DNA from: Thalia democratica
Lineage: Eukaryota
Direction: 5' to 3'
Assembly (NCBI GenBank): GCA_965202585.1
Contig: OZ241831.1
Span: 33,604,001-33,668,000 of the forward strand
DNA: 64,000 nt
In this document: positions 1 to 64,000 of the stretch, piece by piece
Position numbering within the stretch: the stretch's first letter is position 1
Layout of the letters: each line of letters starts with the position of its first letter
Translations under genes and position numbers: made by a program
Notes under the pieces: model-generated
What the model was told of the DNA's origin: nothing
The model's database searches: none
Seen by the model: the letters and a program-made list of their open reading frames with translations, nothing else

Positions 1-714
1 AGAATACAGACTGTAAATGTTCAATCTAACCAATTAATAAAAGGGTTTCCAAAACTCCTTCAAAAGACCCCCTTTAAAGAAATGAAAAAAGCTATGACCT
101 TCTCCTGCAACAAAATTACTGGAAAAATTACCATTAAAAACACCTAAGAACTATATAATGTAATTTTCAATTTTAAAAGTATGGCCTTGTGACTCCCCTT
201 TTTATGGCTTGTGGCCCCTATATATCCTAAGTTTTTCCCTAATGTCCTGTATAAGTTTCAAAATTACAATTAGAACACTTGAAGTCTTTTTTTGCTCTTC
301 ATCATTTACTCAAGAATATCTAGTGTAAGTATCAAATTATGACTTCATGGCCATTGTGTATCCTTTACTGCTTATGCCTCCGTCCCTTTGGTCCCTTTGC
401 CGCTCATGACCTCATAAATTTCAGTTATGTTCAATTTTTAGAAACCCTGAGTTAAAAATTATCACCAAAACCAAAATCACTAAATAGTAAAAGTAAACAC
501 TAGATAAAAAAATTGTAAACAAGACAATTATGTTCAGAGTAAACTAAAATTTTATATTTGTAAGTTTATTCTATTTATAAAAAGTTGCAAACAAACATAT
601 GATTTAGTTTTTGTTAAATTGCGATTTTTATGACAAACGTGTTTCATATAAATTCCATTTGTAAAAAGGAATGGTTTTATTTTTTAAAGAAAAGTTAAGA
701 ATATGTATACAAAG

Positions 715-2475
715 TTAATACATGGGCGACTTGATACAACTGCACCAGAACTGGAGGTCTTCTTCCTTACCAACCATTCTTGACCTTCGACCCTCGATCA
801 TTCTTGGCCATTTTTAATCATCGACTTCCGACCATTCTTGTTTCTCCACATCGAACTCAGCATACTTGTAAAGGTGGTGACTTGAGAAAGCTACAATCTT
901 GTTCCCAATTGACAAACATTTCACACTACTCCAGAACCAGCCAGAACGGGGCATTCTTTTTTGAATGCGTGCGAAGACGTTACTAAAATAATCAAACACT
1001 TCACTACTACTCCTGTTGCTAAATACGTACAGCTTGCTTCCGATGCTCACTGAGTCATGACTGCATTTTTCTTCAAGCATTGGAGGCATTGGAGACCACG
1101 AATTGGAAAAGTGATCATAAACTTCAACTGTGTTTGTCAAATGTTTCTTGGTCTCTAATGCAACCACCAGTGACTACCAGTTTCCCGCAAAACACTGAGA
1201 ACGCAACATCTGACTTGTGTACTGACATCTCTGCTCTTTCCTCCCAGGTATTCAAATTGGGATCGTAGATTGTTAGTCTTCTGCCATTTGCATGGAATCC
1301 ACCTACTATATTAATCTTCCCAATGAAATTGCATATGCAAGCATGTTGGTTTAAGTATTTTTTACCTAACATTTTCTTTTCACTTATTTTTTTTGTCAAT
1401 GTTGAATAGGAAAATATGAAGTTAGAGCCCATAAAATAAATGACTTCGTCGATAAATACGCTTTTATAAATACTAGAGAGAAGTTCTAAAAAGCTTAGAA
1501 ATTTTTTACTTGCGTCGGATGACTTTATATTATCAAGTTTGTACAAACTAGTTCCTATATTAGAAATTATCTCAAAATTTTCCTGGTTGCAATACCGAGC
1601 TTGGTAACCAATAGAACTCGGGTCATATGTTTCTATTGATTTGTTATCAATTGCATTATTTATATACGTTTTACTGTCTGCGCAATTTGAAAACGAGCTG
1701 TTATCTGTTAACAAATTTTCTAAGCAAGCTTTTGACAACAATGGTAGACGAATTTGTTTTATCAGTTCTTTGGCAAATTTACCTCTTTGCTTGTGATTAT
1801 GCTTAATCCAGCTATCAACAGCAACTACAAGTTCCATTTCTGATGTTATTTCCAGTTCTGAAGTTGATAAAAGTTTTCTGAACGAGTCAAAACTTAAATC
1901 GAAGTGACTTTTGTTGGCTACTAAATAACAAAACCATCTTTCAATGCACTTAATTGCACATGTTTGAAAACGTGGTAGATTGAACAGTCTTGATACTTCA
2001 AAAAAGCATAAGGAATTCTGCACGTTAAATGATATTGCAACCATGCCTTTACCAACTTCTCAGATCTTCAGAGTTAAGCATTTTACCAACCTTAATAAAA
2101 CCTGTTCTTTCTAATTTCTGCAAGCTTTTCTTTTCTGTTAGTTAATTAAACGATAAAATTAAGCTCATGCTATACGCTAGAGGCAAAGTTATTAATGAAC
2201 AAAATATATAAACAAAATAAGAATTTGTGTTTTCAAAACCAACCTGTGTTATAAAACTTTAATAAGTTTTCTACAGTACTTCTGCTAGTTCTACTGGAGG
2301 CATTGTATTTGAAAGTTCTAACTATTTTATCTCCTACATCATTTCTCTTGCAAGAGTCAAGATGATTTAACAGCTTCTCACGTACATTATCGTTTACAGT
2401 TGAACTTCTGATTTTCTTCTTTTTAATTGGAAAGTTTTTTGAATCACTGTTACTTTGACGATTTCTTTCACCAAA
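715..2475 (-). pseudogene. G1: full-length BACK-Kelch (KLHL-like) pseudogene
   Basis: Colinear with G12. Exon 1 is 2475-2244, intron 2243-2135 (GT..AG), exon 2 2134-715. Lesions: ATG changed to TTT, a 2-nt deletion near 2060, an 8-nt deletion (ACTTGGCG) near 1147, and CAA>TAA at 814-816. Confidence 0.9.
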
Positions 2476-4767
2476 TTTTATGTAATAAATATAACTGCTA
2501 CAAAAACAGTTATAAGTTACAATTTTATATAAAAAAGATGGATAACTTTTTTAAGAAAGATTATTTTCTTAAATCAAGTTAAATAAATTCTTACAATTAT
2601 TGTTTTTTTCCAAGTAAAATAATTTTTAAGTATGAAATTTTAAACAGAATACTAAATAAATGACAAACCAGTTAAAAACTGGACTAAAAGAATATTTTTT
2701 TAGTAACACTATAGATGAAAATAATAATTCTTTTAGTTACATTAAAGACACCTTTACTTAAAGTTAGAAAGTAGTCTAACTTTGTGCCTTATTAAATAAT
2801 CTCCACAAATTTTATAGCTAACAATTGCAGAACTTTGTGGAGTTATGAATACAGAATTTTTAAAGGAGGCGTAGTTTGTTGTGAAAAAGTAATAAGCAAC
2901 AAGGAAGAAAGATCTGGTAAATAACAAGTTGATATTGAATCTTTTTAAAATTTTGCAAAATTTGCAATGAAAAAAATTTTTGAAAACCCCAGTTTAAACT
3001 TTCCACTTCTTTGTGAAAACCTCAAATTTTATCAAATAATATTAAAAAAAGCTTGTTAAAGTTAAAGAAAGTTTTATTGACGAACTTCTTAAATTGTATA
3101 ATAACGTTGAAAAAAAATTGTAAAGATACTTGAAGGTGTTTTAGGGAACACAAAATAAGTTCAATATATGTTGTTGCTTCCTGCTGCACACCAAACTCAA
3201 CTAGCTGCTTACATGAAACTGCCTATCACGCATTCGCCCCGTTGCATCAGTATTTAGTTTAAAACATTACATCAGATGATTCTTTTTGGCTCGTGCAATG
3301 AAGCGTATCTAACTCTAAATATTCTCAAAAACAATGACAATGCAAGGAATTTGCACTGTCATTACTATATATCAAAATCTTAAATACTTTGGTATATATG
3401 TCAAGTTCAAGGTTTTTGGAAGCGCTGAAGTGACCAAAAATTAGTTATATGTCTTCAGGTTGAATAATCAGCATAAAAATTTATGATAAACTGGTTTTGA
3501 GGTTTTCAAAATAACAAAAATCTAGTTTTGTAAAATAAAAAATAACAATTTGATAATATATTTTTAACAAAACTTAAAAAAGTTTTATTATGTTTATTAA
3601 AAAAAAGCTCAAGTTTTACAACAAAAAAAAATCACAATGGATTAAAAACTTATAAAAATGATATTGTAAAGCTAACTTACAAAACTAAAAAAAATATGGT
3701 GCTACAACTGTATACAAAAGCAAACATGTGTACAATTTTCATAGGATCGTTTGTTACTTTATTTATATTTTTTTGTTATATAAACCACTTCAAGTGGCTC
3801 TGAAGAATTGCGTCGATCTAGACGAAATACTGATAATTGAAAGTTAGTTTTCTACTACTTGCATTATGTATATGTAAGAAATACTGTATCAAACATTGTT
3901 TGTATTTATTTATTACGTCACTATATTTTAGAGTAAGATAATGAAATGAGAGATTATAGAGAGAAAGTAAACTTTTTTTCTTTTTTTAACCGGATGCACC
4001 TTAACAAAATAAAATCATATACCCACTAGTACTACATTATCTACCTACCATACATTTACTCAAAAAATTTGTTTAAAATGAAATTCCTGCATTTATTATT
4101 TATTTATCATTATTACAATAAAGAAAACATAATTAAAAATTACGCTTTAATACTAGCGATTTATTAAATGAATACGGTTAGAATTCGGATCTCGTTTAAA
4201 TTTAGGATTCTGTCGGATCCTAACAACTTAAGTTGTTTATAAAGTAAATATAATACAAGATACCACACTGTGGCGATTAAGCAATGCTAATTCTTTCATT
4301 AAAAAACATACATTCAACAACATACAATGCATTCAAGTAAACACATTTAACTCAAGAATATAAAAACAAAGGATAAAAACTAATATGTGCAATATTGTAT
4401 CTACAGGTAGAATTTAAAAAACGTATTTTATATAACTGTTCAAAAATATAGGCTTAATCGTTTATTAACAAAAGATCCTAGTGAAGTAACTTTACTGGAA
4501 CAGAAATATACAAATTGAACAGTAATCTTCCTTTATTGTACCAACATATGTTTCTGTGTGTTAACGAATCAACACACTTCAACTGGGTTCTTTAAAAAAT
4601 AATTACTGCAATGAAAGAATAGAAGCATAAAATAAAGTAGGTGTATACATGTTTTCATTAAAAAAAAATATTTTCTACAGACAATAGTTAATAATAGGTA
4701 AAATACTTAATATTCAATCCTACTGTTATAAAACTATATAATATTTGTGATTATTTAGTCTAAAATA

Positions 4768-5087
4768 AGTAAAGTAAACTGAAATACACAATAAAACAAC
4801 AAATCATAATATAAACAAACAACTCACTTAATGGGAAGAAAAACTGATTCAAATTTTACTGTTGTTAATGAATGAACGAAACAAATTCACCACATCTAAC
4901 AATCACGTCACAATGCAAATGAGGCCATCTCAACTATTCATTGTGACGTGATTGTTGGATGTGGTGACTGTGTTTATATCATTCATTAACAACAGTAAAA
5001 TGTGAATCAGTTTTTCTTTCTATTAACGTGAGTTGTTTGTTTATATTATGATTTGTTGTTTTATTGTGTAGTTCAGTTTACTTTACT
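4768..5087. repeat. Fold-back palindrome P1 (148-bp arms, 23-nt loop), MITE-like
   Basis: Left arm AGTAAAGTAAACTGAA...CACGTCACAATG (4768-4915) is the near reverse complement of 4939-5087. Loop CAAATGAGGCCATCTCAACTATT. Confidence 0.95.
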
Positions 5088-5340
5088 ATTGTATGTAGGT
5101 AGGTAAAAATTTAAAATGTTTGCTTAACAGTTTTACTGATTTTTCAACTTGTTTTATTGATTAAAAAAATTATTAAGTTCTACTTGCATAAAACTTAGTT
5201 TAATTTAACTATATCAAATGAACAATACTTTTGAAAAATGTTTTAAGTGCAAAATTGAGTTTAAAAACTTGCTTTTTCATGTTGCTTATGGTTACTTATG
5301 GACCAATAATTAGAATTTTTTTTTAAGTTTAAAAAGTCAT

Positions 5341-6643
5341 TTAAAAAAAAATAATTTGTATAAAATGAAATGATAAAATACTTTCTACCAAAAATAATAG
5401 AATTTTAAGATGTAGTATAAATTTGGAACCGTAGATTGTTAGTCTTCTGCAATTTGCATGGAATCCACCTACTATATTAATATTCCCCATGAAATTGCAT
5501 ATGCAAGCATGTTGGTTTAAGTACTTTTTACCTAACATTTTCTTTTCACTTATTTTTTTTGTCAATGTTGAATAGGAAAATATGAAGTTAGAGCCCATAA
5601 AATAAATGACTTCGTCAATAAACAAGCTTTTATAAATACTAGAATGAAGTTCTAAAAAGCTTGGAAATCTTTTACTTGCGTCGGAAGACTTTCTATTATC
5701 AAGTTTGTACAAATTAGTTCCTATATTAGAAATTATCTCAAAATTTTCCTGGTTGCAATACCGAGCTTGGTAACCAATAGAACACGGGTCATATGTATCT
5801 ACTGATTTGTTATCAAATGCATTATTTATATACGTTTTACTGTCTGCGCAATTTGAAAACGAGCTGTAATCTGTTAACAAATTTTCTAAGCAAGCTTTTG
5901 ACAACAATGGTAGACGAATTCGTTTAATCAGATCCTTGGCAAATTTACCTCTTTGCTTGTGATTATGCTTAATCCAGCTATCAACAGCAACTACAAGTTC
6001 CATTTCTGATGTTATTACCAGTTCTGAGCTTGATAAAAGTTTTCTGAACGAGTCAAAACTTAAATCGAAGTGATTTTTGTTGGCTACTAAATAACAAAAT
6101 CATCTTTCAGTGCACTTAATTGCACAAGTTTAAAAACGTGGTAGATTGAACAAACTTGATACTTCAAAAAAGCATAAGGAATTCTGCACGTTAAATGATA
6201 TTGCAACTATACCTTTACCAACTTTTTTCAAATCTTCAGAGTTAAGCACTTTACCAACCTTAATAAAACCTATTGTTTCTAATTTCTGCAAACTCTTCTT
6301 TTCTGTTAGTTAATTAAATGATGAAATTAAGTTCATGCTATACGCTAGAGGCAAAGTTATTAATGAACAAAATATTAAAACAAAATAAGAATTTGTGTAT
6401 TCATAACCAACCTTTGTTATAAAACTTTAATAAATTTTCTACAGTACTTCTGCTAGTTCTACTGGAGGCATTGTATTTGCAAGTTCTAACTATTTTATCT
6501 CCTTTATCATTTCTCTTGCAAGAGTCAAGATGATTTAACAGCTTCTCACGTACATTATCGTTTACAGTTGAACTTCTGGTTTTCTTCTTTTTAATTGGAA
6601 AGTTTTTTGAAGCACTGTTACTTTGACGTTTTCTTTCACCCAT
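5341..6643 (-). pseudogene. G2: 3'-truncated BACK-Kelch copy
   Basis: Exon 1 (6643-6412) is intact and the intron is present. Exon 2 has CAA>TAA after LPRF. Kelch homology stops at 5420 (TIYGSK|FILHL) and the frame reads on to 5341. Confidence 0.9.
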
Positions 6644-8945
6644 TTTTATGTAATAAATATAACTGCTGCAAAAACAGTTACAAGTTACAATTTTATATAA
6701 AAAAATATGGATAACTTTTTTAAGAAAGATTATTTTCTTAATCAAGTTAAATAAATTCTTAAAATTATTGTTTTTTCCAAGTAAAATAATTTTTAAATAT
6801 AAAATTTTAAACAGAATACTAAATAAATGACAAACCAGTTAAAAACTGGACTAAAAGAATATTTTTTTCGTAACACTATAGATGAAAATAATAATTCTTT
6901 TAGTTACATTAAAGACACCTTTACTTAAACTTAGAAAGTAGTCTAACTTTGTGCCTTATTAAATAATCTCCGCAAACTTTATAGCTAACAATTGCAGAAC
7001 TTTGTGGAGTTATGAATACAGAATTTTCAAAAGGAGGCGTAGTTTGTTGTGAAAAAGTAATAAGCAACAAGGAAGAAAGAACTGGTAAATAACAAGTTGA
7101 TATTGAATCTTTTTAAAATTTTGCAAAATTTGCAATGAAAAAAATTTTTGAAACCCCAGTTTAAACTTTCCACTTCTTTGTGAAAACCTCAAGTTTTATC
7201 AAATAATATTTAAAAAAAAGCTTGTTAAAGTTAAAGAAAGTTTTATTGAGGAACTTCATAAATTGTATAATAACGTTGAAAAAAAATTGTAAAGATACTT
7301 GAAGGTGTTTTAGGGAACACAAAATAAGTTCAATATATGTTGTTGCTTCCAGCTGCACACCAAACCTAACTAGCTGCTTACATGAAACTGCCTATCACGC
7401 ATTCGCCCCGTTGCATCAGTATTTAGTTTAAAACATTACATCAGATGATTCTCATTGGCTCGTGCAATGAAGCGTATCTAACTCTAAATATTCTCAAAAA
7501 CAATGACAATGCAAGGAATTTGCACTGTCATTACTATATATAAAAATCTTAAATACTTTAGCATTTTATGTCAAGTTCAAGGTTTTTGGAAGCGCTGAAG
7601 TGACCTAAAATTAGTTATATGTCTTCAGGTTGAATAATCAGCATAAAAATTTATGATAAACTGATTTTGAGGTTTTCAAAATAACAAAAATCTAGTTTTG
7701 TAAAATAAAAAATAAAAATTTGTTGATATATTTTTAACAAAACTTATAAAAACTTAAAAAAATTTTATTATGTTTATTAAAAAAAAAATTAAGTTTTCGA
7801 CAAAAAAAATTCACAATGGATTAAAAACTTGTAAAAATGATATTGTTAAGCTAACTTACAAAACTAAAAAAATATGGTGCTACAACTCTATACAAAAGCA
7901 AGCATGTGTACAATTTTCATAGGATCATTTTTTACTTTATTTATATTTTTTTTTATATAAACCACTTCAAGTGGCTCTGAAGAATTGCGTCGATCTAGAC
8001 GAAATACTGATAATTGAAAGTTAGTTTTCTACTACTTGCATGATGTATATGTAGGAAATACCGCATCAAACATTGTTAGTATTTATTTATTACGTCACTA
8101 TATTTTAGAGTAAGATAATGAAATGAGAGATTATAGAGAGAAAGTAAACTTTTTTTCTTTTTTTAACTGGATGCACCTTAACAAAATAAAATCATATACC
8201 CACTAGTACTACATTTTCTACCTACCATACATTTACTCAAAAAATTTGTTTAAAATGAAATTCCTGCATTTATTATTTATTTATCATTATTACAAAAAAG
8301 AAAACATAATTTAAAATTACGCTTTAATACTAGCGATTTATTAAATGAATACGGTTAGAATTCGGATCTCGTTTAAATTTAGGATTCTGTCGGATCCTAA
8401 CAATTTAATTTGTTTATAAAGTAAATATAATACAAGATACCACACTGTGGCGATTAAGCAATGCTAATTCTTTCATTAAAAAACATACATTCAACAACAT
8501 ACAATGCATTCAAGTAAACACATTTAAGTCAAGAATATAAAAACAAAGGACAAAAACTAATATGTGCAATATTGTATCTACAGGTAGAATTTAAAAACGT
8601 TTTGTATATAACTATTCAAAAATATAGGCTTAATTGTTTACTAACAAAAGATCCTAGTGAAGTAACTTTACTGGAACATAAATATAAACAAATTGAACAG
8701 TAATCTTCCTTTATTGTACCAACATATGTTTCTGTGTGTTAACGAATCAACACACTTCAACTGGGTTCTTTAAAAAATAATTACTGCAATGAAAGAATAG
8801 AAGCATAGAATAAAGTAGGTGTATACATGTTTTCATTAAAATAAATAATTTTCTACAGACAATAGTTAACAATAGGTAAAATACTTAATATTCAATCCTA
8901 CTGTTATAAAACTATATAATATTTGTGATTATTAAGTCTAAAATA

Positions 8946-9266
8946 AGTAAAGTAAACTGAAATACACAATAAAACAACAAATCATGATATAAACAAACAA
9001 CTCACGTTAATAGAAAAAAAAACTGATTCAAATTTTACTGTTGTTAATGAATGAACGAAACAAATTCACCACATCTAACAATCACGTCACAATGCAAATG
9101 AGGCCATCTCAACCATTCATTGTGACGTGATTGTTAGATGTGGTGACTGTGTTTCATTCATTCATTAACAACAGTAAAATTTGAATCAGTTTTTCTTTCT
9201 ATTAACGTGAGTTGTTTCTTTAAATTATGATTTGTTGTTTTATTGTGTAGTTCAGTTTACTTTACT
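8946..9266. repeat. Fold-back palindrome P2
   Basis: Same arms as P1, loop orientation A. Confidence 0.95.
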
Positions 9267-9519
9267 ATTGTATGTAGGTAGGTAAAAATTTAAAATGTTT
9301 GCTTAACTATTTTAATGATTTTTCAACTTGTTTTATTGATTTAAAAAATTATTAAGTTCTACTTGCATAAAACTTAGTTTAATTCAACTATATCAAATGA
9401 ACAATACTTTTGAAAAATGTTTTAAGTGCAAAATTGAGTTTAAAAACTTGCTTTTTCATGTTGCTTATGGTTACTTATGGACCAATAATTAGAATTTTTT
9501 TTTAAGTTTAAAAAGTCAT

Positions 9520-10822
9520 TTAAAAAAAAATTATTTGTATAAAATGAAATGATAAAATACTTTCTACCAAAAATAATAGAATTTTAAGATGTAGTATAAA
9601 TTTGGAACCGTAGATTGTTAGTCTTCTGCAATTTGCATGGAATCCACCTACTATATTAATATTCCCCATGAAATTGCATATGCAAGCATGTTGGTTTAAG
9701 TACTTTTTACCTAACATTTTCTTTTCACTTATTTTTTTTGTCAATGTTGAATAGGAAAATATGAAGTTAAAGCCCATAAAATAAATGACTTCGTCGATAA
9801 ACACGCTTTTAAAAGTACTAGAATGAAGTTCTAAAAAGCTTAGAAATCTTTTACTTGCGTCGGAAGACTTTCTATTATCAAGTTTGTACAAATTAGTTCC
9901 TATATTAGAAATTATCTCAAAATTTTCCTGGTTGCAATACCGAGCTTGGTAACCAATAGAACACGGGTCATATGTATCTACTGATTTGTTATCAAATGCA
10001 TTATTTATATACGTTTTACTGTCTGCGCAATTTGAAAACGAGCTGTAATCTGTTAACAAATTTTCTAAGCAAGCTTTTGACAACAATGGTAGACGAATTC
10101 GTTTAATCAGTTCTTTAGCAAATTTACCTCTTTGCTTTTGATTATGCTTAATCCATCTATCAACAGCAACTACAAGTTCTATTTCTGATGTTATTTCCAG
10201 TTCTGAGGTTGATAAAAGTTTTCTGAACGAGTCAAAACTTAAATCGAAGTGACTTTTATTGGCTACTAAATAACAAAACCATCTTTCAATGCACTTAATT
10301 GCACATGTTTGAAAACGTGGTAGATTGAACAGTCTTGATACTTAAAAAAAAGCATAAGGAATTTTGCACGTTAAATGATATTGCAACCATGCATTTACCA
10401 ACTTTTTTCAAATCTTCAGATGATAGCATTTTACCAACCTTAATAAAACCTATTGTTTCTAATTTCTGCAAACTCTTCTTTTCTGTTAGTTAATTAAACG
10501 ATAAAATTAAGCTCATGCTATACGCTAGAGGCAAAGTTATTAATGAACAAAACATATAAAAAAATAAGAATTTGTGTTTTCAAAACCAACCTTTGTTATA
10601 AAACTTTAATAAGTTCTCTACAGTACTTCTGCTAGTTCTACTGGAGGCATTGTATTTACAAGTTCTAACTATTTTATCTCCTACACCATTTCTCTTGCAA
10701 GAGTCAAGATGATTTAACAGCTTCTCTTGTACATTATCGTTTACAGTTGAACTTCTGATTTTCTTCTTTTCAATTGGAAAGTTTTTTGAATCACTGTTAC
10801 TTTGACGATTTCTTATACCCAA
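9520..10822 (-). pseudogene. G3: 3'-truncated BACK-Kelch copy
   Basis: Exon 1 ORF is 10580-10822. Exon 2 has GAA>TAA at LCFF* plus an extra base in the T-run, and the same truncation junction as G2. Confidence 0.9.
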
Positions 10823-13116
10823 TTTTATGTAATAAATATAACTGCTACAAAAACAGTTATAAGTTACAATTTTATATAAAAAAGATGGATAACTTTTTTA
10901 AGAAAGATTATTTTCTTAAATCAAGTTAAATAAATTCTTACAATTATTGTTTTTTTCCAAGTAAAATAATTTTTAACTATGAAATTTTAAACAGAATACT
11001 AAATAAATGACAAACCAGTTAAAAACTGGACTAAAAGAATATTTTTTTTAGTAACACTATAGATGAAAATAATAATTCTTTTAGTTACATTAAAGACACC
11101 TTTACTTAAAGTTAGAAAGTAGTCTAACTTTGTGCCTTATTAAATAATCTCCACAAATTTTATAGCTAACAATTGCAGAACTTTGTGGAGTTATGAATAC
11201 AGAATTTTCTAAAGGAGGCGTAGTTTGTTGTGAAAAAGTAATAAGCAATAAGGAAGAAAGAACTGGTAAATAACAAGTTGATATTGAATCTTTTTAAAAT
11301 TTTGCAAAATTTGCAATGAAAAAAATTTTTGGAAACCCTAGTTAAAACTTTCCACTTCTTTGTGAAAACCTCAAATTTTATCCAATAATATTAAAAAAAG
11401 CTTGTTAAAGTTAAAGAAAGTTTTATTGACGAACTTCTTAAATTGTATAATAACGTTGAAAAAAAATTGTAAAGATACTTGAAGGTGTTTTAGGGAACAC
11501 AAAATAAGTTTAATATATGTTGTTGCTTCCAGCTGCACACCAAACACAACTAGCTGCTTACATGATACTGCCTATCACGCATTCGCCCCGTTGCATCAGT
11601 ATTTAGTTTAAAACATTACATCAGATGATTCTCATTGGCTTGTGCAATGAAGCGTATCTAACTCTAAATATTCTCAAAAAAAATGACAATGCAAGGAATT
11701 TGCACTGTCATTACTATATATCAAAATCTTAAATACTTTAGCATTATATGTCAAGTTCAAGGTTTTTGGAAGCGCTGAAGTGACCAAAAATTAGTTATAT
11801 GTCTTCAGGTTGAATAATCAGCATAAAAATTTATGATAAACTGGTTTTGAGGTTTTCAAAATAACAAAAATCTAGTTTTGTAAAATAAAAAATAACAATT
11901 TGATAATATATTTTTAACAAAACTTAAAAAAGTTTTATTATGTTTATTAAAAAAAAGCTCAAGTTTTACAACAACAAAAAATCACAATGGATTAAAAACT
12001 TATAAAAATGATATTGTAAAGCTAACTTACAAAACTAAAAAAATATGGTGCTACAACTCTATACAAAAACAAGCATGTGTACAATTTTCATAGGATCACT
12101 TTTTACTATATTTATATTTTTTTTATATAAACCACTTCAAGTGGCTCTGAAGAATTGCGTCGATCTAGACGAAATACTGATAATTGAAAGTTAGTTTTCT
12201 ACTACTTGCATTAAGTATATGTAGGAAATACTGTATCAAACATTGTTTGTATTTATTTATTACGTCACTATATTTTAGAGTAAGATAATGAAATGAGAGA
12301 TTATAGAGAGAAAGTAAACTTTTTTTCTTTTTTTAACCGGATGCACCTTAACAAAATAAAATCATATACCCACTAGTACTACAATTTCTACCTACCATAC
12401 ATTTACTCAAAAAAATTGTTTAAAATGAAATTCCTGCATTTATTATTTATTTATCATTATTACAAAAAAGAAAACATAATTAAAAATTACGCTTTAATAC
12501 TAGCGATTTATTAAATGAATACGGTTAGAATTCGGGTCTCGTTTAAATTTAGGATTCTGTCGGATCCTAACAACTTAAGTTGTTTATAAAGTAAATATAA
12601 TACAAGATACCACACTGTGGCGATTAAGCAATGCTAATTCTTTCATTAAAAAACATACATTCAACAACATACAATGCATTCAAGTAAACACATTTAACTC
12701 AAGAATATAAAAACAAAGGATAAAAACTAATATGTGCAATATTGTATCTACAGGTAGAATTTAAAAAACGTATTGTATATAACTGTTCAAAAATATAGGC
12801 TTAATCGTTTACTAACAAATGATCCTAGTGAAGTAACTTTACTGGAACATAAATAAAAACAAATTGAACAGTAATCTTCCTTTATTGTACCAACATATGT
12901 TTCTGTGTGTTAACGAATCAACACACTTCAACTGGGTTCTGTAAAAAATAATTACTGCAATGAAAGAATAGAAGCATAGAATAAAGTAGGTGTATACATG
13001 TTTTCATTAAAATAAAATATTTTCTACAGACGATAGTTAATAATAGGTAAAATACTTAATATTCAATCCTACTGTTACAAAACTATAGAATATTTGTGAT
13101 TATTAAGTCTAAAATA

Positions 13117-13437
13117 AGTAAAGTAAACTGAAATACACAATAAAACAACAAATTTCAATATAAACAAACAACTCACGTTAATGGAAAGAAAAACTGATTC
13201 AAATTTTACTGTTGTTAATGAATGAACGAAACAAACTCACCACATCTAACAATCACGTCACAATGAATGGTTGAGATGGCCTCATTTGTAATGTGACGTG
13301 ATTGTTAGATGTGGTGAGTGTGTTTCATTCATTCATTAACAACAGTAAAATTTGAATCAGTTTTTCTTTCTATTAACATGAGTTGTTTGTTTATATTATG
13401 ATTTGTTGTTTTATTGTGTAGTTCAGTTTACTTTACT
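13117..13437. repeat. Fold-back palindrome P3 (loop inverted)
   Basis: Loop 13266-13288 reads AATGGTTGAGATGGCCTCATTTG, the reverse complement of the P2 loop. Confidence 0.95.
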
Positions 13438-13770
13438 ATTGTATATAGGTAGGTAAAAATTTAAAATGTTTGCTTAACTGTTTTACTGATTTTTCAACTT
13501 GTTTTATTGATTAAAAAAATTATTAAGTTCTACTTGCATAAAACTTAGTTTAATTCAACTATATCAAATGAACAATACTTTTGAAAAATGTTTTAAGTGC
13601 AAAATTGAGTTTAAAAACTTGCTTTTTCACGTTGCTTATGGTTACTTATGGACCAATAATTAGAATTTTTTTTTGAATTTTAAAAAGTCAACTTTTAAAA
13701 AATAATTTGTATAAAATGAAATGATAAAATACTTTCTTTCAAAAATAATAGATTTTTAAGATGTAGTATA

Positions 13771-14993
13771 AATTTGGGACCGTAGATTGTTAGTCTTCTT
13801 CAATTTGCATGGAATCCACCTACTATATTAATCTTCCCCATGAAATTGCATATGCAAGCATGTTGATTTAAGTACTTTTTACCTAACATTTTTTTTCACT
13901 TATTTTTATTGTCAATGTTGAATAGGAAAATATGAAGTTAGAGCCCATAAAATAAATGACTTCGTCGATAAACAAGCTTTTATAAATACTAGAATGAAGT
14001 TCTAAAAAGCTTAGAAATCTTTTACTTGCGTCGGAAGACTTTCTATTATCAAGTTTGTACAAACTAGTTCCTATATTAGAAATTATCTCAAAATTTTCCT
14101 GGTTGCAATACCAAGCTTGGTAACCAATAGAACTCGGGTCATATGTATCTACTGATTTGTTATAAATTGCATTATTTATATACGTTTTACTGTCTGCGCA
14201 ATTTGAAAACGAGCTGTAATCTGTTAACAAATTTTCTAAGCAAGCTTTTGACAACAATGGTAGACGAATTTGTTTTATCAGTTTTTTGGCAAATTTACCT
14301 CTTTGCTTGTGATTATGCTTAATCCAGCTATCAACAGCAACTACAAGTTCCATTTCTGATGTTATTTCCAGTTCTGAGGTTGATAAAAGTTTTTTGAACG
14401 AGTCAAGACTTAAATCGAAGTGACTTTTGTTGGCTACTAAATAACAAAACCATCTTTCAATGCACTTAATTGCACATGTTTGAAAACGTGGTAGATTGAA
14501 CAGTCTTGATACTTAAAAAAAGCATAAGGAATTCTGCACGTTAAATGAAATTGCAACCATGCCTTTACCAACTTTTTTCAAGTCTTCAGAGTTAAGCATT
14601 TTACCAACCTTAATAAAACCTATTGTTTCTAATTTCTGCAAACTCTTCTTTTCTGTTAGTTAATTAAATGATGAAATTAAGTTCATGCTATACGCTAGAG
14701 GCAAAGTTATTAATGAACAAAATATTAAAACAAAATAAGAATTTGTGTTTTCAAAACCAACCTTTGTTATAAAACTTTAAAAAGTTTTCTACAGTACTTC
14801 TGCTAGTTCTACTGGAGGCATTGTATTTGCAAGTTCTAACTATTTTTTCTCCTACATCATTTCTCTTCCAAATATCAAGATGATTTAACAGCTTTTCACG
14901 TACATTAACGTTTACAGTTGAACTTCTGGTTTTCTTCTTTTTAATTGGAAAGTTTTTTGAAGCACTGTTACTTTGACGTTTTCTTTCACCCAT
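13771..14993 (-). pseudogene. G4: 3'-truncated BACK-Kelch copy
   Basis: Exon 1 ORF is 14751-14993. Exon 2 has GAA>TAA at LCFF*, a frameshift at SEKKC*, and the shared truncation junction at 13771. Confidence 0.9.
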
Positions 14994-17097
14994 TTTTATG
15001 TAATAAATATAACTGCTGCAAAAACAGTTATAAGTTACAATTTTATATAAAAAAATATGGATAACTTTTCTAAGAAAGATTATTTTCTTAAATCAAGTTA
15101 AATAAATTCTTACATTTATTGTTTTTTCCAAGTAAAATAATTTTTAAGTATAAAATTTTAAACTGAAAATTAAATAAATGACAAACCAGTTAAAAACTGG
15201 ACTAAAAGAATATTTTTTTTGTAACACTATAGATGAAAATAATAGTTCTTTTAGTTACATTAAAGACACCTTTACTTAAACTTAGAAAGTAGTCTAACTT
15301 TGTGCCTTATTAAATAATCTCCACAAATTTTATAGTTAACAATTGCAGAACTTTGTGGAGTTATGAATACAGAATTTTCAAAAGGAGGCGTAGTTTGTTG
15401 TGAACTTCATAAATTGTATAATAACGTTGAAAAAAAATTGTAAAGATACTTGAAGGTGTTTTAGGGAACACAAAATAAGTTCACTATATGTTGTTGCTTC
15501 CAGCTGCACACCAAACTCAACTAGCTGCTTACATGAAACTGCCTATCACGCATTCGCCCCGTTGCATCAGTATTTAGTTTAAAACATTACATCAGATGAT
15601 TCTCATTGGCTCGTGCAATGAAGCGTATCTAACTCTAAATATTCTCAAAAACAATGACAATGCAAGGAATTTGCACTGTCATTATTACATATCAAAATCT
15701 TAAATACTTTAGCATTTTATGTCAAGTTCAAGGTTTTTGGAAGCGCTGAAGTGACCAAAAATTAGTTATATGTCTTCAGGTTGAATAATCAGCATAAAAA
15801 TTTATGATAAACTGATTTTGAGGTTTTCAAAATAACAAAAATCTAGTTTTGTAAAATAAAAAATAAAAATTTGTTGATATATTTTTAACAAAACTTATAA
15901 AAACTTTAAAAAGTTTTTTATGTTTATTAAAAAAAAGCTCAAGTTTTACAACAAATAAAAATCACAATGGATTAAAAACTTATAAAAATGATATTGTAAA
16001 GCTAACTTACAAAACTAAAAAAATATGGTGCTACAACTCTATACAAAAGCAAGCATGTGTACAATTTTCATAGGGTCATTTTTTACTTTATTTATATTTT
16101 ATTTTATATAAACCACTTCAAGTGGCTCTGAAGAATTGCGTCGATCTAGACGAAATACTGATAATTGAAAGTTAGTTTTCTACTACTTGCATTATGTATA
16201 TGTAGGAAATACTGCATCAAACATTGTTTGTATTTATTTATTACGTCACTATATTTTAGAGTAAGATAATAAAATGAGAGATTATAAAGAGAAAGTAAAC
16301 TTTTTTTCTTTTTTTAACTGGATGCGCCTTAACAAAATAAAATCATATACCCACTAGTACTACATTATCTACCTACCATACATTTACTCAAAAAAATTGT
16401 TTAAAATGAAATTCCTGCATTTATTATTTATTTATCATTATTACAAAAAAGAAAACATAATTAAAAATTACGCTTTAATACTAGCAACTTATTAAATAAA
16501 TACGGTTAGAATTCGGATCTCGTTTAAATTTAGGATTCTGTCGGATCCTAACAATTTAATTTGTTTATAAAGTAAATATAATACAAGATACCACACTGTG
16601 GCGATTAAGCAATGCTAATTCTTTCATTAAAAAACATACATTCAACAACATACAATGCATTCAAGTAAACACATTTAAGTAAAGAATATAAAAACAAAGG
16701 ATAAAAACTAATATGTGCAATATTGTATCTACAGGTAGAATTTAAAAAACGTATTGTATATAACTGTTCAAAAATATAGGCTTAATCGTTTACTAACAAA
16801 TGATCCTAGTGAAGTAACTTTACGGGAACATAAATAAAAACAAATTGAACAATAATCTTCCTTTATTGTACCAACATATGTTTCTGTGTGTTAACGAATC
16901 AACACACTTCAACTGGGTTCTTCAAAAAATAATTACTGCAATGAAAGAATAGAAGCATAGAATAAAGTAGGTGTATACATGTTTTCATTAAAATAAAATA
17001 TTTTCTACAGACAATAGTTAATAATAGGTAAAATACTTAATATTCAATCCTACTGTTATAAAACTATAGAATATTTGTGATTATTAAGTCTAAAATA

Positions 17098-17418
17098 AGT
17101 AAAGTAAACTGAAATACACAATAAAACAACAAATCATAATATAAACAAACAACTCACGATAATGGAAAGAAAAACTGATTCAAATTTTACTGTTGTTAAT
17201 GAATGAACGAAACAAATTCATCACATCTAACAATCACGTCACAATGCAAATGAGGCCATCTCAACCATTCATTGTGACGTGATTGTTAGATGTGGTGACT
17301 GTGTTTCATTCATTCATTAACAACAGTAAAATTTGAATCAGTTTTTCTTTCTATTAACGTGAGTTGTTTCTTTACATTATGATTTGTTGTTTTATTGTGT
17401 AGTTCAGTTTACTTTACT
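17098..17418. repeat. Fold-back palindrome P4
   Basis: Loop orientation A at 17247-17269. Confidence 0.95.
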
Positions 17419-17660
17419 ATTGTATGTAGGTAAGTAAAAATTTAAAATGTTTGCTTAAGTGTTTTACTGATTTTTCAACTTGTTTTATTGATTAAAAAAA
17501 TTATTAAGTTCTACTTGCATAAAACTTAGTTTAATTCAACTATACCAAATGAACAATACTTTTGAAAAATGTTTTAAGTGCAAAATTGAGTTTAAAAACT
17601 TGCTTTTTCACGTTGCTTATGGTTACTTATGCACCAATAATTAGAATTTTTTTTTGAAGT

Positions 17661-18977
17661 TTAAAAAGTCAACTTTTTAAAAATAATTTGTATAAAATGA
17701 AATGATAAAATACTTTCTATCAAAAATAATAGAACTTTAAGATGTAGTATAAATTTGGGACCGTAGATTGTTAGTCTTCTGCAATTTGCATGGAATCCAC
17801 CTACTATATTAATCTTCCCCATGAGATTGCATATGCAAGCATGTTGGTTTAAGTGCTTTTTACCTAACAATTTCTTTTCACTTATTTTTTTGTCAATGTT
17901 GAATAGGAAAATATGAAGTTAGAGCCCATAAAATAAATGACTTCGTCGATAAACACGCTTTTATAAATACTAGAGTGAGGCTCTAAAAAGCTTAGAAATT
18001 TTTTACTTGCGTCGGATGACTTTTTATTATCAAGTTTGTACAAACTAGTTCCTATATTAGAAATTATCTCAAAAAATTCCTGGTTGCAATACCAAGTTTG
18101 GTAACCAATAAAACTCGGGTCATATGTATCTACTGATTTGTTATCAACTGCATTATTTATATACGTTTTACTGTCTGCGCAATTTTAAAACGAGCTGTAA
18201 TCTGTTAACAAATTTTCTAAGCAAGCTTTTGACAACAATGGTAGGCGAATTCGTTTAATCAGTTCCTTGGCAAATTTACCTCTTCGCTTGTAATTATGCT
18301 TAATCCAGCTATCAACAGCAACTACAAGTTCCATTTCTGATGTTATTTCCAGTTCTGAGGTTGATAAAAGTTTTCTGAACGATTCAAAACTTAAATCGAA
18401 GTGACTTTTGTTGGCTACTAAATAACAAAACCATCTTTCAATGCACTTAATTGCACATGTTTGAAAACGTGGTAGATTGAACAGTCTTGATACTTAAAAA
18501 AAGCATAAGGAATTCTGCACGTTAAATGATATTGCAACCATGCCTTTACCAACTTTTTTCAAATCTTCAGAGTTAAGCATTTTACCAACCTTAATAAATC
18601 CTATTGTTTCTAATTTCTGCAAACTCTTCTTTTCTGTTAGTTAATTAAATGATAAAATTAAGTTAATGCTATACGCTAGAGGCAAAGCTATTAATGAACA
18701 AAATATTAAAACAAAATAAGAATTTGTGTTTTCAAAACCAACATTTTTTATAAAACTTTAATAAGTTTTCTACAGTACTTCTGCTAGTTCTACTGGAGGC
18801 ATTGTATTTGCAAGTTCTAACTATTTTATCTCCTTTATCATTTCTCTTGCAAGAGTCAAGATGATTTAACAGCTTCTCACGTACATTATCGTTTACAGTT
18901 GAACTTCTGGTTTTCTTCTTTTTAATTGGAAAGTTTTTTGAAGCATTGTTACTTTGACGACGTTTTCTTTCACCCAT
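17661..18977 (-). pseudogene. G5: 3'-truncated BACK-Kelch copy
   Basis: Exon 1 has an in-frame 3-nt insertion (ERKRRQ). Exon 2 has GAA>TAA at LCFF*, further stops, and the shared truncation junction at 17752. Confidence 0.9.
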
Positions 18978-21283
18978 TTTTATGTAATACATATAACTGC
19001 TGCAAAAACAGTTATAAGTTACAATTTTATATAAAAAAATATGGATAACTTTTTTAAGAAAGATTATTTTCTTAAATCAAGTTAAACAAATTCATACAAT
19101 TATTGTTTTTTCCAAGTAAAATAATTTTTAAGTATAAAATTTTAAACAGAGTACTAAATAAATGACAAACCAGTTAAAAACTGAACTAAAAGAATATTTT
19201 TTTTCGTAACACTATAGATGAAAATAATAATTCTTATAGTTACATTAAAGACACCTTTACTTAAACTTAGAAAGTAGTCTAACTTTGTGTCTTATTAAAT
19301 AATCTCCACAAATTTTATAGCTAACAATTGCAGAACTTTGTGGAGTTATGAATACAGAACTTTCAAAAGGAGGCGTAGTTTGTTGTGAAAAAGTAATAAG
19401 CAACAAGGAAGAAAGAACTGGTAAATAACAAGTTGATATTGAATCTTTTTAAAATTTTGAAAAATTTGCAATGAAAAAATTTTTTGGAAACCCCAGTTTA
19501 AACTTTCAAATTCTTTGTGAAAACCTCAAGTTTTATCAAATAATATTAAAAAAAGCTTGTTAAAGTTTAAGAAAGTTTTATTGAGGAACTTCTTAAATTT
19601 TATAATAACGTTGAAAAAAATTTGTAAAGATACTTGAAGGTGTTTTAGGGAACACAAAATAAGTTTAATATATGTTGTTGCTTCCAGCTGCACACCAAAC
19701 TCAACTAGCTGCTTACATGAAACTGCCTATCACGCATTCGCCCCGTTGCATCAGTATTTAGTTTAAAACATTACATCAGATGATTCTCATTGGCTCGTGC
19801 AATGAAGCGTATCTAACTCTAAATATTCTCAAAAACAATGACAATGCAAGGAATTTGCACTGTCATTACTATGTATCAAAATCTTAAATACTTTAGCATT
19901 ATATGTCAAGTTCAAGGTTTTTGGAAGCGCTGAAGTGACCAAAAAGTAGTTATATGTCTTCAGGTTGAATAATCGGCATAAAAATTTATGATAAACTGGT
20001 TTTGAGGTTTTCAAAATAACATAAATCTAGTTTTGTAAAATAAAAAATAAAAACTTGTTAATATATTTTTAACAAAACTTATGAAAACTTAAAAAAGTTT
20101 TATTATGTTTATTAAAAAAAAAAGCTCAAGATTTACAACAAAAAAAATCACAATGGATTAAAAACTTATAAAAATGATATTGTAAAGCTAACTTACAAAA
20201 CTAAAAAAATATGGTGCTACAACTCTATACAAAAGCAAACATGTGTACATTTTTCATAGGATCACTTTTTACTTTATTTATACTTTTTTTTATATAAACC
20301 ACTTCAAGTGGCTTTGAAGAATTGCGTCGATCTAGACGAAATACTGATAATTGAAAGTTAGTTTTCTACTACTTGCATTATGTATATGTAGGAAATACTG
20401 TATCAAACATTGTTTGTATTTATTTATTACGTCACTATATTTTAGAGTAAGATAATAAAATGAGAGATTACAGAGAGAAAGTATTTTTTTTTTCTTTTTT
20501 TAACTGGATGCACCTTAACAAAATAAAATCATATACCCACTAGTACTACATTATCTACCTATCATACATTTACTCAAAAAATTTGTTTAAAATTAAATTC
20601 CTGCATTTATTATTTATTTATCATTATTACAAAAAAGAAAACATAATTAAAAATTACGCTTTAATACTTGCGATTTATTATATAAATACGGTTAGAAGTC
20701 GGGTCTCGTTTAAATTTAGGATTCTGTCGGATCCTAACAATTTTAGTTGTTTATAAAGTAAATATAATACAAGATACCACACTGTGGCGATTAAACAATT
20801 TTAATTCTTTCATTAAAAAACATACATTCAACAACATACAATGCATTCAAGTAAACACATTTAACTCAAGAATATAAAAACAAAGGATAAAAACTAATAT
20901 GTGCAATATTGTATCTACAGGTAGAATTTAAAAAACGTATTGTATATAACTGTTCAAAAATATAGGCTTAATCGTTTACTAACAAATGATCCTAGTGAAG
21001 TAACTTTACTGGAACATAAATAAAAACAAATTGAACAGTAATCTTCCTTTATTGTACCAACATATGTTTCTGTGTGTTAACGAATCAACACACTTCAACT
21101 GGGTTCTGTAAAAAATAATTACTGCAATGAAAGAATAGAAGCATAGAATAAAGTAGGTGTATACATGTTTTCATTAAAATAAAATATTTTCTACAGACGA
21201 TAGTTAATAATAGGTAAAATACTTAATATTCAATCCTACTGTTACAAAACTATAGAATATTTGTGATTATTAAGTCTAAAATA

Positions 21284-21604
21284 AGTAAAGTAAACTGAAA
21301 TACACAATAAAACAACAAATTTCAATATAAACAAACAACTCACGTTAATGGAAAGAAAAACTGATTCAAATTTTACTGTTGTTAATGAATGAACGAAACA
21401 AACTCACCACATCTAACAATCACGTCACAATGAATGGTTGAGATGGCCTCATTTGTAATGTGACGTGATTGTTAGATGTGGTGAGTGTGTTTCATTCATT
21501 CATTAACAACAGTAAAATTTGAATCAGTTTTTCTTTCTATTAACATGAGTTGTTTGTTTATATTATGATTTGTTGTTTTATTGTGTAGTTCAGTTTACTT
21601 TACT
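21284..21604. repeat. Fold-back palindrome P5 (loop inverted)
   Basis: Loop 21433-21455 is inverted as in P3. Confidence 0.95.
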
Positions 21605-22048
21605 ATTGTATATAGGTAGGTAAAAATTTAAAATGTTTGCTTAACTGTTTTACTGATTTTTCAACTTGTTTTATTGATTAAAAAAATTATTAAGTTCTAC
21701 TTGCATAAAACTTAGTTTAATTCAACTATATCAAATGAACAATACTTTTGAAAAATGTTTTAAGTGCAAAATTGAGTTTAAAAACTTGCTTTTTCACGTT
21801 GCTTATGGTTACTTATGGACCAATAATTAGAATTTTTTTTTGAATTTTAAAAAGTCAACTTTAAAAAATAATTTGTATAAAATGAAATGATAAAATACTT
21901 TCTTTCAAAAATAATAGATTTTTAAGATGTAGTATAAATTTGGGACCGTAGATTGTTAGTCTTCTTCAATTTGCATGGAATCCACCTACTATATTAATCT
22001 TCCCCATGAAATTGCATATGCAAGCATGTTGATTTAAGTACTTTTTAC

Positions 22049-23159
22049 CTAGCATTTTTTTTCACTTATTTTTATTGTCAATGTTGAATAGGAAAATATG
22101 AAGTTAGAGCCCATAAAATAAATGACTTCGTCGATAAACAAGCTTTTATAAATACTAGAATGAAGTTCTAAAAAGCTTAGAAATCTTTTACTTGCGTCGG
22201 AAGACTTTCTATTATCAAGTTTGTACAAACTAGTTCCTATATTAGAAATTATCTCAAAATTTTCCTGGTTGCAATACCAAGCTTGGTAACCAATAGAACT
22301 TGGGTCATATGTATCTACTGATTTGTTATAAATTGCATTATTTATATACGTTTTACTGTCTGCGCAATTTGAAAACGAGCTGTAATCTTTTAACAAATTT
22401 TCTAAGCAAGCTTTTGACAACAATGGTAGACGAATTTGTTTTATCAGTTTTTTGGCAAATTTATCTCTTTGCTTGTGATTATGCTTAATCCAGCTATCAA
22501 CAGCAACTACAAGTTCCATTTCTGATGTTATTTCCAGTTCTGAGGTTGATAAAAGTTTTTTGAACGAGTCAAGACTTAAATCGAAGTGACTTTTGTTGGC
22601 TACTAAATAACAAAACCATCTTTCAATGCACTTAATTGCACATGTTTGAAAACGTGGTAGATTGAACAGTCTTGATACTTCAAAAAAGCATAAGGAATTT
22701 TGCACGTTAAATGATATTGCAACCATGCATTTACCAACTTTTTTCAAATCTTCAGATGATAGCATTTTACCAACCTTAATAAAACCTATTGTTTCTAATT
22801 TCTGCAAACTCTTCTTTTCTGTTAGTTAATTAAATGATGAAATTAAGTTCATGCTATACGCTAGAGGCAAAGTTATTAATGAACAAAATATTAAAACAAA
22901 ATAAGAATTTGTGTTTTCAAAACCAACCTTTGTTATAAAACTTTAAAAAGTTTTCTACAGTACTTCTGCTAGTTCTACTGGAGGCATTGTATTTGCAAGT
23001 TCTAACTATTTTATCTCCTACATCATTTCTCTTGCAAATATCAAGATGATTTAACAGCTTTTCACGTACATTAACGTTTACAGTTGAACTTCTGGTTTTC
23101 TTCTTTTTAATTGGAAAGTTTTTTGAAGCACTGTTACTTTGACGTTTTCTTTCACCCAT
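22049..23159 (-). CDS. G6: spliced open ORF, 333 aa, basic N-terminus + BACK domain, no Kelch propeller
   Basis: Exon 1 23159-22928 (232 nt, ends AAAG|GTTGG), 109-nt intron 22927-22819 (CTAACAG|), exon 2 22818-22049. Joining gives ...FYNKEKKSLQKLETIGF... in frame with the 252-aa track ORF. It ends at the frameshift SEKKC*. Expression is unknown. Confidence 0.6.
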
Positions 23160-25162
23160 TTTTATGTAATAAATATAACTGCTGCAAAAACAGTTATAAG
23201 TTACAATTTTATATAAAAAAATATGGATAACTTTTCTAAGAAAGATTATTTTCTTAAATCAAGTTAAATAAATTCTTACATTTATTGTTTTTTCCAAGTA
23301 AAATAATTTTTAAGTATAAAATTTTAAACTGAAAATTAAATAAATGACAAACCAGTTAAAAACTGGACTAAAAGAATATTTTTTTTGTAACACTATAGAT
23401 GAAAATAATAGTTCTTTTAGTTACATTAAAGACACCTTTACTTAAACTTAGAAAGTAGTCTAACTTTGTGCCTTATTAAATAATCTCCACAAATTTTATA
23501 GTTAACAATTGCAGAACTTTGTGGAGTTATGAATACAGAATTTTCAAAAGGAGGCGTAGTTTGTTGTGAACTTCATAAATTGTATAATAACGTTGAAAAA
23601 AAATTGTAAAGATACTTGAAGGTGTTTTAGGGAACACAAAATAAGTTCACTATATGCTGTTGCTTCCAGCTGCACACCAAACTCAACTAGCTGCTTACAT
23701 GAAACTGCCTATCACGCATTCGCCCCGTTGCATCAGTATTTAGTTTAAAACATTACATCAGATGATTCTCATTGGCTCGTGCAATGAAGCGTATCTAACT
23801 CTAAATATTCTCAAAAACAATGACAATGCAAGGAATTTGCACTGTCATTACTATATATCAAAATCTTAAATACTTTAGCATTTTATGTCAAGTTAAAGGT
23901 TTTTGGAAGCGCTGAACTGACCAAAAATTAGTTATATGTCTTCAGGTTGAATAATCAGCATAAAAATTTATGATAAACTGATTTTGAGGTTTTCAAAATA
24001 ACAAAAATCTAGTTTTGTAAAATAAAAAATAAAAATCTGTTGATATATTTTTAACAAAACTTATAAAAACTTTAAAAAGTTTTATTATGTTTATTAAAAA
24101 AAAGCTCAAGTTTTACAACAAATAAAAATCACAATGGATTAAAAACTTATAAAAATGATATTGTAAAGCTAACTTACAAAACTAAAAAAATATGGTGCTA
24201 CAACTCTATACAAAAGCAAGCATGTGTACAATTTTCATAGGATCATTTTTTACTTTATTTATATTTTATTTTATATAAACCACTTCAAGTGGCTCTGAAG
24301 AATTGCGTCGATCTAGACGAAATACTGATAATTGAAAGTTAGTTTTCTACTACTTGCATTATGTATATGCAGGAAATACTGTATCAAACATTGTTTGTAT
24401 TTATTTATTACGTCACTATATTTTAGAGTAAGATAATGAAATGAGAGATTATAGAGAGAAAGTAAACTTTTTTTCTTTTTTTAACTGGATGCACCTTAAC
24501 AAAATAAAATCATATACCCACTAGTACTAAATTATCTACCTACCATACATTTACTCAAAAAATTTGTTTAAAATGAAATTCCTGCATTTATTATTTATTT
24601 ATCATTATTACAAAAAAGAAAACATAATTAAAAATGACGCTTTAATAATAGCGATTTATTAAATGAATACGGTTAGAATTCGGATCTCTTTTAAACTTAG
24701 GATTCTGTCGGATCCTAACAACTAAAGTTGTTTATAAAGTAAATATAGTACAAGATACCACACTGTGGCGATTAAGCAATGCTAATTTTTTCACTAAAAA
24801 AAATACATTCAACAACATACAATGCATTCAAGTAAACACATTTAACTCAAGAGTATAAAAACAAAGGATAAAATTTAATATGTGCAATATTGTATCTACA
24901 GGTAGAATTTAAAAAACGTATTGTATATAACTTATTGTATATAATTTTCTGTGTGTTAACGAATCAACAAACTTCAACTGGGTTCTGTAAAAAATAATTA
25001 CTGCAATGAAAGAATAGAAGCATAGAATAAAGTAGGTGTATACGTGTTTTCATTAAAATAAAACATTTTCTACAGACAATAGTTAATAATAGGTAAAATA
25101 CTTAATATTCAATCCTACTGTTACAAAACTATATAATATTTGTGATTATTAAGTCTAAAATA

Positions 25163-25482
25163 AGTAAAGTAAACTGAAATACACAATAAAACAACAAATC
25201 ATAATATAAACAAACAACTCACGTTAATCGAAAGAAAAACTGATTCAAATTTTACTGTTGTTAATGAATAAACGAAACAAATTCACCACATCTAACAATC
25301 ACATCACAATAAAAATGAGGCCATCTCAACCATTCATTGTGACGTGATTGTCGGATGTGGTGACTGTGTTTCATTCATTCATTAACAACAGTAAAATTTG
25401 AATCAGTTTTCTTTCTATTAACGTGAGTTGTTTGTTTATGTTATGATTTGTTGTTTTATTGTGTAGTTCAGTTTACTTTACT
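25163..25482. repeat. Fold-back palindrome P6
   Basis: Same arms, orientation A, slightly diverged. Confidence 0.93.
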
Positions 25483-25736
25483 ATTGTATGTAGGTAGGTA
25501 AAAATTTAAAATGTTTGCTTAACTGTTTTACTGATTTTTCAACTAGTTTTATTGATTAAAAAAATTATTAAGTTCAACTTGCATAAAACTTAGTTTAATT
25601 CAACTATATCAAATGAACAATACTTTTGAAAAATGATTTAAGTGCGAAATTGAGTTTAAAAACTTGCTTTTTCATGTTGCTTATGGTTACTTATTGACCA
25701 ATAATTAGAATTTTCTTTTGAAGTTTAAAAAGTCAA

Positions 25737-26296
25737 AGAAATTATCTCAAAATTTTCCTGGTTGCAATACCGAGCTTGGTAACCAATAGAACTCGGGTCA
25801 TGTGTATCTACTGATTTGTTATCAATTGCATTATTTATATACGTTTTACTGTCTGCGCAATTTGAAAACGAGTTGTAATCTGTTAACAAATTTTCTAAGC
25901 AAGCTTTGACAACAATGGTAGACGAATTCGTTTAATCAGTTCCTTGGCAAATTTACCTCTTTGCTTGTAATTATGCTTAATCCAGCTATCAGCAGCAACT
26001 ACAAGTTCCATTTCTGATGTTATTTCCAGTTCTGAGCTTGATAAAAGTTTTCTGAACGAGTCAAGACTTAAATCGAAGTGACTTTTGTTGGCTACTAAAT
26101 AACAAAACCATCTTTCAATGCACTTAATTGCACAAGTTTAAAAACGTGGTAGATTGAACAAACTTGATACTTCAAAAAAGCATAAGGAATTTTGCACGTT
26201 AAATGATATTGCAACCATTCCTTTACCAACTTTTCTCAAATCTTCAGAGTTAAGCATTTTACCAACCTTAAAAAAACCTATTGTATCTAATTTCTG
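25737..26296 (-). pseudogene. G7: internal exon-2 fragment terminating array A
   Basis: BACK-coding sequence only. The left side is fused to unit spacer (AAGTCAA|AGAAATT) and the right side to PLE 3' sequence at ~26297. Carries the LPRF* stop. Confidence 0.85.
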
Positions 26297-26624
26297 TTTA
26301 TTTTATTTTAAAACTTAGCGTATTTAACTCTTTTATCACATATTTCTATGTTTGTTTGTACTTGTACCCTTATTTGTAAGCGCCATTTTGTTTTGTGTTG
26401 TTATAAGCTAAATCTAAATCTGTATAGAACAAATCAGCTATTGTAAGTATAAATCATATTTAAAAATTTAAAATCATTTTCATTATTATTGTTTTTTGAT
26501 TTTGTTAATTAATTATCTTAAAATAACACTATACATTTTTAAATTTTCTAATTTAATTTGAATTTAATTATAATTTCTTCCATTATTGTATTTTTTTTTA
26601 TCCATCGTCTTATGTTTATTTATA

Positions 26625-26672
26625 TCGCAGGCCTGAAAATCCCTTAGGGGTGAAACATTGTTGCCTTTGTGA
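26625..26672 (+). ncRNA. Duplicate of the PLE-B hammerhead with core G8>A (probably inactive)
   Basis: Matches the 35478-35525 motif except CTGAAAA (A at 26638). Confidence 0.65.
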
Positions 26673-27289
26673 ATAAATAAATTTAAAAATTAATTTTGGC
26701 TCCAAAACTAAAATTGTTGAGACCTGTTGTGCTTAAGGAATAATCCTTGCATATAAATGTTTTAATAGAAAGACAGTTAAAATTTCTTATAGTTGCATGA
26801 GTAATGTTAAAACTTTAATACAATCGCACAACTAAACAGTAATTTCAAACTTTGAAAATAGACATATCAAAGCTAATACAATTAATAATTCTAGTAATAA
26901 AGTTAGTAATAACGTAGATATACATAATATTTCTAATTATTCTAATCATATTAATAATAACAGTAATAATAAAAATAATAATTTTAATATTAGTGATAAT
27001 AACGGTAGTAATGATGATAATCCTAATAGTTGTAAAATAGTAGAAAAAAAATAAAGTGCTTATGACTTCTACTTTTAAGTAAATTTCATATTTTCATTCA
27101 TATATTTTCTTAAATAACATTTACATAGATCATCGACGATCGAAATCCCTCTCACCATTTTAAAACCTGATAATATGTTATTTGGGGCCATAAATGGTTT
27201 GTAAAAATCTATGTTATCTATTATTAACTATCACATCATGATATATTCAATTAGTTTTTGATAAGTCACTAAGTTAGACTAAGAAATAA

Positions 27290-27800
27290 AACTAAACAGG
27301 GTTGCCAATTTACCTAGAAACCTAAAAAAACCTGAAATTAGACAATTAAGGCAACAAAAAGTCTGGAATTTTTAACATTTTAACATATTAAGTAGTAAAA
27401 TTTCGATTTGACACTAAAATACTATTATTTAGATAAAAACATAGATCCCTTCGAGGCATATCTTTTTGAAGTAAACGACTTACAGAAAACCTTCTTAGAC
27501 TTATAAACAGACCTTGAACTTAAAGTAAATTTTTCCAAAGAATGATATAAAAGCTTTTTGACTTAACAAAAACTAAGGCAAAAGTATCAAATTATTTTGA
27601 GGAATTTAGATTATTGTTTATAGCTTTTCCGTCTAGCTATGTTGTTGAGAAAGCTTTCAGTTCAGTTATCAACATCTTGAGCAAAAGATCTAATCTAGAT
27701 ACTTGTAAAGAAGGTGACTTGAGGCTTTATTTTACTAATTGAGAGTCAGATTAGAAAAACATGCAAGCATTTATGAACCTCATCCTTCACATTATATTAG
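27290..27800 (+). mobile_element. Duplicated hAT transposase C-terminal remnant
   Basis: LFIAFPSSYVVEKAFSSVINILSKRSNLDTCKEGDLRLYFTN translated by eye, matching the 36.8 kb copy. Confidence 0.6.
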
Positions 27801-29848
27801 ACTTCAGTAGCAGACAGTATTTTATGAAAGTTTTTTCTACTTTGTCTGATCTTTTAAAATATTTTTTACTTAACCTGGCTTGTATCGTATTTGACTAATC
27901 TTTTCATAATAACACGCACTTATCAAGTTATTTATTCTACAAAAGTTTGCATAATGCCTAATAAACATTAACTATGGTAGACTCACTCTTGAGTTCGCAC
28001 TTTTTATCCAAAAAAAGTGCAAATTTATATTTTCTTAAATTAAACTTTAATAAAGTCTATTACTAAACACGTATTACTAAAAAAAGTAAAATATTATTTT
28101 AGATAGCTTATATAGGTCTATTTTTTTAATAAATGTTTGTTTTATGTTTTAGTGGATTTCATGCTTATTCATAACATTATCGCATATAGAATATTGAAGT
28201 TTGTCATTTTGTAAAAAAAAAAGATTTTAGTTCTAAGTTTGTACTTTTTAATTTTGTTCAAAGTGCGAAATCAAGCGGAAGTCTACTGTATCTATTAAAT
28301 GGTTTATGTTTTAAAGTTGTTAGTAGTTTTATTTTGACCTGATTAATTTTGTAGTTTATATTTGTCGTTTTATATTACACTGAAAGTTTTTCATAGCATA
28401 GTGATTAAAACATTTGTTTGAAAGACATTTATTTGACAGATTTCTGTTATTACTTGTTTAATCTGTATAAATTAACAAAAAAAAATGATAACCATTTAAG
28501 TTTTTATTTCAAAAAAGATTTTTTTGGTTTTAAAAGAGTATAGATTTGTGGTCTCCATTTGAAATGACTTCAAGTTTTTCATGTAAAAAGTTTTTAAACT
28601 CAATTTTATTTTCTAACTTGATTTATTATTGTTGAAAAATCTATATCTTAAGGAATTTTAAACTATTAATTTAACTGTGTCTTTTTGTTTTATCTTAATT
28701 CAAAATATATTAGCAATTAGAATGTGTTGTTTATTTTAATAGTTCAACACTAGCTTTTAATTTTCCACTATTTTTCTTTGTTAAAATATTATAGGCTAAC
28801 AGCTAGAAGTTTTTTTTTTAAGTAGATGTAAATAAGCCATCAAAAAGACTGCTACAGTTACAAAACATAATTTTTACATAATAAAAAATTATTTTTATTT
28901 GATTACTTTTTGTTCACAGAATTAATTATAAAACATTTGATTTTTTTTGAATATAAATTAAGAAAAATAAATTGATAGAAATAAGGTTTAGATTCCTAAA
29001 TGTTATTCAAAGTCAAATACTATTTCATGGAGTTCTACTACGAAACGTATAGTTTTTAAAGTTTAAAATTGAATTTTTAACTTTACAACTAACTTGCTTA
29101 TAATATATCTCCGCATAAGAATTAATAATTTACTGCATTAACTGAAGCTGTTGATGAAACCACTTTTCAAGTGAGATAATCAACCAGTTAGTCAAACTTC
29201 CTCAAATTAGATCAGAAATTATGTTTTAATATTTATTTTATTATGTGTAAAATTCACTGTTCATTCTTTTATAGTTTTTTAATCTCTGGAATAGTAATTT
29301 TAGAATACTTCTTTTTATAAAATAATTCAAGTATTTTTTTCGGCTCAAACAATTGTTACCAAAATAGATTTATTGAACCTTAAAGTTTATGTTTTATGTA
29401 AACTGTATAATAATAGAAATAGAATGCTACCCTTAAATTTAAAGACAGTTCTAATGTTTTTTTTCAAATAGATAAACTGTTCATATAACTTAAATGTAGT
29501 TGATTAAAAAAATACATCTAAACATTTTTGTTAAAATCAAAATTCTAATATAATAGTTATGAACACCTTACCTTTTTATTTTAATTAAACAACAGTAGAG
29601 TTCAAAAAAGAAGATTAAGTTATGTCTTATGACTCAATTAATCGAAATTTCGATAGTTCATCAATGCTTAAAATATTTTGATATAAAAGTTACCTTTTAC
29701 AATTCTCATTATAAAAACGTTATTCTAAAATATATAAAGAAACAATTTATGACTTACGTTCTTGAGTTTTATTTTTACTCAAAATTATTCATGGTTTTTA
29801 TAGTAGCTGTGAAATAATTAAATTAAGACTTTGACAAATTTATTCTAG

Positions 29849-29956
29849 CTGGAGAAGTTGTCATTAGAAAACAGTCAGTTATCCACAAAATTAGATGAAA
29901 TGCAACATTTATGTGATGAATTTATGAGAATGGATTCTCGATTTTGTCTTTCTTGA
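29849..29956 (+). other. Orphan exon-like segment (35 codons, coiled-coil-like); copies at 39303-39410 and 55140-55247
   Basis: After TTTATTCTAG it reads LEKLSLENSQLSTKLDEMQHLCDEFMRMDSRFCLS*. Open in all three copies. Less AT-skewed than the flanks. Confidence 0.35.
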
Positions 29957-30019
29957 TAAGTGCGTACTTAAGGCGTGGTGCGTACCAAAAAAAGTGCGTA
30001 CTTAAGCGGTAGTATACTG
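29957..30019. mobile_element. Solo Tc1/pogo-like transposon end; copies at 39411-39473 and 55248-55310
   Basis: Three GTGCGTAC motifs ending GCGGTAGTATACTG|TA. The reverse complement CAGTATACTACCGCTTAAGTACGC resembles the 50.2 kb MITE TIR. It abuts the TA of the kelch-unit sequence TAGTAGAAAAC. Confidence 0.6.
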
Positions 30020-30164
30020 TAGTAGAAAACTAACTTTCAATTATCAGTATTTCATCTAGATCGACACAATTCTTCAGAGCCACTTGAAGTTGTTTATATA
30101 AAAAAAAGTATAATTAAAGTAAAAATGATCCTATGAAAATTGTACACATTTATTTAACTAACAG

Positions 30165-30852
30165 AAAAGAAGAGTTTGCAGAAATTAGAAACAATAGGTT
30201 TTATTAAGGTTGGTAAAATGCTTAACTCTGAAGATTTGAGAAAAGATGGTAAAGGCATGGTTGCAATATTATTCAACGTGCAGAATTCCCAATGCTTTTT
30301 TTAAGTATCAAGACTGTTCAATCTACCACGTTTTCAAACATGTGCAATTAAGTGCATTGAAAGATGGTTTTGTTATTTAGTAGCCAACAAAAGTCACTTC
30401 GATTTAAGTTTTGACTCGTTCATAAAATTTTTATCAAGCTCAGAACTGGAAATAACATCAGAAATGGAACTTGTAGTTGCTGTTGATAGCTGGATTAAGC
30501 ATAATCACAAGCGAAGAGGTAAATTTGCCAAGGAACTGATTAAACGAATTCGTCTACCATTGTTGTCAAAAGCTTGCTTAGAAAATTTATTAACAGATTA
30601 CAACTCGCTTTCAAATTGCGCAGACAGTAAAACGTATATAAATAATGCAATTGATAACAAATCAGTAGATACATATGACCCGAGTTCTATTGGTTACCAA
30701 GCTCGGTATTGCAACCAGGAAAATTTTGAGATAATTTCTAATATAGGAACTAGTTTGTACAAACTTGATAATAGAAAGTCTTCCGACGCAAGTAAAAGAT
30801 TTTTAAGCTTTTTAGAACTTCATTCTAGTATTTATAAATGCGTATTTATCGA
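30165..30852 (+). pseudogene. G8: plus-strand exon-2 fragment (exon 1 deleted)
   Basis: Acceptor CTAACAG at 30158-30164, then BACK sequence (track ORF 30464-30904). Has the LCFF* stop. Cut at 30852 by an inverted PLE fragment. Confidence 0.85.
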
Positions 30853-31490
30853 ATATTTTCATTATCATAAATATTTAAATTACCATTACAGCTTATATCT
30901 TTAATGTTTAAAGTTTTTATACGTTTCACATTATTGTTACCATAACAAAAATTACCACTATTAGGATTATCATCATTACTACCGTTATTATCACTAATAT
31001 TAAAATTATTATTTTTATTGTTACTGTTATTATTAATATGATTAGAATAATTAGAAATATTATGTATATCTAAGTTATTACTAATTTTATTACTAGAATT
31101 AATATTTGTATTAGCTTTGTAATGTCTATTTTCAAAGTTTGAAATTACTGTTTAGTTGTGCGATTGTATTAAAGTTTTAACATTACTTATGCAACTATAA
31201 GAAATTTCAACTGTCTTTCTATTAAAGATTTTATTATAAAAGTGGTTATCGGGGAAGTGTTTATCGACTAGCTTTAAAAATTCTTTACCTAAGTTTGTAT
31301 TAACTGAAGAGCAGTATGGAGGATTATACCACATTATATTTCGGTTACGCGGATTTTTGCGTTTTTTATCTACATCTAATTTTTCATACTTTAATTTACA
31401 TTTAAAACCTCGATTTTTTAATTCAGTTTCGTACGGTGCTTTTATTTCGTTAAATATCCTTTCATTCGAAGAGAGGGGACTTAAACGTTT
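30853..31490 (-). mobile_element. PLE-C fragment (RT thumb/linker with Asn-rich extension), inverted
   Basis: KRLSPLSSNERIF..WYNPPYCSSVNTNLGKEF..SYSC..SHN* followed by an Asn-rich frame. The same sequence is on + at 26757-27030 and 35611-36015. Confidence 0.8.
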
Positions 31491-32052
31491 TTCAGATATA
31501 TTTAGACCTTTTAATGTAAATAAGTACCATTTTACTACAAGACAAACAAATTTTTTCATTATAAACTTTATTAAAAATTTAAGCGCTTTCGGAATATCCA
31601 AATTCCCTTATCAAAATGCTACACACTCCCTAGTTAAACAAACACAAAATAATAGAGTGAAATTATATCATTTGTAAAAATCACAAATAATCAAAACGAC
31701 AAGTAATTAACAAAAATGGATTTTTATAAACAATTAAGACAAAATGGATTATTTAAATATATTAATAGTTACTCTTGATCCTCTATCAAGACCAGGCTGA
31801 TTATTTAAATTTTGCTGGAGTTTTTAAAATAGTAGAGCTTCTGAAGATAAGAATTTATATATCCACTTTTGTTAATTACTTGTCGTTTTAATTATTTGTG
31901 ATTTTTACAAATGATATAATTTCACTCTATTTATTTTGTGTTGTTTAACTAGGGAGTGTGTAGCATTTTGATAAGGGAATTTGGATATTCCGAAAAAGCT
32001 TAAGTTTTTAATTAAGTTTATAATGAAAAAATTTTGTTTATCTTGTAGTAAA

Positions 32053-33980
32053 ATGGTACTTAATTACATTAAAATGTCTAAATATATCTGAATTATACAA
32101 GAAAACTGCAAGTATGACCGATGTTAAGGAAATTAGAAAAACTGATGATAAAGACAAGTATGAGAAAAATGGATATTAAATATTTAAAAAAGTGCGAAGA
32201 ATTAGACTTAATTCCTGAATTTTTGAAGTTCAAGCCACCAAATTTTAACGTTTATGAAAACGTGCACAGAACACTAATAAACCTTGCTTGGAATAAAAAC
32301 ATTAGGTGCCTAAATATGGACAAAGGAAACGGAGTTGTCATAATGAACACAAAAAATTACAATGATAAAATGAATGAGATTCTAGAAGATGGCAGTAAGT
32401 TTAAAAAACTTACTTTGATCCAAACTCAAACAACGACAGCAGAGCACCTTGGTACTTAAAAGAAAAAAAATTATATACAGACTTGTATACAAATACATTA
32501 TACCATTAGTCACTGACAAAGTGTACTATAATTAAATAACAAAAGGAACACAACCTGGAAAAATGTATGGTTTTGCTAAAAACCATAAAACTAATTGTCC
32601 CCTCTGACCAGTACACTCGGCAATAAATACCCCAAAATACGCCTATGTAAATGGGTAGAGATAGAACTTAAACCATCCTTCAAAAGTGACTGGATTATGT
32701 ACTCAAGCTTTGAGTTTGTTGAAAAATTGAAAGAATACCGACCATTGAACACAGACATTTGTGTCACATTTCATATCAAGAGTTTGTACACCAATGTCCC
32801 GTTGGAGGAGACTATTAGTAAAGTTACGAAAGTAGTATACATAGACAATTCTAGTTCAATATTTGCTCGATCAAAAATAACTCCAAAGTATTTAAAAACC
32901 CTCTAAGAGCATGCTCACAAAGCATCTTTATGTTCAATGGGACCATATATCAACAAGCAAACGGTTTATCAATAAGCTCACCTCTTGCCCCTTTACTGGC
33001 CAACTGGTTTGTCAGTCAATTAGAGACAGAACTGCTTAACAAAACTGCAAGGCCTAAAATGTACTGCAGATATGTTGACGACATTTTCTGCATTTTCCAA
33101 AATAAAGAACAAATACATCAGTTTGATGAAAAACTCAACAATATGCATAAAGACATGAAATTTGTAATCCAGACTTGCCAAGAAGGTAAACTACGATACC
33201 TCGATACACAGGTGACAATAAAAAACAACAAGTTTATAACATCATTATTCAGAAAGCCAACAAGCACGGGCGTGCTCATTAATTTTAACTCGTGTGTACC
33301 GCAGTCGTGAAAAAAAGTTTAGTAAAAAACCTGAATCACAGAATCGAAAATGTCGTTACAGATGATCTACAAAATGACGAGTGGCAAAAGGTAAAAGAGC
33401 TGTTGATGAAAAACTCATTTCCGGCCAAGTTTATCGATGAACAAATGCAAAAGGAAGACAACTTTGAGACGGAATTAATTGAAAACAAAAATGATAAGAA
33501 ACACTACATTACAATACCATATGTTAAAAAGACGTCAGAGAAACTCGCCAGGAACATAAAAGCAGTATTTGAAAGCATCGGGGTAATAGTACGTATTGAT
33601 TATAGATCAGAAAAAGTAGAGAAATATTTCTCACTAAAGGATTCAATAAGTCGCTTGTATCAAAGTTGTATTGTCTATAAATTTACGTGTCCAGGTGATC
33701 TGAACAACCAGTACATTGGTGAGACAGAAAGACAACTTTTTGTAAGAATTAAAGAACATGTGACTCCAACCAACAGTGCGGTATTTAAACGTATTGAAAA
33801 TTGTCTACTTTGTACTAGTTGTAATAACATTTATAATTGTTTTGAAGTTATTAAAACGTGCAGTTTGTATAATGAATTATTATCTTCAGGAGCTCTACTA
33901 ATTAAAAAACTCCAACAAATTTAAATAATCAGTTCGGTCCTGATAAAATATCAAAAGTAACTATTAATATATCTAAATAA
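32053..33980 (+). pseudogene. Disrupted PLE reverse transcriptase / GIY-YIG endonuclease ORF
   Basis: Broken across track ORFs 32121-32459, 32595-32906, 32930-33310 and 33292-33924 by stops, frameshifts and deletions. Confidence 0.9.
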
Positions 33981-34110
33981 TCCATTTTGTCTTAATTGTT
34001 TTTAAAAATCCATTTTTGTTAATTACTTGTCGTTTTAATTAGTTGTGTTTTTTAAAAATGATATAATTTCACTCTATTTATTTTGTGTTTGTTTAACTAG
34101 GGAGTGTATA

Positions 34111-34156
34111 GCATTTTGATAAGGGATTTTGGATATTCCGAAAGCGCTTAAGTTTT
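34111..34156 (+). ncRNA. Hammerhead-like motif (U3-A8 core variant) in PLE-A pLTR; further copies at 31963-32008 (+) and 31575-31619 (-)
   Basis: UUGAUAA-GGGA(..)UUCC-GAAA-GCGC-UUA with palindromic AAGCGCUU stem III. Stem I is only ~3 bp. Confidence 0.4.
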
Positions 34157-34169
34157 TAATAAAGTTTAA

Positions 34170-35610
34170 ACGTTTTTGTGTCATTACCGGAAAACATTTT
34201 TTTACATGATAAGGGTGGTCAGAATTAATATTAATAAAGTTCAAAAAAACATAAGACGATGGATAACTAAAAAAATACAATAATGCAACAAACTAAAATT
34301 AAATTCCAATTAAATTAGAAAATTAAGCCACCTGAAGATTATCAAGAAAAACCTACCCAAAATGATTGAGAAAAGACTAAATAGACTGTCCACAGACCTA
34401 AGAACCTTTGATAATGCAAAGCATAGCTACCAAATTGCACTGCTCCAATCCAACTTCAAACACAAACTTGAATTTAAAAACAAAACCAACCCTGTTGACA
34501 AGAAGAAACATAAACGAACAAGAAGAATTATGTACGTTAATCCCCCATACTGCCAGTCAGTTAAAACTAACATTGGGAGGAAATTCTTTGATCTAATTGA
34601 CAAACATTTTAAAACAGAGAGCATGAAAAAGATCTTCAACGGAAGTAATTGCAAAACATCATACTGTTGTATGGAAATTGTCAAATCATTAATAAGTAGC
34701 CACAATAAGAAGATACTAAGTAAACTGAATCATAAGAACAACCAGGAGGATAAAACATGCAACTGCCGTGACAAAGACTCCTGCCCCTTAAGTGGCAAAT
34801 GTTTGCAGGGGAATGTTGTTTATAAGGCGACGATTGCCAGTCAGATCGAAACAAAGGAATATATAGGATCCACGGAGGCCAGTTCAAAAAGAGATGGTAT
34901 GCACACATTAGTGACATTAAGAATGAAAATAACAAGGGAACAGAGCTTTCCAAGTACATTTGGAGATTAAAAAACAATAACACTTGCTACAATTTAAGGT
35001 GGAGCATAATGCATAAGACTAGAGAAATAAAGAATATAGGTAAACTCTGTAAGACTTGCAACTTGCAAAAAATAGAAATAGCACTTGCTAATAAGAAACG
35101 AATTTTAAACAAAAGACAAGAGCTCTTCTACACCTGCCCGCACTTTAGGAAATTTTATTTTAAAACTTAGCGTATTTAACTCTTTTATCATATATTTCTA
35201 TTTTTGTTATTACTTGTACCCTTATTTGTAAGCGCCATTTTGTTTTGTGTTGTTATAAGCTAAATCTAAATCTGTATAGAACAAATAAGCTATTGTAAGT
35301 ATAAATCATATTTAAAAATTAAAAATCATTTTCATTATTATTGTTTTTAATTTTGTTAATTAATTATCCAGTAATAACACTTTACATTTTTTAATTTTCT
35401 AATTTAATTTGAATATAATTATAATTTCTTGCATTATTGTATTTTTTAGTTATCCATCGTCTTATGTTTATTTTATTTCGCAGGCCTGAAGATCCCTTAG
35501 GGGTGAAACATTGTTGCCTTTGTGAATAAATAAATTTAAAAATTAACTTTGGCTCCAAAACTAAAATTGTCGAGACCTGTTATGCCTAAGGAATAATCCT
35601 TGCATATAAA
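34170..35610 (+). mobile_element. 5'-truncated Penelope-like element PLE-B (CxC-linker, probably Naiad-type) with inverted pLTR piece
   Basis: NPPYCQSVKTNIGRKF, TCNCRDKDSCPLSGKC, VVYKATI..EYIGST. After a frameshift near 34875 the frame continues FKKRWYAH..CKTC..LNKRQELFYTCPHFRKFYFKT* (stop 35168-35170). Part of 34170-34325 (about 34250-34325) is an inverted copy of its 3' UTR (about 35390-35470). Clade is inference. Confidence 0.85.
35478..35525 (+). ncRNA. Type I minimal hammerhead ribozyme in PLE-B 3' pLTR
   Basis: AGGC-CUGAAGA-UCCC(UUA)GGGG-U-GAAA-C(AUU)G-UU-GCCU. Stem I is AGGC/GCCU extended by UCGC/GUGA. Predicted cut after 35515 (GUU). Followed by AATAAA. PLE-hammerhead association is established. 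Activity is untested. Confidence 0.75.
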
Positions 35611-36015
35611 ATTTTTAATAGAAAGACAGTTAAAATTTCTTATAGTTGCATGAGTAATGTTAAAACTTTAATACAATCGCACAACTAAACAGTAATTTCA
35701 AACTTTAAAAATAGACATATCATAGCTAATACAAATAATAATTCTAGCAATAAAATTAGTAATAACGTAGATATACATAATATTTCTAATTATTCTAATC
35801 ATATTAATAATAACAGTAACAATAAAAATAATAATTTTAATATTAGTGATAATAACGGTAGTAATGATGATAATCCTAATAGTGGTAATTTCAATGGTAA
35901 CAATAATGTAAAACATATTAAAACTTTAAACATTAAAATTATAAGCTGTAATGATAGTTTAAATATTAATGATAATGAAAATATTCATATCAATAGTACT
36001 AATAATAGTGTAGAT
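35611..36015 (+). mobile_element. PLE-C fragment with Asn-rich linker
   Basis: [51 protein letters not shown]. The frame stays open ~105 codons past the stop, until it is interrupted by CAGGGTTTCCC at 36016. Confidence 0.75.
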
Positions 36016-36985
36016 CAGGGTTTCCCAAAGTAGGCGATAATTTGTAAGGGGGCGAAAGGATGGGCGATAACTATTAAGGGGGCGAAAAGGGGGCGATTTT
36101 AAAATTTTGGGCTGTCTTTAAATTTTTACTATAGTCTTGATATTTTACTAATTTTAGCTTGTTATTTAAATATTTGACCCTGAGGTAAAACTTAAACAAA
36201 TAAGTTTGTTTTGTTTATGTAAAATATAGAAAAAAAATAAAGTGCTTATGACTCCTACTTTTAAGTAAGTTTCATATTTTCATCATATATTTTCTTATAT
36301 AACATTTACATAGATCATCGACGATCGAAATCCCTCTCACCATTTTAAAACCTGACATATATGTTATTTGGGATCATAAATGGTTTGTAAAAATCTATGT
36401 TATCTATTATTAACTATCATATCATGATATATTCAATTAGTTTTTGATAAGTCACTAATTTAGACTAAGAAATAAAACTAAACAGGGTAGCCAATTTACC
36501 TAGAAACCTAAAAAAACCTGGAATTAGACAATTTAGGCAACAAAAAGTCTGGAATTTTTAACATTTTAACATATTAAGTAGTAAAATTTCAATTTGACAC
36601 TAAAATACTATTATTTAGATAAAAACATAGATCCCTTCGAAGCATATCTTTTTGAAGTAAACGACTTACAGAAAACCTTCTTAGACTTATAAACAGACCT
36701 TGAACTTAAAGTAAATTTTTCCAAAGAATGATATAAAAGCTTTTGGACTTAACAAAAACTAAGGCAAAAGTATCAAATTATTTTGAGGAATTTAGATTAT
36801 TGTTTATAGCTTTTCCATCTAGCTAAGTTGTTGAGAAAGCTTTCAGTTCAGTTATCAACATCTTGAGCAAAAGATCTAATCTAGATATTTGTAAAGAAGG
36901 TGACTTGAGGCTTTATTTTACTAATTGAGAGTCAGATTAGAAAAACATGCAAGCATTTATGAACCTCATCCTTCACATTATATTA
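36016..36985 (+). mobile_element. Decayed hAT (Buster/Charlie-type) DNA transposon
   Basis: Terminus-like CAGGGTTTCCCAAA with GGGGGCGA subterminal repeats. C-terminal transposase remnant LFIAFPSS.VVEKAFSSVINILSK..GDLRLYFTN..PHPSH near 36790-36980. The duplicate at ~27290-27800 lacks the left end. Confidence 0.65.
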
Positions 36986-38099
36986 GACTTCAGTAGCAGA
37001 CAGTATTTTTTGAAAGTTTTTTCTACTTTGTCTGATCTTTTAAAATATCTTTTACTTAACCTGGTTTGTATCGTATTTGACTAATCTTTTCATCATAACA
37101 CGCACTTATCAAGTTATTTATTCTACAAGAAGTTTGCATAATGCCTAATAAACATTAACTATGGTAGACTCACTCTAAAGTTCGCACTTTTTATCCAAAA
37201 AAAGTGCAAATTTATATTTTCTTAAATTAAACTTTAATAAAGTCTATTACTAAATACGTATTACTAAAAAAAGTAAAATATAATTTTAGATAGCTTATAT
37301 AGATCTATTTTTTTAATGAATGTTTGTTTTATGTTTTAGTGGATTTCATGCTTATTCATAACATTATTGCATATAGAATATTGAAGTTTGTCATTTTGTA
37401 AAAAAAAAAAGATTTTAGTTCTAAGTTTGTACTTTTTAATTTTGTTCAAAGTGCGAAATCAAGCGGAAGTCTACTGTATTAATTAAATGGTTTATGTTTT
37501 AAAGTTGTTAGTAGTTTTATTTTGACCTGGTTAGTTTTGTAGTTTATATTTGTCGTTTTACATTACACTTAAAGTTTTTTATAGCATAGTGATTAAAACA
37601 TTTGTTTGAAAGACATTTATTTGACAGATTTCTGTTATTACTTGTTTAATCTGTATAAATTAAAAAAAAAATTGATAATCATTTAAGTTTTTATTTCAGA
37701 AAAGATTTTTTTTGTTTTAAAAGAGTATAGATTTGAGGTCTCTATTTGAAATGACTTCAAGTTTTTCATGTAAAAAGTTTTTAAACTCAATTTTATTTTC
37801 TAACTTGATTTATTATTGTTGAAAAATCTCTATTTTAAGGAATTTTAAACTATTAATTTAACTGTGTCTTTTTGTTTTATCTTAATTCAAAATATATTAG
37901 CAATTAGAATGTGTTGTTTATTTTAATAGTCAAACACTAGCTTTTAATTTTTCACTATTTTTCTTTGTTAAAATATTATAGGCTAACAGCTAGAAATTTT
38001 TTTTTCAAGTAGAATTAAATAAGCCATCAAAAAGACTGCTACAGTTAGAAAACATAATTTTTACCTAATAAAAAGTTTTTTTTTTTTTGATTACTTTTT

Positions 38100-38355
38100 A
38101 AATACCAATTCAGTAAGAAACACATTCTACGTTTAAAATTTATTCGCATGACGACGTTTCGACTTTCAATAAGTAATTATCAACAAATTACTGTGCAAAA
38201 ATAAATAAAATTAGTGATAAACAACTAAGTATACAAAAAAATTTTTCTAAGTGATACATTATATAAAAATTTTATAAATTAAGATTATAAACTCTAATAA
38301 AATAACATTTTACATAAGCACTAACAAGTTTTTTTTTTTTTTTTTTTTTTTTTTT
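38100..38355 (-). mobile_element. ~250-bp insertion with target duplication and long T-run; contains a hammerhead-like relic
   Basis: Absent from paralog S1 (single GATTACTTTTT at 28901). Flanked here by two T-run+GATTACTTTTT copies. The minus strand reads UUGAUAA-U-UACUU(AUUGA)AAGUC-GAAA-CG-UC. Confidence 0.6.
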
Positions 38356-39618
38356 GATTACTTTTTGTTCCACAGAATTAATTGTAAAACATTTGATTTT
38401 ATTTGAATATAAATTAAGAAAATAAAATGTTAGAATTAAGGTTTAGATTCCCAAATGTTATTCCAAGTCAAATACTATTTCATGGTGTTCTACTACGAAA
38501 CGTATAGTTTTAAAAGTTTAAAATTGAATTTTTAACTTTACAACTAACTTGGTTATAATATATCTTCGCATAAGAATTAATAATTTACTTCATTAACTGA
38601 AGCTGTTGATGAAACCACTTTCCAAGTGAGATAATCAACCAGTCGGTCAAACTTCCTCAAACTAGATCAGAAATTATGTTTTAATATTTATTTTATTATG
38701 TGTAAAATTCACTGTTCATTCTTTTATAGTTTTTTAATCTCTAGAATAGTAATTTTAGAATACTCCTTTTTATAAAATAATTCAAGTATTTTTTGCGGCT
38801 CAAATAATTGTTACCAAAATAGATTTATTGAACCTTAAAGTTTATGTTTTATGTAAACTGTATAATATTAGAATAGAATGCTACCCTTAAATTTAAAAAC
38901 AGTTCTAATTTTTTATTAAATAGATAAACTGTTCATATAACTTAAATGTAGTTGATTTAAAAATTACATCTAAACATTTTTGTTAAAATGTAAATTCTAG
39001 TATAATAGTTATGAACACCTTACCTTTTTATTATAATTGAACAACAGTATAGTTCAAAAAATAAGATTAAGTTATGTCTTATGACTCAATTAATCGAAAT
39101 TTAAATAGTTCAACAATGCTTAAATTATTTTGATATAAAAGTTATCTTTTACAATTCTCATTATAAAAATGTTATCCTAAAAAATATAAAGAAAGAATTT
39201 ATGACTTACGTTCTTGAGTTTTATTTTTACTCGAAATTATTCATGGTTTTTATAGTAGCTGTGTAATAATAAAATTAAAAAACTTTTACAAATCTATTCT
39301 AGCTGGAGAAGTTGTCATTAGAAAACAGTCAGTTATCCACAAAATTAGATGAAATGCAACATTTATGTGATGATATTATGAGAATGGATTCTCGATTTTG
39401 TCTTTCTTAATAAGTGCGTACTTAAGGCGTGGTGCGTACCAAAAAAAGTGCGTACTTAAGCGGTAGTATACTGTAGTAGAAAACTAACTTTCAATTATCA
39501 GTATTTCATCTAGATCGACACAATTCTTCAGAGCCACTTGAAGTTGTTTATATAAAAAAAAGTATAATTAAAGTAAAAATGATCCTATGAAAATTGTACA
39601 CATTTAATTAACTAACAG

Positions 39619-40517
39619 AAAAGAAGAGCTTGCAGAAATTAGAAACAATAGGTTTTTTTAAGGTTGGTAAAATGCTTAACTCTGAAGATTTGAAAAAAGT
39701 TGATAAAGGCACGGTTGCAATATCATTTCACGTGCAAAATTCCTTATGCTTTTTTGAGGTATCAAGACTGTTCAATCTACCACGTTTTTAAACTTGTGCA
39801 ATTAAGTGCATTGAAAGATGGTTTTGTTATTTAGTAGCCAACAAAAAACACTTCGATTTAAGTTTTGACTCGTTCAGAAAACTTTTATCAACCTCAGAAC
39901 TGGAAATAACATCAGAAATGGAACTTGTAGTTGCTGTTGATAGCTGGATTAAGCATAATTACAAGCAAAGAGGTAAATTTGCCAAGGAACTGATTAAACG
40001 AATTCGTCTACCATTGTTGTCAAAAGCTTGCATAGAAAATTTGTTAACAGATTACAGCTCGTTTTCAAATTGCGCAGACAGTAAAACGTTTATAAATAAT
40101 GCAATTGATAACAAATCAGTAGATACATATGACCCGAGTTCTATTGGTTACCATGCTCGGTATTACAACCAGGAAAATTTTAAGATAATTTCTAATATAG
40201 GAACTAATTTGTACAAACTTGATAATAGAAAGTCTTCCGACGCAAGTAAAAGATTTCTAAGCTTTTGAGAACTTCATTCTAGTATTTATAAAAGCGTGTT
40301 TATCGACGAAGTCATTTATTTTATGGGCTCTAACTTCATATTTTCCTATTCAACATTGACAAAAAAAATAAGTGAAAAGAAAATGTTAGGTAAAAAGTAC
40401 TTAAACAAACATGCTTGCATTTGCAATTTCATGGGGAAGATTAATATAGTAGGTGGATTCCATGCAAATTGCAGAAGACTAACAATCTACGGTCCCAAAT
40501 TTATACTACATCTTTAA
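39619..40517 (+). pseudogene. G9: plus-strand truncated copy lacking promoter and exon 1
   Basis: Upstream unit sequence TGTACACAT is joined directly to the intron end (same ~1.6 kb deletion as G8). Has the LPRF* stop and the shared 3' truncation at 40501. Confidence 0.88.
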
Positions 40518-40832
40518 ATTTTATTATTTTTGATAGAAAGTAATTAATCATTTCATTTTATACAAACTATTTTTAAAAGTTGACTTTTTAAACTTAAAAA
40601 AAAATTCTAACTATTGGTCCATAAGTAACCATAAGCAACGTGAAAAAGCAAGTTTTTAAACTCAATTATGCACTTAAAACATTTTTCAAAAGTATTGTTG
40701 ATTTGATATAGTTGAATTAAACTAAGTTTTATGCAAGTAGAACTTAATAATTTTTTTAATCAATAAAACAAGTTGAAAAATCAGTAAAACACTTAAGCAA
40801 AGATTTTAAATTTTTACCTACCTACATACAAT

Positions 40833-41153
40833 AGTAAAGTAAACTGAACTACACAATAAAACAACAAATCATAATATAAACAAACAACTCACGTTAATGG
40901 AAAGAAAAACTGTTTCAAATTTTACTGTTGTTAATGAATGAATGAAACACAGTCACCACATCCAACAATCACGTCACAATGAATGGTTGAGATGGCCTCA
41001 TTTGTATTGTGACGTGATTGTTAGATGTGGTGAATTTGTTTCGTTCATTCATTAACAACAGTAAAATTTGAATCAGTTTTTCTTTCCATTAACGTGAGTT
41101 GTTTGTTTATATTATGGTTTGTTGTTTTGTTGTGTATTTCAGTTTACTTTACT
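40833..41153. repeat. Fold-back palindrome P7 (in plus-strand unit)
   Basis: Same arms. The loop is orientation A relative to the inverted unit. Confidence 0.93.
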
Positions 41154-42640
41154 TATTTTAGACTTAATAATCACAAATATTATATAGTTTTATAACAGTA
41201 GGATTGAATATTAAGTATTCTACCTATTATTAACTATTGTCTGTAGAAAATATTTTATTTTAATGAAAACATGTATACACCTACTTTATTCTATGCTTCT
41301 ATTCTTTCATTGCAGTAATTATTTTTTAAAGAACCCAGTTGAAGTGTGTTTATTCGTTAACACACAGAAACATATTTTGGTACAATAAAGGAAGATTACT
41401 GTTCAATTTGTTTTTATTTATGTTCCAGTAAGGTTACTTCACTAGGATCTTTTGTTAGTAAACGATTAAGCTTATACTATTTAACAGTTATATACAATAC
41501 GTTTTTTAAATTCTACCTGTAGATACAATATTGCACATATTAGTTTTTATCCTTTGTTTTTATATTCTTGACTTAAATGTGTTTACTTAATGCATTGTAT
41601 GTTGTTGAATGTATGTTTTTTAATGAAAGAATTAGCATTGCTTAATCGCCACAGTGTGGTATCTTGTATTATATTTACGTTATAAACAAATTAAATTGTT
41701 AGGATCCGACAGAATCCTAAATTTAAACCAGATCCGACTTCTAACCGTATTCATTTAATAAATCGCTAGTATTAAAGCGTAATTTTTAATTATGTTTTCT
41801 TTTTTGTAATAATGATGAATAAATAATAAATGCAGGATTTTCATTTTAAACAAATTTTTTGAGTAAATGTATGGTAGGTAGATAATGTAGTACTAGTAGA
41901 TATATGATTTTATTTTGTTAAGGTGCATCCAGTAAAAAAAAGAAACAAAGTTTACTTTCTATCTATAATCTCTCATTTCATTATCTTACTCTAAAATATA
42001 GTGACGTAATAAATAAATACAAACAATGTTTGATACAGTATTTCCTACATATACACAATGCAAGTAGTAGAAAACTAATTTTCAATTATCAGTATTTCGT
42101 CTAGATCGACGCAATTCTTCAGAGCCACTTGAAGTGGTTTATATAAAAAAAATATAAATAAAGTAAAAAATGATCCTATGAAAATTGTACACATGCTTGC
42201 TTTTGTATAGAGTTGTAGCACCATATTTTTTTAGTTTTGTAAGTTAGCTTTACAATATCATTTTTATAAGTTTTTAATCCATTGTGATTTTTTTTGTTGT
42301 AAAACTTGAGCTTTTTTTTTAACAAACATAATAAAACTTTTTTAAGTTTTTAAAAAATTTATTAAAAATATGTTAACAAATTTTTATTTTTTATTTTACA
42401 AAACTAGATTTTTGTTATTTTGAAAATCTCAAAATCAGTTTATCATAAATTTTTATGCTGATTATTCAACCTGAAGACATATAACTAATTTTTGGTCACT
42501 TCAGCGTTTCCAAAAACCTTGAACTTGACATATAATGCTAAAGTATTTAAGATTTTTATATATAGTAATGACAGTGCAAATTCCTTGCATTGTCATTGTT
42601 TTTGAGAATATTTAGAGTTAGATACGCTTCATTGCACGAG

Positions 42641-43432
42641 CCAATGAGAATCATCTGATGTAATGTTTTAAACTAAATACTGATGCAACGGGTCGAATGC
42701 GTGATAGGCAGTTTCATGTAAGCAGCTAGTTGAGTTTGGTGTGCAGCTGGAAGCAACAACATATATTGAACTTATTTTGTGTACCCTAAAACACCTTCAA
42801 GTATCTTTACAATTTTTTTCATCGTTATTATACAATTTAAGAAGTTCCTCAATCAAACTTTCTTTAACTTTAACAAGCTTTTTTTAATATTATTTGATAA
42901 AACTTAAGGTTTTCACAAAGAAGTGGAAAGTTTAAACTGGGGTTTCCAAAAATTTTTTTCATTGCAAATTTTGCGAAATTTAAAAAAGATTCAATATCAA
43001 CTTGTTATTTACCAGTTCTTTCTTCCTTGTTGCTTATTACTTTTTCACAAAAAAATTCGCCTCCTTTTGAAAATTCTGTATTCACAACTCCACAAAGTTC
43101 TGCAATTGTTAGCTATAAAGTTTGCGGAGATTATTTTATAAGGCATAAAGTTAGACTACTTTCTAAGTTTAAGTAAAGGTGTCTTTAATGTAACTAAAAG
43201 AATTATTATTTTCATCTATAGTGTTACGAAAAAAATATTCTTTTAGTCCAGTTTTTAACTGGTTTGTCATTTATTTAGTATTCTGTTTAAAATTTTATAC
43301 TTAAAAATTATTTTATCTCGAAAAAACAATAATTGTAAGAATTTATTTAACTTGATTTAAGAAAATAATCTTTCTTAAGAAAGTTATCCATATTTTTTTA
43401 TATAAAATTGTAACTTATAACTGTTTTTGCAG
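42641..43432 (+). promoter_or_regulatory. Candidate CCAAT promoter and 5'-UTR intron of the kelch gene (present in the units that retain the promoter region)
   Basis: GCCAATGAG at 42640, donor-like CAT|GTAAGC at 42718, acceptor-like TGTTTTTGCAG at 43432, 22 nt before the ATG. Motif-level evidence only. Confidence 0.3.
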
Positions 43433-43454
43433 CAGTTACATTTATTTAATATAA

Positions 43455-45225
43455 ATGGGTGAAAGAAAACGTCAAAGTAACAGTGCTTCAAAAAACTTTC
43501 CAACTAAAAAGAAGAAAACCAGAAGTTCAACTGTAAACGATAATGTACGTGAGAAGCTATTAAATCATCTTGACTCTTGCAAGAGAAATGATGTAGGAGA
43601 TAAAATAGTTAGAACTTGCAAATACAATGCTTCCAGTAGAACTAGCAGAAGTACTGTAGGAAACTTATAAAAGTTTTATAACAAAGGTTGGTTTTAAAAA
43701 CACAAATTCTTATTTTGTTTTAATATTTTGTTCATTAATAACTTTGTCTCTAAAGTATAGCATGAGCTTAATTTCATCATTTAATTAACTAACAGAAAAG
43801 AAGAGCTTGCAGAAATTAGAAACAATAGGTTTTTTTAAGGTTGGTAAAATGCTTAACTCTGAAGATTTGAAAAAAGTTGGTAAAGGCATGGTTGCAATAT
43901 CATTTAACGTGCAGAATTCCTTATGCTTTTTTGAAGTATCAAGACTGTTCAATCTACCACGTTTTTAAACATGTGCAATTAAGTGCATTGAAAGATGGTT
44001 TTGTTATTTAGTAGCCAACAAAAGTCACTTCGATTTAAGTTTTGACTCGTTCAGAAAACTTTTATCAAGCTCAGAACTGGAAATAACATCAGAAATGGAA
44101 CTTGTAGTTGCTGTTGATAGCTGGATTAAGCATAATTACAAGCAAAGAGGTAAATTTGCCAAAGAACTGATAAAACAAATTCGTCTATCATTGTTGTCAA
44201 AAGCTTGCTTAGAAAATTTGTTAACAGATTACAGCTCGTTTTCAAATTGCGCAGACAGTAAAACGTATATAAATAATGCAATTGATAACAAATTAATAGA
44301 TACATATGACCCGAGTTCTATTAGTTACCAAGCTCGGTATTGCAACCAGGAAAATTTTTAGATAATTTCTAATATAGGAACTAGTTTGTACAAACTTGAT
44401 AATAGAAAGTCATCCGACGCAAGTAAAAAATTTCTTAGCTTTTTAGAACTTCACTCTAGTATTTATAAAAGCGTGTTTATCGACGAAATCATTTATTTTA
44501 TGGGCTCTAACTTCATACTTTACTATTCAACATTGACAAAAAAAATAAGTGAAAAGAAAATGTTAGGTAAAAAATACTTAAACCAACATGCTTGCATATG
44601 CAATTTCATGGGGAAAATTAATATAGTAGGTGGATTCCATGCAAATGGCAGAAGACTAACAATCTACGGTCCCAAATTGAATACCTGGGAGGAAATAGCA
44701 GAGATGTCATTACACAAGTCAGATGTTGCGTTCTCAGTGTTTTGCGGGAAACTGGTAGTTACTGGTGGTTGCATTAGAGACCAACGCTAAGTGAAACATT
44801 TGACAAACACAGTTGAAGTTTATGATCACTTTTCCAATTCGTGGTCTCCAATGCCTCCAATGCTTGAAGAAAAATGCAGTCATGACTCAGTGAGCATCGG
44901 AAGCAAGCTGTACGTAATCAGCAACAGGAGTAGTAGTGAAGTGTTTGATTATTTTAGTAACGTCTTTGCTCGCATTCAAAAAAGAATGCCCCGTTCTGGC
45001 TGGTTCTAAAGTAGTGTGAAATGTTTGTCAATTGGGAACAAGATTGTAGCTTTCTCAAGTCACCACCTTTACAAGTATGCTGAGTTCGATGTGGAGAAAC
45101 AAGAATGGTCGGAAGTCGATGATCAAAAATGGCCAAGAATGTTCGAGGGTCGAAGGTCAAGAATGGTTGGTAAGGAAGAAGACCTCCAGTTCTGGTGCAG
45201 TTGTATCAAGTCGCCCATGTATTAA
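43455..45225 (+). pseudogene. G10: full-length BACK-Kelch pseudogene, five in-frame stops, no frameshift
   Basis: Exon 1 43455-43686, intron 43687-43795, exon 2 43796-45225. Stops at 43668, 43966, 44359, 44788 and 45007. All exon-2 track ORFs share one frame. AATAAA at 45258. Confidence 0.92.
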
Positions 45226-45760
45226 TTTTGTATACATATTCTTAATTTTTTTAAAAAAATAAAACTTTTCCTTTTTACAAATGGAATTTATATGAAACAC
45301 GTTTGTCATAAAAATCGCAATTTAACAAAAACTAAATCATATGTTTGTTTGTTTGCAACTTTTTATAAATAGAATAAACTTACAAATATAAAATTTTAGT
45401 TTACTCTGAACATAATTGTCTGGTTTACAATTTTTTTATCGAGTGTTTACTTTTACTATTTAGTGATTTTGGTTTTGGTGATAAGTTTTAACTCAGGGTT
45501 TCTAAAATGTGAACATAACAGAAATTTATGAGGTCATGAGCGGCAAAGGGACCAAATGGAGGGAGGCATAAGTAGTAAAGGATACACAGGGGGCCATGAA
45601 GTCATAATTTGATACTTACACTAGATATTCTTAAGTAAATGATGAAGAGCATTTTTATTAGTAGTATTTTCATGATCGAAAAGGAATAGCAGATACTCAT
45701 TTTATATATTACTATATATATAACTTTATCACAGATGTTTTTGTTTTAAAACTTTTAGAC

Positions 45761-47105
45761 AAAAAAGTGGGCACCGGACAGCCTGCCTGTTTGATTTCGG
45801 CTGTCTGTCCTGCGTACCAAGTTCACGTCCCAGTGGAATTACAATCTCCCTCTGAAAAAACGACCTAACAAGGTTTACAATTTAATGCACATCGCGCTGA
45901 CAAGAGTGCTGGCAGCTAATCGCATACTTATATACTTGCGTGGTCGTCCCCATGAAGAGCAACTACCGGGACTCGAACTCGGGACGCAGGGCCGGCAGTC
46001 GCTGTGGCAAACCGCTGGGCCATACAGGCGCTCGCCTGTCTACTCTAATTAGGGTACTTAAACCATCTATATTCAAGAATTAATGTAAAAAAGCTTAATT
46101 GGAAAAAAAACAATGAAAAAAGTATAAGATTTATATTAAAGTTGTGTGCAAAATTAGGAGTTGCTGATCAGAAAGAGACATGAAAGGACAAAAAAGTGGG
46201 CGCTGGACAGCCTGCCTGTTTGATTTCGGCTGCCTGTCCTGCGTACCAAGTTCACGTCACAGTGGAATTACAATCTCCCTCTGAAAAAACGACCTAACAA
46301 GGTTTACAATCTAATGCATATCGCGCTAACAAGAGTGCTGGCAGCTAATCGCATTCTTATATACTTGCGTTGTCGTCCCCATAAAGAGCAACCACCGGGA
46401 CTCGAACTCGGTACACAGGGCCGGCAGTCGCAGAAGCAAACCGCTGGACCATACGGGCGCCCGCCTGTCTACTCTGATTAGGGTATTTAAACCATCTATA
46501 TTTAAGAATTAATGTAAAAAAGTTTATTTTCAAAAAAAACAATGAAAACAGTATAAGATTTATATAAAAGTTGTGTGCAAAATTAGGAGTTGCTGATCAG
46601 AAAGAGACATGAAAGGACAAAAAAGTGGGCGCTGGACAGCCTGCCTGTTTGATTTCGGCTGCCTGACCTGCGTACCAAGTTCACGTCCTAGTCGAATTAC
46701 AATCTCCCTCTGAAAAAACGATCTAACAAGGTTTACAATCTAATGCACATCGCGCTAACAATAGTGCTAGCGGCTAATCGCATTCTTATATACTTGCGTG
46801 GTCGTCCCCATGAAGAGCAACCACCGGGACTCGAATTCGGGACGCAGGGCCGGCAGTCGCTGTGGCAAACCGCTGGGCCATACAGGCGCCCGCCTGTCTA
46901 CTCTAATTAGGGTATTTAAACCATCTATATTCAAGAATTAATGTAAAAAAGTTTCATTTAAAAAAATAACAATGAAAAAACCATAAGATTTATATTAAAA
47001 TTGTGTGCAAAATTAGGAGTTGCTGATCAGAAAGAGGACATGAAAGGACAAAAAAGTGGACGCTGGACAGCCTGCCTGTCCTGCGTACCTACTTCACGTC
47101 CCAGT
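45761..47105 (-). repeat. Tandem array (~430 bp x 3.1) of tRNA-like Pol III / SINE-like unit
   Basis: T6 ends at 45761, 46190, 46619 and 47050 (periods 429, 429, 431). A-box TGGCCCAGCGG and B-box GAGTTCGAGTCC on the minus strand. Confidence 0.85.
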
Positions 47106-47955
47106 GATGACAATCTTACCTTCAAAATCTTATATACTTACAATTATTGAGCTATATAAGTCCATTTACTACTTTTGATGTCGTAACACATACGCGTTTC
47201 AAAATAAGAATAAACGTATCTTTTTGTTTTCCTGAATCCACCAATTACATACAAATTCTGCAAAAAACTGCAAGCACAAAAGCTAAATTGCTCATCCAAC
47301 ATAGAATGCAAATCACTTAAATTTTACTGGATTCAGAAAGCTTTTCAAGGCATGAATTTAACTGACTACCGTTTGTAATATACAAATATTAACCAAAAAC
47401 GACTACTTCAGAGTTGAAAATCTAGAAGGAGCATATTTGTTCGATATTTTCACAGCTATTCAAGCTCAAAGGAAAATTTAATTTTTAAATACTTACTTCA
47501 TATACAATGCATATCAATACAAGCAGTACTAAAGTCTTCTTGAGCACAATTTCTTGTTTGGTACAATACATAAGTTCTTTTATCTATCATTTTGTTTTTC
47601 ATGTACTACCTAGACGTTACATGTTACTACCTAGTTTTCAATTTCCTTGAGAAGTCTGTATAAAAAGGTACTATGTTAAGTAAAGTAAGTATGAAATAAA
47701 TTATAAGGCAATTATTTTTTTAGCCATTGCCTTATTGTAGTAGTAAACTTCTAAACAAAATAGTAACCTGAAAAACTTTTCACAATGTTGTGTTTATAAT
47801 GGAGGTTATATGCCAAAACTTAAGCAACTCATTTTACTGCTTGAAACTTTATCTAAGGTTTTGTTTGAAAAGGTAACTAAAACTATAAAAATGCTTGTTA
47901 TCAATATCGTTTTATAACTTGAGTAAATAACAACACAATATTTCAATTACTGGCA
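47105..47955 (-). pseudogene. Kelch subfamily B pseudogene 1 (3' end replaced by the Pol III array)
   Basis: Diverged paralog of 53340-54150 (e.g. TTTCCTGAATCCACCAAT, the IGG Kelch motif). Many stops. Confidence 0.65.
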
Positions 47956-48829
47956 CTTTATAAATTTTAGTTTATTTATGTATAACATTGTAATGTTTAA
48001 AAAGTGTTTTTTTTATGTTCGAAGTAATCTTAAGTTGTTATTACTCTGTACCATGCTTGAGTTACTCAGGTATCAAGTATAAAAAGTTAACTGATTTTAA
48101 AAAATATAGTTATAATTTCTTATTCTGAGTTAATCAATGAATTATAAATTTTTATATAAAAACATCTAAATTTACAAGTTTATATTTCTACAATATTTCA
48201 CTAATACTTTAAAAACGTAAAAACTTAATATAAAACTAACTTACGCACAAATAAACATTTTTAAAATTATTTGTCATATTTCTTAGAGTATTATGAACTC
48301 AGCAAGCAACTAAATACAAAATTTGAGTATCAAATAAACTATATTTATGATAATTAGATCATCAAAATTATTTCAATGGCTGAAAATGTATCATATTATA
48401 GTAAAAGTTGGAAGCTCAACGTAGCTAAAATATTAAAATTTAATTTCATTTTACAGTTTTTTTGTTTATTAAAAACGAAAATTAACAAAACGACAGAAAG
48501 TATTTAAATAAATACTCTATAACAATTTCAGACATAAAAATTAGTAGCTTTTTAATTTTGATGTCCTGATAGTTTTTTTACTTTTCACATAATTAAGTAT
48601 CACCCTTGGTTTTTCTATGTATATTCCTTTGACGTCAACCACCATAAACTGAAGTTTGCTGTCGTTGTAATCCATGGTTGCATTGTTCGAAACATTGTGT
48701 ATTTTATAGTGTTGTGATCAAACTGTTTGTTACTGTAAATAACAATTAATTGTTTAAAAGGATGTTTTATTTGCTTACACAAAGCGTTAGTTGTACTAGT
48801 GTTGTAGTATGCATTTAAAAAATTTGCAT

Positions 48830-50165
48830 CTGCGTCCCGAGTTCGAGTTTCGGTGGTTGCTCTTTCTGGGGACGACCACGCAAGTATATAAGAATGCGTT
48901 TAGCTGCTAGCACTCTTGTTAGCGCGATGTGCATTAGATTGTAAACGTTGTTAGGTCGTTTTTTCAAAGGAAGATTGTAATTCCACTGGGACGTGAACTT
49001 GGTACGCAGGACAGGCAGCCGAAATCAAACAGGCAAGCTGTCCAGCGCCCACTTTTTTGTCCTTTCATGTCTCTTTCTGATCAGCAACTCCTAATTTTGC
49101 ACACAATTTTTTTTATAAATCTTATACTTTTTTCATTGTTTTTTTTTTTAAAGAAACTTTTTTACATTAATTCTTGAATATAGATGGTTTAAATACCCTA
49201 ATTAGAGTAGACAGGCGAGCGCCTGTATGGCCCAGCGGTTTGCCTCTGCGACTGCCGGCCCTGCGTCCCGAGTTCGAGTCCCGGTGGTTGCTCTCCATGG
49301 GGACATCCACGCAAGTATATAAGAACGCGATTAGCTGCTAGCACTCTTGTCAGCGCAATGTGCATTAGACTGTAAACCTTGTTAGGTCGTTTTTTCAGAG
49401 GGAGATTGTAATTCCACTGGGACGTGAACTTGGTACGCAGGTCAGGCAGCCGAAATCAAACAGGCAAGCTGTCCAGCGCCCACTTTTTTGTCCTTTCATG
49501 TCTCTTTCTGATCAGCAACTCCTAATTTTGCACACAATTTTTATATAAATCTTATACTTTTTTCATTGTTTTTTTTTTTAAAGAAACTTTTTTACATTAA
49601 TTCTTGAATATAGATGGTTTAAATACCCTAATTAGAGTAGACAGGCGAGCGCCTGTATGGCCCAGCGGTTTGCCTCTGCGACTGCCGGCCCTGCGTCCTG
49701 AGCTCGAGTTTCGGTGGTTGCTCTCTATGGGGACGACCACGCAAGTAAAGAAGAATGCGATTAGCTGCTAGCACTCTTGTTAGCATGATGTGCATTAGAT
49801 TGTAAACGTTGTTAGGTCGTTTTTTCAGAGGGAGATTGTAATTCCACTGGGACGTGAACTTGGTACGCAGAACAGGCAGCCGAAATCAAACAGGCAAGCT
49901 GTCCAGCGCCCACTTTTTTGCTCTTCATGTCTCTTTCTGATCATTAACTCCTAATTTTGCACACAATTTTTTTATAAATCTTATACTTTTTTCATTGTTT
50001 TTTTGAAATGAAACTTTTTTACATTAATTCTTGAATATAGATGGTTTAAATACCCTAATTAGAGTAGACAGGCGAGCGCCGGTATGGGCTAGCGGTTTGC
50101 CTCTGCGACTGCCGGCCCCGCGTACCGAGCTCGAGTCCCGGTGGTCGCTCTTTATTGGAACGATC
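48830..50165 (+). repeat. Inverted tandem array (~430 bp x 3) of the same Pol III / SINE-like unit
   Basis: Heads at 49210, 49640 and 50067. A-box 49228-49238, B-box 49270-49281, T6 at 49390-49395 and 49484-49489. Periods 431 and 430. Confidence 0.85.
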
Positions 50166-50241
50166 CAATATGTAAGTTTTATACAATACCATTACTTTAA
50201 AAACACTTTCAAATAAACATAAGTTAGTCATAACTTTTGTA

Positions 50242-50859
50242 CAGTAACCTGCCAACCAAGTACGCACTTTGAACACAGCGTATAAATGCATACCCAGCCG
50301 GCAGTGCGTACCTAGAAAACTTTGGTTTTTATTTACCTACATTGAGCAAAAAATTTTAAAATTATTAAAACTTACAAATTTATATTCATGCAAAATTACC
50401 CAAAATAAAAACTTTCATCATACAAATAAAACACATTTGTTAAAAGTATACACATATATTATAAAACTTAAGTGTATTAAACAATATGTTTGTATTTATT
50501 AATGTATAATTACGTTTGTATCTCAGCAACAAGGCTTGTTTTCAAATACATGTTTATAACAATATTTGTATACTTAAAGAATTTTTTTACTTATAATCAA
50601 CTCAAAAAAATTATCAACTCATAAAAATTATAATCAAAATTTACTTTTATCAAAAACTGTTTACTACTATGCTGTTGTTTGATCATATATATATCCAGAT
50701 AAAATTACACTAATATAGTACAACAAAAGAAGTATAATTTGTATAGTATAAAATATTCATGAATATAATTATTATAATAACTGTGTTCTTCAGCTAATAA
50801 GTGCGTACCATACCGGCAGTTTGTACCTAGGAAGCGCGTACCTAGTTGGCAGGTTGCTG
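50242..50859. mobile_element. Non-autonomous Tc1/mariner(pogo)-type MITE, 618 bp
   Basis: 24-bp TIRs CAGTAACCTGCCAACCAAGTACGC / CAGCAACCTGCCAACTAGGTACGC (21/24 identical), TA on both flanks (50240-41, 50860-61), internal GTGCGTAC motifs. Confidence 0.8.
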
Positions 50860-52419
50860 TATACTATATATAATCAATAATCTATCATTTAAAATAAATA
50901 TATTTTATTAGCAGCATTTAACTAACATAGAAAATAACATATAAGTTTCAGAACAGCTTTAAAAGATTAATTTTTTTTTAATTTCAAAAATTAACAATAT
51001 TTTATTGTAAAACTAACAAAAATATTAAAACAAGATGTTAAAAGGTATCGTTTGTGTGTATCTCGCTAACTGAAATATTTTTTGTACACTAGGTCCTTAA
51101 CCCAAAATTTATATCGCTTTTTTGTTAGTCACTCTAAACAATAACAATATATTAATAGTTGCATTAAGTTTAATTTCTGTTTTATTATTATTTTCTTGTT
51201 ATGAGTTTATCTTACTTGTAGGTAAAAATACAAAGCTGCTGTAGATTTTTGAATATTTTATCCAGGTTTTCTATATTCCTTCTAGGTATTTTAATCAACA
51301 AATGTTTAGCTTAATTTTTGATATTAATTTAAACTCAAGTTAAGATATAATCTTAAACAATATAACAACATTAAGAAGATACTGTAATGAGTTTAAAAAA
51401 AATCATAATATTTTTTTTTTAATTTTTGCACCTAATCGAAATATCTGTTACACGTATAGTCAAACTCGGAATAACTCTTAAAAAAAGTTTAAAGGGCCAC
51501 AACTCAAAAGGTAATGTATGTTTGAAACTTATAAAAAATTTTAAAAGTCTTTTTGTTTTTTTTTTCATAGATATTATTATTAAGAAAGAATTCAAAAATA
51601 TGAAAAACTTTTTTATTTAAAAATTTATTTTTGCCATACCACGAACTATATTAAATAAAATTTAAAATAAAAAACGTTGTTTCTATTGAATAGACCTACA
51701 CAGGGACGTAGCGTGGGCAGGGACACTGGCGCATGCGTATCTCTTAAATAAACAAGATGAAAAGAATTTGTTATTTTAATTTTCAAATCATTTAATTTCC
51801 CTGCTTAACTAGATTTTATTTTTCACTATGTTTATGTAGTATTCAAAAAGTTCGTTTAACTCATCATATCAAAGAAAATCAAATCATCCGGTGCTTAAAT
51901 ATCATTATGTACCGGCTTTTATGCAAACCTCGATAAAAACATTTTTTACCACCATTAACTTTAAAAGAATTAGAATTCAAAAAGTGCACATATTTGGTAG
52001 TGCACCGTGGTAGTGTATCAGATAAGTTTGATTTTCTTACAAAGAAAAATATTAATGATTTATAAACAAACTATCGAGCTAAACATATCTTATGATGAAA
52101 ATAATTTAAAAAAATTAATATTTAACTAAAAAGTATAATAAAGAGTAATATTGATAAAATATAAAAATAATTACGTAAGGATTGTTAAGACTATATTTAA
52201 ACATAATTAAATAATTAATAAATAAACCATTAATACAATGTTAACTTCACTATACAAAAAGAATAAGTAAAATCTCAGTAAACTTAAAACTTTTAGTAAA
52301 AGTACCTTCTTATTACTATTAAAGTGAACAAATCAATTAGTGTAGTTGTATCAACCAGTTTAGTTGGAAAGTTTTGATGTTTTGATGTTTTTCCAATGTA
52401 GGAAATGCTCTGATTAGCA

Positions 52420-52780
52420 GAGCAGATGTATATATAAATAACATTTGCTTCAAATGCTTCCGAGAATTTACTTTTATTGCTAAAAAAGTAAAAAAAATTA
52501 TTACTGGTGTAGGCCGGTTTAATAACAATGTTGTGTTTTTGACATCACGGCAAGTCTTCTGACAAATTACAGACCACTGCGGAACAAATAAAAACAGCGC
52601 AATATTTGACTATCTTTTAAATTGCACACACTGTAAAAACTCTGACATAGTTCAAAACTTCTAAGTTTTGAAACAATGTAAACAAAGCGAGTACTACAGC
52701 CTGGAATCAATATTGGTTGAGGAAGAAAGGCCTAAGTTAATTACGCAAGTATCATTAGAGATATGCAAAAAATAAAATTT
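52420..52780 (+). mobile_element. Degraded PLE GIY-YIG C-terminal fragment
   Basis: TSRQVF*QITDHCG..SAIFDYLLNCTHC..NF*VLKQC..LESILV..RPKL parallels PLE-A (RQLFVRIKEH..SAVF..C..C..FEV). Confidence 0.5.
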
Positions 52781-52869
52781 GTACACAGCACTTAAAAAAA
52801 ATTTATAAGTATGCATGATTTATAGTTGATAGTAACTTCCTTTTTTTTGTATTTTTTTTAAATTTTTTA

Positions 52870-54150
52870 AACAAATTTACTTTTTACAGCAAAAGGTTTC
52901 TTTATGGTTTCAAAGTTGCAACTTTTTTGCTTGAATCAAAAATTTTTGTTTTTGCGGACTAAATAGTATTTAAAACAATAAAATGTTTGCTTTTAATAAT
53001 AATGTAATAATTTTCAATCGCTTAGTCCTATATCTTCCTATACTTAGATGATTTTTTTTTAATTCTTTGAATACATAAACCTTATAACCAATGATAATTG
53101 CATCAAAGTAGTTTGTGAAAATTTTAATTTTTGGTAGATTCTTTTTAAATATAAGTTTCTTAGTGACACTGGCAAAGACTTCAAAAGTGTTAGTAGAATC
53201 TCCACCTATAACAAAAAATTGTAAATCATTGTTATACTAGCATAGAAGTTCTGTTTACCAACATACTAGAAAATTTTGTCCATTTTATTCTCATGAAAGC
53301 AGTATGCTTCAGTTGAATTTTTAAAGTAACCATCAGTAATGACAATCTTACCTTCAAAACCTGCACATGATGCATTTTTTATACTTACGATCATTTGAGC
53401 TGTATAAGTCAACTTACTACTTTTGATGTCATAACGCAGGCATGTTTCAAAAAAAGAATAAACGTTTCTTTTTGTTTTCCTGAATCCACCAATCACATAC
53501 AACTTCTGTACAAAACTGCAAGCACAAAAACTAAACTATCTATCCAACACTAAAGGCAAATCAGTTAAATTCTTACTGAATTCAAAAAGCTTTCTAAAGC
53601 AAGAATTTAGCTGACTAATGTTTGTACAAATTTTAACCACAAGCCACTACTTAAAATCTCGAAGGAGTATATTTGTTCGATATTTTCATAGTTATTCAAG
53701 CTCAAAAGAAACTCCAATCTTTGAAAACTTCTATCATACAGAGAGCAACACTAAAGTCTTCTTGAGCACAATATCTTGTTTGGTACAAAACAGAAGTTCT
53801 TTTATTAAATATTTTGTATTTCATGTACTACCTTGACGCTTCAATTTCCTTGGAAAGTCTGTATAAAAAGGTACTACATTAAGTAAAGTAAGAATGAAAT
53901 AAACTATAAGGCATTTATTTTTTTAGCCATTGCCTTATTGTAGGAGTAAACTTCAAAACAAAATAGTAACCTAAAAAACTATTAACAATGTTCTATTTAT
54001 AATGGAGTTTATATGTGAGAATATAAGCTACTCATTTTACTGCTTCAAACTTTATCTAAGGTGTTGTTGAAAAGGTAACTAAAATTATAAAAATGCTTGT
54101 TATCAATATCGTTTTATAATTTAAGTATGTGAAAGCACAACATTTCAAAT
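52870..54150 (-). pseudogene. Kelch subfamily B pseudogene 2
   Basis: MYVIGGFRK..CLRYDIKS..FEGKIVITDG (53266-53502) and FFVIGGDSTNTFEVF..IIGYKVYVF in another frame. Multiple stops and frameshifts. Confidence 0.75.
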
Positions 54151-55465
54151 ACTATATAATTCTTTTTAGTTTTGCAGACCAAATTAGAATTTAATAAATA
54201 TCAAAACAGATTAACTTAAAGTAAAAATAAAATAAGTTTTAGTTAAAAAAAAACCAACCAAAAAAAATGAAAGGACTTAACATTAGTTTCGGTTTAGAAA
54301 TCTTTTTAGTACCATTTAATTTTTTTTATTTATTTAATATTTGTTTACAGCTTAAGTCAACTTAGTAGCTATGTTTTTTAAAACAAAACATATACTTTCT
54401 AGCTCACAAAGCAATGTGAAAGTTTAGAAAAAGCGATGAAAAGTAATTACATACAAGCAATCACAAATATACAAAAAACAATATAATATGTATAACATAT
54501 TTAACAGTTAACAAAACAATGTGAGAGTTTAGAAAAAGCGATGAAAAGTAATGATAAGCAATCACAAATGGCTAAATTGTGTAGGGAATTCGCTGTAGAA
54601 AAAGCTTAAATCATTGAAAATAATGAAAAAAAAGTATGTTTTTTGTTACCAAAATAGATTTATTGATCCTTAAAGTTTATGTTTTATGTAGACTCTATAA
54701 TAATAGAAATAGAATGCTACCCTTAAATTTAAAGACAGTTCTAATGTTTTTTTTAAATAGATAAACTGTTCATATAACTTAAATGTAGTTGAATAAAAAA
54801 TTACATCTAAACATTTTTGTTAAAATGTTAATTCTAGTATAATAGTTATGAACACCTTACCATTTTATTTTAATTGAACAACAGTATAGTTCAAAAAATA
54901 AAATTAAGTTATGTCTTATGACTCAATTAGTCGAAATTTCGATAGTTCAACAATGCTTAAATTATTTTGATAAAAAAGTTATCCTTTACAATTCTCATTA
55001 TAAAAACGTTATCCTAAAATATATAAAGAAACAATTTATGACTTACGTTCTTGAGTTTTATTTTTACTCAAAATTATTCATGGTTTTTATAGTAGCTGTG
55101 AAACAATTAAATTAAGACTCTTTTAAAAATTTATTCTAGCTGGAGAAATTGTCATTAGAAAACAGTCAGTTATCCACAAAATTAGATGAAATGCAACATT
55201 TATGTGATGAATTTATGAGAATGGATTCTCGATTTTGTCTTTCTTGATAAGTGCGTACTTAAGGCGTGGTGCGTACCAAAAAAAGTGCGTACTTAAGCGG
55301 TAGTATACTGAAGTAGAAAACTAACTTTTAATTATCAGTATTTAGTCTAGATCGACGCAATTCTTCAGAGCCACTTGAAGTTGTTTATATAAAAAAAAGT
55401 ATAATTAAAGTAAAAAATGATCCTATGAAAATTGTACACATTTAATAGCCAACATTTTGCCAACA

Positions 55466-56219
55466 TTTTGTTATTTAGTAGCCAACAAAAGTCACTTCGA
55501 TTTAAGTTTTGACTCGTTCAGAAAACTTTTATAAACCTCAGAACTGAAAATAACATCAGAAATGGAACTTGTATTTGCTGTTGATAGCTGGATTAAGCAT
55601 AATTACAAGCAAAGAGGTAAATTTGCCAAGGAACTGATTAAACGAATTCGTCTACCATTGTTGTCAAAAGCTTGCTTAGAAAATTTGTTAACAGATTACA
55701 GCTCGTTTTCAAATTGCGCAGACAGTAAAACGTATATAAATAATGCAATTGATAACAAATCAGTAGATACATATGACCCGAGTTCTATTGGTTACCAAGC
55801 TCGGTATTGCAACCAGGAAAATTTTGAGATAATTTCAAATATAGGAACTAGTTTGTACAAACTTGATAATAGAAAGTCTTCCGACGCAAGTAAAAGATTT
55901 CTAAGCTTTTAGAACTTCATTCTAGTATTTATAAAAGCGTGTTTATCGACGAAGTCATTTATTTTATGGGCTTTAACTTCAGATTTTCCTAATCAACATT
56001 GACAAAAAAATAAGTGAAAAGAAAATGTTAGGTAAAAAGTACTTAAACCAACATGCTTGCATATGCAATTTAATGTGGAAGATTAATATAGTAGGTGGAT
56101 TCCATGCAAATTGCAGAAGACTAACAATCTACGGTCCCAAATTTATACTACATCTTAAAATTCTATTATTTTCGATAGAAAGAATTTTATCATTTCATTT
56201 TACACAAATTATTTTTTAA
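55466..56219 (+). pseudogene. G11: plus-strand truncated copy with additional 5' deletion
   Basis: Track ORFs 55562-55912 and 56025-56219. Shared 3' junction. The 5' junction at 55441-55470 carries a short templated insert. Confidence 0.85.
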
Positions 56220-56475
56220 AAGTTGACTTTTTAAATTTCAAAAAAAAAATCTAATTATTGGTCAAAAAGTAACCATAAGCAACATGAAAAAGCAAGTTTT
56301 TAAACTCAATTATGCACTTAAAACATTTTTCCAAAGTATTGTTCATTTGGTATAGTTGAATTAAACTAAGTTTTATGCAAGTAGAACTTAATAATTTTTT
56401 TAATCAATAAAACTAGTTAAAAAATCAGTAAAACAGTTAAGCAAACATTTTAAATTTTACCTACCTACATATAGT

Positions 56476-56796
56476 AGTAAAGTAAACTGAACTACACAAT
56501 AAAGCAACAAATCATAATATAAACAAACAACTCACGTTAATAGAAAGAAAAACTGATTCAAATTTTACTGTTGTTAATGAATGAATGAAACACAGTCACC
56601 ACATCTAACAATCACGTCACAATGAATGGTTGAGATGGCCTCATTTGTATTGTGACGTGATTGTTAGATGTGGTGAATTTGTTTCGTTCATTCATTAACA
56701 ACAGTAAAATTTGAATCATTTTTTTTTACCATTAACGTGAGTTGTTTGTTTATATTATGATTTGTTGTTTTATTGTGTATTTCAGTTTACTTTACT
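56476..56796. repeat. Fold-back palindrome P8 (in plus-strand unit)
   Basis: Same arms, orientation A relative to the unit. Confidence 0.93.
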
Positions 56797-57996
56797 TGTT
56801 TTAGACTTAATATTTACAAATATTATATAGTTTTATAACAGTAGGATTGAATATTAAGTATTTACCTATTATTAACTATTGTCTGTAGAAAATATTTTAT
56901 TTTAATGAAAACATGTATACACCTACTTTATTCTATGCTTCTATTCTTTCATTGCAGTAATTATTTTTTAAAGAACCCAGTTGAAGTGTGTTGATTCGTT
57001 AACACGCAGAAACATAGGTTGGTACAATAAAGGAAGAATTCTGTTCAATTTGTTTTTATTTATGTTCCAGTAAAGTTACATCACTAGGATCTTTTGTTAG
57101 TAAACCATTAAGCCTATATTTTTGAACAGTTATATACAATACGTTTTTTAAATTCTACCTGTAGATACAATATTGCACATATTAGTTTTTATCCTTTGTT
57201 TTTATATTCTTGACTTAAATGTGTTTACTTAATGCATTGTATGTTGTTGAATGTATGTTTTTTAATGAAAGAATTAGCATTGCTTAATCGCCACAGTGTG
57301 GTATCTTGTGTTATATTTACTTTATAAACAACTTAAATTGTTAGGATCCGACAGAATCCTAAATTTAAACGAGATCCGAATTCTAACCGTATTCATTCAA
57401 TAAATCGCTAGTATTAAAGCGTAATTTCTAATTATGTTTTCTTTTTTGTAATAATGATAAATAAATAATAAATGCAGTAATTTTATTTTAAACAAATTTT
57501 TTGAGTAAATGTATGGTAGGTAGATAATGTAGTACTAATGGGTATATGATTTTATTTTGTTAAGGTGCATCCAGTTAAAAAAAGAAAAAAAGTTTACTTT
57601 CTCTCTATAATCTCTCATTTCATTATCTTACTCTAAAATATCGTGACGTAATAAATAAATACAAACAATGTTTGATACAGTATTTCCTACATATACATAA
57701 TGTAAGTAGTAGAAAACTAACTTTCAATTATCAGTATTTCGTCTAGATCGACGCAATTCTTCAGAGCCACTTGAAGTGGTTTATATAAAAAAAGTATAAA
57801 TAAAGTAAAAAATTATCCTATGAAAATTGTACACATGCTTGCTTTTGTATAGAGTTGTAGCACCATATTTTTTTAGTTTTGTAAGTTAGCTTTACAATAT
57901 CATTTTTATAAGTTTTTAATCCATTGTGATTTTTTTTGTTGTAAAACTTGAGCTTTTTTTAATAAACATAATAAAACTTTAACATAATAGTAATTC

Positions 57997-59530
57997 GTCA
58001 GAAGACTTGTCGTGATGTCAAAAACACAACATTGTTATTAAACCGGCTTACACCAGTAATAACGTTATTTACTACTTCAGCAACAGAAGTAAATGCTCGG
58101 AAGAACTTGAAGCAAATGTTATTTATAAATACATCTGCTCTGCAGAACATTTCCTACATTGGAAAAACGTCAAAACTGATGAACTTTCTCATCTGATTGA
58201 TACAACGACACTAATTCATTTGTTCACTTTAAGAGTAACATGAAGGTACTTGTACTAAAAGTTTCAAGTTTACTGAGATTTTACTTATTTTTTTGTATAG
58301 TGAAGTTAACATTATATTAATGGTTTATTTATTGATTATTTCATTATGTTTAATTATAGTATTAACAATCCTTATGTAATTATTTTTTAATATTTTTAAA
58401 TATTAATCTTTATTATACTTTTTAGTTAAATATTATTTTTTTTATGAAAATCTTTGAAATCGTTTTCATCATAAGATATGTTTAGGTTTATAAGATTGTT
58501 TACAAATTGTTAATAATTTTCTTTGTTAAAAAATTAACTTAATTGATATACTACCACGGTGCACAACCAAATATAAACACTTTTTGAATTCTAATTCTTA
58601 TAAAGTTTATGAATGTAAAGTATTTTTATTACGGAGTTTTCAAAGCCGGTACATGATGATATTTAAGCACTGGATAATTTGATTTTCTTTGATATGTTTA
58701 GTTAAACTAAATTTTTGAATACTACATAAACATAGTGAAAAATAAATTCAAGTTAAGCAAGGAAATTAAATGACTTGAAAAATAAAATAACAAATTTTTT
58801 ATCTTGTTTTTTTTGGAGGCACGCATGCGCCAGTGTCTTTGCCAACGCTACGCCCCTGTGTAGGTTTGTTTAATACAAACAAACTTTTTTTTTTATTTTA
58901 AATATTATGTTTGTGATGTGGCAAAAATAAATTTTTAAAATATAATAGTTTTTCTTATTTTTGAACTTCTTTTTAATAAATATATTATATTATTATATAA
59001 AAAACAAAAAGTGTTATAACTGAATACGCACATTCAAACATACATTACTTTTTCAGTTGTGGCCCTTTAAACTTTTTTTTAAAGAGTTTGTCCAAGTTTG
59101 ACTAAACGTGTAACATATATTTCTATTAGGTACAAGATATCGATAATTAAAAAAACTATTATCATGATTTTTTTTTAAACTCATTTACAGTATCTTTTTT
59201 ATGTTGTTATATAGTTTAAGTTTATATCTTAACTTAAATTGTAATTGATATAAATATTAAGCTAAAAATTTGTTGTTTAAAATACCTGGAAGAAGTTTAG
59301 GAAATCCGAATAAAATATTCGAAAATCTTTAATAGCTTTGTATTTAAACTACAATCAAGATAAACTCATAATAAGGAAATAACAATAAAACAGAAATTAA
59401 ACTTAATGCGACTACTAATATAGTGTTATTGTTTAGAATGTACGACAAAAAAGCGATATAAATTTTGGGTGAAGGACCTAGTTTACAAAAAAATCTTTCA
59501 CTTATTGAGATATACACCAACGATACCTTT
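57997..59530 (-). repeat. Older inverted duplicate of ~51000-52565
   Basis: Reverse-complement anchors: GTCAGAAGACTTG (57997) / CAAGTCTTCTGAC (52551), GCGATATAAATTTTGGG (59455) / CCCAAAATTTATATCGC (51101), and the CAGGG.CGTAGC motif at 51701 / 58860. Visibly more diverged than the kelch units. Confidence 0.8.
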
Positions 59531-59664
59531 TAACATCTTATCCAGGTTTTTCATCATTAATAAAAAACAAACTTTCATTAAGTAAAACGAAATAAACTAC
59601 TATGCAAAAAAATAGCAACTAAACCGTAATGATTTTTAACATTTCTGAAAAAACAATTTAGTAT

Positions 59665-62600
59665 AGAATACAGACTGTAAATGTTCAATCTAACCAATTA
59701 ATAAAAGGGTTTCCAAAACTTTTTTCAAAAGACCCCCTTTAAAGAAATGAAAAAAGCTATGACCTCCTCCTGCAACAAAATTACTCGAAAAATTACCATT
59801 AAAAACACCTAAGAACTATATAATGTAATTTTCAATTTTAAAAGTATGGTCTTGTGACTCCCCTTTTTATGGCTTGTGGCCCCTATATATCCTAATTTTT
59901 CCCTAATGTCCTGTATAAGTTTCAAATTTACAATTAGAACACTTGAAGTCTTTTTTTGCTCTTCATCATTTACTCAAGAATATCTAGTGTAAGTATCAAA
60001 TTATGACTTCATGGCCCCCTGTGTTTCCTTTACTGCTTATGCCTCCATCCCTTTGGTCCCTTTGCCGCTCATGACCTCATAAATTTCAGTTATGTTCAAT
60101 TTTTAGAAACCCTGAGTTAAAAATTATCACCAAAACCAAAATCACTAAATAGTAAAAGTAAACACTAGATAAAAAAATTGTAAACCAGACAATTATGTTC
60201 AGAGTAAACTAAATAGATTTTATATTTGTAAGTTTATTCTATTTATAAAAAGTTGCAAACAAACATATGATTTAGTTTTTGTTAAATTGCGATTTTTATG
60301 ACAAACGTGTTTCATATAAATTCCATTTGTAAAAAGGAATGGTTTTATTTTTTAAAGAAAAGTTAAGAATATGTATACAAAGTTAATACATGGGCGACTT
60401 GATACAACTGCACCAGAACTGGAGGTCTTCTTCCTTACCAACCATTCTTGACCTTCGACCCTCGATCATTCTTGGCCATTTTTGATCATCGACTTCCGAC
60501 CATTCTTGTTTCTCCACATCGAACTCAGCATACTTGTAAAGGTGGTGACTTGAGAAAGCTACAATCTTGTTCCCAATTGACAAACATTTCACACTACTCC
60601 AGAACCAGCCAGAACGGGGCATTCTTTTTTGAATGCGTGCGAAGACGTTACTAAAATAATCAAACACTTCACTACTACTCCTGTTGCTAAATACGTACAG
60701 CTTGCTTCCGATGCTCACTGAGTCATGACTGCATTTTTCTTCAAGCATTGGAGGCATTGGAGACCACGAGTTGGAAAAGTGATCATAAACTTCAACTGTG
60801 TTTGTCATATGTTTCACTTGGCGTTGGTCTCTAATGCAACCACCAGTGACTACCAGTTTCCCGCAAAACACTGAGAACGCAACATATGACTTGTGTACTG
60901 ACATCTCTGCTCTTTCCTCCCAGGTATTCAAATTGGGATCGTAGATTGTTAGTCTTCTGCCATTTGCATGGAATCCACCTACTATATTAATCTTCCCAAT
61001 GAAATTGCATATGCAAGCATGTTGGTTTAAGTATTTTTTACCTAACATTTTCTTTTCACTTATTTTTTTTGTCAATGTTGAATAGAAAAATATGAAGTTA
61101 GAGCCCATAAAATAAATGATTTCGTCGATAAATACGCTTTTATAAATACTAGAGAGAAGTTCTAAAAAGCTTAGAAATTTTTTACTTGCGTCGGATGACT
61201 TTATATTATCAAGTTTGTACAAACTAGTTCCTATATTAGAAATTATCTCAAATTTTTCCTGGTTGCAATGCCGAGCTTGGTATCCAATAGAACTCGGGTC
61301 ATATGTATCTATTGATTTGTTATCAATTGCATTATTTATATACGTTTTACTGTCTGCGCAATTTGAACACGAGCTGTTATCTGTTAACAAATTTTCTAAG
61401 CAAGCTTTTGACAACAATGGTAGACGAATTTGTTTTATCAGTTCTTTGGCAAATTTACCTCTTTGCTTGTGATTATGCTTAATCCAGCTATCAACAGCAA
61501 CTACAAGTTCCATTTCTGATGTTATTTCCAGTTCTGAGGTTGATAAAAGTTTTCTGAACGAGTCAAAACTTAAATCGAAGTGACTTTTGTTGGCTACTAA
61601 ATAACAAAACCATCTTTCAATGCACTTAATTGCACATGTTTGAAAACGTGGTAGATTGAACAGTCTTGATACTTCAAAAAAGCATAAGGAATTTTGCACG
61701 TTAAATGATATTGCAACCATGCATTTACCAACTTTTTTCAAATCTTCAGATGATAGCATTTTACCAACCTTAATAAAACTTATTGTTTCTAATTTCTGCA
61801 AACTCTTCTTTTCTGTTAGTTAATTAAATGATAAAATTAAGTTAATGCTATACGCTAGAGGCAAAGCTATTAATGAACAAAATATTAAAACAAAATAAGA
61901 ATTTGTGTTTACAAAACCAACCTTTTTTATAAAACTTTAATAAGTTTTCTACAGTACTTCTGCTAGTTCTACTGGAGGCATTGTATTTGCAAGTTCTAAC
62001 TATTTTATCTCCTACATCATTTCTCTTGCAAGAGTCAAGATGATTTAACAGCTTCTCACGTACATTATCGTTTACAGTTGAACTTCTGGTTTTCTTCTTT
62101 TTAATTGGAAAGTTTTTGAAGCATTGTTACTTTGACGTTTTCTTTCACCCATTTTTATGTAATACATATAACTGCTGCAAAAACAGTTATAAGTTACAAT
62201 TTTATATAAAAAAATATGGTTAACTTTTTTAAGAAAGATTATTTTCTTAAATCAAGTTAAACAAATTCATACAATTATTGTTTTTTCCAAGTAAAATAAT
62301 TTTTCAAGTATAAAATTTTAAACAGAGTACTAAATAAATGACAAACCAGTTAAAAACTGGACTTAAAGAATATTTTTTTTCGTAACACTATAGATGAAAA
62401 TAATAATTCTTTTAGTTACATTAAAGACACCTTTACTTAAACTTAGAAAGTAGTCTAACTTTGTGTCTTATTAAATAATCTCCACAAATTTTATAGCTAA
62501 CAATTGCAGAACTTTGTGGAGTTATGAATACAGAATTTTCAAAAGAAGGCGTAGTTTGTTGTGAAAAAGTAATAAGCAACAAGGAAGAAAGAACTGGTAA

Positions 62601-64000
62601 ATAACAGTTGATATTGAATCTTTTTAAAATTTTGCAAAATTTGCAATGAAAAAATTTTTTGGAAACCCCAGTTTAAACTTTCCACTTCTTTGTGAAAACC
62701 TCAAGTTTTATCAAATAATATTAAAAAAAGCTTGTTAAAGTTAAAGAAAGTTTTATTGAGGAACTTCTTAAATTGTAAAATAACGTTGAAAAAAAAATTG
62801 TAAAGATACTTGAAGGTGTTTTACGGAACACAAAATAAGTTCAATATATGTTGTTGCTTCCAGCTGCACACCAAACTCAACTAGCTGCTTACATGAAACT
62901 GCCTATCACGCATTCGCCCCGTTGCGTCAGTATTTAGTTTAAAACATTACATCAGATGATTCTCATTGGTTCGTGCAATGAAGCGTATCTAACTCTAAAT
63001 ATTCTAAAAAACAATGACAATGCAAGGAATTTGCACTGTCACTACTATATATCAAAATCTTAAATACTTTAGCATTATATGTCAAGTTCAAGGTTTTTGG
63101 AAGCGCTGAAGTGACCAAAAATTAGTTATATGTCTTCAGGTTGAATAATCAGCATAAAAATTAATGATAAACTGATTTTAAGGTTTTCAAAATAACAAAA
63201 ATCTAGTTTTGTAAAATAAAAAATAAAAATGTGTTAATATAATTTTAACAAAACTTATAAAAACTTTAAAAAGTTTTATTATGTTTATTAAAAAAAAAGC
63301 TCAAGTTTTACAACAAAAAAAATCACAATGGATTAAAAACTTATAAAAGTGATATTGTAAAGCTAACTTACAAAACTAGAAAAATATGGTGCTACAACTC
63401 TATACAAAAGCAAGCATGTGTACAATTTTCATAGGATCATTTTATACTTTATCTATGCTTTTTTTTATATAAACCACTTAAAGTGGCTCTGAAGAATTGC
63501 GTCGATCTAGACGAAATACTAATAATTGAAAGTTAGTTTTCTACTACTTGCATTATGTATATGTAGGAAATTCTGTATCAAACATTGTTTGTATTTATTT
63601 ATTACGTCACTATATTTTAGAGTAAGATAATGAAATGAGAGATTATAGAGAGAAAGTAAACTTTTTTTCTTTTTTTAACTGGATGCACCTTAACAAAATA
63701 AAATCATATACCCACTAGTACTACATTATCTACCTACCATACATTTACTCAAAAAATTTGTTTAAAATGAAATTCCTGCATTTATTATTTATTTATCATT
63801 ATTACAAAAAAGTAAACATAATTAAAAATTACGCTTTAATACTAGCGATTTATTATATGAATACGGTTAGAATTCGGATCTCGTTTAAATTTAGGATTCT
63901 GTCGGATCCTAACAATTTAAGTTGTTTATAAAGTAAATGTAATACAAGATACCACACTGTGGCGATTAAGCAATGCTAATTCTTTTATTAAAAAACATAC
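59665..64000 (+). repeat. Direct duplicate of window positions 1 to ~4340 (offset 59664)
   Basis: AGAATACAGACTGTAAATG at 1 and 59665. The colinear 3' flank, full kelch gene and upstream unit continue to the window end. Confidence 0.95.
60383..62152 (-). CDS. G12: BACK-Kelch (KLHL-like) protein, 553 aa if exon 1 is repaired
   Basis: Exon 2 (61812-60383) is fully open: BACK-type ELEITSEMELVVAVDSWIKH..IRLPLLS and Kelch repeats IVGG..TIYDP..W, VTGG..VEVYD..W. Intron 61921-61813. Exon 1 (62152-61922) is 231 nt rather than 232 because an A6 run is A5 (62112-62116). AATAAA at 60344-60349. Confidence 0.75.

Follow-up and report, generated by a model that had tools for sequence, protein, structure and literature searches.

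Very probably, the region described here is a decaying pseudogene array and not a regulatory system. In the window, by which we mean the whole 64,000-nucleotide stretch of Thalia democratica DNA that was analysed, the front half of a BACK-Kelch gene is repeated in tandem as part of a 4.17-kb unit. Both the truncated copies and the "full" genes beside them are broken and unconstrained, which is why we regard them as gene wreckage.

Gene family and unit map

Pfam searches, run on the exons separately, place a BACK domain at residues 41–138 of the exon-2 open reading frame (ORF) of copy G12 (PF07707, E = 1.2e-16), and Kelch_1, Kelch_2, Kelch_6 and Kelch_FKB95 matches over residues ~237–456 of both G12 and an intact paralog (PF01344 and others). 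This arrangement, BACK and then Kelch repeats in one exon, is shared with the KLHL-type BTB-BACK-Kelch ubiquitin-ligase adaptors. The array genes differ from those adaptors in that Pfam detected no BTB domain in the G12 exon-2 ORF, in exon 2 of the intact paralog or in exon 1, and a 77-aa Lys-rich leader stands where BTB would be; a short 'VENLLKFYNK'-type motif recalls the end of a BTB domain. As far as we have seen, the locus is apparently undescribed, and so is this family of two-exon BACK-Kelch genes with no detectable BTB domain in a tunicate-type genome.

Mapping the window against its own positions 1–5418, used as the reference ("ref" coordinates below), resolves a head-to-tail train of units on the minus strand. 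The full-length gene of this train, G1, has an exon 2 encoding BACK and Kelch (715–2135) and a 232-nt exon 1 encoding the Lys-rich leader (2244–2475). Unit 1 (1254–5418) spans exon 2 as far as nt 872 together with the intron, exon 1 and upstream sequence; a MITE-like foldback (~4425–5092) and part of a long dispersed repeat (5092–5418) also lie in it. The junction at 5418/5419 leads into unit 2 (5419–9597), which is followed by units 3 (9598–13769), 4 (13770–17750), 5 (17751–21935) and 6 (21936–25735); these carry copies G2 to G6. The units are 3–5% different from one another, each with private indels. A 197-bp deletion is common to units 4 (which lacks ref 2885–3082) and 6, and G4 and G6 are near-twins (98.5% identity).

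Beyond the train lie further copies in both orientations, among them inverted blocks at 95–96% identity. The exon-2 fragments G7 (25737–26296, minus strand, cds 4–564), where ref 5339 is joined to ref 1562, and G8 (30149–30852, plus strand), cut at ref 1449, end at points other than the junction shared by the remaining truncated copies of the window; 25737–26296 matches 30179–30739 in opposite orientation at 95.7% identity. On the plus strand, the G9 exon-2 fragment (39603–40502), in which ref 2150 is joined to ref 3726–3858, stops at the shared junction and is followed by the G10 unit (40503–45651) with its full-length exon 2 (43807–45225). The G11 segment (55466–57980, plus strand) consists of an exon-2 fragment (cds 193–872) that runs to the shared junction at 56144/56145 and of a partial unit after it, from ref 5418 down to ref 3579. 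The G12 unit (59665–64000, minus strand) contains an exon-2 ORF at 60383–61801 and exon 1 at ~61922–62152, and a further truncated copy, G13, adjoins it just beyond the window edge. Scans of the window for Rfam families and for tRNA genes found none.

The map agrees with a sequence-only reading of the window in two respects. That reading had assigned the propeller to G1, G10 and G12 only, and the propeller part (ref 293–1253) does map solely to 1–1253, ~44679–45651 and 59665–60917. It had also described a truncated copy followed by a full copy on both strands, an order seen for G9–G10 on the plus strand and for G2–G1 and G13–G12 on the minus strand. The further proposal that AATAAA is confined to the full copies stands for the gene's own signal, 33 nt past the stop codon; the hexamer itself has 13 occurrences on the gene strand of each unit, two of them 260 and 353 nt past the junction.

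The shared junction and its origin

A 16-mer spanning the junction has exactly seven matches in the window (~0.23 expected by chance), on the minus strand at 5409, 9588, 13760, 17741 and 21926 and on the plus strand at 40497 and 56139. Alignment of the seven junctions with the three full copies bears out the earlier observation of a single base at which G2–G6, G9 and G11 all depart from the Kelch frame. There, nt 872 of the BACK-Kelch exon 2 is joined, with 1–3 nt of microhomology, to a point ~3.3 kb upstream of the gene. This upstream partner lies inside a dispersed repeat of more than 6 kb, which has no ORF of at least 150 aa in the two copies checked. Dispersed matches that start exactly at the breakpoint had suggested a transposon end, or alternative transposition, as its source; we dropped this idea because eight aligned dispersed copies stay homologous across the breakpoint, which places it within the repeat.

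The un-rearranged layout survives in paralogous arrays on contig C6 (C6:71.145 Mb and C6:62.15 Mb), with the breakpoint letters aligned, and this comparison shows the join to be a deletion of ~3.4 kb or a partial duplication equivalent to it. The ancestral state was a tandem row of full-length two-exon BACK-Kelch genes, as still found on C6, in the unit order gene, ~3.3 kb of upstream DNA, dispersed-repeat fragment, 430-bp satellite and 3' flank of the following gene. One illegitimate join then fused nt 872 of exon 2 to a point inside the dispersed-repeat fragment upstream of the next gene, taking away the propeller, the 3' flank and the satellite. The resulting 4.17-kb unit was probably amplified by unequal crossing-over, and junction-bearing blocks were probably re-duplicated later, some of them inverted, with gene conversion among copies.

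Two points of this scheme had been anticipated from the sequence, and both gain support. A single founding rearrangement is consistent with the identical junction in 10 copies genome-wide and with a tree in which the truncated copies form one clade (88% UFboot) with long terminal branches. Spread by unequal crossing-over and segmental duplication agrees with the head-to-tail units, with a higher-order repeat of two units (8.15 kb, 97.2% identity) and with the inverted blocks. Since the amplified segment has one breakpoint within the gene, the position of the full copy at the 3' end would follow from the geometry of duplication and is no sign of design. We infer that the layout calls for neither a protein product nor a dedicated RNA function.

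Reading frames and sequence constraint

Every truncated copy (11 of 11) carries a premature stop or a frameshift. G2 has an intact exon 1, but two stops interrupt its exon 2, TAA (codon 54) and TGA (codon 64). G3 has lost its start codon (ATG to TTG) and shows TAA at codon 43 as well as a 1-nt insertion; G4 combines TAA at codon 43 with the loss of 1 nt at nt 750; G5 has TAA twice, at codons 43 and 146, and lacks 1 nt at nt 732. Among the fragments, TAA stands at codon 54 in G7 and G9 (the latter also with TGA at codon 213) and at codon 43 in G8. The codon-54 stop is common to seven copies and the codon-43 stop to four; in every truncated copy except G6 and G11, one or the other precedes the BACK domain or falls right at its beginning. 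G6 keeps an undamaged exon 1 and reads through BACK without a stop, until a 1-nt deletion at nt 750 ends the frame; judged by its letters, G6 could be the sole truncated copy still encoding a BACK domain. Exon 1 and the promoter region are missing from six copies (G7, G8, G9, G11, G13 and one truncated copy left of the window), exon 1 is damaged in G1, G3, G10 and G12, and four units retain exon 1 together with upstream sequence.

The "full" copies are not intact either. G1 has lost its start codon (ATG to TTT) and, within the propeller, 8 bp at cds nt 979; G10 has five stops, four of them in frame in exon 2 and one in exon 1; and exon 1 of G12 is frameshifted by a 1-nt deletion in an A6 run. 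The homopolymer setting means that this last lesion could be an assembly error, in which case the window would hold one working gene. Two open frames run counter to decay: that of G6 through exon 1 and BACK, and the intact 472-aa exon 2 of G12.

Divergence within the array shows no excess conservation of exons (4.0–4.8%) over non-coding DNA (3.2–4.3%), unlike the five intact paralogs at C6:14.29–14.36 Mb, whose exons (2.9–3.7%) diverge at about half the non-coding rate (6.4–7.7%). Over the same codons, dN/dS is 0.68 among truncated copies versus 0.45 among intact paralogs, a modest contrast that is weakly discriminating alone. The upstream regions of the array are no better conserved than its other non-coding parts. 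The copies have drifted neutrally by ~4–5% since their frames were lost, and at least part of the spread came after that loss, since stop alleles are common to several copies. The two stop alleles fit the tree poorly, so that recombination or gene conversion must be invoked.

These results speak against the proposal that the units are "promoter + exon 1 + BACK modules feeding one complete gene" in a dosage or decoy system: all truncated copies have stops or frameshifts, six of them lack exon 1 and the promoter region, G1, G10 and G12 are themselves broken, and array exons diverge as fast as non-coding DNA, unlike those of the intact paralogs. The accompanying phrase "rather than simple decay" likewise finds no support, given the broken frames, the shared stop alleles and the unconstrained exons.

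Alternative readings and related systems

Protein decoys are very improbable. Truncated units would here make short proteins of Lys-rich leader and BACK that act as dominant-negative decoys of full-length Kelch adaptors, and the open exon 1 of G6, its exon 2 open through BACK, and a dN/dS below 1 among truncated copies are in keeping with this; however, 10 of the 11 truncated copies either lack exon 1 or are stopped at or before the start of BACK, the near-twin of G6, G4 (98.5% identical to it), has TAA at codon 43, and the exons are unconstrained relative to non-coding DNA. We give equally little credence to an assembly artefact in which one or two units were inflated by mis-assembly. Related copies do lie on the unplaced contigs C517 and C265, but units that are 3–5% apart with private stops and indels (and variants such as the 197-bp deletion in units 4 and 6) are distinct sequences, not one unit repeated by the assembler, and the unit sequence was found in three independent samples or studies. 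The four runs compared with the window consist of short DNA-like unitigs, and one of them covers almost none of it; one X1 contig probably bridges the junction, given a variant at 5427, 47 letters before the contig end.

A source of small or antisense RNA is a less remote prospect, though still an unlikely one: by analogy with known loci, units in both orientations would give double-stranded RNA, and the resulting siRNAs or piRNAs would tune the ~95% identical C6 paralogs. Su(Ste)/Stellate is a small-RNA-type locus of comparable kind. Slightly less likely again is the specific version in which the truncated trains give siRNAs or piRNAs that repress the five C6 paralogs in trans and, in the manner of Su(Ste)/Stellate, hold down the dosage of a Kelch family in rapid expansion in a tunicate. 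Pseudogene-derived endo-siRNA and hairpin-RNA loci are known in other systems (PMC3616710, PMC2708354), where the principle is documented. The likeness to all of these is structural only and consists of direct and inverted fragments ~95% identical to intact paralogs elsewhere. The ingredients of a hairpin locus are present, as pairable inverted copies (95–96% identity, 4–40 kb apart, for example the G7–G8 pair) and as highly similar candidate targets on C6 (exon 2 of the array is 94–96% identical to that of the five intact paralogs), and four units have kept their exon 1 and upstream sequence. Against a small-RNA source, neutral duplication accounts fully for the layout, upstream regions are conserved no more than other non-coding parts, and the promoter region is missing from many units.

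The layout also invites comparison with D4Z4/DUX4, in which the most distal unit, reaching a flanking polyadenylation signal, is the only source of stable mRNA (PMC3203905). Both are kilobase-scale tandem arrays in which the last unit alone is joined to the gene's proper 3' end. They differ in that each D4Z4 unit has a complete ORF, whereas the internal units here end at exon-2 nt 872, without the C-terminal half, and carry stops and broken frames; moreover, AATAAA is frequent, and by hexamer positions alone a polyadenylation signal is not limited to the distal unit.

Decay by duplication and drift has closer precedents. Tandem arrays of partial genes and pseudogenes that arise by illegitimate recombination, followed by unequal crossing-over, are established genome biology. 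Arrays of this kind show the same head-to-tail units with one exon-internal breakpoint and only the terminal copy complete, and the same shared disabling mutations, mosaic gene conversion and neutral divergence; nothing essential differs here. The significance of the finding by itself is small, and for annotation it means that these copies should be flagged as pseudogenes. The locus offers a clean, datable case in which unequal crossing-over, gene conversion and inverted segmental duplication have spread one exon-internal illegitimate join. Should transcripts or small RNAs come to light, pseudogene-based regulation in tunicates could be tested on it.

Layout of the array and the shared junction

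The window (G000:C7:33604001-33668000) belongs to an AT-rich genome of 801 Mb (~26% GC) and contains no runs of N. Comparison with five intact paralogs on another contig (C6:14.29-14.36 Mb) gives the repeated gene a conserved first exon of 232 nt, encoding a Lys-rich leader of 77 amino acids and with a GT donor, followed by an intron of ~108 nt and a single large exon whose frame is open over 472 codons. On the minus strand, Pfam identifies a BACK domain (codons 41-138) and Kelch repeats; with the exons searched separately, it detects no BTB domain.

Self-comparison and mapping onto window positions 1-5418 (hereafter, ref) resolve six head-to-tail units of ~4.17 kb each that are 95-97% identical: 1254-5418, 5419-9597, 9598-13769, 13770-17750, 17751-21935, and 21936-25735. 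The sequence-only reading had held that seven copies (G2-G6, G9, and G11) leave the Kelch frame at an identical junction, and this is borne out. The junction 16-mer has seven exact matches in the window (five minus, two plus; ~0.23 expected by chance), and when all the junctions are aligned to the full copies, each truncated copy exits exon 2 at the same base, cds nt 872 (codon ~291), within the first Kelch blade. The propeller part is present only in G1, G10, and G12. Taking in 50 kb on the left and 40 kb on the right brings one further copy, nearly full but decayed, and two more truncated ones that share the junction. Across the genome there are ten occurrences of the junction, nine of them here; the tenth is on the unplaced contig C517, which was rejected as a haplotig and is another paralogous block (~95.6% identity).

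AATAAA had also been read as confined to the full copies. The gene's own signal, 33 nt past the stop codon, fits that description, but each unit has 13 copies of the hexamer on the gene strand, one of them 260 nt past the junction; in DNA of 26% GC its occurrence carries no information. Rfam and tRNA scans of the whole window returned no matches. A search of sequencing runs turned up no RNA run, and three DNA-like samples or studies contain 33-43% of the words sampled. Of four runs compared, all available as unitigs of only 150-300 nt, X1, X2, and X4 cover all bins and X10 essentially nothing. The unit sequence is therefore present in independent samples, short unitigs being mute on transcription, copy number, and firm bridging of the junction.

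Coding state and constraint

Lesions are spread across the truncated copies. G2 carries TAA at codon 54 and TGA at codon 64; G3 has TTG in place of its ATG, TAA at codon 43, and a 1-nt insertion; G4 has TAA at codon 43 and a 1-nt deletion, and G5 has TAA at codons 43 and 146 and a 1-nt deletion. G9 has TAA at codon 54 and TGA at codon 213, and G11, which lacks nt 1-192, has two stops and two 1-nt deletions. G6 is open through BACK and has a 1-nt deletion at nt 750. The fragments G7 and G8 carry TAA at codons 54 and 43, respectively. G13, just right of the window, and a truncated copy beyond the window's left edge both combine TAA at codon 54 with other lesions. Given the limits of the BACK domain, stops at codons 43 and 54 cut the protein where that domain has barely begun. 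Six copies lack exon 1: G7, G8, G9, G11, G13, and the truncated one beyond the left edge. Five of them share a join of ref 2150, which lies 15 nt upstream of the acceptor, to 130 bp from ref 3726-3858.

The full copies are affected too. G1 has TTT in place of its ATG and an 8-bp deletion in the propeller, and G10 carries five stops, four of them in exon 2 and the other in exon 1. Exon 2 is intact in just one copy in the window, G12, whose exon 1 (~61922-62152, minus strand) has a 1-nt deletion that shortens an A6 run to A5 and breaks the canonical two-exon frame. The A6 run is kept in all 12 other copies; A5 could be genuine damage or an assembly error at a homopolymer.

One stop allele is common to seven copies and another to four. 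Because recurrent point mutation at these sites is unlikely, the alleles spread by duplication or conversion, so for at least some of the amplification the units being copied were already dead. Divergence within the array is 4.0-4.8% in exons and 3.2-4.3% in non-coding sequence; for the five intact C6 paralogs the figures are 2.9-3.7% and 6.4-7.7%. Over the same codons, dN/dS is 0.68 in the truncated copies and 0.45 in the intact paralogs; for the propeller part of the latter it is 0.19. Together these values show that the array evolves under relaxed constraint, essentially neutrally.

Origin of the junction and spread of the copies

On its upstream side (ref 5092-5418), the join consists of a 327-bp fragment internal to a dispersed repeat of >6.5 kb, with copies at L015:1418-8000, L017:1081-6832, and six further loci (L016, L018-L022) that are 87-91% identical to one another. 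Two copies of the long repeat contain no ORF of at least 150 aa. A transposon terminus was considered for the breakpoint and rejected, since homology among the dispersed copies continues through it. Adjoining the fragment, in the same place in every unit (window ~4425-5092), is a foldback, MITE-like element of ~515 bp whose internal inverted repeat of ~330 bp (4764-5093) is 88-92% self-complementary; the genome has thousands of candidate copies at ~89-92% identity.

At C6:71.145 Mb and C6:62.15 Mb, paralogous arrays with ~90% identity to the unit pass through the breakpoint unbroken. In order, they comprise ref 1-5418, ~480 bp more of the dispersed repeat, a 430-bp satellite in two to three copies, the 3' flank, and the next gene. 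These arrays (G000:C6:71145001-71175000, L024-L026; G000:C6:62150001-62170000, L027-L028) keep the ancestral spacer yet are rearranged too, with partial units that have no gene, pieces of exons, and copies interrupted by stops. In C7, the contig of the window, the satellite lies at 45758-47079 and 48830-50163, and at ~-14250 to -8170, left of the window start (loci L002, L011). The satellite arrays, previously read as a Pol III unit, belong to the ancestral spacer that separates the BACK-Kelch genes, and both C6 arrays have two to three copies at the same position; searches of them with Rfam and ARAGORN gave no match. Judged against this layout, the C7 junction is a ~3.4-kb deletion, or an equivalent partial duplication with the same result, that removed the satellite, 3' flank, and propeller. 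Microhomology at the join is only 1-3 nt.

A single origin followed by unequal crossing-over, as the sequence-only reading proposed, is supported in refined form by one junction, one clade, and head-to-tail units. In a maximum likelihood tree of the shared 872 nt, the truncated copies all fall into a single clade (88% UFboot), with short internal and long terminal branches (0.012-0.024), a pattern that fits an old burst of copying and subsequent independent drift. The exception is the pair of units 4 and 6, whose second exons are 98.5% identical and which lie within a younger two-unit duplication (8.15 kb). These two (13770-17750 and 21936-25735) have in common a 197-bp deletion (ref 2885-3082) and the 1-nt deletion at cds nt 750; TAA at codon 43 is in unit 4 and not in unit 6, whose G12/G3-like tract at the 5' end is likely a gene-conversion patch. 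Mosaic site patterns, such as a 5' tract common to G12, G3, and G6, indicate recombination or gene conversion between copies.

The recurring position of the full copy at the 3' end is real as a layout, and reflects re-duplication of one arrangement: the blocks at -4423..4311 and 55312..64000, each a truncated copy and partial unit followed by a full copy and train, are mutual duplicates, and the block of G9 and G10 is an inverted copy. Around the arrays lie other segmental duplications, both direct and inverted (82-97% identity): 26300-30852 with 35152-40306, 47127-47951 with 53374-54153, and 51032-52570 with 59539-57990. Overall, the ~90-kb stretch is a patchwork of duplicated blocks.

Comparison with known systems

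A protein dosage or decoy system, as had been suggested, is unsupported given the stops and frameshifts, the absent first exons, and the essentially neutral divergence. In D4Z4/DUX4, every unit has a complete ORF, and a poly(A) signal is within reach of the distal unit alone (PMC3203905); the likeness of layout is superficial. Structurally, the array has what a pseudogene-derived small-RNA locus would need (PMC3616710, PMC2708354); the resemblance is one of structure. In every feature tested, the locus matches an ordinary tandem pseudogene array.
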